From Chamaesiphon sp. (GTDB lineage: Bacteria > Cyanobacteriota > Cyanobacteriia > Cyanobacteriales > Chamaesiphonaceae): DNA of 64,000 nucleotides. Positions 1-64,000 of the stretch are shown here, piece by piece (within the stretch, counting starts at the first letter, position 1; the number at the start of each line of letters is the position of its first letter). The notes under the pieces were generated by a model. The model did no database searches. It was given only the letters and a program-made list of their open reading frames with translations, and was not told the DNA's origin. The DNA is taken from the NCBI GenBank assembly GCA_965246715.1, contig CBDFFH010000012.1, forward strand, positions 64,001 through 128,000. The letters are read 5' to 3'. A program made the translations under genes and the position numbers.

Positions 1-1167
1 GAGGCGCAGTTTCTCCGCGCCCAACGCTTAGAAAGTCTCGGTACCCTTGCCAGTGGCATCGCCCACGATATGAATAATATCTTGACACCGATTTTGGCTG
101 CTGCGCAACTGTTACCCTTACGACTGAAAAATCTCGACGATCGCACCAAATCACTGTTACAAATGTTGGAAGAGAGCGCCAAGCGCGGTACCCATTTAGT
201 CGGGCAGATTTTGTCGTTCGCCCGTGGTTCGGATGGTGCCCGCACTTCAGTTCAAATCCGACATATTCTGTCGGAAGTGGTACGGGTAGCACGCCAAACT
301 TTTCCGAAATCGATCGAGATTTCGCTCAATCTAGCAACAGTCGATCTGTGGCCGATCTCTGGCGATGCCACCCAGTTACAACAAGTGTTGATGAACCTCA
401 TGGTCAATGCCCGCGATGCAATGCCAGCTGGTGGCACCCTAAGTATTGCTGCGGAAAATCTCATCCTCGATGAGCACTACCTCACGCTGAATATCGACGC
501 AAGAGTCAGTCCCTATGTCATGCTGACGATCTCCGACACTGGCACTGGGATCCCGCCAGAGATTTTAGAACGCATTTTCGAGCCTTTTTTCACCACCAAA
601 GAACCAGGGAAAGGAACGGGGTTAGGATTATCGACAACTTTGGGGATCGTCAAAAGTCATGGCGGTTTTGTAAATACTTATAGCGATCTCGGCAAAGGCA
701 CTTGCTTTAAGATTTATCTCCCAGCCGAAGCCACCGCTGAAACCGAAATCGCCATCGATACTCGAGAATTACCGCTCGGCAATGGTGAATTAGTGCTGGT
801 AGCGGATGATGAAATATCGGTGCGTGAAATTATTAAGGCATCGCTCGAAGCTTATAATTATCAAGTAATTACCGCCACCGATGGGATCGAAGCAATCGCG
901 ATCTACGCTCAACGTCAAGCTGAGATTAAAGTCGTGCTGCTCGACTTAATGATGCCAGTATTAGATAGTGCCTCTACCATTCGGGCGCTGCAAAGAATCG
1001 ATCCAGATATATCGATTGTAGTTATGAGCGGACTTGCTGAAAACGAGCCGATTAAAAACATGAGCGATGTCAACGTGCAAGCATTTTTGGCTAAACCATT
1101 TACCTCTCAAGCATTACTCCAGACTTTACATCGGTTACAAACTACTTTACCTGGTAGAGCGAATTGA
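1..1167 (+). CDS. Hybrid sensor histidine kinase/response regulator (5' end outside window)
   Basis: Frame open from base 1: EAQFLRAQRLESLGTLASGIAHDMNN (H-box), then N box, G boxes (DTGTGI, GTGLGL) and C-terminal receiver (ADDE, LDLMMP, KP). Confidence 0.93.
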   Translation, partial: EAQFLRAQRLESLGTLASGIAHDMNNILTPILAAAQLLPLRLKNLDDRTKSLLQMLEESAKRGTHLVGQILSFARGSDGARTSVQIRHILSEVVRVARQTFPKSIEISLNLATVDLWPISGDATQLQQVLMNLMVNARDAMPAGGTLSIAAENLILDEHYLTLNIDARVSPYVMLTISDTGTGIPPEILERIFEPFFTTKEPGKGTGLGLSTTLGIVKSHGGFVNTYSDLGKGTCFKIYLPAEATAETEIAIDTRELPLGNGELVLVADDEISVREIIKASLEAYNYQVITATDGIEAIAIYAQRQAEIKVVLLDLMMPVLDSASTIRALQRIDPDISIVVMSGLAENEPIKNMSDVNVQAFLAKPFTSQALLQTLHRLQTTLPGRAN

Positions 1168-1335
1168 GTTAAGCTAAATAAGTACCGGATCGCACCGATC
1201 GAATAGTAAGATAAATGTCGATATATTTTAGATGAATATATTTACCCGATCGCTCAGCCTCAAGCTTTTTAAACGGTAGAATTAAGATTTCATCGATTTA
1301 ATATAATTTAATATTATTGAGCTTATACTTTAGTC

Positions 1336-1938
1336 ATGACAGTAGATTCAGGTCGATGGAAAACTGCTAGCTTTAAGATCGAAGAAACCCGCTGGAATGA
1401 TTTTGTCAGAGCAGCTCATCAAAACGGATCGACTGCTACCAGTGTGCTTGAAGCATTAATCGAACGGTATATTGCTGGCGAGTATCCACTTATTATACCC
1501 GATCGAGCCAAAGTACCTGCATCAACAGATGTTGATGCACCAGAGAGTCTACCAAACTTAATGGGTATTCACGTCCTCGTGCTCGATGATGAAATTAATA
1601 TTCGGACATCGATTTCTTCGATTCTCGAACATTTTGGGGCAGAAGTCACAGCAGTTGCTGCTCCGTCGATCGCACTGCAAACATTGCAAGCCGCTCCGCA
1701 AAAGTATCAGGCGCTAATCTCAGACATTGGGATGCCAGAGCAAGATGGTTGGTCGTTTATTCGCCAAGTCAGAGCATTGAGTCCCGAACTCGGCGGCGAA
1801 ATTCCCGCCGCTGCGCTGACGACTTACTCCAGCCCCAGAGAAATCGATATCGCTAAACGCCTCGGATTTCAAGTCCATATTGCCAAACCGATCGATGCTA
1901 CTCTATTGGCATCGATCGTGGCGGATCTGGTCAAGTAA
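1336..1938 (+). CDS. Response regulator receiver protein with N-terminal ribbon-helix-helix-like segment
   Basis: Receiver motifs LDDE, SDIGMP, AKP; N-terminal ~50 aa with a beta-alpha-alpha pattern. Confidence 0.82.
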   Translation: MTVDSGRWKTASFKIEETRWNDFVRAAHQNGSTATSVLEALIERYIAGEYPLIIPDRAKVPASTDVDAPESLPNLMGIHVLVLDDEINIRTSISSILEHFGAEVTAVAAPSIALQTLQAAPQKYQALISDIGMPEQDGWSFIRQVRALSPELGGEIPAAALTTYSSPREIDIAKRLGFQVHIAKPIDATLLASIVADLVK

Positions 1939-2125
1939 TGAGAGTAGCACTGACACTGTGCCGGAGGATAGCGATCTCGAACAAAGAGTGACAAGCTAGG
2001 GATACTCTCTCCAAACTACCGATCGATCGATTTTTTATCCCGACAGCCTGTATTTATCCTTGAATTTATAAGGTGATACTCGATCTGTAATAGATAGATC
2101 GAAAGCTTGTGCGATAGGCTGGGCA

Positions 2126-4405
2126 ATGAAACCACAAGAACTAGACCAGTTAATTATCAAAGTCAAACGAGAAGGCGGAACAAAGCTCGACCTCAAAAAT
2201 AAGAAGCTAAAAGTTCTACCAGAAAGCATTGGAGATCTCACAGATCTGACTGAGTTGGATCTGAGTAATAATCAACTGACTGCCTTACCAAAAAGTATCT
2301 GTCGGTTGACTAATCTTACTGTTTTAAATCTATATAAAAATAAACTAACCTTTCTCCCGCATCATATTGGCAACCTAAACAAACTCAAGGTTCTGAATTT
2401 ATATATAAATCCCCTAATAACTTTACCAGACAGCATCGGCGATCTAATTTTATTGACAAAGCTCGAATTAGGGCAAGATCGCGGAAGTCTATCGAGCTTA
2501 CCAGATAGTATCGGGAACTTGACTAATCTAACTAAGCTGAATTTAAGTAGAGGAAAGCTCACTAAGTTACCCAGAAGTATTGGCAATCTTGTCAATCTCC
2601 AATTTCTAGATCTTAGTAAAAATAGATTGACTGAACTACCAGAGAGCATCGGTAATCTTGTCAATCTCCAATTTCTAGATCTTAGTAAAAATAGATTGAC
2701 TGAACTACCAGAGAGCATCGGTAATCTTGTCAAATTGCACTACCTAGATCTTCGCAAAAATCGATTGACTAAGCTACCGAAAAGCATCGCCAACCTTCGC
2801 GAACTATATATGCTATTTTTGACAAATAACAATTTAACAGATCTTTCTGTCTTTAAAGGATTATCTGATTTAACAAGAATATGGTTTTTTGGAGAACAAA
2901 TTTCAGGCTATCATCTAACCAAGTTGAGTGACTGGGGATCTAAATGGCCGCTTCATAATAATTGTATTGTTGTCAAACGTTATCTACTCAAGCAACTAGG
3001 ACTCGATCGTATCTTGCATGACTTAGCATCAGTTTCAGTACCGTTTGAACTAGATTTGAGTAAGCTCGATCTAACTACTATTTCAGATTGCATCGGCAAC
3101 TTAACTAACATAACTCATCTGGATTTAAGTCAGAATAAGTTAGTTAGACTACCAGACAGCATTGGCAAATTAGCGAATCTAACTCGGCTCGATCTAAAAT
3201 ACAATAAATTAACCTCTTTGCCAGATGGTATTGGCTCTCTCATTAATTTAACCGATCTAAATACCGATTACAATCATCTAAAAACTTTGCCAGACAGTAT
3301 TACCAATCTTATTGATTTAGTATCGCTAACTCTGGGTAATAATCAGATTTACGAGCTACCAGTTGAATTTGGCAATCTCACAAAATTAACCGAACTTAAT
3401 TTGTATAATAATAATTTGACTATATTACCCGAACGATTTGGCAATCTCACAAATTTAAGAAAATTAGATCTTAGATATAATAAGTTAACTGAGCTACCAG
3501 ATAGTATTAGCGATCTGACCGATCTAAGCACACTAGAGCTACGTCATAATCTACTGAATTGTCTACCTGAAACGCTAGGTAGCATGACTAAACTAGAAAA
3601 GATAGATCTTGGAGAGAATAATATAGCTTTTCTTCCGCATACTATTGGAAATATGAGCAGCCTGAGTGAATTGATTCTTTGGAATAATAAGTTGAGTGCA
3701 TTGCCAGATAGTATTGGTGGTATGTCTATGCTGTCTAAACTATATCTTGGCGGAAATAACCTAACTTGTTTGCCAAATTACATTAGTAACTTGATCGATT
3801 TAAATAAATTATATCTTGGAAACAATGCTTTTACTTTCTTTCCAGATTGTATTAGTAATCTAATTAATTTGAACGATTTAGATCTTAGAAATAATCAATT
3901 GACATGTCTGCCAACTAGCTTGGCGAGAAATACAAACCTTCATGTAATTGACCTAGCGGGTAATCCATTAACAGACTTATCAACATTGAAATTAATTCCT
4001 GGATTAACAAGAGTTAGTTTTAGAGGTGCATTCGATCTCCCTCATAAATTCTGGACTAAATTTAGTGAGTGGGAGCCTAAATGGTTATTGGAGGAGATTA
4101 ACGTAGAGATTAGGCGCATATTAATTCAAGAGGTAGGTTATGAGAAAATTTGCCAAGAACTAAATGCGATCGAACTCGATTGCTGGCGAGAATATACACT
4201 GCTAAAAATCGAGGATGCCGATCGAGTATTCGAGCGAGATTTGCGCGAAAATATCTGGCAACCGCTGGTATTACTCAAGATGACTTGTCCATCGACGGGA
4301 CACATTCATATTCTGCGCGTACCGCCAGAGATGACGAGTGCAGAGGCGGCGATTACTTGGGTAAATCATGGCATTCATCCCGATGAATTTGCGATCGCAA
4401 CTTAA
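2126..4405 (+). CDS. Leucine-rich repeat protein with C-terminal DUF6745-like domain
   Basis: Many 23-aa LxxLDLxxNxLxxLPxSIG repeats; C-terminal LLKMTCPSTGHIHILRVPP...AAITW. Confidence 0.9.
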   Translation: MKPQELDQLIIKVKREGGTKLDLKNKKLKVLPESIGDLTDLTELDLSNNQLTALPKSICRLTNLTVLNLYKNKLTFLPHHIGNLNKLKVLNLYINPLITLPDSIGDLILLTKLELGQDRGSLSSLPDSIGNLTNLTKLNLSRGKLTKLPRSIGNLVNLQFLDLSKNRLTELPESIGNLVNLQFLDLSKNRLTELPESIGNLVKLHYLDLRKNRLTKLPKSIANLRELYMLFLTNNNLTDLSVFKGLSDLTRIWFFGEQISGYHLTKLSDWGSKWPLHNNCIVVKRYLLKQLGLDRILHDLASVSVPFELDLSKLDLTTISDCIGNLTNITHLDLSQNKLVRLPDSIGKLANLTRLDLKYNKLTSLPDGIGSLINLTDLNTDYNHLKTLPDSITNLIDLVSLTLGNNQIYELPVEFGNLTKLTELNLYNNNLTILPERFGNLTNLRKLDLRYNKLTELPDSISDLTDLSTLELRHNLLNCLPETLGSMTKLEKIDLGENNIAFLPHTIGNMSSLSELILWNNKLSALPDSIGGMSMLSKLYLGGNNLTCLPNYISNLIDLNKLYLGNNAFTFFPDCISNLINLNDLDLRNNQLTCLPTSLARNTNLHVIDLAGNPLTDLSTLKLIPGLTRVSFRGAFDLPHKFWTKFSEWEPKWLLEEINVEIRRILIQEVGYEKICQELNAIELDCWREYTLLKIEDADRVFERDLRENIWQPLVLLKMTCPSTGHIHILRVPPEMTSAEAAITWVNHGIHPDEFAIAT
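2585..2733 (+). repeat. Exact 69-bp tandem duplication (one LRR unit)
   Basis: 2585-2653 and 2654-2722 are identical, followed by a partial third copy. Confidence 0.9.
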
Positions 4406-4473
4406 GCCAGATATAGACTTGTCACACTGCTGGATCGATCGCTTATGATGGTAATCATCGAATCGCCACATAA

Positions 4474-5109
4474 ATGGGCATAGTTTCTATGGTTTCGGTC
4501 ATTAATCCCGCATCACTCTCTGTAGATAGTTTTATTGCTACTTATTTAGAAGACGATCGCTATGAATTAATCGATGGAGAATTAATTGATTTGGAGCCAA
4601 CAGGTTTACACGAGCAAGTGGCGGGGTTTGTTGCGAGGAAGCTAAATGTTGAGATCGATAGGCTCGATTTACCGTGGTTGATTCCAATGAAATGTTTGAT
4701 TAGACCTGCGAGTCTCAATTCAGCCTTTAGACCGGATCTTATCGTCTTAGATAGCGATGCTTTAGCTACAGAACCCCGTTGGATTAGTGAGCCTGTTATC
4801 AGCTCTGGGAATTCGATAAAATTAGTAGTAGAGGTAGTCAGTACCAATTGGCAAAATGACTACGCTCGGAAAGTGGAAGAGTATGAAGCGGTAGGAATTC
4901 CGGAATATTGGATTGTAGACTATCTGGGCTTGGGTGGAAAACGCTATATCGGTACGCCCAAACAGCCAATAATAACGATTTATAATGCGATCGATGGTGA
5001 ATATCAAGGCAAACAATATCGCGATGACGATCGATTAATTTCAAAGATTTTCCCCGATTTAGTTCTATCAGCTAGCCAAGTATTTGCCGCAGGTAAAGTG
5101 AAAAATTAG
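4474..5109 (+). CDS. Uma2 family endonuclease
   Basis: RYELIDG, PD...VVEVVS, KxxxY, GIPEYWIVD motifs. Confidence 0.92.
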   Translation: MGIVSMVSVINPASLSVDSFIATYLEDDRYELIDGELIDLEPTGLHEQVAGFVARKLNVEIDRLDLPWLIPMKCLIRPASLNSAFRPDLIVLDSDALATEPRWISEPVISSGNSIKLVVEVVSTNWQNDYARKVEEYEAVGIPEYWIVDYLGLGGKRYIGTPKQPIITIYNAIDGEYQGKQYRDDDRLISKIFPDLVLSASQVFAAGKVKN

Positions 5110-5192
5110 TTGTTACTCTAGCGATCGGGAGATCTGCGATCGAGTGATTCAGTGTTAGCTTAGTTGCAAGTCTAGCCAATAAGACTAATCTC

Positions 5193-6434
5193 ATGAAAAT
5201 CCTCATATTAAATGCTGGCTCTAGCAGTCAGAAAAGTTGTCTGTACGAAATAGAAGGCGATAATCTACCCGTCGATCCACCAGAACCCTTGTGGCAAGCG
5301 CAGATCGACTGGAACGAGCGGGAAGGATCTGCCGATCTCAAGGTAACAACCGATCGTGGTGAAACACGGCACGAAACCTTTCCCTCCACCTCAAAATTAG
5401 ACGATACGATTAAGGCTGTAGAAACCCTGTGGAGCGGTCGCACGGGATCGATCGAAAATCCGGATGAAATCGATATCGTCGGGCATCGTGTAGTGCATGG
5501 GGGCGAGAAATATCGACAGAGTACTTGGATAACTGCTGATGTCAAAGCAGAGATCGATCGATCGGCGACGTTTGCACCCGCACACAATCCGGTAAATCTG
5601 GCCGGAATCAATGCGATCGAGCGGGTTTTGGGTGCGGATATGCCGCAAGTTGCGATGTTCGATACGGCTTTTCATGCCACTTTACCGCCTGCGGCGTATG
5701 TGTACCCAGGAGCTTATGAATGGTTGGAGCAGGGAATTCGGCGGTATGGGTTTCATGGGATCGGACAGCAATATTCGGCAGGACGCGCGGCGCGGATTTT
5801 AGGGCGAGATTTAACATCGCTCAAAACGATCGTCTGTCACTTGGGCAATGGTTGCTCGTTGGCGGCGATTCGCGATGGGGTGAGTATCGATACGACGATG
5901 GGGTTTACGCCGCTAGAAGGCTTGATGATGGGCAGTAGATCGGGTTCGATCGATCCGGGGATTTTAGTTCACTTGCTGCGGCATACAGGCATCACTGTAG
6001 ATGAGTTGGATCGGCTGCTCAACAAGGAGTCCGGGCTACTAGGGATTTCGGGGGTATCGAATGACATGCGAAAGGTTGTAGCGGCAATGGAGCAGGGCAA
6101 CGAGCGCGCTAAACTAGCGTTCGATATCTTTGTGCATCGATTGCGATCGGGAATTGGGGCGATGTTGGCGAGTTTGGGTGGGTTGGATGTGTTGGTATTT
6201 GGTGCGGGAATTGGGGAGCATTCAGCAGCAATTCGATCGGCTGCATGTGCGGGGTTCGAGTTTTTGGGATTAGCGATCGATGAGGAAAAGAATCATGCCG
6301 ATCCGATCGATCTGGATATTTCGACACCTGAGTCGCAGGTACGGGTGATGGTAATTCATGTCGAAGAGGATTGGGCGATCGCGCGCGAATGTTATCAGAT
6401 TGCAGTCGATCGCCATTTCTTAACTCAATCATAG
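5193..6434 (+). CDS. ackA: Acetate kinase
   Basis: ILNAGSSS, VGHRVVHGG, FDTAFH, RRYGFHG, HLGNG, TPLEGL. Confidence 0.96.
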   Translation: MKILILNAGSSSQKSCLYEIEGDNLPVDPPEPLWQAQIDWNEREGSADLKVTTDRGETRHETFPSTSKLDDTIKAVETLWSGRTGSIENPDEIDIVGHRVVHGGEKYRQSTWITADVKAEIDRSATFAPAHNPVNLAGINAIERVLGADMPQVAMFDTAFHATLPPAAYVYPGAYEWLEQGIRRYGFHGIGQQYSAGRAARILGRDLTSLKTIVCHLGNGCSLAAIRDGVSIDTTMGFTPLEGLMMGSRSGSIDPGILVHLLRHTGITVDELDRLLNKESGLLGISGVSNDMRKVVAAMEQGNERAKLAFDIFVHRLRSGIGAMLASLGGLDVLVFGAGIGEHSAAIRSAACAGFEFLGLAIDEEKNHADPIDLDISTPESQVRVMVIHVEEDWAIARECYQIAVDRHFLTQS

Positions 6435-6735
6435 TTATTCCTTAAATTAACGATCGTCTGAAATTCATTTGTTTCTAGTAGACTTGCAAACTATCTAGGT
6501 AAAAATTCATCATTTGTGAATTTTCAGTGAATAACTACCGATCTTTGCCTCAAATCCCTGGTTTCAGCCAGAGTTTGGGGGCAAAGAATGCGATCGAATC
6601 AGCCACATAGCTAAATTTCGATCGACTGTTGTTACAGTTTCATGTTACGGGTCGGCGTTCCGATCGAGTCCGTATGTTCGCTGAAAATATCTCAAAACTG
6701 TATACAACAAACTCAAGATAGAGGAGCAATCGATC

Positions 6736-9700
6736 GTGGCAAAGAATACAATTCTAATGATCGGTGACGGGATGGGCTGGGAAGTAGCTCGTGCTGCCGC
6801 CATTCAAGCACAGATTAACGCTGGTAATAAAGGTAATAAACTCAGTGATTTCTACACCAGCGGCGTAGGTACTGGCTTAAACCTTCAGACCTTAACTGGA
6901 TACGGTTTGGCTACTACTTACGGGACGACAATCGCGGGTGATACTGGGGTATATAGTGATGGGATTAGTGCCTTAACAGGTGGTAACACTACCTCGATTC
7001 CCACGAATAGCACTGCCGAGCGGGCTGGCTTTAGCTTCGATCCGACCTTCAACCCAGGAATTAATGCTAGTGGTGGAGCTAAGGTGGCTGATGGTGTCAA
7101 GGGTAACTTAGTCGGTTACGATCCAGTCAAAGGTGGTGCGACTCCTTGGACACCTGGAACTGACAAAGAATATATCAAATACAGTTATCCAGATTCTGCC
7201 AACACTGCGACAACTCTCTATACGGGCGTAAAAAGTTACAACGGCGCGATCGGGGTAGACATTTTCGAGCAGCCATTAGACGGTGTTTTAGCTCAAGCTG
7301 CAAGATTGGGTAAAGCGACTGGATTGGTAACTTCAGTACCGATCGATCACGCGACTCCGGCTGCTGCTGCTGCCAATGTCAGCAATCGCAATAAATTCGA
7401 CGTTGCTTACCCCGCTCTGGATAATATCCTCCAGCAAGAACTCCGAATCTACCAACCTAACGTTCTCCTCGGTGGCGGGCACCCGCTGTCTAACTCTCCC
7501 ACGCTACTACCTGTAGGTGTCGAGCCAATTCGGGACAATACTTACATCAAACCTGAGACTTACACCGAGCTGAGTACCAAACCAAATGCGACTGGTACCA
7601 ATAGTAATCTCTATGGCTACACCTTCCTAGAGCGGGGCAAGGATGCTGCATCGGTGCTAGCAGCAACAGCCAAAACGATCGATCCCGACAAAGACGGTCA
7701 CTTGCTGGGATTGTATGGTGCCAGAGGTCAAGATGGTAACTTACCAGTCAGCTCGGCAAATGGTGACTACAGCACTACTGGGTTGGGGATGTTCACGATC
7801 AATACCAGCAAAGGGTTGGCACAAGACTTCATTCGTCCGCTGTTACCAGGTGAAACCAATGACTCTTTCATCGCCAAAGAACGTAACGAAAACCCCACCC
7901 TCGACGATCTGACCAAAGCTGCACTGGAAGTCTTGGGCAAAGACAAAGATGGGATGTGGTTGATGATCGAAGGTGGCGATATCGACTGGGCAGAACATGA
8001 CAATAGTATCGATAATGCGATCGGTACCATGTTTGATTTCGACAGAGCAGTCGGTTCGGTGCTCGACTGGATTAGCAAAAATGGTGGCTGGGAGCAGAAC
8101 GAACTGATCGTTACCGCCGACCACGATCACTACTTGACTCTAAATGACAATTTCCCTGAGTTACTACGGACAAAAGGTGCCGAAGCACTGACTGCGGTAG
8201 ATACTACGGCTGAAGCCGGACACTACTGGGGTTCTAAGCCAGATATCATCAAAGTTACCAATGCCACAACTGGTGCAGTAACCGACGATCCCGAATCTGG
8301 TAAATACGGCTGGGGTAATCACTCCAACCGCCCCGTCCCCGTTTACTATCAAGGTGCCAATACTTCAGTATTGTCCACTGATATCGGTAAAGGCTATACC
8401 AACTATGGTGTTAACGTGCCTGGTATCCCTGGTCTAATCGACCAAACGACGATCTACCGCGCTCAAGCTGCTGGTGTCAATAACCTCGCTACCGATACTG
8501 GTGTGTTGACTAACTATGATTGGAGCGATCGTCCGATCTTGGGTACTACGCCTAAATTCAATCCCAAAGATACTAAAGTCACCGTCCCTGGTCAAGATAT
8601 CAAACTGGGTGGATTCTCTGGCTTGCAATTTGAAGGTGTTGCAGCTAACGGTAACTTGAAATTTATCACGCATACCGATCGCGGTCCCAATGCAGCTAAC
8701 GTCGATCTCCTCAAAGATGTCGCTGGCGATGAAAAACCATTTGCCTTACCTAACTTCCAACCAGAGATCGATCGGTTTGAATTAAATGCTGCTACTGGTA
8801 AATTTGCTCTCACCCAACGCATCAAATTAACCGCTCCCGATGGTAAAGCCTTAACTGGTCTACCAAATATTCAAAGTGCAGCTCAAGGTCTAGCTTACAC
8901 CGACGAGGTACCTGTAGACCTATTCGGCAATCGCCTTGCTAACGACCCTCTCGGTGCCGACTTAGAAGGGATCGCCGTTGCGAAAGATGGTACATTCTGG
9001 ATGGTCGATGAATATCGTCCCTCGATCTACCACTTCGATGCCAATGGTAAAATGCTCGAACGGTTGATTCCCAAAGGTACACCCACCGATAACAATAGTT
9101 TCGGTACGCGAGTGTTGCCCGATGTCTACGCTCAACGTCGTGCCAATCGTGGCTTTGAAGGGATCGCATTGGAAGGTACTAAAATCTATGCATTCATGCA
9201 AAGCGGTTTAGACAATCCCGATGTCGCTAACGATGCCAACTCCAAAGCTAGTAGCAACTTGCGGATTTTAGAATACGATACTGCTACCAAAGCAGTCACT
9301 GGCGAGTACATCTACCAACTCAAAGATGTCAAAATCGCTGATAAAATCGGCGATGCTACATCTCTAGGTAATGGCAAATTCCTCGTCGTCGAGCGTGATG
9401 CCGATGCGACTGTCGATTCTTTCAAAGGGATTTTTGAAATCGACATCAGTAAGGCAACTAATGTCAACAATGCCGCTAATCTCACCAAAGTCCCCGCAGG
9501 TAAAACGATCGACCAACTCACCGCTGCTGAGTTAACCACTGCTGGGATTACGACTGTAGACAAGAAGTTAGTCGCTAATGCTTCTACTCTAGGCTATACA
9601 GGTGTTGAGAAGCTCGAAGGTCTGGCATTGCTCGATAGCAAAACGCTAGCGATTATCAACGATAACGATTTTGGTGTGGGTAACGCTACTACTACAGGTG

Positions 9701-10308
9701 ACGGGAAACTCATCGGTGTGGATGACAATGCGCCAGTTAAATTGGGTCTGATCTCGCTCAATAATCCAGTGGGATTAGCAGGAGCGAACAACGCGTTGAA
9801 ATTCGATGCCGCCAATCGTCTCGATCTCAGCGACGAAAAAGGTCGGACGAATATCAAATTCACCGCTAGTCACGACGCTGCTTATAACAACTATGTCGGC
9901 TTGTACCAAATCGACAAAGCTGATGGCTCGATCGGTAGCGTGAAGCCAGGGGATAAAGGATACATCGAAGCTGCACTCAATCGCAGCTTGTTAAATATCC
10001 TCAAGACAGACAACAAAACTACCTACCTATCTGGTGGTGCGTTGTATGCTCCTTACTTGATTGCCAATAGTTCGATCGTCAATGGTGCGCCAGACGCGGT
10101 GATTAAGGACTTCCTCGCCAAGAATCCGCTCAGTGATGAGAAGAATCGCATGACTGACGTTCATGCTTATTTTGCCTTCAAAGGTGCGAATACCGACGGT
10201 GTAGATCATATCAAGTCCCTCGGTAGTGATAAGTTCGGTTTCGAGGATATGTTTGGTGGCGGTGACAATGACTTTAACGATGCGATCTTACAGATCAAGC
10301 GCGTCTAG
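6736..10308 (+). CDS. phoA: Alkaline phosphatase (PhoA-type) + esterase-like phytase domain + DUF4114-like tail
   Basis: IGDGMG, PDSANTAT (catalytic Ser), EGGDIDWAEH, TADHDH; second domain HTDRGPN/DEYRP/NRGFEG/NDNDFG; C-terminal FGFED..GGGDNDFND. Confidence 0.85.
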   Translation: MAKNTILMIGDGMGWEVARAAAIQAQINAGNKGNKLSDFYTSGVGTGLNLQTLTGYGLATTYGTTIAGDTGVYSDGISALTGGNTTSIPTNSTAERAGFSFDPTFNPGINASGGAKVADGVKGNLVGYDPVKGGATPWTPGTDKEYIKYSYPDSANTATTLYTGVKSYNGAIGVDIFEQPLDGVLAQAARLGKATGLVTSVPIDHATPAAAAANVSNRNKFDVAYPALDNILQQELRIYQPNVLLGGGHPLSNSPTLLPVGVEPIRDNTYIKPETYTELSTKPNATGTNSNLYGYTFLERGKDAASVLAATAKTIDPDKDGHLLGLYGARGQDGNLPVSSANGDYSTTGLGMFTINTSKGLAQDFIRPLLPGETNDSFIAKERNENPTLDDLTKAALEVLGKDKDGMWLMIEGGDIDWAEHDNSIDNAIGTMFDFDRAVGSVLDWISKNGGWEQNELIVTADHDHYLTLNDNFPELLRTKGAEALTAVDTTAEAGHYWGSKPDIIKVTNATTGAVTDDPESGKYGWGNHSNRPVPVYYQGANTSVLSTDIGKGYTNYGVNVPGIPGLIDQTTIYRAQAAGVNNLATDTGVLTNYDWSDRPILGTTPKFNPKDTKVTVPGQDIKLGGFSGLQFEGVAANGNLKFITHTDRGPNAANVDLLKDVAGDEKPFALPNFQPEIDRFELNAATGKFALTQRIKLTAPDGKALTGLPNIQSAAQGLAYTDEVPVDLFGNRLANDPLGADLEGIAVAKDGTFWMVDEYRPSIYHFDANGKMLERLIPKGTPTDNNSFGTRVLPDVYAQRRANRGFEGIALEGTKIYAFMQSGLDNPDVANDANSKASSNLRILEYDTATKAVTGEYIYQLKDVKIADKIGDATSLGNGKFLVVERDADATVDSFKGIFEIDISKATNVNNAANLTKVPAGKTIDQLTAAELTTAGITTVDKKLVANASTLGYTGVEKLEGLALLDSKTLAIINDNDFGVGNATTTGDGKLIGVDDNAPVKLGLISLNNPVGLAGANNALKFDAANRLDLSDEKGRTNIKFTASHDAAYNNYVGLYQIDKADGSIGSVKPGDKGYIEAALNRSLLNILKTDNKTTYLSGGALYAPYLIANSSIVNGAPDAVIKDFLAKNPLSDEKNRMTDVHAYFAFKGANTDGVDHIKSLGSDKFGFEDMFGGGDNDFNDAILQIKRV

Positions 10309-10367
10309 GTTGTCACTCTCAAATAGTTAGCTCTGTTGGCAATTGCCAAAGATTTATTAAAATATAT

Positions 10368-10403
10368 TGCCAAATGTCAGTTTTTTGACATTTGGCATTT
10401 TTT
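10368..10403 (+). terminator. Intrinsic terminator after phoA-like gene
   Basis: tgccaaatgtca / tgacatttggca stem followed by a T run. Confidence 0.7.
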
Positions 10404-10644
10404 ATTGCAACGATCTCTAGGCGATCGAAGTATTGAGAAAAGTTTACATAATCATAAAAAATAATAATAGATCGGCAGCACCATAACCTTTGCTGTGCTT
10501 GTCTTTAGATCGTTTCTTAATTTTGGGTCTATGTTGTCTTAACTTAGCGATCGCCTGACCTTGATGTGTCTACTGTAGACTCTGCTCTTGGCATTATCAA
10601 TACTCTTAACCTCTCGATCGCTCAGATTGAAAACCTAAAAACTC

Positions 10645-13600
10645 ATGGCTACCAACAGAAACGTCATTATTTTCGTTGCGGATGGATTACGTGCGGGTTC
10701 TGTTACTGCGACAGATACACCAACTCTATACAGCGTTCAGAAAGATGGAGTTAACTTCGCAAATAGCCACTCATTATTTCCTACATTTACTACCCCAAAT
10801 GCTTCGGCGATCGCGACCGGACATTATCTTGGCGATACTGGCGACTTTAGTAATACAGTTTACACTGGCTATCCAGTGATTAATGCCAACGGCAGCGTTA
10901 CGCCATTCATCGAAAACGACCCGATCTTGGCAGATCTCAATGCCAATGCCAATCTGGCCGATCCCGATACTGGCTTCAACAAAAATAACTTCCTCACTGA
11001 AGAATCACTACTAGCTTACGCTAGGCTCAATGGCTACTCTACCGCCGCGATCGGTAAACTCGGCCCCGTAGCGATTTTTGATGTCACTCAGGATACGCGG
11101 ACTGGGAACTCAACCACCGCAAATATCATTCCCAAAACCGTCATTCTCGATGACAGTACTTATATCAACTCAGTTGCTAATGCGACGACTCCTCCAGTTA
11201 CCAATGCTAACTCTGGTTCGCAAAGTGCGATTCCGCTTCCCAAGACGATCGCCGATGCGCTAGATGCCGCTAAACTAATCGGCACCAGCGTTCCAGGAAC
11301 GGCAACAGTAGCAACAACGATCGGTAGTATCCGCAACAACCAGCCAGCAGGTAACTTAACCACGGCGGGAACGCTCAATGCCAACACTCAACAACAGCAA
11401 TATTTCGCGGATGCTACCACCAAGGCGATTTTGCCGCAGTTTGTGGCTGATATTAAAGCAGGTACTTCCAAAGCATTTGCGACAGTCTACTGGTCGCGCG
11501 ATCCAGATGGGACGCAGCACAACAACGGCGATGCCTTTAATGCTGCCGATCCTGGTAATAACTCGCTGACGATCGGGATTAATGGCCCGACTGCCAAGAA
11601 GGGCGTTCAAGATGCCGATGCGAACTTGAAGCAGCTCATCGACTACCTCAAAGCTACCGACGACCCCGCCAATCCTGGGAAAAAGCTCTATGACAATACC
11701 GATATCTTTGTCACTGCGGATCACGGCTTCTCCACGATTAGTCGCCAAGCGGTAGGGATTAAGAGTTTTGATGCTAATGGCGTTCCGACTTACATCAATA
11801 CCACCAGCTATGCAGCTTCGTTAGATTACTACACGACCGATGCGACTACTGGAGTCAAGACTCCCACCGTACATAAAGGATTTTTACCAACTGGTTTCGT
11901 CGCGATCGATCTTGCTAAAGACTTGGGTACAACATTATACGATCCGAATTCACCTTCAGCCCCAGTTACTACTGCCAATATCAACAACATTCAATACAAT
12001 GTCGTCGATCCCACCAAAGGTCAATCACCAGCGAGTGGTAATGGTGTAATTGGCGGTACTGGTAAAGTCACCAATGGGGTCATCGACAAAGACACTAAAG
12101 TGGTAGTTGCGGCTAATGGTGGTTCCGATCTCCTCTACGTTCCGAGCAACGACCCCGCTCTAGTCAAGCAGATCGTGGCATTGTTGGCACAGAAAGATTA
12201 TATCAGCGGCATCTTTACCGATGATAAATTTGGCGATGTCCCTGGCGCGCTGAAGATGAGTACGATCGGGCTAATCGGTACAGCCGAATTGCCAACTCCA
12301 TCGATCGCGATTAACTTCAAAACCTTTAGCACCAATCCGAAAGACCCCAACGATCCGCAAGCCACAGTAGAAGTCGCCGATACTCCGCTCCAACAAGGAC
12401 AAGGGATGCACGGTAGTTTCGGTCGTGGCGATACCTTCAATAATATGGCCGCGATCGGCCCAGACTTCAAAACTGCCTATGTCGATACTGCACCTGTCAG
12501 CAATGCTGATGTCGTCCCCACCTTAGCCAGTATCCTCGGTTGGAAATTGCCAGATACTAGTGGTGGTGCTAATTTAGTCGGACGTGCTGCGACTGAAGCA
12601 TTAGTCGGTGGCCCAGCTACCACCCCTTCGACTACTGGAGTCATCCAATCGGCGAAGACCGCGAATGGCTCGGCAACCACGCTAGACTATCAAACCGTCG
12701 GTGGTACTAAATACTTCGATGCCGCCGGAGTCGTTGGCGGCACGGTCGGTCTGACCGCTTCCGTCCCCGCCGGACAAGGTGCGACTGGCCCCTTCAAACA
12801 TGTTCTGGTCATCTCGGTTGACGGTCTGCACAACTCCGACCTCAATGCGGCCAGCCTGCAATCTTCCTTGACTAATATCAAACGATTGCAGAAACAGGGG
12901 ATTACTTATACCAATTCCTTCTCCGCTGCACCTTCCGACTCGTTCCCTGGCGAACTGAACTATATCACTGGTGCCGACCCTGGCACCACTGGCGTATTCT
13001 ACGATAAATCCTACAGTCGTGCGCTCTACGCTCCTGGTACTACTCTGGCACAAATCAAAGCCGGAACTGTTAAACCAGGTACCGACGTAGAATTTGCGGA
13101 AAACGTGGATGCAACTTGGGCTGGTGGTGGTACCTTAACTGGTTTAGACGCTAGCGGTAAAGCCTTCGATCTGAGCCAATTACCCGTCGATAGCAATGGA
13201 AACCCCGTCTACCCCAACCAGTACATCAAACCTGGCGTTAACACCATTTTCGATGTTGCGAGTCAAGCTGGGTTGGCGACTGCCTGGTCGGACAAACACC
13301 CCGCCGCTTACACGATCCTGGCTGGCCCCAACTCTGACCCCACCAAGTTCGATCTCAAATCGGGCAAAGTCGGCAGTATTAACGATTACTACTCGTTAGA
13401 AATCAACGCACCAGTCGCGATCGACACCACCAAGAAAAATCCGCTCGCTGACAAGAGCGATTACTTCAAAAATCTACCTGGTTTGGTTGATAAATCGACT
13501 GGAACTTCCTTCTCCAACACCAATCCCGCGATCGCTACAAACTTCTTTAACGACGCGACCAAGGGTAATGCTACGCTGTTCAAAGCTCCACCTGCGGGAA

Positions 13601-15096
13601 CTACGGCTCAACAATTCAGCAGTTATGCGACCACTTCGACCTATGATGACTACAAAGTCAAGGCGATCCTCAACGAGATCGATGGTTTCGACCATTCCGG
13701 TACCGTCAATAATGGTGATGCTCCGGCATTATTCGGCCTAAACCTCCAAGCTGTCAGCGTCGCTGAAAAAGAACCCGGCACATTATTTAACGGTGGTGGT
13801 TTTGATGCCAATGGTAACGCGCGTCCCGACCTCATTGCCGCAGTCAATCACGTAGACCAAAGTGTCGGCCTCATCCTCGACGAACTCAAAGCCAAAGGCT
13901 TAGACAGTTCGACCCTGGTAGTTTTAACCGCCAAACACGGTCAAAACCCCACTCAAGACCCCACAGTCGGCTTGAGTAGCGTCTTCAATGAAGCGGATGG
14001 GGCAGTGGGTGGTGATGGTAACTTAACCGCGATCGGTGCCCTTCTAGCCCGCAACGGCATCAAGATCGCTTCCGAGCGCGGTGGCGATACTTCTTCGCTG
14101 ATTTACTTGCAAAATCCAGCCGATACTGCCAAAGCAGTCGCACTGCTCAACAGTACCGACCCCAATAAGTATTCCTTTGACTCGGCGATCGATTCGATTA
14201 CCAATAAATCCTTCGGATCTGAAGACTTTTTGGCTCAAGGTACGGTCATCTCCGGTCAAGGCTTGATAAATGCCGGATTGGGCGACCCGACTAAAAACGA
14301 GCGTTCCCCCGACATCGCCGTCGCCCTCAACACTGGGTACTTCTTCGGTAACGCAGCCAAGAAACGCTCCGAGCATGGTGGTTTCACCGACCAGGATACG
14401 CATGTTGCCACGATCGTCGGAAGTGCGGGTTTACCCGACTATGCTAAGGGTACGGTCAACGATACCACCGTTTCCACTCAGCAAATCGCCGTCACCGCGC
14501 TCAAGGCACTCGGACTCGATGCTAACAAACTCACGGGTGCGGTAGCAGACGGTACGCAAGCTTTACCTGGTGTGCCCAACGTCGCACCAGACAAATTGGT
14601 TTTTGCTGGCAAGAGCTTACTCGATTTACGCGATAAAACTGGTGCTTCGAGCATCCAGTTTACAGCGACTCAAGATGCTGCTTACAAAAACTACATCGGG
14701 ATCTACCGCGTCGATAACGCCGTTGGTGACATCGACGGTATTAAAGTCGGCGATGCTAAGTACATTAAAGCTGCACTCGATCGCAGCGTAGCAAATCTGT
14801 ACAAAACCGACGACAAAACTATCACTGTTACTGGTAACGCGCTATATGCGTCCTACCTCATCTCCAATGGCACGATCGAAGAATTCAATGCCAAAAACCC
14901 CACCAACCTGGAGAAAGCGGCTGGTAGTGATGTCACCACGACACCGCATGTGTTCTTCAGCTTTGCCGGAGCTAATGCTGACGGTTTCGACCATGTGAAA
15001 TCGCTCGGTAACAATATGTTCGGCTTTGAAGACCAATGGGGCGGCGGCGATAAGGACTTCAACGATGCCATGTTGAAGGTATCTTACAAAGCTTAA
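10645..15096 (+). CDS. Tandem alkaline phosphatase-superfamily (NPP/phosphodiesterase-type) domains + DUF4114-like tail
   Basis: Domain 1 VADGLR, FPTFTTPN, DPDGTQH, TADHG; domain 2 SVDGLH, PSDSFPG, TAKHGQ, EHGG; same C-terminal FGFED..GGGDKDFND. Confidence 0.85.
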   Translation: MATNRNVIIFVADGLRAGSVTATDTPTLYSVQKDGVNFANSHSLFPTFTTPNASAIATGHYLGDTGDFSNTVYTGYPVINANGSVTPFIENDPILADLNANANLADPDTGFNKNNFLTEESLLAYARLNGYSTAAIGKLGPVAIFDVTQDTRTGNSTTANIIPKTVILDDSTYINSVANATTPPVTNANSGSQSAIPLPKTIADALDAAKLIGTSVPGTATVATTIGSIRNNQPAGNLTTAGTLNANTQQQQYFADATTKAILPQFVADIKAGTSKAFATVYWSRDPDGTQHNNGDAFNAADPGNNSLTIGINGPTAKKGVQDADANLKQLIDYLKATDDPANPGKKLYDNTDIFVTADHGFSTISRQAVGIKSFDANGVPTYINTTSYAASLDYYTTDATTGVKTPTVHKGFLPTGFVAIDLAKDLGTTLYDPNSPSAPVTTANINNIQYNVVDPTKGQSPASGNGVIGGTGKVTNGVIDKDTKVVVAANGGSDLLYVPSNDPALVKQIVALLAQKDYISGIFTDDKFGDVPGALKMSTIGLIGTAELPTPSIAINFKTFSTNPKDPNDPQATVEVADTPLQQGQGMHGSFGRGDTFNNMAAIGPDFKTAYVDTAPVSNADVVPTLASILGWKLPDTSGGANLVGRAATEALVGGPATTPSTTGVIQSAKTANGSATTLDYQTVGGTKYFDAAGVVGGTVGLTASVPAGQGATGPFKHVLVISVDGLHNSDLNAASLQSSLTNIKRLQKQGITYTNSFSAAPSDSFPGELNYITGADPGTTGVFYDKSYSRALYAPGTTLAQIKAGTVKPGTDVEFAENVDATWAGGGTLTGLDASGKAFDLSQLPVDSNGNPVYPNQYIKPGVNTIFDVASQAGLATAWSDKHPAAYTILAGPNSDPTKFDLKSGKVGSINDYYSLEINAPVAIDTTKKNPLADKSDYFKNLPGLVDKSTGTSFSNTNPAIATNFFNDATKGNATLFKAPPAGTTAQQFSSYATTSTYDDYKVKAILNEIDGFDHSGTVNNGDAPALFGLNLQAVSVAEKEPGTLFNGGGFDANGNARPDLIAAVNHVDQSVGLILDELKAKGLDSSTLVVLTAKHGQNPTQDPTVGLSSVFNEADGAVGGDGNLTAIGALLARNGIKIASERGGDTSSLIYLQNPADTAKAVALLNSTDPNKYSFDSAIDSITNKSFGSEDFLAQGTVISGQGLINAGLGDPTKNERSPDIAVALNTGYFFGNAAKKRSEHGGFTDQDTHVATIVGSAGLPDYAKGTVNDTTVSTQQIAVTALKALGLDANKLTGAVADGTQALPGVPNVAPDKLVFAGKSLLDLRDKTGASSIQFTATQDAAYKNYIGIYRVDNAVGDIDGIKVGDAKYIKAALDRSVANLYKTDDKTITVTGNALYASYLISNGTIEEFNAKNPTNLEKAAGSDVTTTPHVFFSFAGANADGFDHVKSLGNNMFGFEDQWGGGDKDFNDAMLKVSYKA

Positions 15097-15117
15097 TTAG
15101 CTTAATTTATTAATGGT

Positions 15118-15158
15118 AAAAGGGGAGGGATCGAAATATTTCGATCGCTCCCTTTTTT
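15118..15158 (+). terminator. Intrinsic terminator
   Basis: gggag..gatcgaaa / tttcgatc..ctccc stem followed by T6. Confidence 0.7.
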
Positions 15159-15255
15159 ATCTCGATTCTGATTGACTAGGTCGCAGCTACTATCTATGGT
15201 TGAAACTTACCAATATGCAACAAGAAAACTCAGGCACCTTGAACATAATGCTAAA

Positions 15256-15434
15256 TTAACGTCAGTTCGGGATAAGAATAGCCTAGAGACTGGAAGTCTC
15301 CGCTTGTGATATAAAGTCCGCGCAGGCGGACTGATTAACTAGTCCGCGCAGGCGGACTTCGTATCGTTAGCCCCGATTTCAATCGGCGGCGTTACTAGAA
15401 CGAAGCTAATATCCTTAACCCGAACTGACGTTAA
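15256..15434. mobile_element. MITE-like element with 21-bp terminal inverted repeats and internal REP-like hairpins
   Basis: ttaacgtcagttcgggataag / cttaacccgaactgacgttaa (1 mismatch); TAAATTA direct repeat at 15252 and 15432; two internal agtccgcgcaggcggact palindromes. Confidence 0.75.
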
Positions 15435-15460
15435 ATTAAGTTGTTTCTCCAGGGAAATAG

Positions 15461-16567
15461 CTAGATATTTGCCAATGGCAGTAAGATACTAATCCCCATA
15501 ATACTCATATAGACAACTAACACTAACCATTGTAGCGGTATACCTCTCCAAGATTTAATCTCAACCGTGCCAGGAGGAGCGAACACAACTTGAAACTTGG
15601 CAAGTGCTGTCAAACCATCGACCGATCCAGCTACATAATTAGAACTTTCAACTAGTTCGGGTAATGGGGTAAGAGCAACATTATCTAATGAATTTCGATC
15701 CATTGGTTCGTAAGCTGTCTGCGTACAATTGCGATCGACTCCAACTAAATATGTCAGTTTTCCATCGGCTGGCTCTAAATCTGTTTTCCAGATCCGCGAA
15801 ATCCTGATGTCTAGAGTTTTCTTTATCCGTTCGATCTCCCAATAACTAGTAATGTCAGTAGCAATAGCTAGCGGAGTTTGTAAAATCGGTCGTTCGTCTG
15901 ACGATTTTTTCTTCAGCGCACAGAACCCAATTGCTTGAATTGCTGGTAGCATTGTTAAGATAATAAAAGCTGAATTAAAGGGTGTCAGCAGCAGCGATAA
16001 ATTTGGAGATAATAGTGGTATCAAAGATCTCAGTGCGATCGGAACTCCGCCCACGACCGTAGCAATAAACGGCACTAAAATCCACCACCGCGCCTGCATA
16101 ACAGATGGACGCAACACATACCACTGTAGGTACCCACCAATAAAAATTGCAATAATTAAGACTACAATAGAAATAATTGATGGTAACACGATCGCATTCA
16201 TGCCTTCAGGTCTGGATAAATTAGCAGCGAACGACGAACTCATCCACATAGTTGAAGCGGCTCGATATATCGACAAGATCGCGAAACCCATACTTAAAGC
16301 CAAGATCCATTTCCAACTCACTAGATACCTCCGTAAAACTAGCCATTGAATGAATCCAACCACCGTGCCGGTAATTATTTCCGAGCCGATCGAAAATCCG
16401 ATTTTATTCTGCTCCCAAACTAGATCGAAGATTGGCTGAGACCAACATAGATCGGCAATCACTCGACATATAGCTGTCATTGAAACAAAAATAACGATAA
16501 ACCAAATGCGATCGAATGGTTTAATTAGCAACCTTTGAGCATCGACAAAATTATATAAAGTAGACAT
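15461..16567 (-). CDS. Hypothetical multi-pass membrane protein
   Basis: 368-aa ORF with repeated QWLVLR/QWYVLR-type TM hairpins and a soluble C-terminal domain. Confidence 0.75.
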   Translation of the reverse strand: MSTLYNFVDAQRLLIKPFDRIWFIVIFVSMTAICRVIADLCWSQPIFDLVWEQNKIGFSIGSEIITGTVVGFIQWLVLRRYLVSWKWILALSMGFAILSIYRAASTMWMSSSFAANLSRPEGMNAIVLPSIISIVVLIIAIFIGGYLQWYVLRPSVMQARWWILVPFIATVVGGVPIALRSLIPLLSPNLSLLLTPFNSAFIILTMLPAIQAIGFCALKKKSSDERPILQTPLAIATDITSYWEIERIKKTLDIRISRIWKTDLEPADGKLTYLVGVDRNCTQTAYEPMDRNSLDNVALTPLPELVESSNYVAGSVDGLTALAKFQVVFAPPGTVEIKSWRGIPLQWLVLVVYMSIMGISILLPLANI

Positions 16568-16759
16568 ATTAATTTAGGAGAGCTGAATAAGATAGTATGA
16601 TTTTAGTCAGCAAGTTACCAAAAAAATTGCAGCGTCGATATGCTCGTTAGATCGACACTGAATGCTCAACCGCTTACACGCGGCTAGACGCAAAAAGTCA
16701 CTAGCCGAATTAGTGGATACACCTTAATTGGGCTGGATTTCGACAAATTATGCTGGAAT

Positions 16760-17821
16760 CTATAATAATCGATCGAATTCAGGATTTTTCTTGATTTCGC
16801 CCAATACTTGCTTGATTTCTTGAGTGCGATTTTTTGCCACGATTAACGTCACATTCCCATCGCGGACGACGACGACATCTTCTAGTCCGATGGTGACCAC
16901 CACTTCTTCAGGATTGCTCGCATAGACGATTGCCCCCTGAGTATCCAGGCAGACATGTTTGGCTAAATCTACATTGATGCTATCGCCTTTTAATAACCGT
17001 TCGATCGCATTCCAATCCCCCAAGTCATCCCAACCAAACTCTGCTGGAATTACATGAGTTAATTTCGTTTTCTCCATCAATGCATAATCGACACTCAGTT
17101 TCGGCAATGTTGGATAACAACTTACGCCTTGCTCGCACAGTAATGTCATGATTTCTGGAGCGTGCAAATGTAGCTCTTGAATCACTGTTTTTGCGGTGAA
17201 AATAAACATTCCGCTATTCCAGGTATAATCGCCACTAGCGATAAAGCTCTCAGCTTTGGCAGTATCCGGTTTCTCAGCAAATCGATCGACTCGATAAGTC
17301 TGTAACTGCTGATACTCGCCACTAGGTTTGCCTTGCTGAATGTAACCGTAACCAGTCGAGGGAAAAGTTGGCGTAATCCCTAAAGTGACGATCGCCTGTT
17401 GCGTTTGCGCCAATTCTACCGCCGAAGCAAGCGTTTGGGCAAACGCCTTCACATCCCCGATCCAATGATCCGCTGGAAAAAAGCCAATCGTCACATCTTC
17501 CCCATACCTTTTGGCGACTTCCAAACTCGCCCAAGCAACCGCCGCCGCCGTATCTCTACCCTCTGGTTCGACTAAGAGATTGTCTGCTGGGAGGTCTGGT
17601 AATTGCTCCTCTACCCCTGCTGCCAACATTCCCGACGTTATCACCCAAATGTCCTCCCAGCCGCCGACAATCGGTAATAATCTGGTAGCTGTGGCTTGCA
17701 TCAGACTTTCCCCACTACCGTCGAGACAGAGAAACTGTTTGGGACGATGTTTGCGGCTGAGCGGCCAAAACCGTTCGCCTTTACCACCAGCAAGAATTAC
17801 AGGAACAAATTTTGGTTGCAT
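16760..17821 (-). CDS. manC: Mannose-1-phosphate guanylyltransferase
   Basis: VILAGGKGERFWPLSR..PKQF, EPEGRDTA, FAEKP, WNSGMF, GWDDLG. Confidence 0.93.
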   Translation of the reverse strand: MQPKFVPVILAGGKGERFWPLSRKHRPKQFLCLDGSGESLMQATATRLLPIVGGWEDIWVITSGMLAAGVEEQLPDLPADNLLVEPEGRDTAAAVAWASLEVAKRYGEDVTIGFFPADHWIGDVKAFAQTLASAVELAQTQQAIVTLGITPTFPSTGYGYIQQGKPSGEYQQLQTYRVDRFAEKPDTAKAESFIASGDYTWNSGMFIFTAKTVIQELHLHAPEIMTLLCEQGVSCYPTLPKLSVDYALMEKTKLTHVIPAEFGWDDLGDWNAIERLLKGDSINVDLAKHVCLDTQGAIVYASNPEEVVVTIGLEDVVVVRDGNVTLIVAKNRTQEIKQVLGEIKKNPEFDRLL

Positions 17822-18321
17822 GGGATTGATGTGGAGTAACTAAATATTTGTGAGCGATCGTTAACTTGGTTTATATAATACCGATTAACTTACCCCAAAT
17901 TGCCCGATCGTAAAATTTATCCGCTATTTGGGATGGTTGCTGTCTTCGCGCTAACATCGGCTGAAGATCCGCTCAGGTGAAAGATCGGCGATCTACTGAA
18001 AATTAGCGATTAACTCGATCGATATTAGCATTCGCCCTGCAAATCGGTAGTAACGAATTGACACTTTATTGACTATTTTCGATCGTCATCCAGCCGTAAA
18101 ATTTACACAAAATCGGGGCATAGTTATTATGCCCCAGCATTTATGGAATTCGATCGGTCACAGCAGATCTTGGCTAACTGGTAATTTTTATCCGCTGTCT
18201 GCAAGTTAGACACCTATCCGATTAGCTACACTTCATTCAACCCTAATCCGCTTATCTAAATATTGACCGATCGTTATAGGTATCGATCGTAACCCGATCG
18301 AATCTAGCCGGATGCCTGCGA

Positions 18322-19137
18322 TTGGGTGGACATTTGACTGTGATGGCGGTTAGTGGCTATTTATGGGCAATGAATCCATTGGCGATTCCGTGCCTAATCA
18401 TTTATGGATTTAGCTTGGCGGCAATGTTTGCCACTATGCATGAGTGCTGTCACCGAACAGCATTTGCGAATAATCAAGTTAACGATCTCGTGGCTTGGTG
18501 GGCGGGGGTACTATCTTTTTACAACGGTACCTTCTATCGTCGCTATCACAAATGGCATCATCGCTACACCCGCATTCCTGGTAAAGATCCAGAATTGACC
18601 GATCGCACCCCAGATAGTCTATTGAGCTATGGATTGGATTTGAGTGGTGTGTATTGGTGGTGGTGCAAATTGCGGGGGCATAGTCGAATTGCTTTGGGTA
18701 TTATCGATGAATGCGAATATATTCCCGAAACGGCGCGGGTGGAAACAATTCGATCGATTAGGTTACAGTTGTTGGTGTACGCCATCGCGATCGGGGTTTC
18801 TGTAGGATTTGCTCAACCTTGGTTCATTACCTATTGGCTCCTACCACCGATCGTCGGTCAACCAATCCTGCGCTTTATCCTCTTGGCAGAACATACTGGC
18901 TGTAGCCTGGATGATAATTCTTTGACCAATACGCGGACAACTCTCACCTTTGCACCGCTGCGCTTTTTGATGTGGAATATGCCATTCCATGCCGAGCATC
19001 ACTTGTATGCCTCGATTCCGTTCCATGCTTTGCCTGCGGCACACGAACGATTAAACAGTCATTTTACTAACGTCGATCCTGGCTATGTATCGGTCAATCT
19101 GGGTATTATTAGCCAATTGGAATCATTGTGGTATTGA
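18322..19137 (+). CDS. Fatty acid desaturase-family membrane diiron enzyme (probably 5'-truncated)
   Basis: His boxes HECCH, HKWHH, HAEHH; only a TTG start, with protein-like RSNLAGCLR continuing upstream to an in-frame stop at 18277. Confidence 0.8.
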   Translation: MGGHLTVMAVSGYLWAMNPLAIPCLIIYGFSLAAMFATMHECCHRTAFANNQVNDLVAWWAGVLSFYNGTFYRRYHKWHHRYTRIPGKDPELTDRTPDSLLSYGLDLSGVYWWWCKLRGHSRIALGIIDECEYIPETARVETIRSIRLQLLVYAIAIGVSVGFAQPWFITYWLLPPIVGQPILRFILLAEHTGCSLDDNSLTNTRTTLTFAPLRFLMWNMPFHAEHHLYASIPFHALPAAHERLNSHFTNVDPGYVSVNLGIISQLESLWY

Positions 19138-20171
19138 GTAATGCAAAATGTTTGACATTGCCAAACTTTGAGTTGCAATGTGGCGTAACCTTGCCCCAGG
19201 CTGAATTAGTCTATCAAACCTATGGCGAGCTGAATGTCGATCGATCGAATGTCATTATCTACCCGACTTCCTATGGTGCCCAACACACGGATATTGATTG
19301 GCTGATTCGACCCGACGGCATTCTCGATCCGACGAAATGGTTTATTATCATCCCCAATATGTTTGGCAATGGTCTCTCGACCTCACCCAGTAATAATCCG
19401 GCTTGTAGATTGGCCGAGCAGGGTTTTTGGTTTACACATGTAGATAATGTTCGCGCTCAGGCGCAGTTATTAACTCAGGTTTTTGGGATCGATCGATTGG
19501 CAGCGATCTATGGTTGGTCGATGGGAGCGCAGCAAGCATATCATTGGGGAGCGATGTTCCCCGTTGGCGGAGCCGCTGAGAATGAGATTCGAGTGGAACG
19601 GATTGTGGCATTGTGTGGCACGGCGAGAACTACCGACCACAATCGAATTTTTCTCGAAAGCCTACGTTGTGCCCTTACTGCCGATCGAACCTGGACGGGT
19701 CATGGGTTTGACGGGATACCAGAACAGGGCTTTCGGACATTTGCGAGGATCTACGCGAGTTGGGCGGCTTCTCAGGCATTTTATCGAGTAAAAATCTATC
19801 TCCAACTGGGCTATGCATCGCTGGATGATTATCTGTGGCGGGGTTGGGAAGTGGGCTACCGCAAGCGCGATCCGCATAATCTGGTAGCAATGCTGGATAC
19901 CTGGTTGCGCTGCGACATCAGCAATAATTCTATTTATCAAAGCGATATCGATCGAGCATTAGCCTCGATTACAGCCAAAACTCTGGTCATGCCCTCTGCA
20001 ACGGATCTATATTTCACGCCAGCAGACTGCGCTGCTGAAGCTGCGAAGATTCCCGCTGCTCGATATCTGCCCATCCCCTCGATCTGGGGACATCGGGCGG
20101 GCAATCCTTATCAAAATCCTGAAGATGCGGCTTTTATTCGCACTGCGGTGCAAGAGTTGCTAAGCGAATAA
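19128..20171 (+). CDS. Alpha/beta hydrolase, homoserine acetyltransferase (MetX)-like family
   Basis: YQTYGELN, NMFGNGLSTSP, GWSMGA nucleophile elbow, DLYF, WGH; GTG start overlaps the desaturase stop. Confidence 0.87.
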   Translation: MVLSNAKCLTLPNFELQCGVTLPQAELVYQTYGELNVDRSNVIIYPTSYGAQHTDIDWLIRPDGILDPTKWFIIIPNMFGNGLSTSPSNNPACRLAEQGFWFTHVDNVRAQAQLLTQVFGIDRLAAIYGWSMGAQQAYHWGAMFPVGGAAENEIRVERIVALCGTARTTDHNRIFLESLRCALTADRTWTGHGFDGIPEQGFRTFARIYASWAASQAFYRVKIYLQLGYASLDDYLWRGWEVGYRKRDPHNLVAMLDTWLRCDISNNSIYQSDIDRALASITAKTLVMPSATDLYFTPADCAAEAAKIPAARYLPIPSIWGHRAGNPYQNPEDAAFIRTAVQELLSE

Positions 20172-20186
20172 CTCGATCGACTGACT

Positions 20187-21038
20187 TTACTTGTTGGACG
20201 ATGGAGAAAGGGTTACACCTGTCGCGTAGGGACTAATTCCTTTTTCAGCAAGAGTTGCTTCGATCTCTAAGCGTTTGACTTTGAGCTGGTAATCCCGAAC
20301 TAGAGGATCGATTGCTTTGATGTTGATTGCTTCTGCTTCAAGTGTGGCTTTTTTTGCTTGGATTAGTTTGAGCTTAGATGCTTCGTTTGCGGTTGCTGCT
20401 TTAAGGGCAGATTGTTGTGCTAATTGGTCATTAAAGGATTTGCCGAAGTCTGCAATGCCAGTAATTCTCACCTCTTGAATACGAACCATTTTGCCATATT
20501 CTTTTTGGAGAGCTGCCTTTACTTTTTCCGCAACATCAGGGAGGTTAGAGTTGAAAGTTGCAGGATCTAAACCTGCACCAACTTGGATAATTGCATTTTG
20601 AGTCGAAGCATATAAGTTTTGAGATTTAAAATGCTCTTCATCAACTCTCAAGACTTTAGCAACTGTACCAATAGATTCTTGAGTTGGTTCAAATGTAATA
20701 ATCACCTGAATATTAATTGCACCTTTGATATTTTGGGCTGCGAAGTGAATTGATTGATCGATTTCTTTGCCCTGATCTGTTCTTGAAGAATAGTCTACTA
20801 ATTGTTGACCAGTTGAATAAATCAAAACTTTATCAAATGGGCCATAGTTAAATTTACCAGAATAAATATCTACTTTGTCTTTTTCCCCGCCCGAAGCATG
20901 ATAAACTGCTGCAACCTGTCCCGCACTAAGTGTTTCCCAGCTTGTAACTCCGAAAATCGCACCAGAGGAACAAGATGTTGAACTTGTCGCAACTGCTACA
21001 ACTAAAGTTAAAAAACCAATTTTTTTGAAATCAAACAT
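20187..21038 (-). CDS. SPFH/band-7-like putative lipoprotein with C-terminal coiled coil
   Basis: ATG at 21038, signal peptide ending in Cys, VRIQEVRITG strand then Ala/Lys-rich coiled coil. Confidence 0.6.
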   Translation of the reverse strand: MFDFKKIGFLTLVVAVATSSTSCSSGAIFGVTSWETLSAGQVAAVYHASGGEKDKVDIYSGKFNYGPFDKVLIYSTGQQLVDYSSRTDQGKEIDQSIHFAAQNIKGAINIQVIITFEPTQESIGTVAKVLRVDEEHFKSQNLYASTQNAIIQVGAGLDPATFNSNLPDVAEKVKAALQKEYGKMVRIQEVRITGIADFGKSFNDQLAQQSALKAATANEASKLKLIQAKKATLEAEAINIKAIDPLVRDYQLKVKRLEIEATLAEKGISPYATGVTLSPSSNK

Positions 21039-21444
21039 TTTTGTTCGTTCTTTGTAGATAATGTTGAAGTGATTCAAATGGAAAATTTGCACCAAAAATT
21101 AAGTCGTCACTACTATTTTTAAAAGCAAGCTCAATTGAACTTATCTGTTTTGACGTAAGATTTATAAAATAGATTGAATCGATCGATTCATATTCGACAT
21201 GATTACTAGCATCTATAAATTGCTTCAAATATATTTTTTTGCGTTTCCCAGTTTTCAATAATTTTAGCGACAAAAATACATCGCCAACAGGAATACCGAA
21301 CAATAAAGCAATTCTTCCAAAATCTATTATGGGTGCATACCATGTAGCACCATTAACAATATTATTAGGAAGACTAAAGCTACCGATAATTATTCCAAGT
21401 TGGATCGAGGCAATTATTGCCCAATTTTTAGGACTATGCTTCAT
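21031..21444 (-). CDS. Hypothetical small membrane protein (2 TM), coupled to the SPFH gene
   Basis: 137-aa ORF; its TGA overlaps the SPFH start region (ATGTTTGA). Confidence 0.65.
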   Translation of the reverse strand: MKHSPKNWAIIASIQLGIIIGSFSLPNNIVNGATWYAPIIDFGRIALLFGIPVGDVFLSLKLLKTGKRKKIYLKQFIDASNHVEYESIDSIYFINLTSKQISSIELAFKNSSDDLIFGANFPFESLQHYLQRTNKNV

Positions 21445-21714
21445 AGATATTTATCGTCAACGAAAGCACAGACAAATTGTATGTTGCATGTTATCTAAAT
21501 GATTTCCTCTGGTTTTGCTAACAATATTATTATGCCCAAAATCATTGAAAGATATCATCTATTTTATCTAAACAGCAATTGTGTAATATAGGATTGAGCC
21601 ACATAGCTCCGCTATCACTAAGCTAACCAGCTATACACGTCTCTAAATCACTTACCTGCTTAAAATCTCATTTCTTTGCCGTTTTATTCAAATCGTTTGA
21701 TTTCGATCGCTCGA

Positions 21715-21797
21715 GGTATCCGTTACTTTCTGACTTCCTGCACCGATCTATTTGGTACTCAACGCGCCAAGATGGTGCCAGCCCAAGCGCTCGATCT
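21715..21797 (+). repeat. Degenerate duplicate of the 5' end of the adjacent glnT/gmaS-like gene
   Basis: Aligns to ~22007-22090 (atccgttactttctga..caccgatctatttgg..gccaagatggtgccagccca). Confidence 0.85.
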
Positions 21798-21976
21798 CTA
21801 AATATCAAGCTACCACAGCAAATCTACATCGTACATCTCCAATATCCCATCTGCGTACACAGCACCATTCTAACATTCTTAACAGAGTAAGTATTTCAGT
21901 TCATAGCGATCGAATTAGATCGGCGCAGTCACTTATTCTAGAAATTTGACCCGATCGTCGTCTACACCCATCACCT

Positions 21977-22507
21977 ATGCTGCTATCTGAAATCGCTCGC
22001 GATCGCGGGATCCGTTACTTTCTGATTTCCTTCACCGATCTATTTGGCACCCAACGAGCCAAGATGGTGCCAGCCCAGGCGATCGATCTGATGGCAGTGG
22101 ATGGTGCGGGTTTTGCGGGTTTTGCTGCTTGGTTGGACATGACTCCCGCCGATCCCGATATTTTGGCGATGCCCGAGGCCAGTCAAATGATTCAATTGCC
22201 CTGGCAGCCGGATGTAGCTTGGTTGCCAGCGGATGTACTGACGATCGATAGACAACCGCTCAGACAAACACCTCGCTTAGTGCTCAAACGGGTGTTAGAG
22301 CAAGCCGCAGCACGGGGATATCGCGTGAACACAGGGGTAGAGTGCGAGTATTTTTTACTGAGTGCGGATGGGGAAAGGATTTTTGACGGGTTGGATCGAT
22401 CGAGTAAACCTTGCTACGACCAACAAGCATTGATGCGTCGCTTCGATATTATTGTGGGTAACTACATCCGATCGATTACTGCGTGCCTGTTCAATCTAAT
22501 TAATTAG
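21977..22507 (+). pseudogene. glnT: Truncated type III glutamate-ammonia ligase, GmaS-like (N-terminal ~160 aa only)
   Basis: GIRYFLISFTDLFG..RAKMVP, GAGFAGFAAWLD, QLPW, GVECEYF, KPCYDQ; similarity ends near 22455 and the C-terminal catalytic part is absent. Confidence 0.82.
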
Positions 22508-22605
22508 GTTTGAGATCCTGATATAGTATAAGATGTGCTCATTCTAAATTCGATCGCGGCAAGTTTTGGATCTGTAGAATTAAAGAGAAAAACTGGCAAG
22601 CAGAT

Positions 22606-22884
22606 ATGCGTCTAATTGCTATCAAAAATCTCCGCAATGAGGCTAGTCGATATCCAGATGCAAAGAAAGCGATTGAAACTTGGTATCTGATTGTAAAGAG
22701 TGCTGATTGGTCTAGTTTAGAAGATGTCCGGCAAGTGTACCGAGATGCTGAATCTGCTGGTAATTTTACTGTTTTCAATATTAAAGACAATAATTATCGC
22801 TTGATTGTGGGAATTAATTATGTAAAAGGGCGAATCTATTTTAAGTACTTTTTGACTCACGCTGAATACGATAAGGATTTTTGA
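22606..22884 (+). CDS. higB: HigB family toxin
   Basis: MRLIA..., VFNIKDNNYRLI, FLTHAEYDK. Confidence 0.9.
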   Translation: MRLIAIKNLRNEASRYPDAKKAIETWYLIVKSADWSSLEDVRQVYRDAESAGNFTVFNIKDNNYRLIVGINYVKGRIYFKYFLTHAEYDKDF

Positions 22885-22888
22885 AAAA

Positions 22889-23293
22889 ATGACCCAAATT
22901 ATTGATTTGAAAGTGTACGGTCAACTCGTTGCCGAAGTAAGCCCAAAGGTAATTGAAACTGAGGATGAGTATGAGCAATTTCTAGCTGTGGCAGAAAGGC
23001 TGACTTTCAAGCAGGTTCAAACACCTGAAGAGTTGGCATTATATGATTTAGTAACGATGTTGGTGGAAACATACGAGGCGAAACATTACCCGATCGATCG
23101 ATCGTCGCCTGTGGAAGTTTTGGAGCATATCATTGAAGCTAGTGGGATCGATCGATCCGATCTATCTGAGATTTTTGGCTCTGGTGATGCTGTGGATCGA
23201 GTTTTGGCGGGACAGGAGTTAATTAATCCCAGTCAGGCGAATGCTTTGGCACACAGATTTAAGTTGTCTCCAGAGATATTCTTGAATACCTGA
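22889..23293 (+). CDS. higA: HigA family antitoxin (HTH)
   Basis: PKVIETEDEY, LVETYE, C-terminal HTH, directly downstream of higB. Confidence 0.88.
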   Translation: MTQIIDLKVYGQLVAEVSPKVIETEDEYEQFLAVAERLTFKQVQTPEELALYDLVTMLVETYEAKHYPIDRSSPVEVLEHIIEASGIDRSDLSEIFGSGDAVDRVLAGQELINPSQANALAHRFKLSPEIFLNT

Positions 23294-24013
23294 AACCATC
23301 CGATCGATTAAAGGTATTCAGCAAGTAAGATCGAGAAATACTATTATTAAGGTACTATAAAAAAATCTATCTATGGCTATTAACACGCTTCCAGAAATAG
23401 TCAATCTACTCAAGGATACACTTCTTGCTGATGCTCAGGTGATGGAGCTAGAAATTCCTGAATCAGAAGATCGAGCTTTTGCCATCCAAATCAATCCTGA
23501 CAATGGGTATGCTGCATGGGATTTAATGTATTGCCAGATTGCTATAACTGGAAGATATCCTGTTATCGTTCAAGCTGATAGTTACTATCCAGTGATGACT
23601 AATGATGGCAAGTATGAGATGTTATTGAAAAATTGGGAAGAGGGTACTAGAGATAGTGATTTTTTTAGTCGCACTTATTATGAAGAAGATCGAAATAGAG
23701 AAGGTGGCGTTGCACCCAATCAAATCATAGAGCGATCGAAATCATTTGACGTAGATAAGTATATTGAAGCAGAAGACGAAGAATTTTTATTATGGCAGTT
23801 TAACGAAGAAGAAATAGAAGATATATTAATAGGAGAGATTGAAAGTCTGGAAGAAAAATATGGTAAAGCACCAGAGATAGAAGAGATGCTAGCAGCACTT
23901 GGATTAACTGACAAAGAATTGGGTGTAACTATTACAGGGGAGGATATCCATGAAGAAAAACTTGAGAGGTGGCTATTTGAATGGGAATTAGCTAATGGAG
24001 ATTACGAAAAAGC

Positions 24014-24840
24014 GGCGTTGCTGGATTAGGATATGATCTAAGGCGATCGAGAGAAGTAACAAGAGCAAATATCTAAATGGAATGTCCTGAATGTAGATCG
24101 TCTAATATCAATAAAAATGGGCGAATAAAGGGAAAGCAGAACCATATTTGTAAAGACTGCGGACGGCAATTTATAGATTGTTATGAAGCACACAGAGGAT
24201 ATTCACCACAAATCAAGCAGAAATGTTTGTCAATGTATGTTAATGGGATGGGATTTCGAGCAATAGAAAGAGTAATGGGTGTGCATAATACAACTGTCAT
24301 GGATTGGGTGAAGCAAGTAGGGGGAAATCTCCCAGATTACTATAATTCAGACCAAATACCAGAAGTTGGTGAGTTGGATGAGTTAGAGACGTTTGTTGGC
24401 TCAAAAAAAACAAGATCTGGCTCTGGACGGCAGTAAATCACTTTCAGATGGGTATTTTAGGATGGGTATTAGGCGACCACAGTGCTAAGACATTTAGACC
24501 GCTATGGGAGAATTTGGTAAGTACATGGAAATGTTATTTTTATGTGACGGATGGGTGGAGGGTCTATCCAATATTTATTCCAGATGGTGACCAAATCGTG
24601 AGTAAAACTTATATGACAAGAGTTGAGGGTGAAAACACTAGGCTCAGACATTACTTAGCTCGATTAAAAAGAAAAACATTATGTTATTCTAAGTGCGAAC
24701 AAATGCTAAAGCATTCTATTAGATTGTTAATTCATTATCTTAAATTTGGTGAAGTACCAACTCCTAATTCAGTTAGTTCTGGCGATCGACGGCACAGATT
24801 ACCTCTCGATCGCCAAATCATATCTTAATCCAGCAACGCC
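24014..24840 (+). mobile_element. IS1-family insertion sequence, 827 bp
   Basis: TIRs ggcgttgctggatt(a)ggatatgat / atcatatcttaatccagcaacgcc; 8-bp target duplication GAAAAAGC at 24006 and 24841. Confidence 0.95.
24077..24828 (+). CDS. IS1 transposase InsAB via -1 programmed frameshift
   Basis: InsA CPEC..CKDC zinc finger and HTH; A8C slippery site at 24403-24411 leads into KNKIWLWTA..TDGW..VEGENTRLRH. Confidence 0.9.
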
Positions 24841-25424
24841 GAAAAAGCTAGTAGTTATGAAGGTACGATTTACGAAAGAGATTGGTTAGGTGGATATTAT
24901 CAACGTCATGGACTTCCTGATTATAGTGAATATGCAATTATTCTATTCCCAACTCAAAATAGTTGGGAAGTCTTAGCTTACATGCATTGGTATGGTTCTT
25001 CAGGATCGGGTAGCGATGGGGCGATCGCTTTTCTCAAGAGATGGCATGATAAATATCAGGCGGAACTAGTATGTCATTTCGGGACAGTATTAAATCTCAA
25101 TGTTGGCAAACTTCCACAAACACCAATGGAAGCATTCAATCTAATGGTCGAGCAATATACACTTTCCGACTATGCAATGCGTCATAATTTTAATATGAGA
25201 GAATATGCTCGCTATCTAATGAAAGTCGATTATTGGTACTTTCACGATCGACCGTAAATCTTCCAGTCTAAATTAATTTGTGAGTTTTGCAGTGACCACG
25301 AGCAAAACCATGCAGAGAAATAACTTCAGTCAATTATTGTCCGATCTCAATCGATCGTTGATTTGGGATGGTTCGATCTGTGGGATGCTTCGATCGATTG
25401 CCCAAAACTTGCCCAATCTAAATG

Positions 25425-26783
25425 CTAGAAAAACTTGAGATATCGCTGAATTTCCCAATCGGAGACGTGACTGTGATACTCTTCCCACTCCTGGGTTTTA
25501 AAGTCGATATAAGTTTTGTACATCAACGATCCCATCACCTTTTCACTGAGTGGATCGGCAGCAAAAGACTCGATCGCACCTTCCAGATTCCGGGGTAAAC
25601 AGCTAATCCCCATCTTTTGCAAATCTGCCACCGAATGCTTATACATATTCTCCGTATGTGGCTCACCCGGATCGAGTCCTTCCCGAATGCCTTCGAGTCC
25701 AGCGGCTAACAGCATTGCGGCTCCTAGATAGGGATTGCTGGCAATATCCGCCGCTCGGCACTCTACCCTGCCCCCGGGTAACGGAATTCTCAGCATATTG
25801 GTGCGATTGTTATTGCCATAGCAGATGTACACGGGTGCCCAAGTAAATCCTGACATACTGCCTCTGGCGATCAGCCGCTTGTAGCTGTTGACTGTCGGTG
25901 CGATCGTCGCACAAATTGCTGGAGCATGGCGCAAAATGCCCGCAATAAACTGGTAGCCTAATTTTGACAAGCCGCAACCGCGCGGATCTTCAGATTCCTC
26001 AAATAGATTCTTGCCCGTCTCAATGTCGGCGAGGGACATATTGTAGTGGGCACCACTGCCTGTGCGATTGGCAAAGGGTTTGGGCATAAAGGTGGCGAAA
26101 AAGCCGTGTTTGCGAGCAATTTCCTTGACCATCAGCCGAAAAAACACCAGTCGATCGGCCATTTTTAGCGCATCGCAGTAAGCGAAATCGGTTTCAAACT
26201 GACCGTTGCCGTCCTCATGGTCGAAGGAATACACATCCCAGCCCATCTGATTCATCGCTTCGACGATCTCCGTCACCCAGGTGTAGTTGTCGAGTAACCC
26301 TTGGATGTCATAACAGGGTTTATCTAGGACATCTCGATCGCTAATCGGGAGCGGTTTCCCTTCAGTAGTCTCCTTGAGCATAAAGAACTCAGTTTCAATC
26401 CCTAAATTGAACTGGAAGCCCATAGCAGCCGCTTCTGCCAGTACCTTTTTCAAAATGCCGCGACAGCAAGCATCAAACGGTTTGCCCTCCAAATAGAGAT
26501 CGCTAGCAAACCACACCACTTCAGGCTTCCAAGGTAAAACGGTGGCAGTAGCCGGATCGGGCATGGCGGCAACTTCTTCATCGCTGACATCTTGCGGCAC
26601 GCCGTCTAAGGCTGCGCCTGTGAACAGTTCCGAGCCTTGCATCATCTGTCCAAAATGTGACAAGGGCACTGCTTTGGCTTTACACATCCCATGTATATCG
26701 ACAAAGCTGGCTAGCGCATACTTGATGCCTTGTGCTTCGAGGGTAGATTTGAGCGATTGGAGTTCGGGTGAGAGTTGAGTCAC
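25425..26783 (-). CDS. glnT: Type III glutamate-ammonia ligase (GlnT/GS-like gamma-glutamyl ligase)
   Basis: GIETEFF, DHEDGNGQFE, FMPKP, GSGAH, NSYKRL, NNRT, ECRAAD...NPYL. Confidence 0.9.
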   Translation of the reverse strand: MTQLSPELQSLKSTLEAQGIKYALASFVDIHGMCKAKAVPLSHFGQMMQGSELFTGAALDGVPQDVSDEEVAAMPDPATATVLPWKPEVVWFASDLYLEGKPFDACCRGILKKVLAEAAAMGFQFNLGIETEFFMLKETTEGKPLPISDRDVLDKPCYDIQGLLDNYTWVTEIVEAMNQMGWDVYSFDHEDGNGQFETDFAYCDALKMADRLVFFRLMVKEIARKHGFFATFMPKPFANRTGSGAHYNMSLADIETGKNLFEESEDPRGCGLSKLGYQFIAGILRHAPAICATIAPTVNSYKRLIARGSMSGFTWAPVYICYGNNNRTNMLRIPLPGGRVECRAADIASNPYLGAAMLLAAGLEGIREGLDPGEPHTENMYKHSVADLQKMGISCLPRNLEGAIESFAADPLSEKVMGSLMYKTYIDFKTQEWEEYHSHVSDWEIQRYLKFF

Positions 26784-26800
26784 GATCGTGCCAATGATGA

Positions 26801-27826
26801 TTATAGTGATTTGACGATCGAATCGTCATAGAGCGATTCTGACTTGAGTGGTTGCGGAATAATCTTAAATTCTTCTGCCGCCTTAGCCGTCAGTTCGAGA
26901 TTGCCAATTAGACTCTTTGGATTGCTCTTGTCAAACGCCATCGCCTTATTGGTTGCCAGATCGAACACCTTGACACCCGACAACTGTTCCTTAACTTCAG
27001 CAACAGTTACGCCCATTTTTCCACTAGCAATTTTTAGGGCTTCTGGATCTCCAGCATTAACTAGTTTGACGGCTTTATCCACAGCGCGGAAGTAGGCTTG
27101 CAGGTCTTTTTGGCGAGTTTGGATGAATTTGTCTCGCACGACCAGCACATCTGCAACCAAGTTGGTACCCTTAGTCGAAAAGACAACATTGCCGCCACCT
27201 AGCTTGGCATTTTTAGTCAGAAAAGGTTCGTAGGTAACAGCTAAATCCACCTGCTTGGCAGCAAAAGCCGTAGCCGATTCTGCTGCTGTCATATCCTTAA
27301 CCTTGAGGTCGGCTTCTGTTAAACCAGCCTGTTTTAAATAAGCTTGGAGCAAGACTTTTGTAAACAGTAAGTTTTCCCTAGCGAGACTTTTACCTTTGGC
27401 ATCTTTAGGGGTTGCAATATTCTTACCGATAATCCCGTCGGCACCATCGGAATAATCCACGAGATAAACGATCTTCAGTGAGGGATCTTTTGCTGCTGCC
27501 TGAATTGCATCACCAGAAGTCAACCAGGCAATATCCAACTTCCCGGCTAACATCGCCGTGATTTCTTCAGTGGCACTTTGAAAAAATATTTCCTGAACAT
27601 TCAAGCCTTCTTTGGTAAATAACTCCTGTTTCGTCGCTACATAGTGGCTAGAGTAACCGACCCAGCTATTGAGTCCTGAGGCGATCGGTTGGGATGAAGC
27701 TGCTGGCGTGGAACTAGCACTAGGAGCGGTAGTGGTTGTATTCGGTTGCTGTGTACAAGCAATAGTTAAGGTGAAAGCAATCAAAGCTAAAAAAGTCCAG
27801 CGCAGCCAAGAAGATAGTTTGAGCAT
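26801..27826 (-). CDS. ABC transporter substrate-binding lipoprotein (NMT1/SsuA-like)
   Basis: Lipobox LTIAC; DYSDGADG, TYEPF motifs. Confidence 0.9.
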   Translation of the reverse strand: MLKLSSWLRWTFLALIAFTLTIACTQQPNTTTTAPSASSTPAASSQPIASGLNSWVGYSSHYVATKQELFTKEGLNVQEIFFQSATEEITAMLAGKLDIAWLTSGDAIQAAAKDPSLKIVYLVDYSDGADGIIGKNIATPKDAKGKSLARENLLFTKVLLQAYLKQAGLTEADLKVKDMTAAESATAFAAKQVDLAVTYEPFLTKNAKLGGGNVVFSTKGTNLVADVLVVRDKFIQTRQKDLQAYFRAVDKAVKLVNAGDPEALKIASGKMGVTVAEVKEQLSGVKVFDLATNKAMAFDKSNPKSLIGNLELTAKAAEEFKIIPQPLKSESLYDDSIVKSL

Positions 27827-27918
27827 GAAGATAGATAAATAATGGAGCAATTAAATAAATAAGATGCAGCTTAAATCCTGAAAATAGAGCTAAATACTGG
27901 ATCGATTTCAGTAATAAA

Positions 27919-28815
27919 TTAATGACGTACTTGGTCTGCCCAAGGTGTGAGTCTGCGGGATAACCATTTCAATCCATAGTCAATTGCTAAACCGATCGCA
28001 CCAATTAAGACAATACAAAATAGGACTTTATCAGTTTGTAAAAACCGTTGGGACTGGATAATCTTAAAACCCAGCCCATTTTGAGCAGCCAATAATTCGG
28101 CAATCACCACGAAGTTCCAAGCCCCAGAAATGTTCACGCGGAGCGTGTCGAGCACACTTGGAAAAGTAGCTGGTACAATCACCTTCCACAAAACATCCCA
28201 ACGACTGGCACCCATCGTATAGGCGACATTAATCATCTCGTTGGGAATGAACTTGACTGCATCAGCCACCATAATGATGTTGTAAAGCACTACTCCCAAA
28301 CTAATAATTAGAATTTTTGACGGTTCCCCCAATCCCACCCAGATGATAATCAGCGGTACAAAGCCCGTAATCGGCATATAGCGCACCGTGCCGACGATCG
28401 GCGAGAATAGGCTATCCATGCTGTAAAAAGTCCCGATCGCTAATCCCACGGGTACGCCAATTAAGGCCGCCAGCATAAAACCAGCAAACACCCGACCGCA
28501 ACTAGCTAACACATCTCCACCTAGGTCGTTTTCGGCGAACATGGTGAATCCGGCAGTTAGCACGGCTAAAGGAGTGGGTAAAAAAGTCGATGGCACGAGT
28601 TGGAGCGAACTGGCGATCGTCCACAGCGTCAGCGGTATGAGCAAAGACGAGGCTACAAGTAACACCGACAACCGTTTCGGAAATCCCTGGCGGATACTCC
28701 AAAAGATTGAAGGGGAAAGGTAGCGATGTTTGCGGGTCGGCGGTTTAGGAATAGGGACGGAAATGGATTCAATCACTACAATTAACTCTAATGAAGGACT
28801 TGTGGTTAGATGCAA
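27919..28815 (-). CDS. ABC transporter permease (SsuC/TauC-like)
   Basis: FLPTP, RYMP, EAA-like AYTMGAS, AELLAAQNGLG. Confidence 0.92.
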   Translation of the reverse strand: MHLTTSPSLELIVVIESISVPIPKPPTRKHRYLSPSIFWSIRQGFPKRLSVLLVASSLLIPLTLWTIASSLQLVPSTFLPTPLAVLTAGFTMFAENDLGGDVLASCGRVFAGFMLAALIGVPVGLAIGTFYSMDSLFSPIVGTVRYMPITGFVPLIIIWVGLGEPSKILIISLGVVLYNIIMVADAVKFIPNEMINVAYTMGASRWDVLWKVIVPATFPSVLDTLRVNISGAWNFVVIAELLAAQNGLGFKIIQSQRFLQTDKVLFCIVLIGAIGLAIDYGLKWLSRRLTPWADQVRH

Positions 28816-28881
28816 AATCGAGAACTGCTAATTTTTGTGAGGACATATAATAATATCTCAACTATTCAACTCGATATCCTT

Positions 28882-29658
28882 CTAAGATTTATGTTTGCGA
28901 TGAACTTCTTGTGGACATCCTGGCTGTCGGCGGCGATCGAGATATTCTCCTAAGATGTGCTGATACTTCTCTCGTCCAAAGGTTTGATAGTGTCCTGGAT
29001 AAACTATTTCAATCGGCAGCTTTTGCAGTCGTTCGTAAGTGCAGATATAGTCGGAAATATTGCTGCAATGCAGCTCGTCAAGCAATTCACCATCATAAAT
29101 TACGTCTCCAGAAAATAATGCTTGCGATCGATGGTCATATAGAGCGATACAACCCGTTGAATGTCCGGGTAAATGTAAGACTTCCAACACCCGATCGCCC
29201 AAATCTAATACGTCCCCATCTTGCAAAATTTGGGTAGGTTCGGCAGCTCGAAAAGTGTATTGTTCCACGCTAAAACCAGGATGAGGCACTCGATCGAAAT
29301 GGTCTGGATGAATCCAGCCTGGTTGAGCGCAGAGGGCTTCATGAGCATCTCCCTCCCGCAAGGCTTGCGCTTCTGCGGCATGGATGGCACGACGATCGAA
29401 TTCATGAATTCCCCCCGCATGGTCGAAATGGATATGGGAAGCGATCGCCAGTAATGGTTTATCGATTAATTCTGCGATATGTTCGCGCAGGCTGGCTACT
29501 CCCAAACCCGTATCCACCAACAAATCCCGATCGCGCCCTTTAATCAGCCACAGATTGGCGCGGTTGTACCAATAGTAATGAGGCTCGGTAATCAGATATA
29601 GTCCCTCTGCCATGCGTTGCGTTGCAAACCAACGATCGCAGACTTGTCTGGTTGCCAT
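28882..29658 (-). CDS. MBL-fold metallo-hydrolase
   Basis: LLVDTG, HIHFDHAGG, PGH, SGD, PGH; ATG at 29658 just after the ATPase stop with AGGAG upstream. Confidence 0.9.
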   Translation of the reverse strand: MATRQVCDRWFATQRMAEGLYLITEPHYYWYNRANLWLIKGRDRDLLVDTGLGVASLREHIAELIDKPLLAIASHIHFDHAGGIHEFDRRAIHAAEAQALREGDAHEALCAQPGWIHPDHFDRVPHPGFSVEQYTFRAAEPTQILQDGDVLDLGDRVLEVLHLPGHSTGCIALYDHRSQALFSGDVIYDGELLDELHCSNISDYICTYERLQKLPIEIVYPGHYQTFGREKYQHILGEYLDRRRQPGCPQEVHRKHKS

Positions 29659-29662
29659 CTCC

Positions 29663-30478
29663 TTACTCCTGGCGCATGACTTGCAGAACCTGTCGTTTAA
29701 TCTCGATAAACTCTGGTGACAACTTGATCTCAAGTTCGCGATGTTCGGGTAGATGGATGGGAATCTCGCTCTTAACCTGACCCGGACGACAACTCAATAC
29801 ATATATCCGTTGGGACAGATAGATAGCTTCCTCAACATCGTGAGTAATCATCAGTACCGTCACAGGGGTTTTCGACCAGAGTTCTAGTAAAAATTCTTGC
29901 ATCTGTTCTTTGGTTTGAGCGTCCAAGGCACCAAATGGTTCGTCCATCAATAGCACAGCAGGTTCGTTCGCTAAGGCTCTGGCGATCGCTACCCGCTGTT
30001 TCATCCCACCTGATAACTGCTTGGGATAACTATGGGCAAATTTTTCTAGCCCCACCACATTCAGGAAGTAACCAACCTTGTCCCGCCGATCTGCTTTAGA
30101 CATGTGCTGAAATTGCAACCCAAAGGCAATATTCTGGGCAACTGTCAACCAGGGATAGAGCGTATAACCTTGAAACACCATGCCGCGATCGGAACCAGGT
30201 TTACCCGTGACCGATCGACCATCAACTAATACCGCTCCAGATGAAGGTGGCGTAAGTCCAGCGATAATATTGAGCAAAGTTGATTTGCCACAACCAGATG
30301 CTCCGACTAGGCAAATAAATTCTCTGGGGAAGATTTCAAGATTGATATCTTGCAGCACTGTTAACTGCTGACTGTCTCGGATGAGATAGGATTTGGAAAG
30401 ATTCTCAACCGCTAGTTTTGGGGCTTGGCGATCGGGTAACTTGAGGGCAATATTTTGGGCGAGTGTGCTGCTGTTCAT
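29663..30478 (-). CDS. ABC transporter ATP-binding protein (SsuB/TauB/NrtD-like)
   Basis: GASGCGKST, LSGGMKQR, LLMDEPFGALD, ITHD. Confidence 0.95.
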   Translation of the reverse strand: MNSSTLAQNIALKLPDRQAPKLAVENLSKSYLIRDSQQLTVLQDINLEIFPREFICLVGASGCGKSTLLNIIAGLTPPSSGAVLVDGRSVTGKPGSDRGMVFQGYTLYPWLTVAQNIAFGLQFQHMSKADRRDKVGYFLNVVGLEKFAHSYPKQLSGGMKQRVAIARALANEPAVLLMDEPFGALDAQTKEQMQEFLLELWSKTPVTVLMITHDVEEAIYLSQRIYVLSCRPGQVKSEIPIHLPEHRELEIKLSPEFIEIKRQVLQVMRQE

Positions 30479-30731
30479 TGCTTATGGATAGTGATAAATC
30501 GCTAACGATTCAGAGCGTAAATGTATGTTTTCGAGAATTTCATAGATCGATCTAGGCTCTAGAATTCTTAGCCGCTCTGCACTCTGCTTTTAGTCGATCT
30601 ACTAACCTACAACTTATTAAATATCAGGATGGGGATCGCAAAATGTTCCGAACGAACAATGTTAGTGGCGAACACTCTCGATCGAGCTTTACCTGCTATT
30701 TTTTAAGACATCAATTTGCAGTTGTAAACGA

Positions 30732-31709
30732 TTGAAAATGTCACCTAGTAACAAAAACACTGCGGCAATTGCCTATACCTTCACTGCATATGTTCTCGGC
30801 ATTCTGTCGATCTGCTCTCCATCCTGGCAACTGAATGCACTTGGAGTAATCGCGATCGTCCATAGTTTAGTCACCGCCACCAATTTGGCGCACGAATTTA
30901 TTCACGGCAACATTTTCAAAGATCGCACAGCCAACGCTTGGTGGGGGCAGTTGATGACCCATCTGAATGGAGCTTGTTATGCTCCCTGGGAAAACTTGAC
31001 CGATTATCACCTCAACCATCATCTAGATCGGGCGGATGTGGTGAGATTGGATGCGATCGATTACATGAAACAGCTCCATCCCGTGCAGCGATCGATTTAT
31101 GTGGCGTTGGAGTGGTTGTACTTTCCCATCCTAGAGATGGATCTGCGCTGGCAGATTATTCTCGACCCCTGGCTGGATGAGAGCAAGCGATCGCGATTAG
31201 GCCGAAATTTGTTGCTCATCAGCTATCGGACTCTGGCCTTTAGTATCTTGGCCTGGATCTCGTGGCAGGCTGTTTTACTTTATTTTCTCGCCTATATTTC
31301 GTTTGTAAATGTGATGCGATTTGTGGATGCATTCCAGCACACTTATGAGTATGCGTTACCAGGACAGGAGTTAATTAAACGCGATCGTACATACGAGCAA
31401 GCCAACACTTTTTCTAACTTAGTATCCGTTCGATCTCCGTGGCTGAATTTGCTCTTGCTCAATTTTGGCTATCACAATGCCCATCACCACAACATGAGTT
31501 GTCCGTGGCACGATTTACCAGAATTACATAACAAGCTTTATGGGGATAGCGATCGCAATGTAATACCTCTATCTCAGCTAGTTTTCAACTATCATCGCTT
31601 TCGGATCGATCGATTATTTAATGGCCAAGGTGAGGTAAATACAGCAGCAGGCATCGATTTAAATAATTTTATTGGTGGTGTCACCGTTTCATTTTTGACT
31701 CCGCCATAA
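30732..31709 (+). CDS. Fatty acid desaturase-family membrane diiron enzyme
   Basis: His boxes HEFIH, HLNHH, HNAHH; divergent from the ABC operon. Confidence 0.87.
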   Translation: MKMSPSNKNTAAIAYTFTAYVLGILSICSPSWQLNALGVIAIVHSLVTATNLAHEFIHGNIFKDRTANAWWGQLMTHLNGACYAPWENLTDYHLNHHLDRADVVRLDAIDYMKQLHPVQRSIYVALEWLYFPILEMDLRWQIILDPWLDESKRSRLGRNLLLISYRTLAFSILAWISWQAVLLYFLAYISFVNVMRFVDAFQHTYEYALPGQELIKRDRTYEQANTFSNLVSVRSPWLNLLLLNFGYHNAHHHNMSCPWHDLPELHNKLYGDSDRNVIPLSQLVFNYHRFRIDRLFNGQGEVNTAAGIDLNNFIGGVTVSFLTPP

Positions 31710-31749
31710 TTTCAGCCGGAGGCTATTTCTTTCGCTCGACACAAGCTAA

Positions 31750-31842
31750 TTAATGTTAATTCTAGTTAAGGCTATTTGCTTCGTTCTAGTATCGCCAACG
31801 ATTTCAGTGTCTAGGCTCTTCATTATCCCGAACTGATGTTAA
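31750..31842. mobile_element. Internally deleted, inverted copy of the 15256-15434 MITE-like element
   Basis: Both ~45-bp arms align to the reverse complement of the 15.3-kb element; the central hairpins are missing. Confidence 0.7.
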
Positions 31843-34800
31843 TTAGGTTTCAATGCAATTAATACTTGTCCGGTAGACACCATTTGTCCTGGCTGACAAT
31901 AAACAGCCTCGATCGATCCCGCTTCATTAGCCTCGATCGTCATTTCCATTTTCATCGCTTCGAGGATGACTAGTCGATCTCCTGACTTCACCACATCGCC
32001 TGGTTTTACTAACACCTGCCACACATTTGCAGTTAAATGAGCATTAATTGGCGTACAGTTGGGCGGTAGATCTAGTTTTGGGGCGATCGGAGCGGGTTCT
32101 GGTTCGATCGATTGTCTGGTAAATTCTCCAGCAGCTTCCCAGGCAGTTCGTTCAGCTTGAAATGCGGCTTGTTGAGTATGTTTAAACTTCGCAATATCAG
32201 CGGCATTAGTGGTGAGAAATTGCTGGTATTCAGCTAGGCTAAATGTTGTTGCTTCAATCTTTAACTTCACCCGTCCATAAATCAGATCTTCGCGATATTG
32301 CAATAATTCGGCGGGAGAAACTGGGAAATATCTAATCCGATCGAAGAAGCGTAATAACCACGGTTTAGTAAAGTCCGCCGTCTGCCGATAACGATTCCAA
32401 ATCGGCACCGTGCGCCCGACAAATTGATAACCACCTGGCCCTTCCATGCCATAAATACACATATATGCACCACCGATACCGACGGCATTTTCTGGTGTCC
32501 AAGTGCGGGCGGGATTGTATTTCGTAGTAACTAGTCGGTGGCGCGGATCGATCGGAGTAGCGACTGGTGCGCCGAGATAAACATCGCCCAATCCCAACAC
32601 TAAATAGCTGGCAGCAAAGACAATTTGGCGGACGGCTGCGATCGAATCCAAGCCATTAATCCGGCGAATGAATTCGATATTGCTCGGACACCATGGGGCA
32701 TCGGCACGAACGGATTGGATGTATTTATCGATCGCTAGTTGGGTCGAATCATCATCCCAGGATAGGGGTAAATGCACGATCCGCGTGGGGATGGTTAACT
32801 GGTCGATACTTGGTAAATTTGCTCTAGCAATTGTTAACAGATCGAGTAATTCCTGTTCAGCTAAGACTCGACTATCGTAGTGAATTTGGAGCGATCGAAT
32901 GCCTGGAGTAAGATCGATAATTCCTTCAATGGGATTGGCTTTCAACCATTCCATTAAGGCGTAAATCTGAAATCGGAGATTCAGATCGAGAACTAATTCA
33001 CCATATTCAATTAAGAGATATTTATCACCCGATCGACGGTAGGTGGTGAGGTTGTCACTAAGAGGTAATTTATCTACTAATAATACTTGCTCTGGAGTAT
33101 CATCTCTTGCTTCAGATACGAGTGTGTCAATCTCCCGATCTTGGGCGAGTTCTAGGGCATTGGCACGCTCGATCGATATAGCTTGAAATCGAACTTTATC
33201 GCCTGGTTTGAGTTGACCAATTTTCCATAATTCCGCTTGAACGATTGTCGCGGGACAGACAAAACCGCCTAAACTAGGGCCATCGTGAGCGAGAATAATC
33301 GGCATATCGCCAGTAAAATCGACAGTCCCGATCGCGTAAGCATTATCATGGATATTCGAGGGATGTAATCCCGCCTCGCCGCCATCTGTCCTCGCCCAAA
33401 CTGGTTTGGGGCCGATCAGTCTAATGCCCGTCCGTGCTGAATTGTGATGAATTTCCCAATCGTTAGCGAAGAACATCTCAATATCTTCAGCTGTAAAGAA
33501 ATCCGGCGCACCGTGGGGGCCATAAATCACCCCAATTTCCCAGCGATCGGGATATACTGGAATCAGTTCAGGAGCTAGACTTTGAGGCGAAACCCTGCTA
33601 GCTGCAATCGCTCCATCCCCCCGCCTCTCCATCCCCCCATCTCCTGCAAAATGCAGCACATCCCCCGCACGTAAAATCCGCCCCCCGTGCCCGCCAAATT
33701 GACCGAGGGTAAAGGTGGATTTGCTACCCAAATAATCTGGAACATCGAAGCCGCCAGCAACGGTGAGATAGCTTCTATAGCCGTTTCCTTTAATGCTTGC
33801 TAGTTTTAATATGCTACCTTTTTTAACATTAATAACTGTCCACCACGGCACAGGTGCGCCGTCCAAGGTGGCTGACATCTGCGCTCCCGTCAGACAAATC
33901 GATCGATCGCAATTGAACCGGATTTTTGGCCCCGATACCGTACATTCCAAGCCAGCGGCATCTGGAGGGTTATTTAACAGTCGGTTCCCTAGCCTAAATG
34001 CGAGATGGTCGATCGGGCCAGATGGCGGTACGCCGACATCCCAGTAACCGATTCGCCCTGGATAATCTTGAATGGTGGTCTGGATGCCAGGATCGAGGAT
34101 ATCGATCGATCGCGGTTGATAATTGAGGGTATTTAAAAACTTTGTGTGGACTCTTCCGGCTTGATATTCGGGTTGAGAAATAGCTTGAAATAGGTAATCG
34201 AGATTGGTTTCAATTCCGGCGATCGCCGTGTTTTTTAGAGTAGTTTGAAGTTTGGCAATCGCACTTTCTCGATCGATGTCATGCACTAAGACCTTTGCTA
34301 ATAATGGGTCGTAATAAGGCGTGACTTCAGTGCCCGCTGCAATCCAACCATCGACACGTACATCATCAGGAAAATTTACAGCGGTTAATAATCCCGCACT
34401 CGGTTGGAAATTATGGTTAGGATCTTCGGCATAAATTCGGACTTGAATTGCATGTCCTTGGGGCTGATATTGGTAATTAGTTAAACCCAGATCTTCCCCC
34501 GCTGCTAATCGCACCATCCACTCCACTAAATCGATATTGCCGACTAATTCGGTCACGCCATGTTCGACTTGGAGGCGCGTATTTACCTCCAAAAAATAGA
34601 ACTCCTGACTATCGACATCGACGATAAATTCTACTGTACCAGCCGATCGATAGTTGACAGCTTTACCTAATTTCACAGCAGCAGCATAGAGTTGCGATCG
34701 CAAGTTATCATCGATACCTGGCGCGGGGGTTTCTTCGACTACTTTTTGATTCCGCCGTTGCAGCGAACAATCCCGTTCTCCCAAGGCAATGACATTGCCA

Positions 34801-35450
34801 TTACCATCACCAAAGATTTGGACTTCAATATGTCTAGCTCGATCGAGATAACGCTCCAAAAAAATCCCACCCTGACTAAAATTCTGCCTACTCAAGCGAT
34901 CGACTCGATCGAATGCTGCGGCTAAACTATCGGCATCGCGACAAATTTCCATCCCAATCCCGCCACCGCCAGCGGTACTTTTGAGCATGACTGGATAGCC
35001 AATCTGGGAGGCGATCGTTTCGGCTTGTGCTAGACTCTCCAGTAATTCACTACCAGTTAACATCGGAATGCCATTATCAGCCGCGATCGATCGGGCGGTA
35101 TGTTTGAGTCCAAATTGTTGTAATTGGGCTGGTGTCGGGCCGATAAAGGCGATCTGAGCGGCTTCACAAGCTACTGCAAACTTGGCATTCTCACTCAAGA
35201 AGCCATAGCCAGGATGGATGGCATCTACACCCATCTGTTGGGCGACTTCGAGAATGCGTACCCAGTTGAGATAACTTTCGGCAACAGGGGATGCGCCGAT
35301 ACAAATGGCTTCGGTGGCGAGGGTGGCAGCGGGGGTGTAGATGTCGGCTTCGGAATAGACGGCAACGGAAGGAATGTTGAGATGGTTGAGGGTGGTGAGG
35401 ATTCTCACCGCGATCTCGCCACGATTGGCAACTAGGATCTTTTTGAACAT
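31839..35450 (-). CDS. uca: Urea carboxylase family enzyme, probably guanidine carboxylase
   Basis: Biotin carboxylase domain ([21 protein letters not shown]), CT domain ([24 protein letters not shown]), biotinyl EAMKM. Confidence 0.95.
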
Positions 35451-35578
35451 GATGTTTTGGTTTCTGCCGATAGATCGAGTTGGCTGAGAGCTTGTAACAT
35501 TATAATTTACATAAGATTTTTAACGAGCGTTGCGATGTAACTGACAATATTTTATTAATAGTCGATAAATGACACTCA

Positions 35579-36484
35579 ATGGCGCAATACAAGCACGATC
35601 GCTTTTTTAAGTTCTATATCCAGTCTCTCTACAAAACCAAAGGTGATACTCAACAAAATATTCAAGTTCGTAACGATGAAGATCTAGAAATCGATTTGAT
35701 GTTTATCAGTCAGCCAGGAAATGAAGGATGGCAGCAGGAAGACTTAGGCTTGTTCGACCTGTTAATGCAAGAACATCAAACGATTATTGTCGAGCATTAC
35801 AGCGGTTACTTGAACGAAATGGATATCCATAAGTCTATTACCCGAAAAAATTTATATTGGGAGCCAAAGTATAAAGAACAGTTAGAAATTGCCAGAGTCG
35901 ATCGGCAGTTGACAAAATCTCAGAGACTATCTCAAGAGTCATTAGACAAAATCGAGCAGCAAAATCCATTTACCTGGGTTCTCACAGTTAATTGCAGTGA
36001 GAATATCCTGAAGGCTTGTAGTGCTCAACCCGATCGAGAGTTGGGCGTGGGAGTGTATCGACTCATTCCGTTCTTGAGGATGGGCATTGTGGTTATCGAT
36101 AGATTGCCAGATAGTGAGGAAACTTTGTGGTTGAAAATGTTGGGAGATAAGGAATCTGCTCGGATAGCGTTTGGTGCTATCGATCGGTTGTCTTCCGACC
36201 GCAGGGAGAAAAATGATATAATCAAAGCATGTGTCAAGTATTGCGTTTATTTACGAGATGTACCTGTCGATAGCCTAACTTTAGAGGAGCAAGATTTTAT
36301 GAAAACGATGGCAGAAATCGATGCTTGGTATGATGAAGAAATTCATAATGCCGAACTTAGAGGTAAAAGAGAGGTCGCTCTGAAAATGATTCAGGAAAAT
36401 ATACCTTTAGAAATAGTTGTTCGTATGAGTGGATTTACAATCGAGCAACTTCAAGAAATGCAAGCTGAGAGTGGCAATAACTAA
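35579..36484 (+). CDS. Rpn-like / PD-(D/E)XK-type hypothetical protein
   Basis: N-terminal HDRFFK, EIDLMF..VEH; Rpn-type tail KREVALKMIQENIPLEIVVRMSGFTIEQL. Confidence 0.65.
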   Translation: MAQYKHDRFFKFYIQSLYKTKGDTQQNIQVRNDEDLEIDLMFISQPGNEGWQQEDLGLFDLLMQEHQTIIVEHYSGYLNEMDIHKSITRKNLYWEPKYKEQLEIARVDRQLTKSQRLSQESLDKIEQQNPFTWVLTVNCSENILKACSAQPDRELGVGVYRLIPFLRMGIVVIDRLPDSEETLWLKMLGDKESARIAFGAIDRLSSDRREKNDIIKACVKYCVYLRDVPVDSLTLEEQDFMKTMAEIDAWYDEEIHNAELRGKREVALKMIQENIPLEIVVRMSGFTIEQLQEMQAESGNN

Positions 36485-36574
36485 TTGTCAAGCTGAGGGT
36501 ATTTGTCATCGTATTAGTATATGTTGTATCAATTTTCTTAAATTGTAATCATTAAAACAGTAAAAATTAAACTC

Positions 36575-37084
36575 ATGAAACAAATTGGAGATCTTCAATC
36601 CGAAGCAATCGATGAGCATAAAAAGCGATTTTCCTGCTCATGTGAGTCAACAGTTTTACGCACCCGCGAGATCAGAGGTGGGGCGAAGCAGTATGTCTAT
36701 CAATGTGTCAGATGCGGAGAGGTTAGTTCTCAACCTGTAGCTAAGGTAAAGGCGTTAGAAATATGTGGCGGCAGCGAACCGCCTGAAATAGATACATCAC
36801 TTCGAGAGAACTGGAGAAAGTCAGAATCTGAAGAACGAGCTAATCTAAATGAAAGAACAAGGAATGTGTTTTGGTCTGGCTACACAGAGTATCTTAAATC
36901 TCCTGAGTGGGGCAAACGGCGACTCCTCGTTTTTGAAAGATCGAATGGCGTTTGTGAAGGCTGTGGAATGCAGCCTGCTACACAAGTCCATCATCATTCG
37001 TACAAGCATGTTGGCAATGAATTTCTCTTTGAACTAGCAGCAATTTGCGACTCTTGCCACGAACGCTTTCATTCTGAAGAATGA
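36575..37084 (+). CDS. HNH endonuclease with N-terminal zinc ribbon
   Basis: CSC...CVRC; YLKSPEW..RR, CEGC, VHHHSY, CDSCH. Confidence 0.8.
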   Translation: MKQIGDLQSEAIDEHKKRFSCSCESTVLRTREIRGGAKQYVYQCVRCGEVSSQPVAKVKALEICGGSEPPEIDTSLRENWRKSESEERANLNERTRNVFWSGYTEYLKSPEWGKRRLLVFERSNGVCEGCGMQPATQVHHHSYKHVGNEFLFELAAICDSCHERFHSEE

Positions 37085-37334
37085 GCAGATTAAGAGGATA
37101 AGCAAAGTTTATATCTAACTCCATTCAATATTCTGCTTGTCTCACCATTTAAAAATGATCGGTATAAGCTTGAGCGGGAAGAGCTATTGCGGCGGCTGGC
37201 GGTCTGGCTGCAGTCTGCTGAAGTTCAGTTAACTGCATTCGCGTGGGAATTTTTGTGTTTAATTCTGACATGAGAATTTGCTTCTCTAATTAAATAGGTT
37301 GAGATTGTTGGGTTTCACATTCGTTCAACCCAAC

Positions 37335-37988
37335 CTACACATGATTTGGGGCATCCCAAATCACCAGGCGAATTGGCGTGGGATTATAGGCATTGCAGGG
37401 ATTATTTACCTGAGGACAATTGGAGATTAATACCATCACATCCATCTCCGCTTGTAGCTCGACAATTTTACCAGCTTCCGAAATACCATCCACAATTTCT
37501 AAACTACCATCAGCACTTACAGGCACATTCATATAGAAATTAATATTACTCACCAAATCTCGCTTATTCATCTCATACTTACTCAATTCTAGTAAGTAGT
37601 TTTCCACACAGGCATGGAGATGTTTTTTGTGCAATCCATACCGAACAGAATTACTCTCCATACTGCACGCACCGCCGACGGTATCGTGACGACCGCAGGT
37701 ATCATTAATCACGGTCATCATTACATTCCCTTCATTGGAAATAATTTTGGTGCCAGTAGTGATGAAGATATTACCTTGACGAACGATCGTGTCTGGCGCA
37801 CTATAACGCTCGGATGGATCGTGAGCGTTATAAAATAGGGTATCGACTGCTTGATTGCCTTGGAGATCGATAATGCGAAGAGTCTGCCCAACTTTGACGA
37901 CTCGCGACCAAGGTTGACGCGATGGAATTACTTCATCATAGATAGCATTAGCCGGATCGAGTGTTGGGTTGGAAATTGTAGAAACCAT
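37335..37988 (-). CDS. cgdB: Carboxyguanidine deiminase subunit B (urea carboxylase-associated, DUF1989)
   Basis: GNQAVD, DTCGRHDT.GGAC, INFYMNVP, SNCPQVNNPCN. Confidence 0.9.
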   Translation of the reverse strand: MVSTISNPTLDPANAIYDEVIPSRQPWSRVVKVGQTLRIIDLQGNQAVDTLFYNAHDPSERYSAPDTIVRQGNIFITTGTKIISNEGNVMMTVINDTCGRHDTVGGACSMESNSVRYGLHKKHLHACVENYLLELSKYEMNKRDLVSNINFYMNVPVSADGSLEIVDGISEAGKIVELQAEMDVMVLISNCPQVNNPCNAYNPTPIRLVIWDAPNHV

Positions 37989-38128
37989 GTTTATATTTAG
38001 GGTTAGTAATATTAGTAGATATTGGGATCGATAATATGGATCTCTAGGGGCGGGTTTATGCCATTAATATCGACTGTACTAAAAATTCAATTCAAACCCG
38101 CCCAACCCACACATCAATTCAAAACTGC

Positions 38129-38857
38129 TTAATCCTGTGCAAATAACGCATCGGTGTTGACAAATCCCCGCACAACTTCAGTATTTGCCGTCCGACAAAA
38201 ATCATCAGCCATTGGTGCCGGAGATTTCCAGATTGTTAATTGAATCGGTTGCGGCTTATATTCCGTACTCGGATGCAAAACATGAGGACAATTTGACACG
38301 ATCGCGAGGACATTCATTTCCGCACGCAAATCGATATAACTACCTACTTTTTCGCAAGATCGATCGTATTGCAAATCTCCATCGGGGGAGACAGCAACGC
38401 GACTAAAGAGATTGATATTCGGCATCAAATCTTTGCGGGTTAAACCCCGTTTTCCCAAGGCTTTGAGAAAGTTATTACGCGAGTTATTGAAGTCACCATC
38501 GCCATATTTAGCGGTATTACTTGCCGCATTGCTACAGCCGCAAATTAGGTCGTGACAGCCAGATGTATCGCTAGTAATCGAGCACAAAATTCTGCCCATA
38601 TCCGAGTACATCACCATCCCTTGTTTCAGGAAGGCATTGAACTGGATTTTGGCTGTATCCGCGACGTTTAAGCGTTCGATCGGACTGTCGGCATTGTAGC
38701 AAACGAAGGATACGCCATGCGAGCCAGCTAGATCGGTAATGCGGAGCGTGTTACCGCGCTTGATGATGCCGTGCCAATAGTCGCCTCCTGGCAACTTTTC
38801 ATCAAGAAGGATGAGGCTAGAGTCAATTTCTGACTGTGGAGCTAGAGTCGTATTCAT
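38129..38857 (-). CDS. cgdA: Carboxyguanidine deiminase subunit A (urea carboxylase-associated, DUF1989)
   Basis: ERLNVADTAKIQ, SDMGR, HD, NLFSRV, SNCPH; first gene after the riboswitch. Confidence 0.9.
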   Translation of the reverse strand: MNTTLAPQSEIDSSLILLDEKLPGGDYWHGIIKRGNTLRITDLAGSHGVSFVCYNADSPIERLNVADTAKIQFNAFLKQGMVMYSDMGRILCSITSDTSGCHDLICGCSNAASNTAKYGDGDFNNSRNNFLKALGKRGLTRKDLMPNINLFSRVAVSPDGDLQYDRSCEKVGSYIDLRAEMNVLAIVSNCPHVLHPSTEYKPQPIQLTIWKSPAPMADDFCRTANTEVVRGFVNTDALFAQD

Positions 38858-38910
38858 CGCAAAATCTCTAGATTGGGAATGTAATTAGATCGCAGGTAGG
38901 GTAGATACCA

Positions 38911-38955
38911 TAAGCCGAGGAAATCCACAGCAAAGCTGAAGTGGTTCTCCCGGGC
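38911..38955 (-). terminator. Riboswitch expression-platform hairpin
   Basis: Minus strand GCCCGGGAGAACCAC..GTGGATTTCCTCGGC-TTA pairs the aptamer 3' tail; U tract is short. Confidence 0.6.
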
Positions 38956-39057
38956 TTTTATCCCGCCGTGTGACCGAATTAGTAGTGTCAATTCACTCCC
39001 AATCGGCGGCTTCTCTCGGACCAGTCATCGAAGATACTCGATCGGAACCCTAGAAGC
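38947..39057 (-). ncRNA. Guanidine-I (ykkC-yxkD) riboswitch aptamer
   Basis: Minus strand GCTTCTAGGGTTCCG..CTGGTCCGAGAGAAGC..ACACGGCGGGATAAAAGCCCGGGAG, upstream of cgdAB. Confidence 0.95.
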
Positions 39058-39090
39058 AATCCTGACTTGATATTTAGTTTAATGTCACAG

Positions 39091-39132
39091 ATCTTAGCAA
39101 CCCATGCTGGGATGAAAAGTATCTGACAATAC
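39091..39132 (-). promoter_or_regulatory. NtcA-activated promoter (GTA-N8-TAC-N22-TAN3T)
   Basis: GTATTGTCAGATAC (39132-39119), exactly 22 nt, then TAAGAT (39096-39091) preceded by TGn. Confidence 0.82.
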
Positions 39133-39205
39133 CGTTATTTATTTGTCAATTAGTGGCTACCGATCGAATCCAAGCTGTCGATCGACAATTTTGCAAACTG
39201 ATATT

Positions 39206-39631
39206 TTAAACCTGAACTCGATCGATCTCTACCGATTTAATATAGTTTCGCCATCCACCAAACTTAGTGATTTCTAGTTGTCCTTCACACAAAAATGGTT
39301 CGCCCAGAACGCCTAAAACTTCAGTACGATCGGCTAATTTAACTTTACCAATACATAATCCAGCGGGTTCTTGTTGCAAGATTTTGGCTAGTCCAGCTAA
39401 AGGTACCGACCAGATTTCTAGTTCGATTGATTCTCCCCCAGTACTCACTCTCATCATCGCCGGATGACGATCGTCGATCGACCACAACCGGTAAATCGGT
39501 GTGGTCGCGATTTCGCGGACAAATACTGCGCCAACCTGTTGCAAGTTATCATTTAGCTCCAATCCGCGCATTAAAGTTCCATTCACAGCTAATTCACAAG
39601 TACCTGACATATTTTCAATTTTAGATATCAT
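39206..39631 (-). CDS. Standalone allophanate hydrolase C-terminal-like / gamma-glutamylcyclotransferase-fold protein
   Basis: LAVNGTLMRGLELN, TTPIYRL, IELEIW, EPAGLCIGKVKL, ITKFGGWRNY. Confidence 0.82.
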   Translation of the reverse strand: MISKIENMSGTCELAVNGTLMRGLELNDNLQQVGAVFVREIATTPIYRLWSIDDRHPAMMRVSTGGESIELEIWSVPLAGLAKILQQEPAGLCIGKVKLADRTEVLGVLGEPFLCEGQLEITKFGGWRNYIKSVEIDRVQV

Positions 39632-40111
39632 ATTAATCCTTTATCGATCGCTTCAACGGCTAAGGGATTGTACAAGAATCAGCTCATGCTTGTTGAAGAG
39701 ATAGATGGCGGGGATGAAACAGCACGCTAAATAAAATGCAGCAGTTGTTGGTAAGCTTCACAAGTCAGACCAGAGAGTCGTTGTCCTAGACACACTACTT
39801 GGATTTTATAGGTAAAAATCTTAACATATCTTAGCATAAAGCGAACTTTCGTGGTCTGACGATCGCGATCGATCCAAAAAAAAATATCGATCGGCGCTAA
39901 AGCCACTGACAGTAAGCGATTGCGAAACTTTCACTCGTGTCGATCGATTGACGAACGGAACAGATTGATGTTAATCATCATCCTAGTGAAAACTAGAACC
40001 GTGCTAGCTTAAATCCCCCAATTTACACATCTTTACTGTCAATCGCATCAACCGATCGAGTTAATTTTCGATCGAAGAAATCTAGCTCTACCTTTTCTAT
40101 CCCTCACCTCC

Positions 40112-41395
40112 ATGAAACTAAATTGGCTTATTTCTGGGCTGCTCGGTAGTGCATGTTTGCTGCTAGCGGCACCAGCACAAGCGAGCAAATTCACTGGTTG
40201 GCAATTTGATGCCAATCGCAATCAATTAGACTTTGGCACAGATACAGGAGTTCAGCCCAAAGCGAGCTTACTCGATGGTCCCTACCGCCTCGTAGTGGAC
40301 TTACCCAGTACAAAAATGACCGAGGCAACCGTCCGCAAAAAGTACGGTGGAGCGGTGCGCGAAGTCCGCATCGCGCAAGCCGATAATAACAATACCCGCA
40401 TCGTCATCGAACTCGCGCCGGGGTATGGGCTGAGTCCCCAAAATGCGATCGTCCGGAGCGATTTGCCCTCCCGCTGGACGATAAAATTAAGATCGATCGC
40501 GCGGGGAGTTTCGACAGCCAGCACGGGTAAAATTCAACCCGTACCCGTCAGTCCGGTGATCTTAGCTGGAGTAGTCCCCTTCGGCCAGGAAATGACTGTA
40601 CTCAAGAGCAAAATTACTGCCTTGGTAGCGAAGTATGATTATCTATCGCCAGGCATGTTTTTCATGGAGGTAGATACTGGTAATTATCTGGATATTAATG
40701 GCGATAAGAGTTTCTCCGCAGCGAGTACGATCAAATTACCGATTTTGATGGCACTGTTTCAAGCCGTGGATGCCGGACAGGTCAAATTGAATGAAACGCT
40801 TAGTGTCAGGGGCGATTTGATTGCGTCTGGTTCGGGGGAATTGCAGTATAGTCGGGGGGCAAAATTGAGCGTGCTGCAAACGGCAACAAAGATGATTGCC
40901 ATCAGCGACAATACCGCGACGAATATGATTATCGCCCGCATGGGCGGTAAAGACCCGCTCAATAGTAAGTTTCGGAGTTGGGGATTGAAGAAAACGACGA
41001 TCCGCCGCCAACTTGGCGACTTTGCGGGGTTGAATACGACTAGTCCCACCGATTTAGTGCGGTTATCAGCGTTGATTGCCAAGCACCAACTCCTAACCGA
41101 AAGCAGTCGCAGTAAAGTTCTCGATATTCTTAACCAAACGGCCAATCGCAAATTCTTGACAGCTGGATTGGGTAAAGGTGCGGCAATCGCCCACAAGACA
41201 GGTACTCTAGGACGGCTAATCGGTGATGCGGGGATTATCGAGATGCCGAATGGGAAGCTCTATCTCGCAGGTATTTTCGTCCGTCGTTCGTTTAACGATA
41301 CCCGCGCACGCGACTTCGTACAGCAGGTATCAAAATTGACTTATACCTATATTAACGATCGACAAACCGCTCGCCAAGTAAGTGAGGTACCCTAG
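40112..41395 (+). CDS. AMIN-domain class A beta-lactamase-like serine hydrolase
   Basis: Signal peptide, AMIN (RLVVDLP, TRIVIEL), ASTIK, SDN, HKTG. Confidence 0.9.
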   Translation: MKLNWLISGLLGSACLLLAAPAQASKFTGWQFDANRNQLDFGTDTGVQPKASLLDGPYRLVVDLPSTKMTEATVRKKYGGAVREVRIAQADNNNTRIVIELAPGYGLSPQNAIVRSDLPSRWTIKLRSIARGVSTASTGKIQPVPVSPVILAGVVPFGQEMTVLKSKITALVAKYDYLSPGMFFMEVDTGNYLDINGDKSFSAASTIKLPILMALFQAVDAGQVKLNETLSVRGDLIASGSGELQYSRGAKLSVLQTATKMIAISDNTATNMIIARMGGKDPLNSKFRSWGLKKTTIRRQLGDFAGLNTTSPTDLVRLSALIAKHQLLTESSRSKVLDILNQTANRKFLTAGLGKGAAIAHKTGTLGRLIGDAGIIEMPNGKLYLAGIFVRRSFNDTRARDFVQQVSKLTYTYINDRQTARQVSEVP

Positions 41396-41566
41396 CAAAA
41401 TTGGTAGACTCACATCTTCCATCACAACAAATTTACTAGTGGCTAGTGGCTAGTAATTTTTAACTGACATCACCTCCGCTGCTTGACAGAGGAGGATTTT
41501 TTGCGTTAGTTTGGGGACTTCTCAATTTAGCTGTTGCTAATTTTTAACTTACGAGGTTGCTTTCCA

Positions 41567-42121
41567 ATGTCCTCAATTATTAGAACTGCGTTAGAATCGG
41601 ATATTAGTGGCATCCTCGATCTTCAATCTCAAAATCTCTTATCGAACCTCGCTCAAGCCGAGTTAGGTGATGGATTTGTTACTACACCTTTTACTCCAGT
41701 TTTACTTCAGCAATTATTCCGCAATACTGGTGTGTTCGTGGCTGAAGATGGAGGTAAAATCGTTGGTTACTTACTTGCAGGTGATTGGGCATTTTTCTCG
41801 CAGTGGGAAATTTTCAAAATGATGCTCGATCGATTACCAACGCTAGAATTTCAGAGTCGAGAAATAACTAGAGAGAATAGTTTTCAGTATGGCCCGATTT
41901 GTGTCGATCGAGCTGTCCGAGGTACGACAGTTTTTCCAGATTTATTTGCCAAAATGCGATCGAGTTTCGCGCCTAAGTTTACGATCGGGATTACCTTTAT
42001 TAATAAGTTGAACCAGCGATCGTTTGCCGCACATACTCGCAAGCTCGACCTGGAAGTTATCGATGAATTTGAGCTAAATAGTAATTCATTTTATACCCTC
42101 GCCTTTTCTACAAAGTCATGA
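41567..42121 (+). CDS. GNAT-family acetyltransferase-like protein
   Basis: IRTA..DI..I, VFVAE..KIVGY, GPICVDRAVRG, N.RS. Confidence 0.78.
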   Translation: MSSIIRTALESDISGILDLQSQNLLSNLAQAELGDGFVTTPFTPVLLQQLFRNTGVFVAEDGGKIVGYLLAGDWAFFSQWEIFKMMLDRLPTLEFQSREITRENSFQYGPICVDRAVRGTTVFPDLFAKMRSSFAPKFTIGITFINKLNQRSFAAHTRKLDLEVIDEFELNSNSFYTLAFSTKS

Positions 42122-42414
42122 CCGAACATCTGGCTGCTGCGAACGAGCCATCCTCAGAGCCAAATTTTATCCTGATTTGTCAGCATCTCACCTGTCGCAA
42201 ACAAGGTGCGGCAAAAGTACTTACCGCATTTAGAGCCATCCCGACACCCGAACTCAAATCTGAGGGGAGTGGTTGCTTGGGTCGATGTGGTAGTGGCCCC
42301 AACGCGATCGTTTTACCAGCCCGAATATGGTATCATCACCTTCGACCGCAAGATCTTCCCGACATAATTGCAGCTTGCACGTTACAAACTGACGATCGAT
42401 CTGTCGATGTTTGA
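42118..42414 (+). CDS. Thioredoxin-like [2Fe-2S] ferredoxin
   Basis: ICQHLTC...GCLGRCGSGPN. Confidence 0.85.
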   Translation: MTEHLAAANEPSSEPNFILICQHLTCRKQGAAKVLTAFRAIPTPELKSEGSGCLGRCGSGPNAIVLPARIWYHHLRPQDLPDIIAACTLQTDDRSVDV

Positions 42415-42432
42415 CAACCTTAGATTTTAAAG

Positions 42433-43224
42433 ATGAAAATTGCCACCTGGAATGTCAACTCGATTCGGACGCGACTGGAGATCGTCACTGGTTGGTTGCA
42501 AGCAAATCCAGTAGATGTCCTCTGCGTTCAAGAAACTAAAGTAGTTGACGAGTTATTTCCGATCGTGGCAATTGAAGCTTGTGGCTATCACGTCTATTTT
42601 TCTGGGCAAAAGGCATATAACGGGGTGGCGATGATTAGCAAGCAACCGTTAGCTGATGTCCAAATAGGATTTGGTAGCGTACTCGCACCAGAATTAGTCG
42701 GCGATTTAGACGAGCAAAAGCGGGTAATTGCGGGGACGCTAGCTGGGGTAAGGATTGTTAATCTGTATGTCCCCAATGGTAACTCCGTAGACAGTGATAA
42801 ATACACCTACAAGCTGCGCTGGCTGGAATTATTAGGAAAGTATTTAAAAACTATAATTACGTCCGATCGCGCGTCGATTTGCGTCTGTGGGGACTTTAAT
42901 ATCGCGCTGGAAGATCTGGATATTCACAGTAAAACTATCGCAAAAGATCGCGTAATGGCAACCCCGATCGAACGCGAAACTTTACAACGATCGGTACTCG
43001 ATTTGGGGTTGCGCGATAGCTTTCGGAAATTTACAACTGAAGGCGGACATTATAGTTGGTGGGATTATCGCCAACAGGGATTCGAGCGCAATCGCGGTTG
43101 GCGGATCGACCATCTTTATTTAACCCCCGATTTATTCGATCGAGCTATTGGTTGTTCGATCGATATCGAGCCGCGTAAGTTACCTCAACCCAGCGATCAC
43201 GCACCAGTAATTCTCGAATTTTAA
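42433..43224 (+). CDS. xth: Exodeoxyribonuclease III
   Basis: ATWNVNSIR, QETK, YNGVA, GDFN, WWDYR, RIDH, SDHAP. Confidence 0.95.
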   Translation: MKIATWNVNSIRTRLEIVTGWLQANPVDVLCVQETKVVDELFPIVAIEACGYHVYFSGQKAYNGVAMISKQPLADVQIGFGSVLAPELVGDLDEQKRVIAGTLAGVRIVNLYVPNGNSVDSDKYTYKLRWLELLGKYLKTIITSDRASICVCGDFNIALEDLDIHSKTIAKDRVMATPIERETLQRSVLDLGLRDSFRKFTTEGGHYSWWDYRQQGFERNRGWRIDHLYLTPDLFDRAIGCSIDIEPRKLPQPSDHAPVILEF

Positions 43225-43303
43225 GCAGGAATATTGGGCATTTTAAAACTAGGTCGATTGTAAATCCGATACCTTTAACTATATATATCGCTTATCTAAG
43301 ATT

Positions 43304-43511
43304 ATGAGTAGCCAAGATGAGTTAGCTTTAAACTGTCATCTAAGAGCGGATGTTTCTCAGGATGTTGTCGATACGCTTACTTACTTACTTAGTTGGTTAT
43401 TATCATCACTTACTAAACTTAGGATATCATTACTCTAAGCCAGTACCGATCTATTTTATTGATGGCAAAGCTTATATAGACGAAGAGGAAGGAAGAATAG
43501 AACTATCATAA
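43304..43511 (+). pseudogene. Possible internally deleted gene remnant
   Basis: MSSQDELALNCHLRADVSQDVVDTLTYL in one frame and LGYHYSKPVPIYFIDGKAYIDEEEGRIELS* in another. Confidence 0.3.
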
Positions 43512-43686
43512 ATTAATCGCAAACCTTGCTTCTGTCTGCATAGCAATATTATCAGGATGAATGCCATCAGTTAGTAGCAAGAATCTGTAGTTGGGTTTCA
43601 TTCTTCAACCCAACTACCTCAACCAAAGTTTATTTCATTCATAACAAAGGCATTGCCGATTTGAAGTCAGTTTGGGAAATGTCTAA

Positions 43687-43925
43687 ACCTTGGTGCTTAG
43701 TCAGCAACCGCCCTCGAATGAATTCGGGGCTAATAGCCAAAGTTCACTGAAGTGAACTGAAAGATTTTTCTTGTGGTGTATGAAACTATCCTGCCTTTTT
43801 TAAGGCGGCTTGGATGATTGTCTAGGTTCTTATAGGCATTCAAACATCCTCTTAGTTCGTTTCAACGAACTTTCGCTATTAGCCCCAAATTCATTTGAGG
43901 GCGGTTGCTGACTAAGTACTAGGGT
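43687..43925. repeat. Long inverted repeat (~75-bp arms), REPIN/MITE-like
   Basis: cttagtcagcaaccgccctcgaatgaattcggggctaatagc / gctattagccccaaattcatttgagggcggttgctgactaag. Confidence 0.85.
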
Positions 43926-43983
43926 CTGGTAATTTTCATTTCACTAAAGTACGAGAGCGAAGTTGAATGTAAAATCGAGGCAG

Positions 43984-45333
43984 TTAGTTTTTACCAACCA
44001 CCTTTGCCGTCACCCCACCTTTTGGCCCTAACGTGACCCCGCGCCGGACTGGAGCGACGGGTAATTCGCCAGTCAATTTCAGTTGACAATTAGTTAGTAC
44101 CTCAAATAACACTAATTTTAGTTCTAATTGTGCCAATGCCATCCCGATACAGCGCCGACTGCCACCACCGAATGGGAAGTATTCATACGGCGAAAATTGA
44201 CGGGTTAAAAAGCGTTCTGGCTTAAACGCATCGGGTTCGGGATAGATATCTTCGCGATGGTGTGCCAGATAAATGCACCCGACCACTATTGTATTTGCCG
44301 GGATGTCATATCCTTGCAGCGATACTGGTTCCTTGGTCAAACGCGGAAATGTTAACATTCCCACTGGATAAATCCGTAAAGTCTCCGAGCAAACCGCACT
44401 TAAGTACGGCAATTTATTAATCGCCATTGCATCTGCTTGTGGGTCTAATGTTGCGATTTCTGCTAGTAATTTTTCTTTGACTTCAGGTAGATAATTGACC
44501 CAATAAATCGCCCAAGCTAACGCGGTGGCTGTAGTTTCATGTCCGGCAAATAGTAGCGTCATCAATTCATCGCGTAGCTCTACATCGGTCATCCCATTCC
44601 CGTCGGCATCTTGAGAATCGATTAATAAACTGAGAATATCCGCTCGATTCGATCGATCTTCAGCGCGACGCTCGGCAATTTCAGCATAGATTAAGCGATC
44701 GAGTAATTCGCGCCCGCGCAAGAATTTACCCCACGGACTCCATGCCCCCAAATCTAATTGTAAAGCGGGTAAGAATAGCAGCGCCGAACTTAGGGGCGAC
44801 TCCACCAAAGAGAGAATAGCGATTAATTTATCGCGGATCTCATCGTAACGATCGCCGCGATACAGCCCAAATACAGTTTGTAAAATAATCGATAGTGAAA
44901 TCGATTGCATTTGCTCGCGGACATTAATAGTTTCACCGACTTGCCAGTTGGCGATCTTTTCTTGGGTAATTTTCCGCATCAAATCGGTATACAGCCGTAC
45001 CTTATCGCCATGAAATGACGGCATTACTAGCTGTCGACGTTGACGATGTTTGTCGCCATCCAATAAAATAACCCCATTACTACCGATAAACGGTTGGAGG
45101 ATTTGATTCGTTTCGCCTGGAGCCGAAAACTGCTTGGTATCGCTAGTTAATAACTGTTGAATTGCTGCGGGACTACTAATAAAGATTGCGCCCTCGAATC
45201 CCCCAGTCATATTCACGGTAAAAATCTCGCCACATTCCCGATCGTATTTGTGCAAAAATTCCAATGGAGTCATAATCCAATCCCACAATTGGAGGAAATT
45301 GGGTGCATTCACGCTCGGTGGCAGAGTCATCAT
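43984..45333 (-). CDS. Cytochrome P450 (CYP110-like)
   Basis: AGHETT, ETLR, PERF, FGGGSRRCIG. Confidence 0.95.
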   Translation of the reverse strand: MMTLPPSVNAPNFLQLWDWIMTPLEFLHKYDRECGEIFTVNMTGGFEGAIFISSPAAIQQLLTSDTKQFSAPGETNQILQPFIGSNGVILLDGDKHRQRRQLVMPSFHGDKVRLYTDLMRKITQEKIANWQVGETINVREQMQSISLSIILQTVFGLYRGDRYDEIRDKLIAILSLVESPLSSALLFLPALQLDLGAWSPWGKFLRGRELLDRLIYAEIAERRAEDRSNRADILSLLIDSQDADGNGMTDVELRDELMTLLFAGHETTATALAWAIYWVNYLPEVKEKLLAEIATLDPQADAMAINKLPYLSAVCSETLRIYPVGMLTFPRLTKEPVSLQGYDIPANTIVVGCIYLAHHREDIYPEPDAFKPERFLTRQFSPYEYFPFGGGSRRCIGMALAQLELKLVLFEVLTNCQLKLTGELPVAPVRRGVTLGPKGGVTAKVVGKN

Positions 45334-45410
45334 ACTGTTAACAATTTATAACTATCCATATCTATGATAGATCGACGCTCGATGTTAATGCGGGGAGGCC
45401 AAGAAGATCG

Positions 45411-46460
45411 ATGACGAACATCCAGGTGGTATTGTGTGGCTATTATGGCAAAGGTAATGGCGGTGACGAGGCATTATTAGTATCGATGTTGGAGATGCTG
45501 CCGCCGACAGTAACACCGCTAGTATTGTCAGCAAATCCCCGTGCTACGACTAAAAGCTATGGAGTCAAAAGTGCCGATCGAATGAATAGCGGTGCGGTAG
45601 TCCGCGCGCTCAGAGAGTCGCACTATTTGATTTTGGGTGGCGGCAGCTTGATCCAGGATGCCACGAGTATGCAAAGTTCGATCTATTATGGCGGCCTGAT
45701 GGGTTTAGCCAGACAGTTTGGACTCAAAACGATCGCCATCGCCCAAGGTATCGGGCCGCTCGATAAGCCACTAACGCGGTGGATTGCCAAAAATGCCTTT
45801 GCTGGCTGTACGGCAATTAGCGTCCGCGATCCTGTTTCCGCAGCATTATTAACAGATTGGGGGATCGATTGTCTCCTCGCGCCCGACCCAGTTTGGAGTA
45901 TGGATGCCACGCCAGTACCCGTCATTAGCAGCATCCCTAGTCCCAAAATCGCCGTCACCTTGCGATCGCACCCACAATTGACAAATGCCCGCTTAGACGT
46001 GCTAACTCAAGCCTTGGTGGACTTACAAGCCGCCACTGGCAGTCATATTTTACTCGTGCCCTTTCAGCCGACTACCGATGTAGCGATGGCCGAACGCATC
46101 CGATCGCAATTAACCGATAATAGCCAAGTAGTCACGCTAACAGATCCAAAACAACTCAAAGGCTTATTTCAAGGCGTAGATCTAGCGATCGGGATGCGTT
46201 ATCACAGTCTGATTATGGCAGCAGCCGAAGGTTGTAAATGTTGGGCGATTAGTTATGACCCCAAAGTTAGTAAACTGATGACAGAAATCGATCTCCCCGG
46301 CTGGGAATTAGCCGACATTCCGACTGAGTCGAACGCCATTACTCAAGCTTGGCAACAACACCTCACCACAGGTGCCGCGCTAAGTCCGACAGCCATCGAT
46401 ACACTCAACCAAAAATCCCTCGCGCATCGAGATTTACTGACTGCGGCAATTAATAGCTAA
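45411..46460 (+). CDS. csaB: Polysaccharide pyruvyl transferase
   Basis: GYYGKGNGGDEA, GGGSLIQD, QGIGP, SVRD, GMRYH, YDPKV. Confidence 0.9.
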   Translation: MTNIQVVLCGYYGKGNGGDEALLVSMLEMLPPTVTPLVLSANPRATTKSYGVKSADRMNSGAVVRALRESHYLILGGGSLIQDATSMQSSIYYGGLMGLARQFGLKTIAIAQGIGPLDKPLTRWIAKNAFAGCTAISVRDPVSAALLTDWGIDCLLAPDPVWSMDATPVPVISSIPSPKIAVTLRSHPQLTNARLDVLTQALVDLQAATGSHILLVPFQPTTDVAMAERIRSQLTDNSQVVTLTDPKQLKGLFQGVDLAIGMRYHSLIMAAAEGCKCWAISYDPKVSKLMTEIDLPGWELADIPTESNAITQAWQQHLTTGAALSPTAIDTLNQKSLAHRDLLTAAINS

Positions 46461-46576
46461 TCGCTAGTAATTAAAATCCCGCAACATCTGTTACAACTTG
46501 CCTTAACCAATTAAGATATTAGTCAACTAATTGGATCTGTGTGGCAATTCATAACTCATAATTCATAATTTTATTC

Positions 46577-47689
46577 ATGTCCTCAGCAGAAAGCTTTAAC
46601 CCCGATCGATCCAAAGCAGACCAACCCAATGGTTCGCAGTCTGCACCAGCTATTGAAACTGTTTACACCACGGTAGAGTCGCAAGCCGATCGTACTGATT
46701 GGCTGACAGTAGTTAGCAATCTCCGCCATAGCGAGCGGCAATTAGTCGAACGGATTGCTAGATTAGAACAGGCGTTGGCATCTGCCAAGCAAGAACTGCA
46801 CGATCGCAAAGCAGAAAATCAGAATCATGAGATTACGATCTTGCAACATCAAGATGAATTAAAAGTAGCTCGCGATCGAGTTGGCGGATTGTTTCAACAA
46901 CTCGAAAATTCACACCAAATCGGCCAACGCCAACAACTGCTGATCGAGTCGCTCTCCCAGCAACTAGAAATCTCTCATGCTGTTATCCCGCAATTGGAAG
47001 CAGAAAACGAAGAACTCAGCCAAAAATATCGCCAACAAGCACAGAAATTAGACAAAACCGAACGAGTCGCAGTCGAACTCCATCGGCGGCTGAAATTACA
47101 GACTGGAGCAATTACTCGATCGATAGTTCCCGCCGAAAATACCAACCCAGCACCAGATCTTGCCCAACCGGAAGTAACGCCACCTGTAACTGCACCCGTA
47201 GTCGCTGAGACTGTCGATTTCGCAACTAGCGCTCCCGTCCCCACCCCGATCGAATCTCCAGCAGCAGCCCTGGCAGGAGCCATTTCCGAAGCAGCTATTT
47301 CGGAAGATCTATCGATGGAGACAACTCCAACAGCTTCCCGCTCGATTGACTCGCCGACGACACCGAGTGCCGATCGCGAGCTGCCAGCCTGGACACCATC
47401 AACCGCCGCACGTCCCCAAAAAACTATCTTATCGCCACCCCAAACCAGTTGGCGCGAAGCCATCGCCAGCAACAATTCCAAGTACCTCGATCTCCCCAAT
47501 CTCGAACCGCATAGTTTCGCGCCGAAACCCCCAGAAATAACTTATGGGGAGATCGATATCGATGAGGACGATACATCAATCGCGAAACCTTCACCAAATT
47601 GGCCGTCACCAACACTCGATCGCAATCGTCCCATCGCCAAAGCAGTCACGATCGATCTCCCGAAATTTCCCAAAAAGCAAGAAAGCTAA
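46577..47689 (+). CDS. Hypothetical coiled-coil protein with Pro-rich tail
   Basis: Heptad-rich N-half, low-complexity C-half ending PNWPSP..IDLPKFP. Confidence 0.75.
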   Translation: MSSAESFNPDRSKADQPNGSQSAPAIETVYTTVESQADRTDWLTVVSNLRHSERQLVERIARLEQALASAKQELHDRKAENQNHEITILQHQDELKVARDRVGGLFQQLENSHQIGQRQQLLIESLSQQLEISHAVIPQLEAENEELSQKYRQQAQKLDKTERVAVELHRRLKLQTGAITRSIVPAENTNPAPDLAQPEVTPPVTAPVVAETVDFATSAPVPTPIESPAAALAGAISEAAISEDLSMETTPTASRSIDSPTTPSADRELPAWTPSTAARPQKTILSPPQTSWREAIASNNSKYLDLPNLEPHSFAPKPPEITYGEIDIDEDDTSIAKPSPNWPSPTLDRNRPIAKAVTIDLPKFPKKQES

Positions 47690-47796
47690 ATCGGTTTTGC
47701 CAAGTAGAGATGACTGAATTCGATCGATAGCTTGCTTTTACCCTATATAAATTTTTACGCATTTTATTGAATTGCAATATGAATCACTGTTGAAAT

Positions 47797-47834
47797 TTAG
47801 GGTAGGGGTAATTCATGAATTACCTCTACCCTAA
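47797..47834. repeat. REP-like palindrome
   Basis: ttagggtaggggtaattcatgaattacctctaccctaa. Confidence 0.65.
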
Positions 47835-48029
47835 TACTCCCTTCCCGCCACTGCTGTTGCGCCCCTCTCCGCCTCGGGGCGGGACTGGGGGAGGAGTCGG
47901 GAACTAGAGCGATAACAACATCTGTCTACTTAATTATCGATAAAAACTCGATCGCCAGATATCTCCGCTAACCCCTAGCCACCACCCCTGATTTCCCTGT
48001 AGAATTTGCCTAAATTGCCCCTGATAAAT

Positions 48030-48965
48030 ATGTCGAAATTCTTGTCCAAGATGGTTATGGCTGCTGCACTAGTAAGCCTCTCTGGTGCCGCGCAAGCTCA
48101 ACTCCCTTCAGCTTCGCCATCCCTTCCGCCAACTCAACCAACCCCATCGATCTCCCCATCGCCTACTCCCACAACTACTCCTACACCCACACCCACACCC
48201 TCAGCAGTTCCTTCTGGGACTCCTGCCGTAACTACTGTAGACCTAAAATTATTGAGTAAAGCGATCGGGATATTTTGGCAAGGAAGTCGCGCCCAAGGAG
48301 AATCTCAGCTTGTAATGACAATTCAGGGCAAAACTACAAATACCAAATTAGTCACGATTAATGCCACATCCAAAACGATCGCTCAAACAGGCGATAAATT
48401 TCGCTCCGAACTGACAGTATCTAAAGCAGGATCGCCATCAAAACTAACATACACGATCGTCGGTAACGGTCAAACAGTCTGGGTATATCGTCCCGATAAA
48501 CGTCAGTATGCTCAATACACTTTCTCAGCCTTTAAATCTGAATATTATTCGACATTAATCGGACTGTCTTCGGTTTTCTTTGTCAGTATGCCAGAGACAA
48601 CTCGCAAACAAATTACCGCTGGGCTTGCTACCGATAACAATCCTTTGAGTTCGATTCCACAAAGTGAAATTAAAAGCTTACAAGGTAGTAATCGGTTAGT
48701 TGACGGTCAAAATTTGTACGTTTATTCCTATGATAATAAGGAAGAAAAGTTAGCCTTTAGTGGCTTCGTTCAACCCGAAACCGGAGTTCTCAAACAAATC
48801 GAATTTGTTAGCAATGATGAGCGTGGGGATCTAAAGATAACTGAAAAAATTCTCAGCCACAAAACCAGCAATAATACCACTAGTCAAACTTTTAGATTTT
48901 CTCCACCGCGAGGGGCTAAAAAAGTTAAATCGGTATCCAGCGATTTACTTAAATTACTTCAATAA
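48030..48965 (+). CDS. Secreted LolA-like/DUF2092 protein with Pro/Thr linker
   Basis: Signal peptide AAQA, PT repeats, IVGNGQTVWVY, FRFSPPRGAKKV. Confidence 0.75.
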   Translation: MSKFLSKMVMAAALVSLSGAAQAQLPSASPSLPPTQPTPSISPSPTPTTTPTPTPTPSAVPSGTPAVTTVDLKLLSKAIGIFWQGSRAQGESQLVMTIQGKTTNTKLVTINATSKTIAQTGDKFRSELTVSKAGSPSKLTYTIVGNGQTVWVYRPDKRQYAQYTFSAFKSEYYSTLIGLSSVFFVSMPETTRKQITAGLATDNNPLSSIPQSEIKSLQGSNRLVDGQNLYVYSYDNKEEKLAFSGFVQPETGVLKQIEFVSNDERGDLKITEKILSHKTSNNTTSQTFRFSPPRGAKKVKSVSSDLLKLLQ

Positions 48966-48990
48966 AGCTCGAATCTAATCGCTGCGATGC

Positions 48991-49025
48991 AATATCCCCG
49001 ACTTCTTCGAGAAGTCGGGGATATT
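48991..49025. repeat. REP-like palindrome / possible bidirectional terminator, copy 1
   Basis: atatccccgacttcttcgagaagtcggggatatt, identical to 57588-57621. Confidence 0.85.
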
Positions 49026-49106
49026 TTGTTGCTAACCAATCGAAAAAATGGCTCTGTTATAGACAGAACCATCATCCCATAGGAATCCAAAATTAGGTCG
49101 ATCGTG

Positions 49107-50183
49107 TTAGCGAACTACACCTGCTTGTTTAGTCATATCGATCGGTTTAATCAGATACAAGCGGAGTAATTTTACACCCATCGACACGATTATCGGTAGA
49201 TTCTGAATCTTTTTCAAAAACTTAGGTGTGTTGGATTGTGAGGAGGCGACTAATTTTAGATAGTCTGCGGCACACTTATCTAAAGTTTGGAAGAATGCTG
49301 GACGATCTACATCCAAAATCACGGGGAATACTCGTCCCGCAGTTTTATTGGTTTCTTGGATGACTTCGATATCAAAATCGCGGCTATTCATCCCCAAAAT
49401 TCCGTAGAATTTGCTTTCTCGATCGCGGAGATACATCGTGGCAAATACCGCCAACAGGAAGAACCGACACCAGAGTTTTGCTCTCCAGTCATTCAGGAGT
49501 TGGGGTTGGGCGCGCATGAGCGCATCAAAGAAATCACCATGACGATTCTCGTCTTGGCACCAGTTATCAAAGAAATGGAAGATCGGATAGATCCGATTTT
49601 CGGGATTTGCTTCTAAGTGACGGAAAATTTTGATATAGCGCCAGTACCCAATCTTCTCTGATAGGTACACTGAGTAGAAAATAAATTTGGGTTTGAAGAA
49701 GGTGTATTTGTGATTTTGAGTCAGAAAGCCCAAATCGAGCGAGAGTCCAAAGTCGGACATCGCTTTATTAAGGAAGCCAGCATGACGCGCTTCATCTCGC
49801 GACAGGAGGTTAAAGCCTTCAGCGAGGATCGGATTCTTGTCCTTGAGCCGACGACTGAGTTCTTTGTAGAGCAAAAATCCCGAAAATTCTGAAGTGCAAG
49901 AACTTTCGAGAAACTCGATAAATATCTGCCGGGTTTCTGTTGGGAGATCGTCCCAAGAGCGATCGAATCTTTCATCCCTTACGAAGTGGGTGCGGTTATA
50001 ATCAACCCGAAATTCTTCGATAATCGCTAGCAACTCATCTTCATTGACGGAGAGATCCATTTTCGCAATCTCTTCAAAGTCGGTTGTGTAGAACCGAGGC
50101 GTAAGAAGAGTTTCTTTGGCGGGGCGTTTGACCCCTGGTCTTAATTCGTCAAATGATGTTTGTTTTGTAAGGGAATTTACCAT
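49107..50183 (-). CDS. acsF: Mg-protoporphyrin IX monomethyl ester oxidative cyclase
   Basis: [43 protein letters not shown]. Confidence 0.96.
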
Positions 50184-50523
50184 AGTGATTTTTTCTATAA
50201 CTAAGATCGATCGCGGGATGGCGCTTTAGAGTGAAAACTCAGCTAACACCAAGCGTTTGTTTTTAAAAAGCCTCTCGGCAGGTGGATCGATCGCCACGAT
50301 CGCTCAGATATCGATCGCCTTTACTATTGAAGTGTACCAATTCTGGGCTGATGGATCGGGATCTTTGTGTTAAGAGTTGCTAAGGATCGGGACACCCAGA
50401 CGGTTTCAAGTGGGTAGTAGTAGATCTATTATTACCGACAAGGGGCACCTCTATGATTACTGACATTACTAGATCTGCAATCTCGATCGCTGAAACTCGA
50501 CCGATTGCCGCAATAATATTGAG

Positions 50524-51321
50524 ATGCACATCGATACGCTTGCCTACACCAACCGCCTCTGTCGGCTCCCACCCGAACAAAAGCTAGGTTTTGCCCTAGT
50601 TCTATTATTTATTACGTATTTAACACCAATCCCGATCCAATTACTAATTCTCGGCTGGGTGTCGATTTGGATCGCGATCTATGCCAGGATTCCCGTTGGG
50701 GTATATCTCCGGTTGTTATGGCTGACGGCGATGTTTTGGCTCAGTAGCGTCCCCGCGATCGTGTTAAATGGGGTAGGATTTGCCGATCTAGATCGAGTTC
50801 GAGTGGATGCGCTCTGGGGTTGGCAAGTTGGCGATTATTATCTATATATCAGTCAGCATGGGTTGATTCAAGCTGGCGAACTGGGAGTACGCACGATCGC
50901 GACATCAGCTTGCATGTATCTGATTTTGCTCACCGTCCCATTTGTGGCGATGCTCGATATTTTCCGGCGCTGCGGTTGTCCGACACTACTCACCGAATTA
51001 TTATTTTTAATGTATCGGTTTATCTTCATCTTGCTCGATACTGCACAAGAACTCTGGATCGCCCAAAATGCGCGCGGTGGCTATCGTACGCGGCGATTGT
51101 GGATGCAGAGTATCGCCCTATTAGTGGGTCAATTATTACGCCGGACGATGCAAAATTATCAACAGGTATCGCTGAGTTTGGCAGCGAGGGGATTTAATGG
51201 TGAGTTTCAAGTATGGCACTCGCGATCGTATCAACCCTCGCGCCGCTATAGCTTAGAAGCCGCGATCGGTTGTACGATTCTAGTAACCTTGGCTGGATGG
51301 ATGTATGTTACTAGAGTTTGA
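50524..51321 (+). CDS. cbiQ: Cobalt ECF transporter T component
   Basis: IDTLAYTNRL..LPPEQK, LMYRFIF, AQNARGG, LAARGF. Confidence 0.88.
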   Translation: MHIDTLAYTNRLCRLPPEQKLGFALVLLFITYLTPIPIQLLILGWVSIWIAIYARIPVGVYLRLLWLTAMFWLSSVPAIVLNGVGFADLDRVRVDALWGWQVGDYYLYISQHGLIQAGELGVRTIATSACMYLILLTVPFVAMLDIFRRCGCPTLLTELLFLMYRFIFILLDTAQELWIAQNARGGYRTRRLWMQSIALLVGQLLRRTMQNYQQVSLSLAARGFNGEFQVWHSRSYQPSRRYSLEAAIGCTILVTLAGWMYVTRV

Positions 51322-52153
51322 GCGCGTTAGTTATACCTACAGCGGTAGCCAGCGTCCAGCTATTGTCGATCTCTCGCTCCAAGTTCCCACTGGCAAACGC
51401 TGCGCCCTGATCGGGCAAAATGGTTGTGGGAAAACAACGCTATTTTTACTAGCAAATGGCCTATACAAACCCCAACAGGGCAAGATCTCCTGGCAACAGC
51501 AGCCGTTTAAATACGATCGATCCAACTTGATGAAACTGCGCCAGCAGGTAGGCTTAGTCTTCCAAAATCCCGAACAGCAAATCGTCGCGACGACGGTAGA
51601 AGAAGATATTTCTTACGGCTTATACAATCTTGGGTTACCTACTTCCATTGTGTCCGAACGCGTCCGCCAAGCCCTGCTCGACTTCGATCTGACCGAATTA
51701 GCCCAAACACCCATTCATCACCTCAGTCTGGGGCAAAAAAAGCGGGTGTCGATCGCGGATGTAATGGTACTCCAGCCAGAGTTACTCCTATTAGACGAAC
51801 CCACCGCTTATCTCGATCCGCGTCATACCCGCTTATTGCTCGCTACCTTGCAACAAATTCATGCCAATGGGACGACAATTCTAATGGCGACTCACGATTT
51901 GGATCTCGTCTATCGTTGGGCAGATTGGTTGCTAGTCATGGATCGGGGAAAATTAATCCTGGCTGGTACTCCGGCTGAAATCTTCAGCCAGACCGAAATT
52001 TTATCAGCCTTAGAACTTGATTTACCGATCGCGGTAGATTTATTAGTTGAAATTAAGCTATTAATCGATCGGGATAAATTGCTCGATCGAGATGCGACTC
52101 AGTTAGAGGATCTTTATCAAAAATTGCAAGCAAAGATGCGAACTTTTTCCTGA
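51305..52153 (+). CDS. cbiO: ECF transporter ATPase
   Basis: GQNGCGKTT, FQNPEQQ, LSLGQKKR, LLDEPT. Confidence 0.9.
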   Translation: MLLEFERVSYTYSGSQRPAIVDLSLQVPTGKRCALIGQNGCGKTTLFLLANGLYKPQQGKISWQQQPFKYDRSNLMKLRQQVGLVFQNPEQQIVATTVEEDISYGLYNLGLPTSIVSERVRQALLDFDLTELAQTPIHHLSLGQKKRVSIADVMVLQPELLLLDEPTAYLDPRHTRLLLATLQQIHANGTTILMATHDLDLVYRWADWLLVMDRGKLILAGTPAEIFSQTEILSALELDLPIAVDLLVEIKLLIDRDKLLDRDATQLEDLYQKLQAKMRTFS

Positions 52154-52226
52154 TGTTTTCATGCTAAAAATGTGTGTAAATTGCTAGTGGAGTCGGGTGG
52201 GGTTTCGATCGACTTGCACTAAGGAG

Positions 52227-52501
52227 ACCTCATTTCGGGTTGAGGATGTCCACTTAACCGCTCCTAGCTTCGTTTTGAAACCGCCCCCGAAAAATAAACC
52301 CTAACCCACAGATCGACCTATAGTGCGAAGCTAATGCGAAGCGCGCTCCGCTGCGAACAAACCAATCCTTGTGCAAGGAAGTTTGAGGGGCGGCACCCCG
52401 CTCCTCAACGGGGGGTCTGGGGGAAGCCTCCCCCAGATCCGGGTTCTACAACACCAGTGATTTTTGCAGTACAGATCTCTTGTCTCAACCCGAACTTAAG
52501 T
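52227..52501. mobile_element. Degenerate MITE-like element
   Basis: Imperfect TIRs acctcatttcgggttgag / ctcaacccgaacttaagt resembling the 15.3-kb element ends; GC-rich internal hairpins. Confidence 0.45.
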
Positions 52502-52517
52502 TAAATAACCCAAGTTG

Positions 52518-53327
52518 CTAACCTCGCGAAGCGCCCAATCGCAACCAAGACTGTTTGCGGGGGAGGGGCGCGGCGAGCTGCATCACCCGCTCTAGCAACT
52601 GTGGGACGAGATAATTACCCCAGATGGCTAGATGACTTTGCCAACCGATCGAGATTTCATTGACATCGTGCTCGATCCCTCGGATTAGCGCCTGGGCGAC
52701 GCGTTGGGGCGACATGGGGACTACCCAGCGGAATAACTGCAAATCGCGAACCATGTCGGTATCGGTTAATGTCGGCAATAACACGATCGCGCGGACATTA
52801 TGGCTGGCGAGTTCGCCGCGTAGTGCTTGAGTGAAGCCGACGATCGCAAATTTAGTCGCTGAATAAGTAGACATCGTCGGTGCCGCCACCTTGCCCATCA
52901 AGCTCGCTACATTAACGATCGTCCCTTCGCGTTGGGATACCATCCGCCGGGCGATTAACCGCGTAATTGTATACATCCCAAGTAAGTTGATCGCGATCTC
53001 TTCTTGAACGTGCGGTAACTTGGATTGGAGAAAAGGCGCTTGATAGGCAACTCCCGCACAATTTACCAGGAGGTGAATCTGCCCGTAATCCCGCCATGCT
53101 TGCGAAATTACGACATTGACTCGAACGCGATCGGTTAGATCGACAGCTATGGGGATGACTTCGACACCCATTGCGGCGAGATCGACGGCGACTTCACCCA
53201 ATCGATCGGCATTGCGGGCAACGATTAGCAGGCGCTTGATACCAGCTTTGGCTAGTTCGAAAGCGATCGCTTGTCCGATGCCCCGCGATGCGCCTGTAAC
53301 GAGGGCTGTTTTTCCTGTAATATTCAT
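52518..53327 (-). CDS. Short-chain dehydrogenase/reductase
   Basis: TGASRGIG, NCAG, YSATK; likely ATG at 53327. Confidence 0.92.
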   Translation of the reverse strand: MNITGKTALVTGASRGIGQAIAFELAKAGIKRLLIVARNADRLGEVAVDLAAMGVEVIPIAVDLTDRVRVNVVISQAWRDYGQIHLLVNCAGVAYQAPFLQSKLPHVQEEIAINLLGMYTITRLIARRMVSQREGTIVNVASLMGKVAAPTMSTYSATKFAIVGFTQALRGELASHNVRAIVLLPTLTDTDMVRDLQLFRWVVPMSPQRVAQALIRGIEHDVNEISIGWQSHLAIWGNYLVPQLLERVMQLAAPLPRKQSWLRLGASRG

Positions 53328-54057
53328 CTTTAAAACCTTCAAAGCTAAGGCTCCGCTGTCGCTAATGAATTGGTGTTTCATTAGCTCGCAGCAGTAAACC
53401 GGGGACTGGAATTTAAGTTAAATACTGAGTAGATGTATGGACTGACTGACTGTTTCTGCGATATTACGACAGAAATTGAGGTGCAACGATATTGGGAGCG
53501 AAGCGGCGATCGTCTAAATTCAGCCAGTTGATGGTTATCCGCGAAATGTCCAGCTTGGTGAGGGATTAAACATTCAGTATCTTTCCTCAGTATGAAACGT
53601 TAACTCGAACTGTTGTTTCGTAAGCACACCTTATCAAATAGGTCGAGCAGTTGCAATATTTATTCGCAAACTCTTACTATCGAGACATATCTCTACATGA
53701 TTCTCAGGGATCGCGATCGTAGTTAGTAGTACGCACAGATCCTGCTGTGACAAGAGTTTGCCGAGTCAAATACTACGAACTACCGCACACATTTTATGAG
53801 AAGTGCAAAGTTTAATGAGAACTGGAATACATATAAATGTTGTCTTGAAAGCGACCGAGATCGCTAATTTCTGGTTAAAACAGCGAAATAGTCCTCGATC
53901 GCCAGCGCTCGAGCTAGTCAACCAAATAATACTCAAATTCAAACATCACTCTACTATCTTGGATGAGTATATAACTTCGGCGAATTGCGATTCGCCCAAG
54001 GCTGGCTCAACCAGCGAGTTATGACATCTACAGATATTAAATAACGGAGTAGTTATC

Positions 54058-54291
54058 ATGTCACAATCTCCACAAAATCAGCCACCTGCTGTAATCCCAG
54101 CACCAGCAACAAACGATCCGCCAACTAATCGTCGCAATGATTGGGTTTGGGGATTTTCCGCCCAATCTGAGATTTGGAATAGTCGGTTGGCGATGATTGG
54201 ATTCGTCGCGGTTTTGGCGATCGAATTGTTCTCTGGTGATGGTGTATTACACTTTTGGAACATCCTCAGTCATCCAGAAATATTGCCCTAG
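54058..54291 (+). CDS. hli: High-light-inducible protein (one-helix CAB-like)
   Basis: WGFSAQSEIWNSRLAMIGF motif; GGAG RBS. Confidence 0.88.
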   Translation: MSQSPQNQPPAVIPAPATNDPPTNRRNDWVWGFSAQSEIWNSRLAMIGFVAVLAIELFSGDGVLHFWNILSHPEILP

Positions 54292-54314
54292 CGCGATCGG
54301 GTTAACGCTTTGAC

Positions 54315-54373
54315 GGTACCCACAAGGGGCACCCCTAAACAATCAACCTGTAGGGGTGCCTCTCGTGGGTACC
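54315..54373. repeat. Inverted REP doublet
   Basis: ggtacccacaaggggcaccccta / taggggtgcctctcgtgggtacc. Confidence 0.75.
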
Positions 54374-54855
54374 CTAGATCTCTGGTTAGCATTAGTATTT
54401 TCAAACTGGTGCTCCCATAAATATGAAATCCCCCAATTCGGGAGCTAAGCGCGATCGCCATTCAATCCACTCGATTTTTTCCTAGTAAATGATGATGTCC
54501 GCTGTGATGCTATTTCAGTATCTGCCACCGATCTAGTACCTTGGAAAATATTGACAATCCACGAGAAATATCTAGCTCAGACATAGAAGAGTATATATCC
54601 AAAGAGAGATATTATTGCCGATCGCAATCGTTACAATCGAAGCAATCACTTAATAAATCTTAAACAAGTCTAAAGAATGTCTCGACGAGTGATGCTATGT
54701 TCCGATGCTAGCTACATTGAGAACCCTGCTAAAATCGGTAACTTTAAGCACTAATCTCTCACATCAAATGTTGAAAAAAGTGATTTAATTTACAGTTTTA
54801 GTAGCAAGAGATCGGAACTCGATTGACACGGACTTGTGGCTTTGGGTAGTTACTC

Positions 54856-55659
54856 ATGATAAAAACAACCGCCAAGATCGAACAGTCTAATATCGAACGC
54901 ATCAGTACGCTCAAATATTACAAACAAGGCGCAGTCCAGCCCATAAACAGTTCTTACCTCGACCAGACTGCGGCAAGAATGCTCGAACTCGATCGAGATC
55001 GGGCGATCGGGCAAGAATACACTTTACCGATTCCTTATCTGTGTCAGATTTATCACCTCCTCAATCTCAAGCATTTAGAAGTAGTTCATGGATTCAGTCT
55101 CAATGGTCTGAAAATTAGTAGTATCGATTTATTTGAAACAACAAATACTGGCGGAACGATTAAGTTCAAAACAGTCCTAGTATCTTCGTTAAATTTCTTG
55201 AGAATTTGGCGACAGCCCGTAGTCGATGTCGAGCTAACATTGCTCAATCCTTACACGATCGAGCTAAATGTTGGTATTTACAGAAACAAAAAAATTACGG
55301 TAATGTTCAATGTTTTACCACTGAGTGAAAACGAACACAAACTGTTCATTGACATCTACAGTAGTGTCGGCATTGCCAAGCCCATCTTGCAGGTTCTATT
55401 GCACGTTGCATCTTGTCTGACTGTATTTGAAGATCTCCCCTACCTCCGCAAACTAGCCAAGAAAAATCCACGCCGTCTGCTCAGATCTGCCAAACGTTCA
55501 AAATGCCAAACCATGCAGCTATTCAATCGATTTGTCGATTTGTATGCAGCTAAGTCAGAGCAACTACCATTGATGAATGCGATCGCGCTCAAACCTGGGT
55601 TGTCAGCTCTCCACAATCTAGCCGATAGCAATAGCTCGACCGCTCCTCAACCTGCATAA
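54856..55659 (+). CDS. Hypothetical protein
   Basis: 267-aa ORF 25 nt upstream of ftsH. Confidence 0.7.
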   Translation: MIKTTAKIEQSNIERISTLKYYKQGAVQPINSSYLDQTAARMLELDRDRAIGQEYTLPIPYLCQIYHLLNLKHLEVVHGFSLNGLKISSIDLFETTNTGGTIKFKTVLVSSLNFLRIWRQPVVDVELTLLNPYTIELNVGIYRNKKITVMFNVLPLSENEHKLFIDIYSSVGIAKPILQVLLHVASCLTVFEDLPYLRKLAKKNPRRLLRSAKRSKCQTMQLFNRFVDLYAAKSEQLPLMNAIALKPGLSALHNLADSNSSTAPQPA

Positions 55660-55684
55660 ATTTTAGTAAAAATAACCGCTCGTT

Positions 55685-57565
55685 ATGCCCATCAAAGAAC
55701 AACCTACACCCCCACGTTCCCCACTAATTAATAGCATCGTGCTATCGATCGGTACGCTATTCCTGATTGCTAGCTTAGTCTTGCCAAACGGCTTGGGGCA
55801 ACAGACTTCAGCAGTACCCTACAGTCTGTTCGTGCATCAGATCGAGCAAGGGCAAGTTCAGCGCGTGCAGATCGGCCAAAATCAGATTCGGTTTCAATTA
55901 AAACCAGTTGAGGGTAAAGAACCGCAGATTTTTACCACCACACCAATCTTCGATCTAAACTTGCCCAAGTTACTCGAAGACAAAGGGGTGGAATTTGCCG
56001 CCGAGCCACCGCCAACTAATGGCTGGATCGGTAATGTTTTGAGCTGGGTCGTACCACCGCTGATCTTTGTCGCCATCTGGCAATTTTTTATCCGCCGTGC
56101 GGGTGGTGGCGGTCAGGGAGTACTATCGATCGGTAAAAGCAAAGCCAAAATTTATGTTGAGGGCGAAGCTGGCAAAACCACCTTTGCTGATGTGGCTGGA
56201 GTTGAGGAAGCCAAAGCTGAGTTAGTCGAAATTGTCGAATTTCTCAAGACCCCCGGACGCTACATTGAGATCGGCGCGCGTATTCCTAAGGGTGTGTTAT
56301 TAGTCGGCCCACCAGGAACTGGGAAAACGTTGCTAGCCAAAGCAGTTGCTGGGGAAGCGGGCGTGCCCTTCTTTAGTATTTCCGGTTCGGAATTTGTCGA
56401 AATGTTCGTCGGCGTTGGTTCTTCCCGCGTGCGCGACTTGTTCGAGCAAGCCAAAAAACAAGCTCCTTGTATCGTCTTTATCGATGAGCTAGATGCGATC
56501 GGTAAATCGCGCAGCAGTGGTGGTTTCTACGGCGGCAATGACGAGCGGGAACAGACACTCAACCAGTTGCTGGCGGAAATGGATGGATTTGCCCCTGGCA
56601 CCGATACTGTCATCGTCCTAGCCGCCACCAACCGTCCTGAAATCCTCGATCCGGCGCTCTTACGTCCCGGTCGCTTCGATCGACAAGTATTAGTCGATCG
56701 GCCTGACAAAGCTGGCCGCGAAGCAATTCTTAAGATCCACTCCCAAAAAGTGAAGCTAGGTGCAGATGTAGATCTCAAAGCGATCGCCACCCGTACGCCG
56801 GGTTTTGCTGGGGCAGAACTAGCAAATCTCGTTAACGAAGCGGCATTATTAGCGGCGCGCGATCGACGGGAAACGGTAGCACAGGCAGACTTTGCTGAAG
56901 CGATCGAGCGAGTAGTCGCTGGGTTGGAGAAGAAAAGTCGCGTCCTCAATGAGAAGGAAAAGAAAATCGTCGCCTATCATGAAGTCGGTCATGCGCTCGT
57001 TGGCTCCCTGATGCCTGGAAGCGATCGCGTTGAAAAAATCTCGATCGTCTCGCGTGGGATGGCAGCGCTGGGTTACACGCTACAACTCCCGACCGAAGAT
57101 CGGTTCTTGCGGGATGAAACCGAACTACGCGGTCAAATTGCGACTCTGCTCGGGGGTCGATCGGCAGAAGAAATCGTCTTTGGTAATATCACCACTGGCG
57201 CAGCCAACGATCTTCAACGCGCTACCGATCTCGCCGAGCAAATGGTAACTACATTTGGCATGAGTAAGGTCTTGGGGCCATTGGCATATCAACAAGGACA
57301 GCAAGCTAATTTCCTGAATGATGGCACCCCCAATCCGCGCCGCGTACTAAGCGAAGAGACAGCACAAGCGATCGATCGCGAAGTCAAAGAAATTATCGAA
57401 ACCGCACACCAGCAAGCCTTGGATACGATCGGCCGCAACCGCGATCTCCTCGAAACCATCACCGCGCAACTCTTGGAAACCGAGACGATCGAAGGCGAGA
57501 AGTTATATGCTCTCCTCAGTCAAGCACATTCAGATCCGCTAGTGCATTCAGAGCTAAAGGTATAA
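55685..57565 (+). CDS. ftsH: ATP-dependent zinc metalloprotease FtsH
   Basis: [31 protein letters not shown]. Confidence 0.97.
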
Positions 57566-57587
57566 CAATTATTTTCGATCCTAAAAC

Positions 57588-57621
57588 ATATCCCCGACTT
57601 CTTCGAGAAGTCGGGGATATT
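57588..57621. repeat. REP-like palindrome, copy 2
   Basis: Identical to 48992-49025. Confidence 0.85.
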
Positions 57622-58122
57622 GCGATAAAGTGTGGTGGCAAAAGCAGTAAATCGTAGTATCGATCGATTAGCGATTTCGAGTGCCGATCGGCCATCGAGT
57701 CATGAATTTATAGCTGCTTAATCATCAAGTGTTTGATGACATTTTCTTTAATCGCCAACTGTCTCAGCAAAGCCAATAGGCATTCTTGGGTCTGTTCGTA
57801 GTTCAATTCTTTGACTTGTTCTGCTTGAATCTTTAAACTAAATTCTTGCTCGATGGTCAATTCAATTGGAATTTCCATTTATTGTGCTGGGTATTTAGGA
57901 AGCAACGATCCGACTATGTAAATAAATATAACGTATTTTTGACAAAGTGTCGATCTTGAATGTCACTATTTGCTCGATCGAGAGGGTGTCCCGACCGAGC
58001 GAAATTGTTAAAATAAGTAAGATCGTCAAGCAATCGCACCAAATGCTAGGGCTAGCTGCGATCTGGATCGATCGAGTATTGTCGCAGTGAGTGACATCGA
58101 TCGTTGTTTTTGAGTTAATTAG

Positions 58123-58740
58123 GTGAATCCGCAGATGATGGACGTAATGGAATTTTTTCAGCATAGTGCTGGTAGATGGCGATCGAAACGGACGACTCAT
58201 CATCTGGCATTTAGAAGATCTGAGATGGGCGAATCTGAGATTGAAGTCAAAGCACTCGATGCTAAGGATCCACAGGTAATCGCGCTGTGTGAGTTGCATC
58301 AGGTCGATCCTAACTTAGCTGTCGGCGGTTGCTACGTCACTTGGGCAGCGTCGATGGGTTGGGATCAAGAAGGTGAAAACCATGAGGGTCAGACGGTATT
58401 TGCCCTCGTCCCTGATGCTGACAACCCGCGCAACGGACAGTTATTACGCGATCGTGGTTATGCCGAAATCGTGGCGGTCAACGGGCACTATCATATGGAT
58501 GAAGATGGTGGATTGGTGCTGACGACTGATTATGACATCATGAGTTCGGTGGAGCGGTTCTGGTTCCCGAGTCCGAATGTTCGCGTTCGCAGTAGTACGG
58601 TGAAGCGGATGGGGGGATTTAGTACGGCGACTTTTTGTACCGAAACTCGCGTTGGTGCCGATGAGTTGGCGACACCACAACCAGAAATTGCCACAGCACA
58701 ACTAGATGCCAAGGCGTTGGTTTCCCCGCTTGGTTGGTAA
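58123..58740 (+). CDS. cpcS: Phycobiliprotein lyase, CpcS/CpeS family
   Basis: EFFQHSAGRWRSKRTTHHLAF, LLRDRGYAE, ERFWF, FCTETR. Confidence 0.92.
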   Translation: MNPQMMDVMEFFQHSAGRWRSKRTTHHLAFRRSEMGESEIEVKALDAKDPQVIALCELHQVDPNLAVGGCYVTWAASMGWDQEGENHEGQTVFALVPDADNPRNGQLLRDRGYAEIVAVNGHYHMDEDGGLVLTTDYDIMSSVERFWFPSPNVRVRSSTVKRMGGFSTATFCTETRVGADELATPQPEIATAQLDAKALVSPLGW

Positions 58741-58825
58741 TCGACAACCGCTAGCTTATCAGCAAGGGGTGGAGTATTTAGCCAAAATTTCAACATTTTT
58801 GCCAGATCGCCGATCGATCGATGTG

Positions 58826-59287
58826 ATGTCCAATCTCCGCGATCGCGAGTCGATCTGTATCTGGATTGGCAACTCGATCGAGACGGTAAATTTCCAACTT
58901 CAGGCTCATCTAAACGCCTGTGCTGAGTGCTTTATGCCACTCGATCGGCGATCGATTCAGATCTTCGCCGTACCACTTGCTGCGTCCATGCAGCTCGATG
59001 GTTTTTGCAATATCGAGATCGTGCCAGTGACGATTTTAGTCGATGTCGGTCGGGTCGCACCAGCGGATTGGCTGGCGCTAGTAGCGCATGAGTACGCCCA
59101 CGCGCATCTGGGTATTGCCGGACACGATCGATCGTATGCCCAGATCCTCAATCATCTCTGTCTGGGATTGGGACTCGCACAGCCACTACCCCGAGCTGAA
59201 GCAGATTTATTATTTTGGCCACCTTACTCACCACAGCTAGATCCCCTTGCATTATGGCGTGGTGAAGCGCTCTTCGATCGGTCATAA
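58826..59287 (+). CDS. Hypothetical HEXXH (SprT-like) metalloprotein
   Basis: AHEYAHAH..GHD; start placed at ATG 58826, uncertain. Confidence 0.65.
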   Translation: MSNLRDRESICIWIGNSIETVNFQLQAHLNACAECFMPLDRRSIQIFAVPLAASMQLDGFCNIEIVPVTILVDVGRVAPADWLALVAHEYAHAHLGIAGHDRSYAQILNHLCLGLGLAQPLPRAEADLLFWPPYSPQLDPLALWRGEALFDRS

Positions 59288-59425
59288 TTGCAGAGAGCGC
59301 GATCTCTACAAGCTCGATTTCGCCAACAGTGAGTTTACCAACCTTAAAGGTTGATACCCAAAAATAGAAGCGTGGAATCGAAATTAATTCCACGCTCCTA
59401 ATAACTAACTCTCCGAGATTAACTC

Positions 59426-59725
59426 TTAGTAAAGTTGCTCTTCTTGGTGAGTGACGACCGTACAGTCAGACTTAGGATAAGCAACACAAGTCAGGACGTA
59501 ACCTGCTTCGATTTGGTCATCGTCCAAGAAGGACTGATCGGATTGGTCGATTTCGCCAGCAGTGACTTTACCAGCACAAGTAGAACAAGCACCAGCGCGG
59601 CAAGAATAAGGTAAGTCAATGCCTTGTTCTTCGGCTGCGTCTAAAATGTAGGTATCGTCAGCTACATCGATAACTTTATTTAGACCTTCAGCTTCGTTGA
59701 TTAATGTAACTTTAAAAGTTGCCAT
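59426..59725 (-). CDS. petF: Plant-type ferredoxin I
   Basis: [37 protein letters not shown]. Confidence 0.97.
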
Positions 59726-60157
59726 GTCAGATTGATTCCTCTCTATTTCGATTAAAAATGGCGGATACAGATAGATTGCCTGCAATCGTGCGAGATCGTC
59801 GCCAGCCTAGATTTGTCGGCAACCGCCATTCGCAGGATCGTCCAGCTCATAGCAGTATTTTCCATCTCTATTTGAATACTAAGGGAAAACCTCACCATCT
59901 GTATCCGTAAGTCCATTTAAAGTCGAACGGTATTCGTAATCAAATTACGGTAATTCATCCTAATTACTTATATTTCAGGAATCAGGGGATAGGGGAATGG
60001 GGTTAGGGGTGAGGGCTTAGGGGTTGGGGAATAGTGGCTCTATTTGGGTAGAAACAAGTGCCCGAGCAGGAGACAACCGCTCGAACGCGTGAATGGTGGA
60101 TGAATTAAGCAGTTATAATACTTATCGCCATCATCACTTCATCCTATTTAACAGCTC

Positions 60158-61174
60158 ATGTCTGAAATCACTAATTACGGCGAAATAACTCTTCCCCTAA
60201 GAGTTGGATTGGTAGGCACCGGATTTGTCGCCAAATTACGCGCACAAACGATCGCCGCCGAAGCTCGCACTCAATTAGTGGCTGTAACTGGGCGAAATGC
60301 CAGCCGGACGGCTGAATTTGCCGCTAGTGTCGATATGCAAGCTGTTGCTGATTGGCAGACATTGGTGGCGATGCCAGACATCGATGCGATCGTCGTTTCG
60401 ACGATCAATGGCGGTCGCGGAGGCATCGTGCGCGCGGCGATCGCTGCCGGAAAACATACAATTGTCGAGTATCCAATTTCGCTCGATCCGCAAGAAGCTG
60501 CCGAAATTATCGATTTGGCAGCAGCGAAAAAAGTCTTATTGCATGTCGAGCATATCGAACTCTTAGGCGGCTTGCATCAAACGATGCGTGAATGGTTGGT
60601 GCGGCTGGGAGCGATTCATTATGCCCGCTACAGCACGATCGTCCCCCAACGTCCCGCACCTCAAAAATGGACTTTCGATCGGGTTGAGTTTGGATTTCCC
60701 CTCAGTGGGGCACTTTCTCGCTTGCATCGCTTCACGGATTTATTTGGCGCGATCGAGAGCGTCGATTGTCACAATCAATATTGGGGTGGTGTGGGTAATT
60801 ATTTTCAGACTTGTTTATGCACGGCGCAATTACGCTTTAAAAATACTACCGCGATCGGCGAAGTTGTCTACGGTAAGGGAGAAGGATTGTGGGAAAGTTC
60901 CCGCAAGTTTGAAGTCCACGGCGAAAATGGCGCGTTAATCTTTGATGGCGATGCTGGGGTATTCTTGCAAGCCGATAGTTCCACCCCGATCGATCTCGGT
61001 TCGCGCCGAGGGTTATTTGCCAAGGATTTAGAAATAGTGCTCGACCATTTACTAGAAGGTAAACCAAATTATGTGACTCCTGCGGCTAGTCTCGCGACAC
61101 TGCGCGTAGCCGATGCCGCGCGGATCTCCGCCGAAACGCGGCGGACGGCACTCGTGAGAAGTGCCAACGATTGA
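60158..61174 (+). CDS. bvdR: Gfo/Idh/MocA oxidoreductase, biliverdin reductase-like
   Basis: VGLVGTG, VEYP, HVEHIELLGGLH, FGFPLSGALSRLHR. Confidence 0.75.
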   Translation: MSEITNYGEITLPLRVGLVGTGFVAKLRAQTIAAEARTQLVAVTGRNASRTAEFAASVDMQAVADWQTLVAMPDIDAIVVSTINGGRGGIVRAAIAAGKHTIVEYPISLDPQEAAEIIDLAAAKKVLLHVEHIELLGGLHQTMREWLVRLGAIHYARYSTIVPQRPAPQKWTFDRVEFGFPLSGALSRLHRFTDLFGAIESVDCHNQYWGGVGNYFQTCLCTAQLRFKNTTAIGEVVYGKGEGLWESSRKFEVHGENGALIFDGDAGVFLQADSSTPIDLGSRRGLFAKDLEIVLDHLLEGKPNYVTPAASLATLRVADAARISAETRRTALVRSAND

Positions 61175-61596
61175 AACTGCTCAGAGCTTAGAGATCGGGG
61201 TTAGGTAAATTAACAACAATCTACCCGCGTTAGTCAATGATCTAACGGTTCCCAATTGAATGAGGTATATTCACTAGCCACTAGCCACTAGTCACTAAAA
61301 CTCTTAATAATGCCCTTCACTAGGATGAGAAATGTTAACTTGTAGGGCTGTATTTTATATTCGCCCACCAAGAGTTACGTTGCTCATTTAGGATCGCGAT
61401 AAGAGTACCTAAATTGGGACAGTTAGCCAGTTGTCGATCTCAGTCTAAGGATAGATTTGGAAATCGATTGGTAGGGTTATTCTAGGACAAGAGCTTCGGA
61501 TCGAGATCGATCGCTACGAGAACATCCTTAGCTCGACGATCGCTTTATTGAGATAGATATTGGCGATGGAAGAATAGCAGTATCTAGGAACTAATT

Positions 61597-62364
61597 ATGT
61601 CTAAACCAATCAAAGAACATCTTACCGAAAATATCGATAAAGCCAAGGGCGAAGGTAAGCTACGATCGGAAAATATTCGCGGGATCGTTGCTGATGCTGC
61701 TTCTCTAACCGCATCAGAGATTAAAGAAGGTGCCGAGCGGATGCGCACGATCGTCAAAGACGCGATTACCTCAGCGCTTGCTGATGTCAAAGATACGACT
61801 AGCGAAATTCCTGAAAAAGTGACGCACTCGATCGAAAATGCGATCGAAGAAAGCACTCGCTACCGCAAAGAAGCAATTGCCAGTCTTCAGGCCAAGATGC
61901 AGGAGATTCAAGCTCAAATTGATGAGCGACAACGACAGTTGGATATGGATATCGAAGATACGATCGTCGATGTCAAAGCTACTGAAGTTGATGACTCTAG
62001 CAAGCTAAATGACGCGATCGACAAAGCTGTAAATAATGTCAAAGAGCGCGAAGAAACGACTTCGCTCAAACAGCAATACCTCACGCTAAAATTTCAGTTA
62101 GCTAATTTGGATGCTAAGTTAGCTGAGCGTTATGGCAGTCGCTACAGCGAAGTCAAGCAACAATTGGAAAATGTCAAAACGTTGTATGACAAAGCCAAGG
62201 CCGAAGCTGAAGCTAGTGGTGTTACCCCCATCCAGTCCAAGCAAACAGAAATCGAACGCAAACTGAGTAGATTTGCTTCTGCCGCAGTAATTGCCGAACA
62301 CGAAATCGTTAAATATTTACAGGAAATCTGGAAAAACAAAGGTTTTGATTCTAAACACAAGTAA
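61597..62364 (+). CDS. Hypothetical helical/coiled-coil protein
   Basis: 255-aa charged helical ORF with AGGA RBS. Confidence 0.75.
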   Translation: MSKPIKEHLTENIDKAKGEGKLRSENIRGIVADAASLTASEIKEGAERMRTIVKDAITSALADVKDTTSEIPEKVTHSIENAIEESTRYRKEAIASLQAKMQEIQAQIDERQRQLDMDIEDTIVDVKATEVDDSSKLNDAIDKAVNNVKEREETTSLKQQYLTLKFQLANLDAKLAERYGSRYSEVKQQLENVKTLYDKAKAEAEASGVTPIQSKQTEIERKLSRFASAAVIAEHEIVKYLQEIWKNKGFDSKHK

Positions 62365-62425
62365 TCGACCATCTGGCCGCGATCGACTTTCATTTTCACA
62401 GTTTATTTAGCAACCAACCTACATC

Positions 62426-62599
62426 ATGAACTTAACTAAACTTCTGCTCGGAATTTTAATTCCTCCCCTCGGTGTATTCTTGACTTATGGCATCGGCCCA
62501 ACATTTCTCATTAATGTCGGACTGACTTTTTTAGGCTGGATTCCTGGTAGTATCCATGCTGTTTGGGCGATCTCCAAAGCTGAAGAACAAGCAGGCTAA
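62426..62599 (+). CDS. YqaE/Pmp3 family small membrane protein (absent from ORF track)
   Basis: 57 aa MNLTKLLLGILIPPLGVFLTYG..INVGLTFLGWIPGSIHAVW. Confidence 0.9.
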   Translation: MNLTKLLLGILIPPLGVFLTYGIGPTFLINVGLTFLGWIPGSIHAVWAISKAEEQAG

Positions 62600-62655
62600 T
62601 GGCCATTCCCAATCCATGGTAAGCAGCTCTTTTTATTAGTACAAGGAAGGATAAT

Positions 62656-63063
62656 ATGGTTGGATATTTAGTAACAATTTTGGCAACTGCACTTGGTTTA
62701 TTGGTGGTGGATACGATCGTCCCTGGGGTAGATATTGCTAACTTCCCAGCCGCATTAATTGCCGCCGCTGCGATCGGCTTAATTAATTCTTCATTGAGAC
62801 CGACACTTTCATTGCTATCTTTACCGCTCAATTTCGTCACTCTAGGTGGCTTCTCTTTGGTCGTGAATGGCATTTGTTTTTGGTTAGCTTCGATTTTGGT
62901 ACCTGGCTTTAGTATGAGTGGATTGGCAGCGTTTATTTTAGCTCCGTTAACTCTGTCTTTTACTAGCACATTCCTCAATAAGTACTTTGCCGAGAAGGAA
63001 GTTGGTAATGTATTGACGGGCAGCAAAAACCCTACGCTAACAGTTAAAGGAGACAACACTTAA
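62656..63063 (+). CDS. YvlD/DUF360 ('phage holin family') membrane protein
   Basis: GLINSSLRP.LSLLSLPLNFVTLG.FSLVVNG; AAGGA RBS. Confidence 0.87.
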   Translation: MVGYLVTILATALGLLVVDTIVPGVDIANFPAALIAAAAIGLINSSLRPTLSLLSLPLNFVTLGGFSLVVNGICFWLASILVPGFSMSGLAAFILAPLTLSFTSTFLNKYFAEKEVGNVLTGSKNPTLTVKGDNT

Positions 63064-63080
63064 AGGTCGACTGTAATAGA

Positions 63081-63124
63081 TTAAAAAGAGAACTAGGTAG
63101 TTAATTACCTAGTTCTCTTTTTAA
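63081..63124. terminator. Bidirectional intrinsic terminator
   Basis: ttaaaaagagaactaggta / tacctagttctctttttaa between convergent genes. Confidence 0.8.
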
Positions 63125-63264
63125 TCTATGCTAAACATCTATTGATTGTTCGCGATCGGGAAGGGTCCAGAATCAATTTTTTAAATGGTTTGTGGATGGA
63201 TTTAACAATTCCTAGGTCTTGATTTGTACTAGCTGCAAAATAAGTAACAGGATCTTTTTTTTAG

Positions 63265-64000
63265 TTACAGTGCTTGGTATGCGGCTGCGGTGAGCGATCG
63301 AATTTCAGCTAAACTCGGTGGTTCGACTAGTTCCGCCGCGGTTGTACTCAGCCATAATAGATACTCGATATTTCCGGCTGGCCCTGTGAGTGGCGACCAT
63401 GTTAACCCCCGATAATGCCAACCCAAATCGCTAGCAGCGGCTAAGACCCCGCAAATCGCCCCTGCCTGGGCTGATAAGTCTCTAACCACTCCACCCTTCC
63501 CGATCGCTTGTCTACCCACCTCAAATTGCGGTTTAACCAGCAATAAGAGTTCTTTTGGCTCTGTTAGCAACAATCCCAGTGCGGGCAAAATTTTGGCGAT
63601 CGAGATAAAGGAGACATCTACTACCGCTAAATCTGGCAGGGTGACAGAATAACAGCCTTCAATCGGTTCCCCATAAAGTTCGGCTGGTGTGAGATGGCGA
63701 ATGTTCGTGCGTTCGCGTAAGATTACCCGATCGTCAGTCCGGATTTTCCAGTCTACTTGTCCGTAGCCGACATCGATACCATAAACCTGCTTTGCACCAG
63801 CTTGTAATAAACAATCCGTAAAACCACCTGTCGAGATCCCCGCATCCAGACAAATTCGATCGAGGATCTCGATCGGAAATAATTCCAAAGCCTTGGCTAG
63901 TTTCTCGCCACCACGCGAGACAAACCGCGCTCTAGCTTTGACTTCAATCTCCGCAGTCAATAAAATTTCCGTGCCAGCTTTATCAACGATCTCGCCATTG
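63265..64000 (-). CDS. tlyA: TlyA family rRNA methyltransferase (5' end outside window)
   Basis: FVSRGGEKL, GISTGGFTD, DVGYGQ, DVSFIS, KPQFE, GNIEY; frame is open to the window edge. Confidence 0.94.
   Translation of the reverse strand, partial: NGEIVDKAGTEILLTAEIEVKARARFVSRGGEKLAKALELFPIEILDRICLDAGISTGGFTDCLLQAGAKQVYGIDVGYGQVDWKIRTDDRVILRERTNIRHLTPAELYGEPIEGCYSVTLPDLAVVDVSFISIAKILPALGLLLTEPKELLLLVKPQFEVGRQAIGKGGVVRDLSAQAGAICGVLAAASDLGWHYRGLTWSPLTGPAGNIEYLLWLSTTAAELVEPPSLAEIRSLTAAAYQAL

Follow-up and report, generated by a model that had tools for sequence, protein, structure and literature searches.

Does a gene island in which guanidine-degrading genes lie among desaturase-fold enzymes, GmaS-type ligases and an ABC importer encode one nitrogen-scavenging pathway or several? 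The island occupies positions 18322..39631 of the window, a 64,000-nt stretch of DNA from Chamaesiphon sp., in a genome that is 99.8% complete; a sequence-only reading had joined its extra genes into a single desaturase/GlnT/MBL/ABC pathway feeding the carboxylase Uca. We read it instead, with a probability of about 0.9, as a mosaic of three nitrogen-scavenging units affected by decay. These units are a guanidine carboxylase operon (A), a desA-PRK07581 hydrolase-gmaS triad (B) and an ABC importer-MBL-T2-desB group (C). Unit A is a known guanidine-degrading operon, while B and C are widespread modules for which no description was found in the literature; the full explanation, with the roles proposed below for B and C, is held with slightly better than even confidence.

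Unit A is an ordinary riboswitch-cgdAB-guanidine carboxylase operon. A guanidine-I riboswitch (38945..39064, minus strand; RF00442, 79.4 bits, gathering score 63), with a canonical NtcA box (GTA-N8-TAC, 39119..39132) 55 nt upstream of it, precedes cgdA (38129-38857) and cgdB (37335-37988; together 37335..38857, minus strand) and the guanidine (urea) carboxylase gene uca (31839..35450, minus strand; TIGR02712, 1829 bits vs. a cut-off of 1304). The two former genes exceed the cut-offs of TIGR03425 and TIGR03424 and encode the carboxyguanidine deiminase CgdAB. Riboswitch, cgdAB and uca were rightly recognized from the sequence. Asp711 of the carboxylase aligns with Asn737 of the K. lactis enzyme (3va7), placing Asp, not Asn, at what we take to be the position meant by the Asp/Asn rule for carboxylase specificity. 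That rule, and a pathway comprising riboswitch, importer, CgdAB, guanidine carboxylase as well as an allophanate hydrolase, are given in PMC12186494; riboswitch, cgdAB and Asp-type carboxylase are all intact here, whereas neither an allophanate amidase domain nor a dedicated importer was detected in the genome (best TIGR02713 matches, two GatA-like genes, 226 bits vs. 511; TIGR03427, 69 bits vs. 334). Urease is present, and of allophanate hydrolase there is a stand-alone C-terminal domain (39206..39631, minus strand; PF21986, E 3e-41), earlier mistaken for a GGCT-fold protein, whose gene also occurs in the uca clusters of genomes G009 and G010.

Module C comprises, on the minus strand, an intact GmaS-like gamma-glutamyl ligase, T2 (25425..26783; TIGR03105, 591 bits vs. 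469.6), a NitT/TauT-type substrate-binding protein (26801..27850; PF09084), a permease (27919..28815; PF00528), a metallo-beta-lactamase-fold (MBL) hydrolase with an HxHxDH motif (28882..29733; PF00753) and an ATPase (29663..30478; PF00005), with desB diverging from them on the plus strand (30732..31709; PF00487, three His boxes). The importer had been described as SsuABC-type with an embedded MBL hydrolase; the NitT/TauT type and the MBL gene between permease and ATPase were verified, but the binding protein stays below the SsuA, TauA and uca-cluster cut-offs, and an SsuABC/TauABC sulfonate importer was rejected because binding protein, permease and ATPase do not all exceed the family cut-offs. 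The binding protein matches that of the same-genus cgdAB-uca cluster at 30%, and the latter has no better match in the Chamaesiphon genome. MBL orthologs measure about 258 aa and have distant PDB relatives only (E at least 4e-11). A tblastn comparison of desB with desA found nothing at E<=1e-8, and the PDB has no sequence that matches desB at E<=1. Within the window, module C does not itself follow the riboswitch, nor was a canonical NtcA box found for it.

T2 forms its own clade, separate from canonical GmaS (99% SH-aLRT). Its pocket carries Ser, Asp and Thr in place of Gln175, Asn188 and Ala48' of RhGmaS, the exchange of the methylamine-pocket residues Gln175 and Asn188 for Ser and Asp being common to all 9 T2 rows, and it keeps the catalytic D177, E186 and R312 and the Trp flap. 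In 11 of 33 genomes RF00442 lay no more than 10 kb from T2, against 0 of 75 for the other (canonical) ligases, and among 80 metagenome T2 loci 27 had the riboswitch motif, 13 gdmH, 8 uca and 31 any of these. Module C lies directly behind a guanidine-I riboswitch in five loci, and elsewhere module C or T2 stands inside GdmH operons, whose gdmH-like gene matches PDB 7esr/7oi1 at E 3e-240, and inside or beside cgdAB-uca operons; uca adjoins desB in sister contig L150 and module C in two other loci. By its gene context module C belongs to the guanidine regulon, and since T2 lies near the riboswitch and inside GdmH/Uca operons, the guanidine link suggested for all the extra genes holds for this module; for module B no tie to uca was seen, with 0 of 22 canonical-clade loci. 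No guanidine marker lay near T2 in 22 of the 33 genomes and 49 of the 80 loci, many on short contigs (19 of 38 for loci of at least 15 kb); PRK07581 genes flanked T2 in 32 of the 80, mostly without desA. Markers accompanied desB in only 8 of 80 loci, and desB also occurs in unrelated clusters. Module C owes its position beside uca to inheritance within the genus; the arrangement is seen again elsewhere without being obligatory. The GdmH-GhaAB-ABC guanidine hydrolase operon of Synechocystis, as PMC12704784 presents it, also combines an NtcA box with a guanidine-I riboswitch, and operons of this type in other cyanobacteria have T2 inserted; it differs in that gdmH was not found in the Chamaesiphon genome.

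Module C thus rather probably handles a guanidine-related compound, likely either a substituted guanidine or an amine set free from such a guanidine, while any single named substrate would be doubtful. To judge from its pocket changes, the amine that T2 would gamma-glutamylate exceeds methylamine in size or basicity. Oxidation of the compound may fall to DesB or to a Rieske enzyme and its opening to MBL, creatininase-like or isochorismatase-like hydrolases, and the resulting guanidine would go to GdmH or Uca. That T2 acts instead on guanidine itself, or re-assimilates its ammonium, as an auxiliary glutamine synthetase or by a gamma-glutamyl-guanidine route, and not on an alkylamine, we consider unlikely. 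It would suit six riboswitch-ABC-T2-cgdAB-uca or riboswitch-gdmH-hypA-T2-hypB operons where T2 is the sole extra gene, four genomes that have T2 and neither desA nor mgsC, and the more anionic pocket created by the Asn-to-Asp change; however, T2 lacks the ammonium-binding Asp50' and the flap Glu of true glutamine synthetases, guanidine is already degraded by GdmH and Uca without T2, and protonated guanidine is a poor nucleophile.

Module B begins with desA (18322..19137, plus strand; PF00487, three His boxes), which with desB makes up the pair of desaturase-fold enzymes expected from the sequence. It encodes a membrane diiron oxygenase of the desaturase/AlkB fold that is N-terminally shortened: it has 271 aa where full-length orthologs count about 303-335, an in-frame stop directly precedes it, and the invariant N-terminal residues are missing; orthologs match it only from their own residue ~23-30, related strains have extra sequence at 18291/18292, near its start, and no NtcA box was found upstream. 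The next gene (19128..20171, plus strand) encodes a PRK07581-family alpha/beta hydrolase, MekB/CgHle-like (NF005757, 474 bits vs. 332), with Ser129-Asp293-His322 motifs. The earlier label of a MetX-like hydrolase is sound at this level, and MetX homoserine O-acetyltransferase proper was rejected (TIGR01392, 94 bits vs. 500; NF001209, 89 bits vs. 331). Of the two GlnT-type ligases proposed, T2 is complete, whereas the canonical-clade gmaS is a pseudogene retaining the 5' third (21977..22507, plus strand; TIGR03105 positions 2-160 of 435; 73% over residues 30-186 against the intact ortholog from the same genus), preceded by a degenerate duplicate of its 5' end (21700..21798, plus strand; 82% over 33 aa). 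The 3' part was found nowhere in the genome, and a read-derived contig (22069-23068) spans the break with 0 differences, which is therefore not an assembly artefact. Module B is probably dead in this genome, loss of function being deduced from the observed break; the mgsC query returned only 27-33% glutamate-synthase-type matches. With one ligase a pseudogene and no allophanate amidase found, the chain as originally drawn cannot be complete here.

Intact forms were followed in 28 ligase-positive (GmaS/GlnT) and 51 ligase-negative cyanobacterial genomes and then in 80 further positives (108 positives in total). In the first set, desA occurred in 23 of 28 positives vs. 3 of 51 negatives and PRK07581 above cut-off in 23 of 28 vs. 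0 of 51, with mgsC in exactly the 5 positives devoid of desA; the 80 further positives gave 53 with desA, 24 with mgsC, 1 with both and 4 with neither. Overall, desA and mgsC exclude each other: 75 genomes have desA only, 28 mgsC only, one both (its desA-like gene only 40% identical) and four, the T2-only genomes, neither, and both states are found within each of two genera. One of the three genomes with desA and no gmaS has 4 internal stops in desA. An NtcA box lies upstream of desA in 10 of 20 loci vs. 0.06 expected per locus, and the RhGmaS pocket and catalytic residues K30', Y147, Q175, D177, E179, E186, N188, W300 and R312 are identical in all 22 rows of the canonical clade. A Leptolyngbya plasmid carries the triad on its own, and three loci lack the hydrolase beside desA-gmaS.

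Because desA and mgsC are mutually exclusive, DesA likely replaces MgsABC/Mgd, demethylating gamma-glutamylmethylamide to glutamine, and it is fairly probable that module B acts downstream of GmaS, on methylamine. In intact relatives GmaS would join methylamine to glutamate, a known chemistry; DesA, probably with electrons from ferredoxin, would then hydroxylate the N-methyl group, and the hemiaminal would yield glutamine and formaldehyde, the PRK07581 protein speeding this step or removing a formyl group. Methylamine nitrogen would thereby reach GOGAT directly as glutamine, likely without N-methylglutamate enzymes. Genes frmA and fghA flank the triad in a single locus among all screened; the Chamaesiphon genome has frmA and no match to fghA. 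The gene logic would also fit gamma-glutamylation pathways for putrescine (PuuA), isopropylamine (IpuC) and aniline or naphthylamine, where a GS-like ligase is followed by an oxygenase and a hydrolase; the ligase clade differs (PuuA model, 270 bits vs. 650), the oxygenase is a membrane diiron enzyme, and the window has no gamma-glutamyl hydrolase of the GATase type, although one lies beside T2 in six loci elsewhere. An intact DesA ortholog has the fold of AlkB and SCD (AlkB Z 12.9, rmsd 4.7, 275 aligned), and in Cupriavidus DesA-like, PRK07581-like and rubredoxin genes form a cluster. MocD rhizopine oxygenase, AlkB and GntB arginine hydroxylase apply the membrane diiron fold to non-lipid substrates. 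A MocD system (a MocD-like record reaches only about 27%) and a GntB system (64 bits with the GntB model, cut-off 380) were rejected, moc and gnt neighbours being absent, and neither ferredoxin/reductase nor mocABC neighbours of the MocD type were found in the surveyed loci. The N-methylglutamate pathway (GmaS-MgsABC-MgdABCD), described in PMC7948447 and PMC13390433, shares the first enzyme; 28 of 108 positives have mgsC without desA, whereas 75 of 108, with no mgsC detected, have the desaturase-fold oxygenase, usually with the hydrolase. MgdH/MgdL methylguanidine demethylation, as given in PMC12508155, resembles the proposed route in its logic, an N-methyl hydroxylation followed by a second protein that speeds formaldehyde release, and was counted as a precedent for it; it extends a guanidine operon and differs in that its dioxygenase is of the 2-oxoglutarate type, its lyase is unrelated and a gamma-glutamyl step is missing.

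It is improbable that the place of DesA and the hydrolase is upstream of GmaS, where they would split a larger methylated amide or ester to free methylamine or some other amine, with gamma-glutamylmethylamide a dead-end or detoxification product. The closest solved relatives of the hydrolase, 5e4y and 5d6o, are small-acyl esterases, and outside cyanobacteria, including proteobacteria, DesA-like and PRK07581-like genes pair without GmaS, hence the pair may have other substrates. Yet the triad is not accompanied by an importer for a larger substrate, and desA/mgsC complementarity would be left unexplained, mgsC acting after GmaS according to PMC7948447.

There is similarly little likelihood that all the extra genes convert one imported nitrogen-rich compound, passing its guanidine or urea moiety to Uca. 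Other genomes do bring the genes together: same-genus G001 and L050 have B next to C, riboswitch-gdmH-(T2)-ABC-desA-hydrolase-gmaS chains occur in four loci, and 29 of 33 T2 genomes have a second GmaS-type ligase; splitting methylguanidine into methylamine plus guanidine or urea would draw on both modules. But the chained examples use GdmH, not Uca, and B, free-standing in most genomes, is disrupted in this one, where C and uca remain intact. Genomes with a ligase show no enrichment in cgdB (3/28 vs. 9/51, p=0.52, related genomes being non-independent so that p-values overstate). The extra genes fall into two modules that have different partners. Incidental gathering of lipid desaturases and unrelated scavenging genes in a rearrangement-prone region, as the IS1, toxin-antitoxin, Rpn and SPFH insertions, the two pseudogene remnants and the varied contexts of desB might suggest, is very improbable and largely refuted for B and ABC-MBL-T2 by their strong recurrent linkage across many families and by desA/mgsC complementarity, although it could still hold for desB alone.

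Tentatively, and at somewhat less than even odds, about half of the sampled cyanobacterial genomes carry a GmaS-type ligase and most of these may use an undescribed third methylamine route, by membrane diiron N-demethylation of gamma-glutamylmethylamide straight to glutamine, while the sister ligase T2 would add to guanidine metabolism a new gamma-glutamyl branch that takes methylated or cyclic guanidines; methylamines and substituted guanidines would then be consumed directly by cyanobacteria.

Passengers make up about 5 kb of the 21-kb island. Between hydrolase and gmaS lie an SPFH/Band 7 gene (PF01145), 38% GC and with a 92% copy on contig C23, and a hypothetical gene (20187..21444, minus strand). 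Family matches place HigB with its likely antitoxin and a DUF4253 gene split by IS1 (24077-24828) at 22606..25257 (plus strand), where two sister contigs have an isochorismatase, a Cu amine oxidase and an APC permease. An Rpn-like gene (weak TIGR01784 match) and an ORF labelled HNH-like by eye, without a family match, lie antisense between cgdB and uca (35579..37084, plus strand), and antisense insertions at the same spot were also seen in G009 and G010.

All genes between positions 18322 and 39631 of the window, which lies on contig C12 of the Chamaesiphon sp. genome (G000; 6.1 Mb, 99.8% complete), were checked, the whole genome was searched, and co-occurrence was then tested in other genomes. 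The sequence-only reading had joined these genes into a single pathway; its observation was borne out in part, and so was this interpretation. The guanidine-I riboswitch, cgdA, cgdB, uca (guanidine carboxylase), two genes with a desaturase fold, the hydrolase, one complete ligase and the importer with an embedded MBL gene passed their family tests, but one ligase is a pseudogene, desA is shortened and the protein labelled GGCT was misnamed. The genes do recur together in other genomes, but as two separate modules: clustering of the ORFs from 80 desB and 34 ligase loci separated desA-PRK07581-ligase (module B: a diiron desaturase-fold gene, a hydrolase gene and gmaS, whose canonical product makes gamma-glutamylmethylamide) from ATPase-MBL-permease-SBP-ligase plus desB (module C, whose GmaS-like ligase is here T2). 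The nearest named relative of desB, the second desaturase-fold gene, belongs to a Chamaesiphon MAG (87%). Sulfonate import for the importer, MetX for the hydrolase and orthology with the lipid desaturases DesA/DesB (NCBIfam scores of 27-33 against a cut-off of 500) were all rejected.

The two ligases fall in different well-supported clades of a quick IQ-TREE tree, which does not settle the deep branching among ligase clades. Members of the module B clade possess every pocket and catalytic residue of RhGmaS, the reference enzyme, listed in PMC7948447; in T2 the catalytic Asp, Glu and Arg and the Trp flap are retained, and the ammonium Asp is likewise missing. In all nine T2 rows Ser replaces Gln175, Asp replaces Asn188 and Thr replaces Ala48'; at 175 and 188, the two GmaS enzymes with solved structures show Gln and Asn. 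Ligases over the TIGR03105 cut-off occurred in 202 of 401 cyanobacterial genomes sampled in a class-level draw, and PLSDB plasmids held no close T2 at E<=1e-120.

The value of the analysis lies in the two conserved modules and, most of all, in the complementarity between desA and mgsC, a gene of N-methylglutamate synthase (MgsABC), from which a new way of obtaining nitrogen from methylamine can be proposed and directly tested. The ligase-positive set (n = 28) comprised 26 genomes over the TIGR03105 cut-off, G009, and G001, counted as positive although its ligase gene lies in two pieces at contig ends, below the cut-off; 51 negative genomes were picked by handle. Presence of desA was recorded in 23/28 positive vs. 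3/51 negative genomes; PRK07581 exceeded its cut-off in 23/28 and 0/51, respectively. The mgsC query came from an operon in which gmaS adjoins GATase, GXGXG and sarcosine-oxidase-type genes, and it matched exactly the five ligase-positive genomes devoid of desA. In a second set, the first 80 in handle order of 185 new matches from the class-level draw, desA was found in 53 genomes, mgsC in 24, both in one (G440, with a desA-like gene of only 40% identity) and neither in four, where T2 is the only ligase. Overall, 75 genomes had desA only, 28 mgsC only, one both and four neither, counts that include related, non-independent cyanobacteria, the sole group covered; both states are nevertheless represented inside single genera (g190, g179) and single families (f22, f26, f29, f45, f49). 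In the control panel, Synechococcus elongatus had ligase and PRK07581 both over cut-off.

Since MgsABC acts downstream of GmaS, desA, its probable replacement, most likely acts downstream as well. Its product would hydroxylate gamma-glutamylmethylamide, yielding glutamine along with formaldehyde (or, by way of an N-formyl amide, formate). The same hydroxylase-plus-lyase logic is reported for methylguanidine in PMC12508155, with unrelated enzymes. The use of methylamine as a nitrogen source is credited, in PMC7948447, to methylotrophs and heterotrophs, through amine dehydrogenases or oxidases or the N-methylglutamate pathway. The desA-dependent shortcut, if true, would be a third aerobic methylamine route, and the desaturase fold would gain a new reaction, amide N-demethylation. 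No description of modules B or C was found in the literature searched (mostly open-access main texts), and neither appears in the available portions of PMC12186494, PMC12623156, PMC7948447, PMC12508155, PMC12704784, PMC13390433, PMC11410670, PMC11335346 and bioRxiv 2025.05.29.656799; neighbourhoods of gdmH (guanidine hydrolase) may be tabulated in the supplements of PMC12704784.

Twenty further loci, chosen for desA close to gmaS, shared no other conserved gene except an occasional GntR, and in 10 of them a canonical NtcA box lay upstream, against an expectation of 0.06 per locus. A Leptolyngbya plasmid carries the triad by itself, and one locus (L108), the sole such case among all loci screened for these genes, has frmA and fghA, both over cut-off, one on each side. 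The hydrolase gene is missing next to desA-gmaS in L103, L240 and L247, and from the whole genome G240, which matches the expectation for a helper step. The model of an intact DesA (pLDDT 93) predicts a membrane diiron fold, with Z scores of 24.6 to 8xks_K, 12.9 to AlkB and 6.6 to SCD1; searches of PDB sequences with desB and the DesA profile gave no match at E<=1. The best structural match of this model (m75135a41c1aa), 8xks_K / 8xqw_M at 19% identity, is the desaturase-like subunit of the chloroplast Ycf2/Orf2971-FtsHi import motor. In Cupriavidus, a DesA-like gene (38%) is accompanied by a hydrolase (46%) and by genes for rubredoxin, an alcohol dehydrogenase and an FAD oxidoreductase, company consistent with a monooxygenase. 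Plasmids of Cupriavidus (L230) and Paroceanicella (L234) combine DesA-like, PRK07581-like, iron alcohol dehydrogenase and TetR genes in the absence of GmaS, with rubredoxin additionally in L230, a possible system for removing O- or N-methyl groups from some other substrate.

As for module C, the guanidine link of the single-pathway reading is real, given the riboswitch, gdmH and uca context of T2 and desB. Read from coordinates, an Rfam guanidine-I match lies within 10 kb of T2 in 11 of the 33 genomes with a full T2; for the 75 other ligases there is no such case, and the closest approach, in G419, is 11 kb. Four of 20 T2-related loci (L255, L256, L259, L260) share the order riboswitch-ATPase-SBP-MBL-creatininase-like-T2-permease-isochorismatase, which L059 resembles; a group II intron fragment (RF02005, L059:791-1022) lies directly upstream of the L059 riboswitch-led operon. 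Among 80 metagenome T2 loci, the riboswitch motif was found in 27, gdmH in 13, cgdB in 7 and uca in 8, with at least one of these in 31, and further partners were uca-type SBP (24), PRK07581 (32), desB (9), isochorismatase (10) and MBL (4). T2 sits within riboswitch-ABC-T2-cgdAB-uca operons in L173, L175, L177 and L178, riboswitch-SBP-desB-SDR-SDR-creatininase-isochorismatase-ABC precedes it in L188, L189, L194 and L195, desB lies directly behind a riboswitch in L066, and uca was near desB in 6 of 80 desB loci, all proteobacterial. Pure chance as the reason why module C stands beside uca was dropped after this wider survey. Several results speak against a tight coupling to Uca: cgdB occurred in 3/28 genomes with a ligase and in 9/51 without one, uca in none of 34 ligase loci, most T2 and desB loci show no guanidine marker, and in the window module C is not transcribed together with the riboswitch. 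Partner genes differ between loci (a Rieske enzyme or desB; an MBL, creatininase-like or BiuH-like hydrolase, all below named cut-offs bar one creatininase), which suggests a substituted or cyclic guanidine as substrate. T2 points to a further step in guanidine regulons that has yet to be explained.

In three gammaproteobacterial loci (L094, L096, L097) a riboswitch-TonB receptor-HpaB-like-NCS1 permease-SBP-desB-isochorismatase-MBL cluster adjoins atzF and a second riboswitch-cgdAB-uca, and resembles a catabolic route that opens the ring of a guanidine-containing heterocycle. Relatives of desB (40-50%) form two other recurrent clusters (L074, L077, L081, L086, L089, L092 and L032, L040, L044, L046, L051, L058, L065, L069, L087, L088), one containing isoprenoid genes that resemble dxs/ispG/ispH (labelled by eye), the other two genes lacking annotation together with two-component regulators.

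Together with cgdAB and the carboxylase, which is of the Asp type, the NtcA box and riboswitch make up an ordinary guanidine carboxylase operon. In G009 and G010 this operon carries its own importer, which was not found for it in the G000 genome search, and the module C importer might stand in for it there; in G010 two back-to-back guanidine-I motifs, upstream of an SBP gene (L147:8275-9315) and of cgdA (10052-10822), serve divergent importer and cgdAB-uca operons. The domain once taken for a GGCT fold (39206-39631) is the allophanate hydrolase C-domain (AH_C), which travels with uca clusters, ruling it out as a gamma-glutamyl cyclotransferase of module C. Several cyanobacteria with cgdAB keep this domain only, the amidase half being undetected in G000, G009, G010 and G211, and others have the enzyme split in two genes (G096, G135). 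With ureC present in G000, the last steps might be carried out by AH_C together with urease.

What the window carries is a reduced and rearranged version, partly dead, and with its module B broken it makes a poor model for experiments. In the profile search the ligase pseudogene at 21977-22507 spans positions 2-160 of 435; its 3' part had no match in the G000 genome, and a second gmaS 5' remnant lies at 21700-21798. Assembly error was ruled out by a read-derived contig that crosses the break with no differences. The window desA has lost its N-terminus, and also the NtcA box and divergent GntR present in same-genus and close loci (L023/G001, L050, L133); related strains carry extra sequence at 18291/18292. 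Two sister contigs (L149, L150; 84-90% DNA identity) show the order SBP, Rieske oxygenase, ligase, isochorismatase and copper amine oxidase, followed in L149 by an APC permease and by the gmaS 3' part missing from G000; the Rieske, isochorismatase, amine oxidase and permease genes had no close match in the G000 search. The amine oxidase (NF008559 over cut-off) belongs to the stretch between T2 and gmaS (L149:8110-13559, L150:11558-13561), as does the L149 permease. Duplicated gmaS 5' ends beside foreign DNA, in the window (21700-22507) and G523 (L242:8548-14971), suggest that this end is an insertion site. Elsewhere in G000, a near-identical pair of gatA-like genes lies on separate contigs (C1:5140-6516, C46:81886-83262). 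The SPFH gene of the island has a 92% copy on contig C23, and a 1483-aa protein encoded in the window upstream of the island (10645-15096) apparently has, by eye, two alkaline-phosphatase-family domains.

Follow-up and report, generated by a model that had tools for sequence, protein, structure and literature searches.

A GmaS-like ligase operon beside guanidine-degradation genes in Chamaesiphon is likely part of an undescribed route to guanidine-type nitrogen

We analyzed a 64,000-nucleotide stretch of a Chamaesiphon sp. contig (the window), in which five tightly spaced genes for an ABC importer, a metallo-hydrolase and a glutamine synthetase (GS)-like ligase lie close to genes for guanidine degradation (Table 1). 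The five genes are likely part of an undescribed route that would harvest guanidine-type nitrogen via a glutamate tag, and our literature searches found no paper describing such a route. The first-pass annotation missed the guanidine context, which gives the best indication of what kind of substrate is used.

Table 1. Features of the operon and of the neighboring guanidine genes (window positions).
Feature	Position	Strand	Evidence and remarks
GmaS-like ligase (GlnT-B), 452 aa	25425..26783	-	TIGR03105
NMT1-family lipoprotein substrate-binding protein (SBP)	26801..27826/27850	-	PF09084
ABC permease, TauC/SsuC-like	27919..28815	-	PF00528; NCBIfam matches below cut-off; start codon uncertain
MBL-fold metallo-hydrolase, MBLAC2 family, 258 aa	28882..29658	-	PF00753; ATG behind AGGAG site
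ABC ATPase	29663..30478	-	PF00005; first gene of the operon
Inverted repeat TGTTC-N5-GAACA and second degenerate copy	30644..30674		between ATPase and desaturase
Membrane di-iron desaturase/hydroxylase-family protein DES1	30732..31709	+	PF00487, 97.8 bits; three His boxes
Urea/guanidine carboxylase, predicted guanidine carboxylase	31839..35450	-	TIGR02712, 1829 bits; 3VA7 alignment
Carboxyguanidine deiminase pair	37335..38857	-	cgdA 38129-38857, cgdB 37335-37988; TIGR03425 and TIGR03424 over cut-off
Guanidine-I riboswitch	38945..39064	-	RF00442, 79.4 bits; precedes cgdA
Stand-alone allophanate hydrolase C-terminal domain	39206..39631	-	PF21986

From ATPase to ligase, the five minus-strand reading frames are free of internal stops and separated by gaps of 4, 66, 68 and 17 nt, in line with the 4-68 nt given by the first-pass annotation; the permease-SBP gap of 68 nt becomes 92 nt if the SBP begins at the ATG at 27826. 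We infer that the five genes are co-transcribed. Terminator-like matches between 25200 and 32000 number three, under the shuffle mean of 6.1. The divergent desaturase-like gene (FA_desaturase) is likewise real and lies 253 nt from the ATPase. Against the relative L121, dN/dS was 0.03-0.14 for all six genes (dS 0.48-0.80), so the six genes, all of them intact, are maintained by purifying selection. L010 and L017 repeat the order ATPase-MBL-permease-SBP-ligase; L120 and L121 do so too, with two additions, an ORF of IS size and a Rieske gene. The hydrolase does sit inside the transporter genes here, but the order is shuffled in other cyanobacteria, so this is a genus-level arrangement and no fixed feature. 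The operon had also been called an intact core, a description that was not supported: in 96%-identical relatives a Rieske gene separates SBP and ligase and an isochorismatase gene follows downstream, and searches of this genome gave no close match to either (best Rieske match 30%). An IS1 element lies 0.6 kb downstream of the operon. The neighboring desaturase-hydrolase-glnT2 module is broken, and a search for its GntR regulator found none.

The ligase scored 591.1 bits against TIGR03105 (curated cut-off 469.6), which makes it a member of that family, and its best PDB matches are 9QUR and 7CQL. It carries the GmaS catalytic signature, with no Asp50' (T55), a Trp flap (W315) and the D188/E197 pair. 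Asp50' and the Glu-flap glutamate are two key residues for GS catalysis (PMC7948447), and both are missing from every aligned member of the clade. Assignment to GlnA (type I GS) was rejected because TIGR00653 gave 345.1 bits (cut-off 429.15), Thr55 takes the place of B. subtilis Asp53 (Ala48 in RhGmaS), and Trp315 replaces the Glu-flap glutamate; PuuA was rejected on NF045547 (269.6 bits, cut-off 650), and GlnN (GS type III, about 720 aa) on the length of 452 aa and the lack of a PF12437 (GSIII_N) match. The genome has glnN, on C29 and C16, and a search for glnA found none; across the genus GlnN was present and no GlnA was found. Among 27 genomes of the genus, only five gave a strong match to the ligase. 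The idea that the ligase is a gamma-glutamyl-amide ligase of GmaS type and not a housekeeping glutamine synthetase is thus supported.

The substrate pocket differs from that of the methylamine ligases. The RhGmaS amine-pocket residues K37, Y158, D188, E190 and E197 are kept, and the Glu, ATP and Mg ligands are all conserved, H237 excepted. This leaves only five of the seven residues of the GmaS methylamine pocket (Y147, Q175, D177, E179, E186, N188 and K30'). The two swaps, Q175 to S186 and N188 to D199, mark the entire clade (168 of 212 aligned sequences) and none of the GmaS-type rows. Type I GS has a similar stretch (HEIDF), so S186, D199 and F200 may be ancestral instead of a guanidinium adaptation. 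In the phylogeny the ligase fell into a clade of its own, GlnT-B (100% SH-aLRT), apart from the mgs-linked GmaS of L098 and L099, which retain the Q/N pocket. Searches of the genome found neither mgsC nor the N-methylglutamate pathway (mgsABC); PF01645 matched two large glutamate synthases, one fragment and, weakly, two FMN enzymes.

At 0.1-7.4 kb past the desaturase come an Asp-type carboxylase, cgdAB and a guanidine-I riboswitch. The TIGR03425/TIGR03424 pair presumably corresponds to the Cgd proteins. At the position which we take to be the Asp/Asn site, the carboxylase carries Asp where K. lactis urea carboxylase has Asn (alignment to 3VA7). This Asp/Asn rule separates guanidine from urea carboxylases (PMC12186494). 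The riboswitch in the cgdA leader is the only one that nhmmer found in the genome, none precedes the five-gene operon (30479-30731), and no full AtzF scored above cut-off in the genome. The guanidinium cage of GimA consists of W59, W62, D135, F205 and D233 (PMC12704784); we mapped it via GimA-type orthologues, whose spacing fits the published numbering. The SBP counterparts W63, Y66, D138, Y207 and D234 are of the same kind with two aromatic swaps, at less than 31% identity to the GimA-type rows, suggesting that a GimA-like cage is conserved in kind.

Over 246 aa the hydrolase shares 42% identity with bird MBLAC2, and an alignment of 37 relatives shows conservation of its predicted metal ligands (H75, H77, D79, H80, H166, D185, H223). 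It is placed in the MBLAC2 family by similarity along the full length and by these seven zinc ligands; its best PDB sequence match reached only E 4.5e-11. We rejected a class B beta-lactamase, as every NCBIfam bla model scored far below cut-off and no signal peptide was seen. The longer relatives are fusions with NCS1 nucleobase permeases. DES1 is a candidate for the oxygenase of the module. The repeat in front of it is a candidate operator: its GAACATTT half is kept upstream of the ATPase in 5/5 aligned sequences and exact sites number three in the 6.1-Mb genome. It does not fit a canonical NtcA box.

The guanidine setting recurs around the ligase clade in other genomes. Of 80 ligase loci, 43 have a riboswitch motif nearby (29 of 43 among loci of at least 15 kb), and Rfam confirmed it in six of seven loci tested; in metagenome loci it was present in only 12 of 80. 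In 15 loci the motif is directly upstream (<330 nt) and the ligase is the first gene behind it. The ligase is also embedded in gdmH-hypA-[ligase]-hypB-gimABC and elsewhere stands ahead of cgdAB-gca-atzF. Partners are swapped between genomes. The MBL hydrolase lies within 10 kb of the ligase in only 12 of 80 loci and each gene also occurs without the other, so the claim that transporter, hydrolase and ligase act on one substrate is only partly supported. A Rieske gene is present in 20 of 80 loci, including all 12 with an MgdL-like gene (motifs compared by eye), and a creatininase exceeds its cut-off in L021. No MgdL-like gene was found in the Chamaesiphon genome.

We then asked how the genes co-occur in a sample of 201 cyanobacterial genomes, counting GdmH or CgdB as a guanidine route. 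The ligase clade, which also appears in non-cyanobacterial loci, was present in 44 of them. A guanidine route was found in 43 of these 44, against 82 of 157 genomes without the ligase; the within-family expectation for the 43 is 36.4 (P ~4e-5). In a further count, 50 of 50 ligase genomes had GdmH or CgdB. Both enzymes occurred together in only 1 of 125 genomes, and the ligase is therefore accessory to both routes and not a third alternative to them. The hydrolase was absent from 21 of 44 ligase genomes and the ligase from 6 of 29 hydrolase genomes; G011 and G277 combine MBL and DES1 with the same transporter and no ligase. All 8 genomes with an L035-type Rieske also had the ligase, and 26 of the 44 had neither DES1 nor such a Rieske, more distant Rieskes being uncounted.

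Our leading, still tentative, reading is that the operon forms a front end for guanidine scavenging, in which a substituted guanidine is glutamylated, stripped and untagged, and guanidine is fed to the carboxylase. The importer would bring in a substituted guanidine, for instance methylguanidine or a guanidino acid of creatine type, and the ligase would form gamma-glutamyl-guanidine, an acylguanidine, from it with ATP and glutamate. An oxygenase would then hydroxylate the carbon attached to the guanidino nitrogen, giving a hemiaminal that would collapse; relatives would use a Rieske protein and an MgdL-like lyase for this, whereas in this genome the divergent desaturase-like protein is the only candidate. 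The MBLAC2-like hydrolase (in relatives a creatininase, isochorismatase or alpha/beta-hydrolase) would take off the glutamate, leaving guanidine to Gca, CgdAB and urease. By analogy, ligase, oxygenase and reversing hydrolase may follow the logic of aniline and naphthylamine degradation (PMC11335346). The broader proposition, that a widespread GS-fold clade acylates guanidino nitrogen, with gamma-glutamyl-guanidines as carriers in a branch of guanidine metabolism not yet described and the MBLAC2 homologue as matching acyl-guanidine hydrolase, is possible and on balance doubtful. Guanidinium is a poor nucleophile, which counts against its glutamylation. Also against the route, MgdL is described as narrow, acting on free N-(hydroxymethyl)guanidine, and MgdH and MgdL suffice for the demethylation of methylguanidine in V. 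boliviensis (PMC12508155). Further points against it are the ligase genomes with neither DES1 nor an L035-type Rieske, the operons of L044 and L199 with no oxygenase or hydrolase, the low share of metagenome loci with the motif, the operon leader without a riboswitch in the window, and the ligase-free pairing of MBL and DES1 in G011 and G277.

The ligase might instead trap a small amine from the breakdown of substituted guanidines (methylamine, dimethylamine, hydroxylamine or hydrazine), which we consider rather unlikely. With a Rieske or desaturase-like oxygenase at hand, gamma-glutamyl-methylamide would be N-demethylated to glutamine and formaldehyde; otherwise the reaction would serve detoxification. 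The closest characterized relatives are methylamine ligases, RhGmaS accepts these amines, the pocket is largely retained, the Rieske partner resembles GbcA, and hydrolysis of methylguanidine to urea and methylamine has been reported (PMC12623156). In four loci without the riboswitch motif (L179, L182, L184, L193), clade members also have an Amt-family channel and mgsC-like genes as neighbors. However, in this genome neither mgsC nor an arginase-family match to GdmH was found, the mgs-linked GmaS form their separate clade, and GdmH is reported as highly specific for free guanidine, so gdmH-only operons have no evident amine source.

A loose nitrogen-scavenging toolkit is unlikely; in it, transporter, hydrolase, desaturase and ligase would be co-regulated but each handle compounds of their own, the ligase using an amine with no relation to guanidine. 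Such a toolkit would account for the shuffled partners, including the rarely adjacent hydrolase: MBL and DES1 occur together in only 12 of 44 ligase genomes and are frequently elsewhere in the genome. A PuuD-like glutamine amidotransferase is paired with the ligase in 10 of 80 loci, several of which also have aldehyde and alcohol dehydrogenases and no riboswitch motif. The first place behind the riboswitch and the position between hypA and hypB argue against it, as does a guanidine route in 29 of 29 MBL and 28 of 28 DES1 genomes, counts which kinship inflates. It is improbable that the ligase is an auxiliary glutamine synthetase re-assimilating ammonia from guanidine breakdown: this would explain the dependence on either route, minimal uptake and degradation operons with no oxygenase or hydrolase (L044, L199), the GS-I-like D199 and F200, and the use of ammonium, at high Km, by RhGmaS, but the two catalytic GS residues are missing from all aligned clade members and GlnN is present. 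Finally, a decaying remnant whose pathway is no longer completed in this strain, which the missing Rieske and isochorismatase, the broken adjacent module with no regulator found and the IS1 element might suggest, is very improbable given six intact genes with low dN/dS and the Rieske-free order shared with L010 and L017.

The known steps of guanidine metabolism, still a young field, have largely come to light via riboswitch-linked genes. As the ligase is often first behind the riboswitch and annotated as a glutamine synthetase, it is an obvious candidate enzyme for study. Its substrate would reveal either a new GS-fold chemistry, N-acyl-guanidine formation, or a new fate of methylated amines in cyanobacteria without the N-methylglutamate pathway. 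TIGR03105/gmaS matches are unsafe as markers of methylamine use.

Compared with known systems, the ligase has the same fold as GmaS (RhGmaS 7CQL, MmGMAS 9QUR; TIGR03105 'type III glutamate-ammonia ligase', rhizobial GlnT), with which it shares the absent Asp50', the Trp flap, K30', Y147, D177, E179, E186 and all Glu and Mg ligands. In contrast to GmaS, it belongs to a separate clade at 40-46% identity to GmaS-type rows, has Q175 changed to S, N188 to D, W189 to F and H237 to N, and stands in a guanidine instead of an N-methylglutamate context in cyanobacteria. The aniline and 1-naphthylamine systems (AtdA1-A5, NpaA1-A5; PMC11335346) likewise combine a GS-like ligase, an oxygenase and a ligase-reversing hydrolase, and in relatives the Rieske gene adjoins the ligase. 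Here, however, the ligase is far closer to GmaS than to the GS-like entry 8WWU (E 1e-41), the hydrolase is of MBL, creatininase, isochorismatase or alpha/beta fold, and an ABC importer is present; we rejected an aniline-dioxygenase-type cluster, as the window cluster is without Rieske or GAT-like hydrolase. Synechocystis gdmH-ghaAB-gimABC (PMC12704784) and gca-cgdAB-atzF have the riboswitch, an NMT1-family importer (here with a putative guanidinium cage), the Asp-type carboxylase and CgdAB in common with this locus, whereas the available part of these descriptions does not mention ligase, MBL or desaturase, and the SBP, at 26-30% identity to GimA-type proteins, has W62 changed to Y. MgdH/MgdL of Vreelandella boliviensis (PMC12508155) likewise turn a substituted guanidine into guanidine for the carboxylase, but as a 2-oxoglutarate dioxygenase system without glutamylation. 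Vertebrate MBLAC2 shares the 42% identity over 246 residues and the same seven predicted zinc ligands with the hydrolase; it is described as an acyl-CoA thioesterase in vitro (PMC7949124) and reported to be an off-target of HDAC-inhibitor drugs (PMC12186257). Unlike the vertebrate gene, the bacterial one sits in nitrogen-scavenging clusters, and the operon supplies a genetic context for an MBLAC2 homologue, the reported activity being in vitro acyl-CoA hydrolysis; if acyl-guanidine hydrolysis were true, an amide or acyl-guanidine substrate class would be indicated for vertebrate MBLAC2.

All six genes lie where the first-pass annotation had placed them, as five minus-strand ORFs and a divergent plus-strand gene. 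The gaps within the operon were likewise confirmed at 4, 66, 68 and 17 nt, the third being 92 nt when counted from the ATG start, and 253 nt separate the ATPase gene from that of the desaturase-like protein DES1. Judged from this spacing, the five operon genes are probably co-transcribed. A promoter and terminator scan gave no signal beyond chance level, and neither a canonical NtcA box nor a guanidine riboswitch was found ahead of the operon, whose first gene is that of the ATPase; a conserved TGTTC-N5-GAACA repeat lies there. With the related locus L121 as reference, dN/dS was 0.03-0.14 for all six genes. The genome (G000) is cyanobacterial, 6.1 Mb in size and 99.8% complete. Next to the operon, a DUF4253 gene is split by an IS1-family element (high depth, two runs); in a related strain without this block, window position 23286 is joined to 25391.

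The ligase scored 591 bits against TIGR03105 and did not reach the GlnA or the PuuA cut-off. Among solved structures it best matched the methylamine ligases MmGMAS (9QUR, 424 bits) and RhGmaS (7CQL, 339 bits), followed by type I glutamine synthetase (GS, 265 bits). The GS residues Asp50' and the Glu-flap glutamate are reported to be absent from GmaS (PMC7948447, accessible part), and the ligase carries Thr55 and Trp315 at these places. Five of the seven residues of the RhGmaS methylamine pocket are kept, with Q175 replaced by Ser186 and N188 by Asp199. This pattern is found in 168 of the 212 aligned sequences, among which some loci repeat one genome; rows of the GmaS type carry Q and N instead. 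A small residue and Asp occupy the two positions in type I GS as well, so the difference from RhGmaS may be ancestral. For the same reason, we gave no weight to the attractive parallel between N188 to D and the change from Asn to Asp in guanidine carboxylases. The phylogeny proposed earlier as a check, run as a quick IQ-TREE search on 81 of the 212 rows and leaving out the PDB GmaS, PuuA and GlnN sequences, placed the ligase in its own clade: its 40 members grouped together with 100% SH-aLRT, and both mgs-linked GmaS and the glnT2 group linked to desaturase and hydrolase genes fell outside. The AlphaFold model (pLDDT 49) was too low for use.

No glnA was found in G000. Its glnN is divided between the ends of two contigs. 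Within the genus, five of 27 genomes have a strong match to the ligase and none has a GlnA-level match; GlnN is apparently the sole housekeeping glutamine synthetase of these 27 genomes. A housekeeping role for the ligase was ruled out because GlnN is present and most genus genomes lack the ligase. The earlier claim that it is not a housekeeping glutamine synthetase is thus upheld by Thr55, Trp315, the sub-cut-off GlnA score and GlnN. As mgsC was not found in G000 either, the ligase is not an N-methylglutamate-pathway enzyme here, and we regard it as very likely a non-ammonia ligase. Two other cyanobacterial genomes (L098, L099) carry an MmGMAS-type gmaS beside mgsA/B-like and sarcosine-oxidase-like genes, labelled by eye from N-terminal sequence, which suggests a true N-methylglutamate pathway there.

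Features of the window around the five-gene operon and their positions
Feature	Position	Placement	Remark
Second module (desaturase-like gene, MetX-like PRK07581 hydrolase, RhGmaS-type glnT2)	18322-22507		decaying
HigB-type toxin gene and likely antitoxin	22606-23293	adjoin broken glnT2	
DUF4253 gene	23373-25257		split by IS1-family element
IS1-family element	24014-24840	within DUF4253 gene	
Five-gene operon	25425-30478 (-)		ABC ATPase, MBL hydrolase, permease, substrate-binding protein, ligase
Ligase	25425-26783 (-)		GmaS-like
DES1	30732-31709 (+)	divergent from operon	
Carboxylase	31839-35450	beyond desaturase	Asp where K. lactis has Asn
cgdB and cgdA		between carboxylase and riboswitch	
Guanidine-I riboswitch	38945-39064		79.4 bits
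NtcA-type box	39119-39132	~55 nt upstream of riboswitch	GTA-N8-TAC
AtzF C-terminal domain (allophanate hydrolase)	39206-39631	upstream of riboswitch	stand-alone

Guanidine genes lie beyond the desaturase. We take the aligned Asp of the window carboxylase to be the position meant by the Asp/Asn rule. Asp is described as the mark of guanidine carboxylases (PMC12186494, text available in part). Urease is present in G000 and a full AtzF was not found there; a possible fate of allophanate is decay to urea, the substrate of urease. A guanidinium cage has been described for GimA (PMC12704784, partial text), and its putative counterparts in the substrate-binding protein (SBP) of the operon are W63, Y66, D138, Y207 and D234, mapped via GimA-type orthologues whose spacing fits the numbering in the accessible part of that source.

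At the level of whole genomes, a guanidine route (GdmH or CgdB) was present in all 50 ligase genomes examined, covering 50 of the 70 candidate loci (GdmH 30, CgdB 21). In an even sample of the class (201 genomes), the route occurred in 43 of the 44 genomes with the ligase vs 82 of the 157 without it; the family-stratified expectation was 36.4, giving a P of about 4e-5 whose significance is still overstated by kinship. GdmH and CgdB occurred together in only one of 125 genomes; therefore, the two known routes are mutually exclusive and the ligase goes with both. It behaves as an accessory to both guanidine routes rather than as a third route. All 29 MBL, 28 DES1 and eight L035-type Rieske genomes (the oxygenase partner in relatives) also have a guanidine route, and the ligase is found in 23, 18 and eight of them, respectively. 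Thus, this Rieske enzyme implies the ligase, and the reverse does not hold.

We analyzed 80 genome loci of ligase relatives (73-88% identical, one at 71%), many of them short. The riboswitch motif occurred in 43 loci, with Rfam confirmation in six of seven tested. In 15 loci it immediately preceded the ligase; these are mostly of the Nodosilinea type and not independent. The ligase is inserted into gdmH-hypA-hypB-gimABC operons or, in other loci, placed before cgdAB-gca-atzF. Partners within 10 kb were Rieske (20 loci), isochorismatase (15), creatininase-like (14), MBL (12), MgdL-like (12), GdmH (10), glutamine amidotransferase (10), CgdB (6) and DES1 (5). All 12 MgdL-like loci have a Rieske gene, MgdL likeness being a motif match by eye, including the catalytic D-x-R, to the alignment in the available part of PMC12508155. 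In that paper's V. boliviensis proteome supplement, as far as accessible and with two of the five 'glutamine synthetase' places covered, no entry is named Rieske or glutamylmethylamide synthetase, and creatininase appears without induction. Two loci (L021, L024) combine DES1, a creatininase over the cut-off, isochorismatase, an MgdL-like lyase, two Rieske enzymes, a creatininase-like gene, the ligase and an SDR, a candidate creatinine-to-guanidine pathway. In L067, L070-L075 and L078-L080, two or three different GS-like ligases lie together with genes for a glutamine amidotransferase and for aldehyde and iron alcohol dehydrogenases, and L027 and L079 encode a DUF1989-containing fusion of ~620 aa. 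DES1 relatives in L245, L246, L248, L253 and L257 adjoin gdmH accessory genes, a cyanase-like gene, an FAD oxidase and creatininase.

Among 80 metagenome loci, only 12 carry the riboswitch motif, and in four the ligase clade has an Amt channel and mgsC-like genes as neighbours; both observations speak against a pure guanidine reading. A role of the operon in guanidino-compound use is probable, and that the guanidino compound itself is glutamylated we propose tentatively. We consider the main rival explanation, that the ligase captures a small amine released from guanidino compounds, somewhat less likely than this glutamylation.

The first-pass annotation had called these genes the intact core of a candidate new system. 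The genes are indeed intact; as a core they are not quite complete by comparison with L120 and L121 (ligase 96% identical), where the SBP and ligase genes flank a Rieske gene and an isochorismatase gene follows downstream. At the Rieske site, the window shows a clean gap of ~1.3 kb, and no close match to either gene was found elsewhere in G000. L010 and L017 share the Rieske-free gene order, the G596 locus has ATPase, SBP and ligase only, and two genomes (G011, G277) have transporter, MBL and DES1 without the ligase. The system is modular. In the decaying second module of the window, glnT2 ends at residue 168 of ~440 and the desaturase lacks its first ~30 codons; no counterpart was found of the GntR regulator present in L017 and G596. 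Intact forms occur across cyanobacteria, and our literature search found nothing on this module.

The MBL hydrolase had a weak best PDB match, its model (pLDDT 63) retrieved generic MBL folds only (16-22% identity), and the ESM Atlas returned generic MBL clusters. A search of 1.84 billion representatives gave a match to a bird protein named MBLAC2 (277 aa, 42% identity over 246 residues). Counterparts of the seven zinc ligands given for MBLAC2 (PMC7949124, partial text) are conserved across 37 aligned relatives. An NCS1 nucleobase permease is fused to five of nine longer relatives; P0002-P0007 and P0269 are fused to such permeases or to nitronate monooxygenase. A homologue from Cyanophora paradoxa shares 47% identity with the hydrolase of the window. 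A beta-lactamase assignment fell below every curated cut-off. An apparent MBL-ligase fusion (L008, 721-aa ORF) is a one-base stop loss, TGG vs TAG in near-identical L124, and no such fusion was among the nine matches of the longer-protein search.

Our literature search, with subscription journals mostly outside its scope, found no work that connects a GlnT/GmaS-like ligase with guanidine operons, and a term search of the accessible text of PMC12704784, PMC12623156, PMC12186494 and PMC12508155 gave no passage on such a link. A picocyanobacteria preprint (10.1101/2022.08.17.504260) mentions, in its available part, an extra Rieske gene and not the ligase. Gene content, residues, selection and context are the observed part of the case for a mechanism. 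A substituted guanidine would be imported and gamma-glutamylated at the expense of ATP, the substituent would be taken off oxidatively (with DES1 as a candidate oxygenase), the glutamate tag would be hydrolysed and guanidine would pass on to Gca, CgdAB and urease. We conclude that the operon represents a genuine variant of gamma-glutamylation catabolism, as yet uncharacterised and connected with guanidine metabolism. A ligase, an oxygenase and a hydrolase are also combined in aniline and naphthylamine degradation (PMC11335346, accessible part), and by analogy the operon would follow the same ligase-oxygenase-hydrolase logic.
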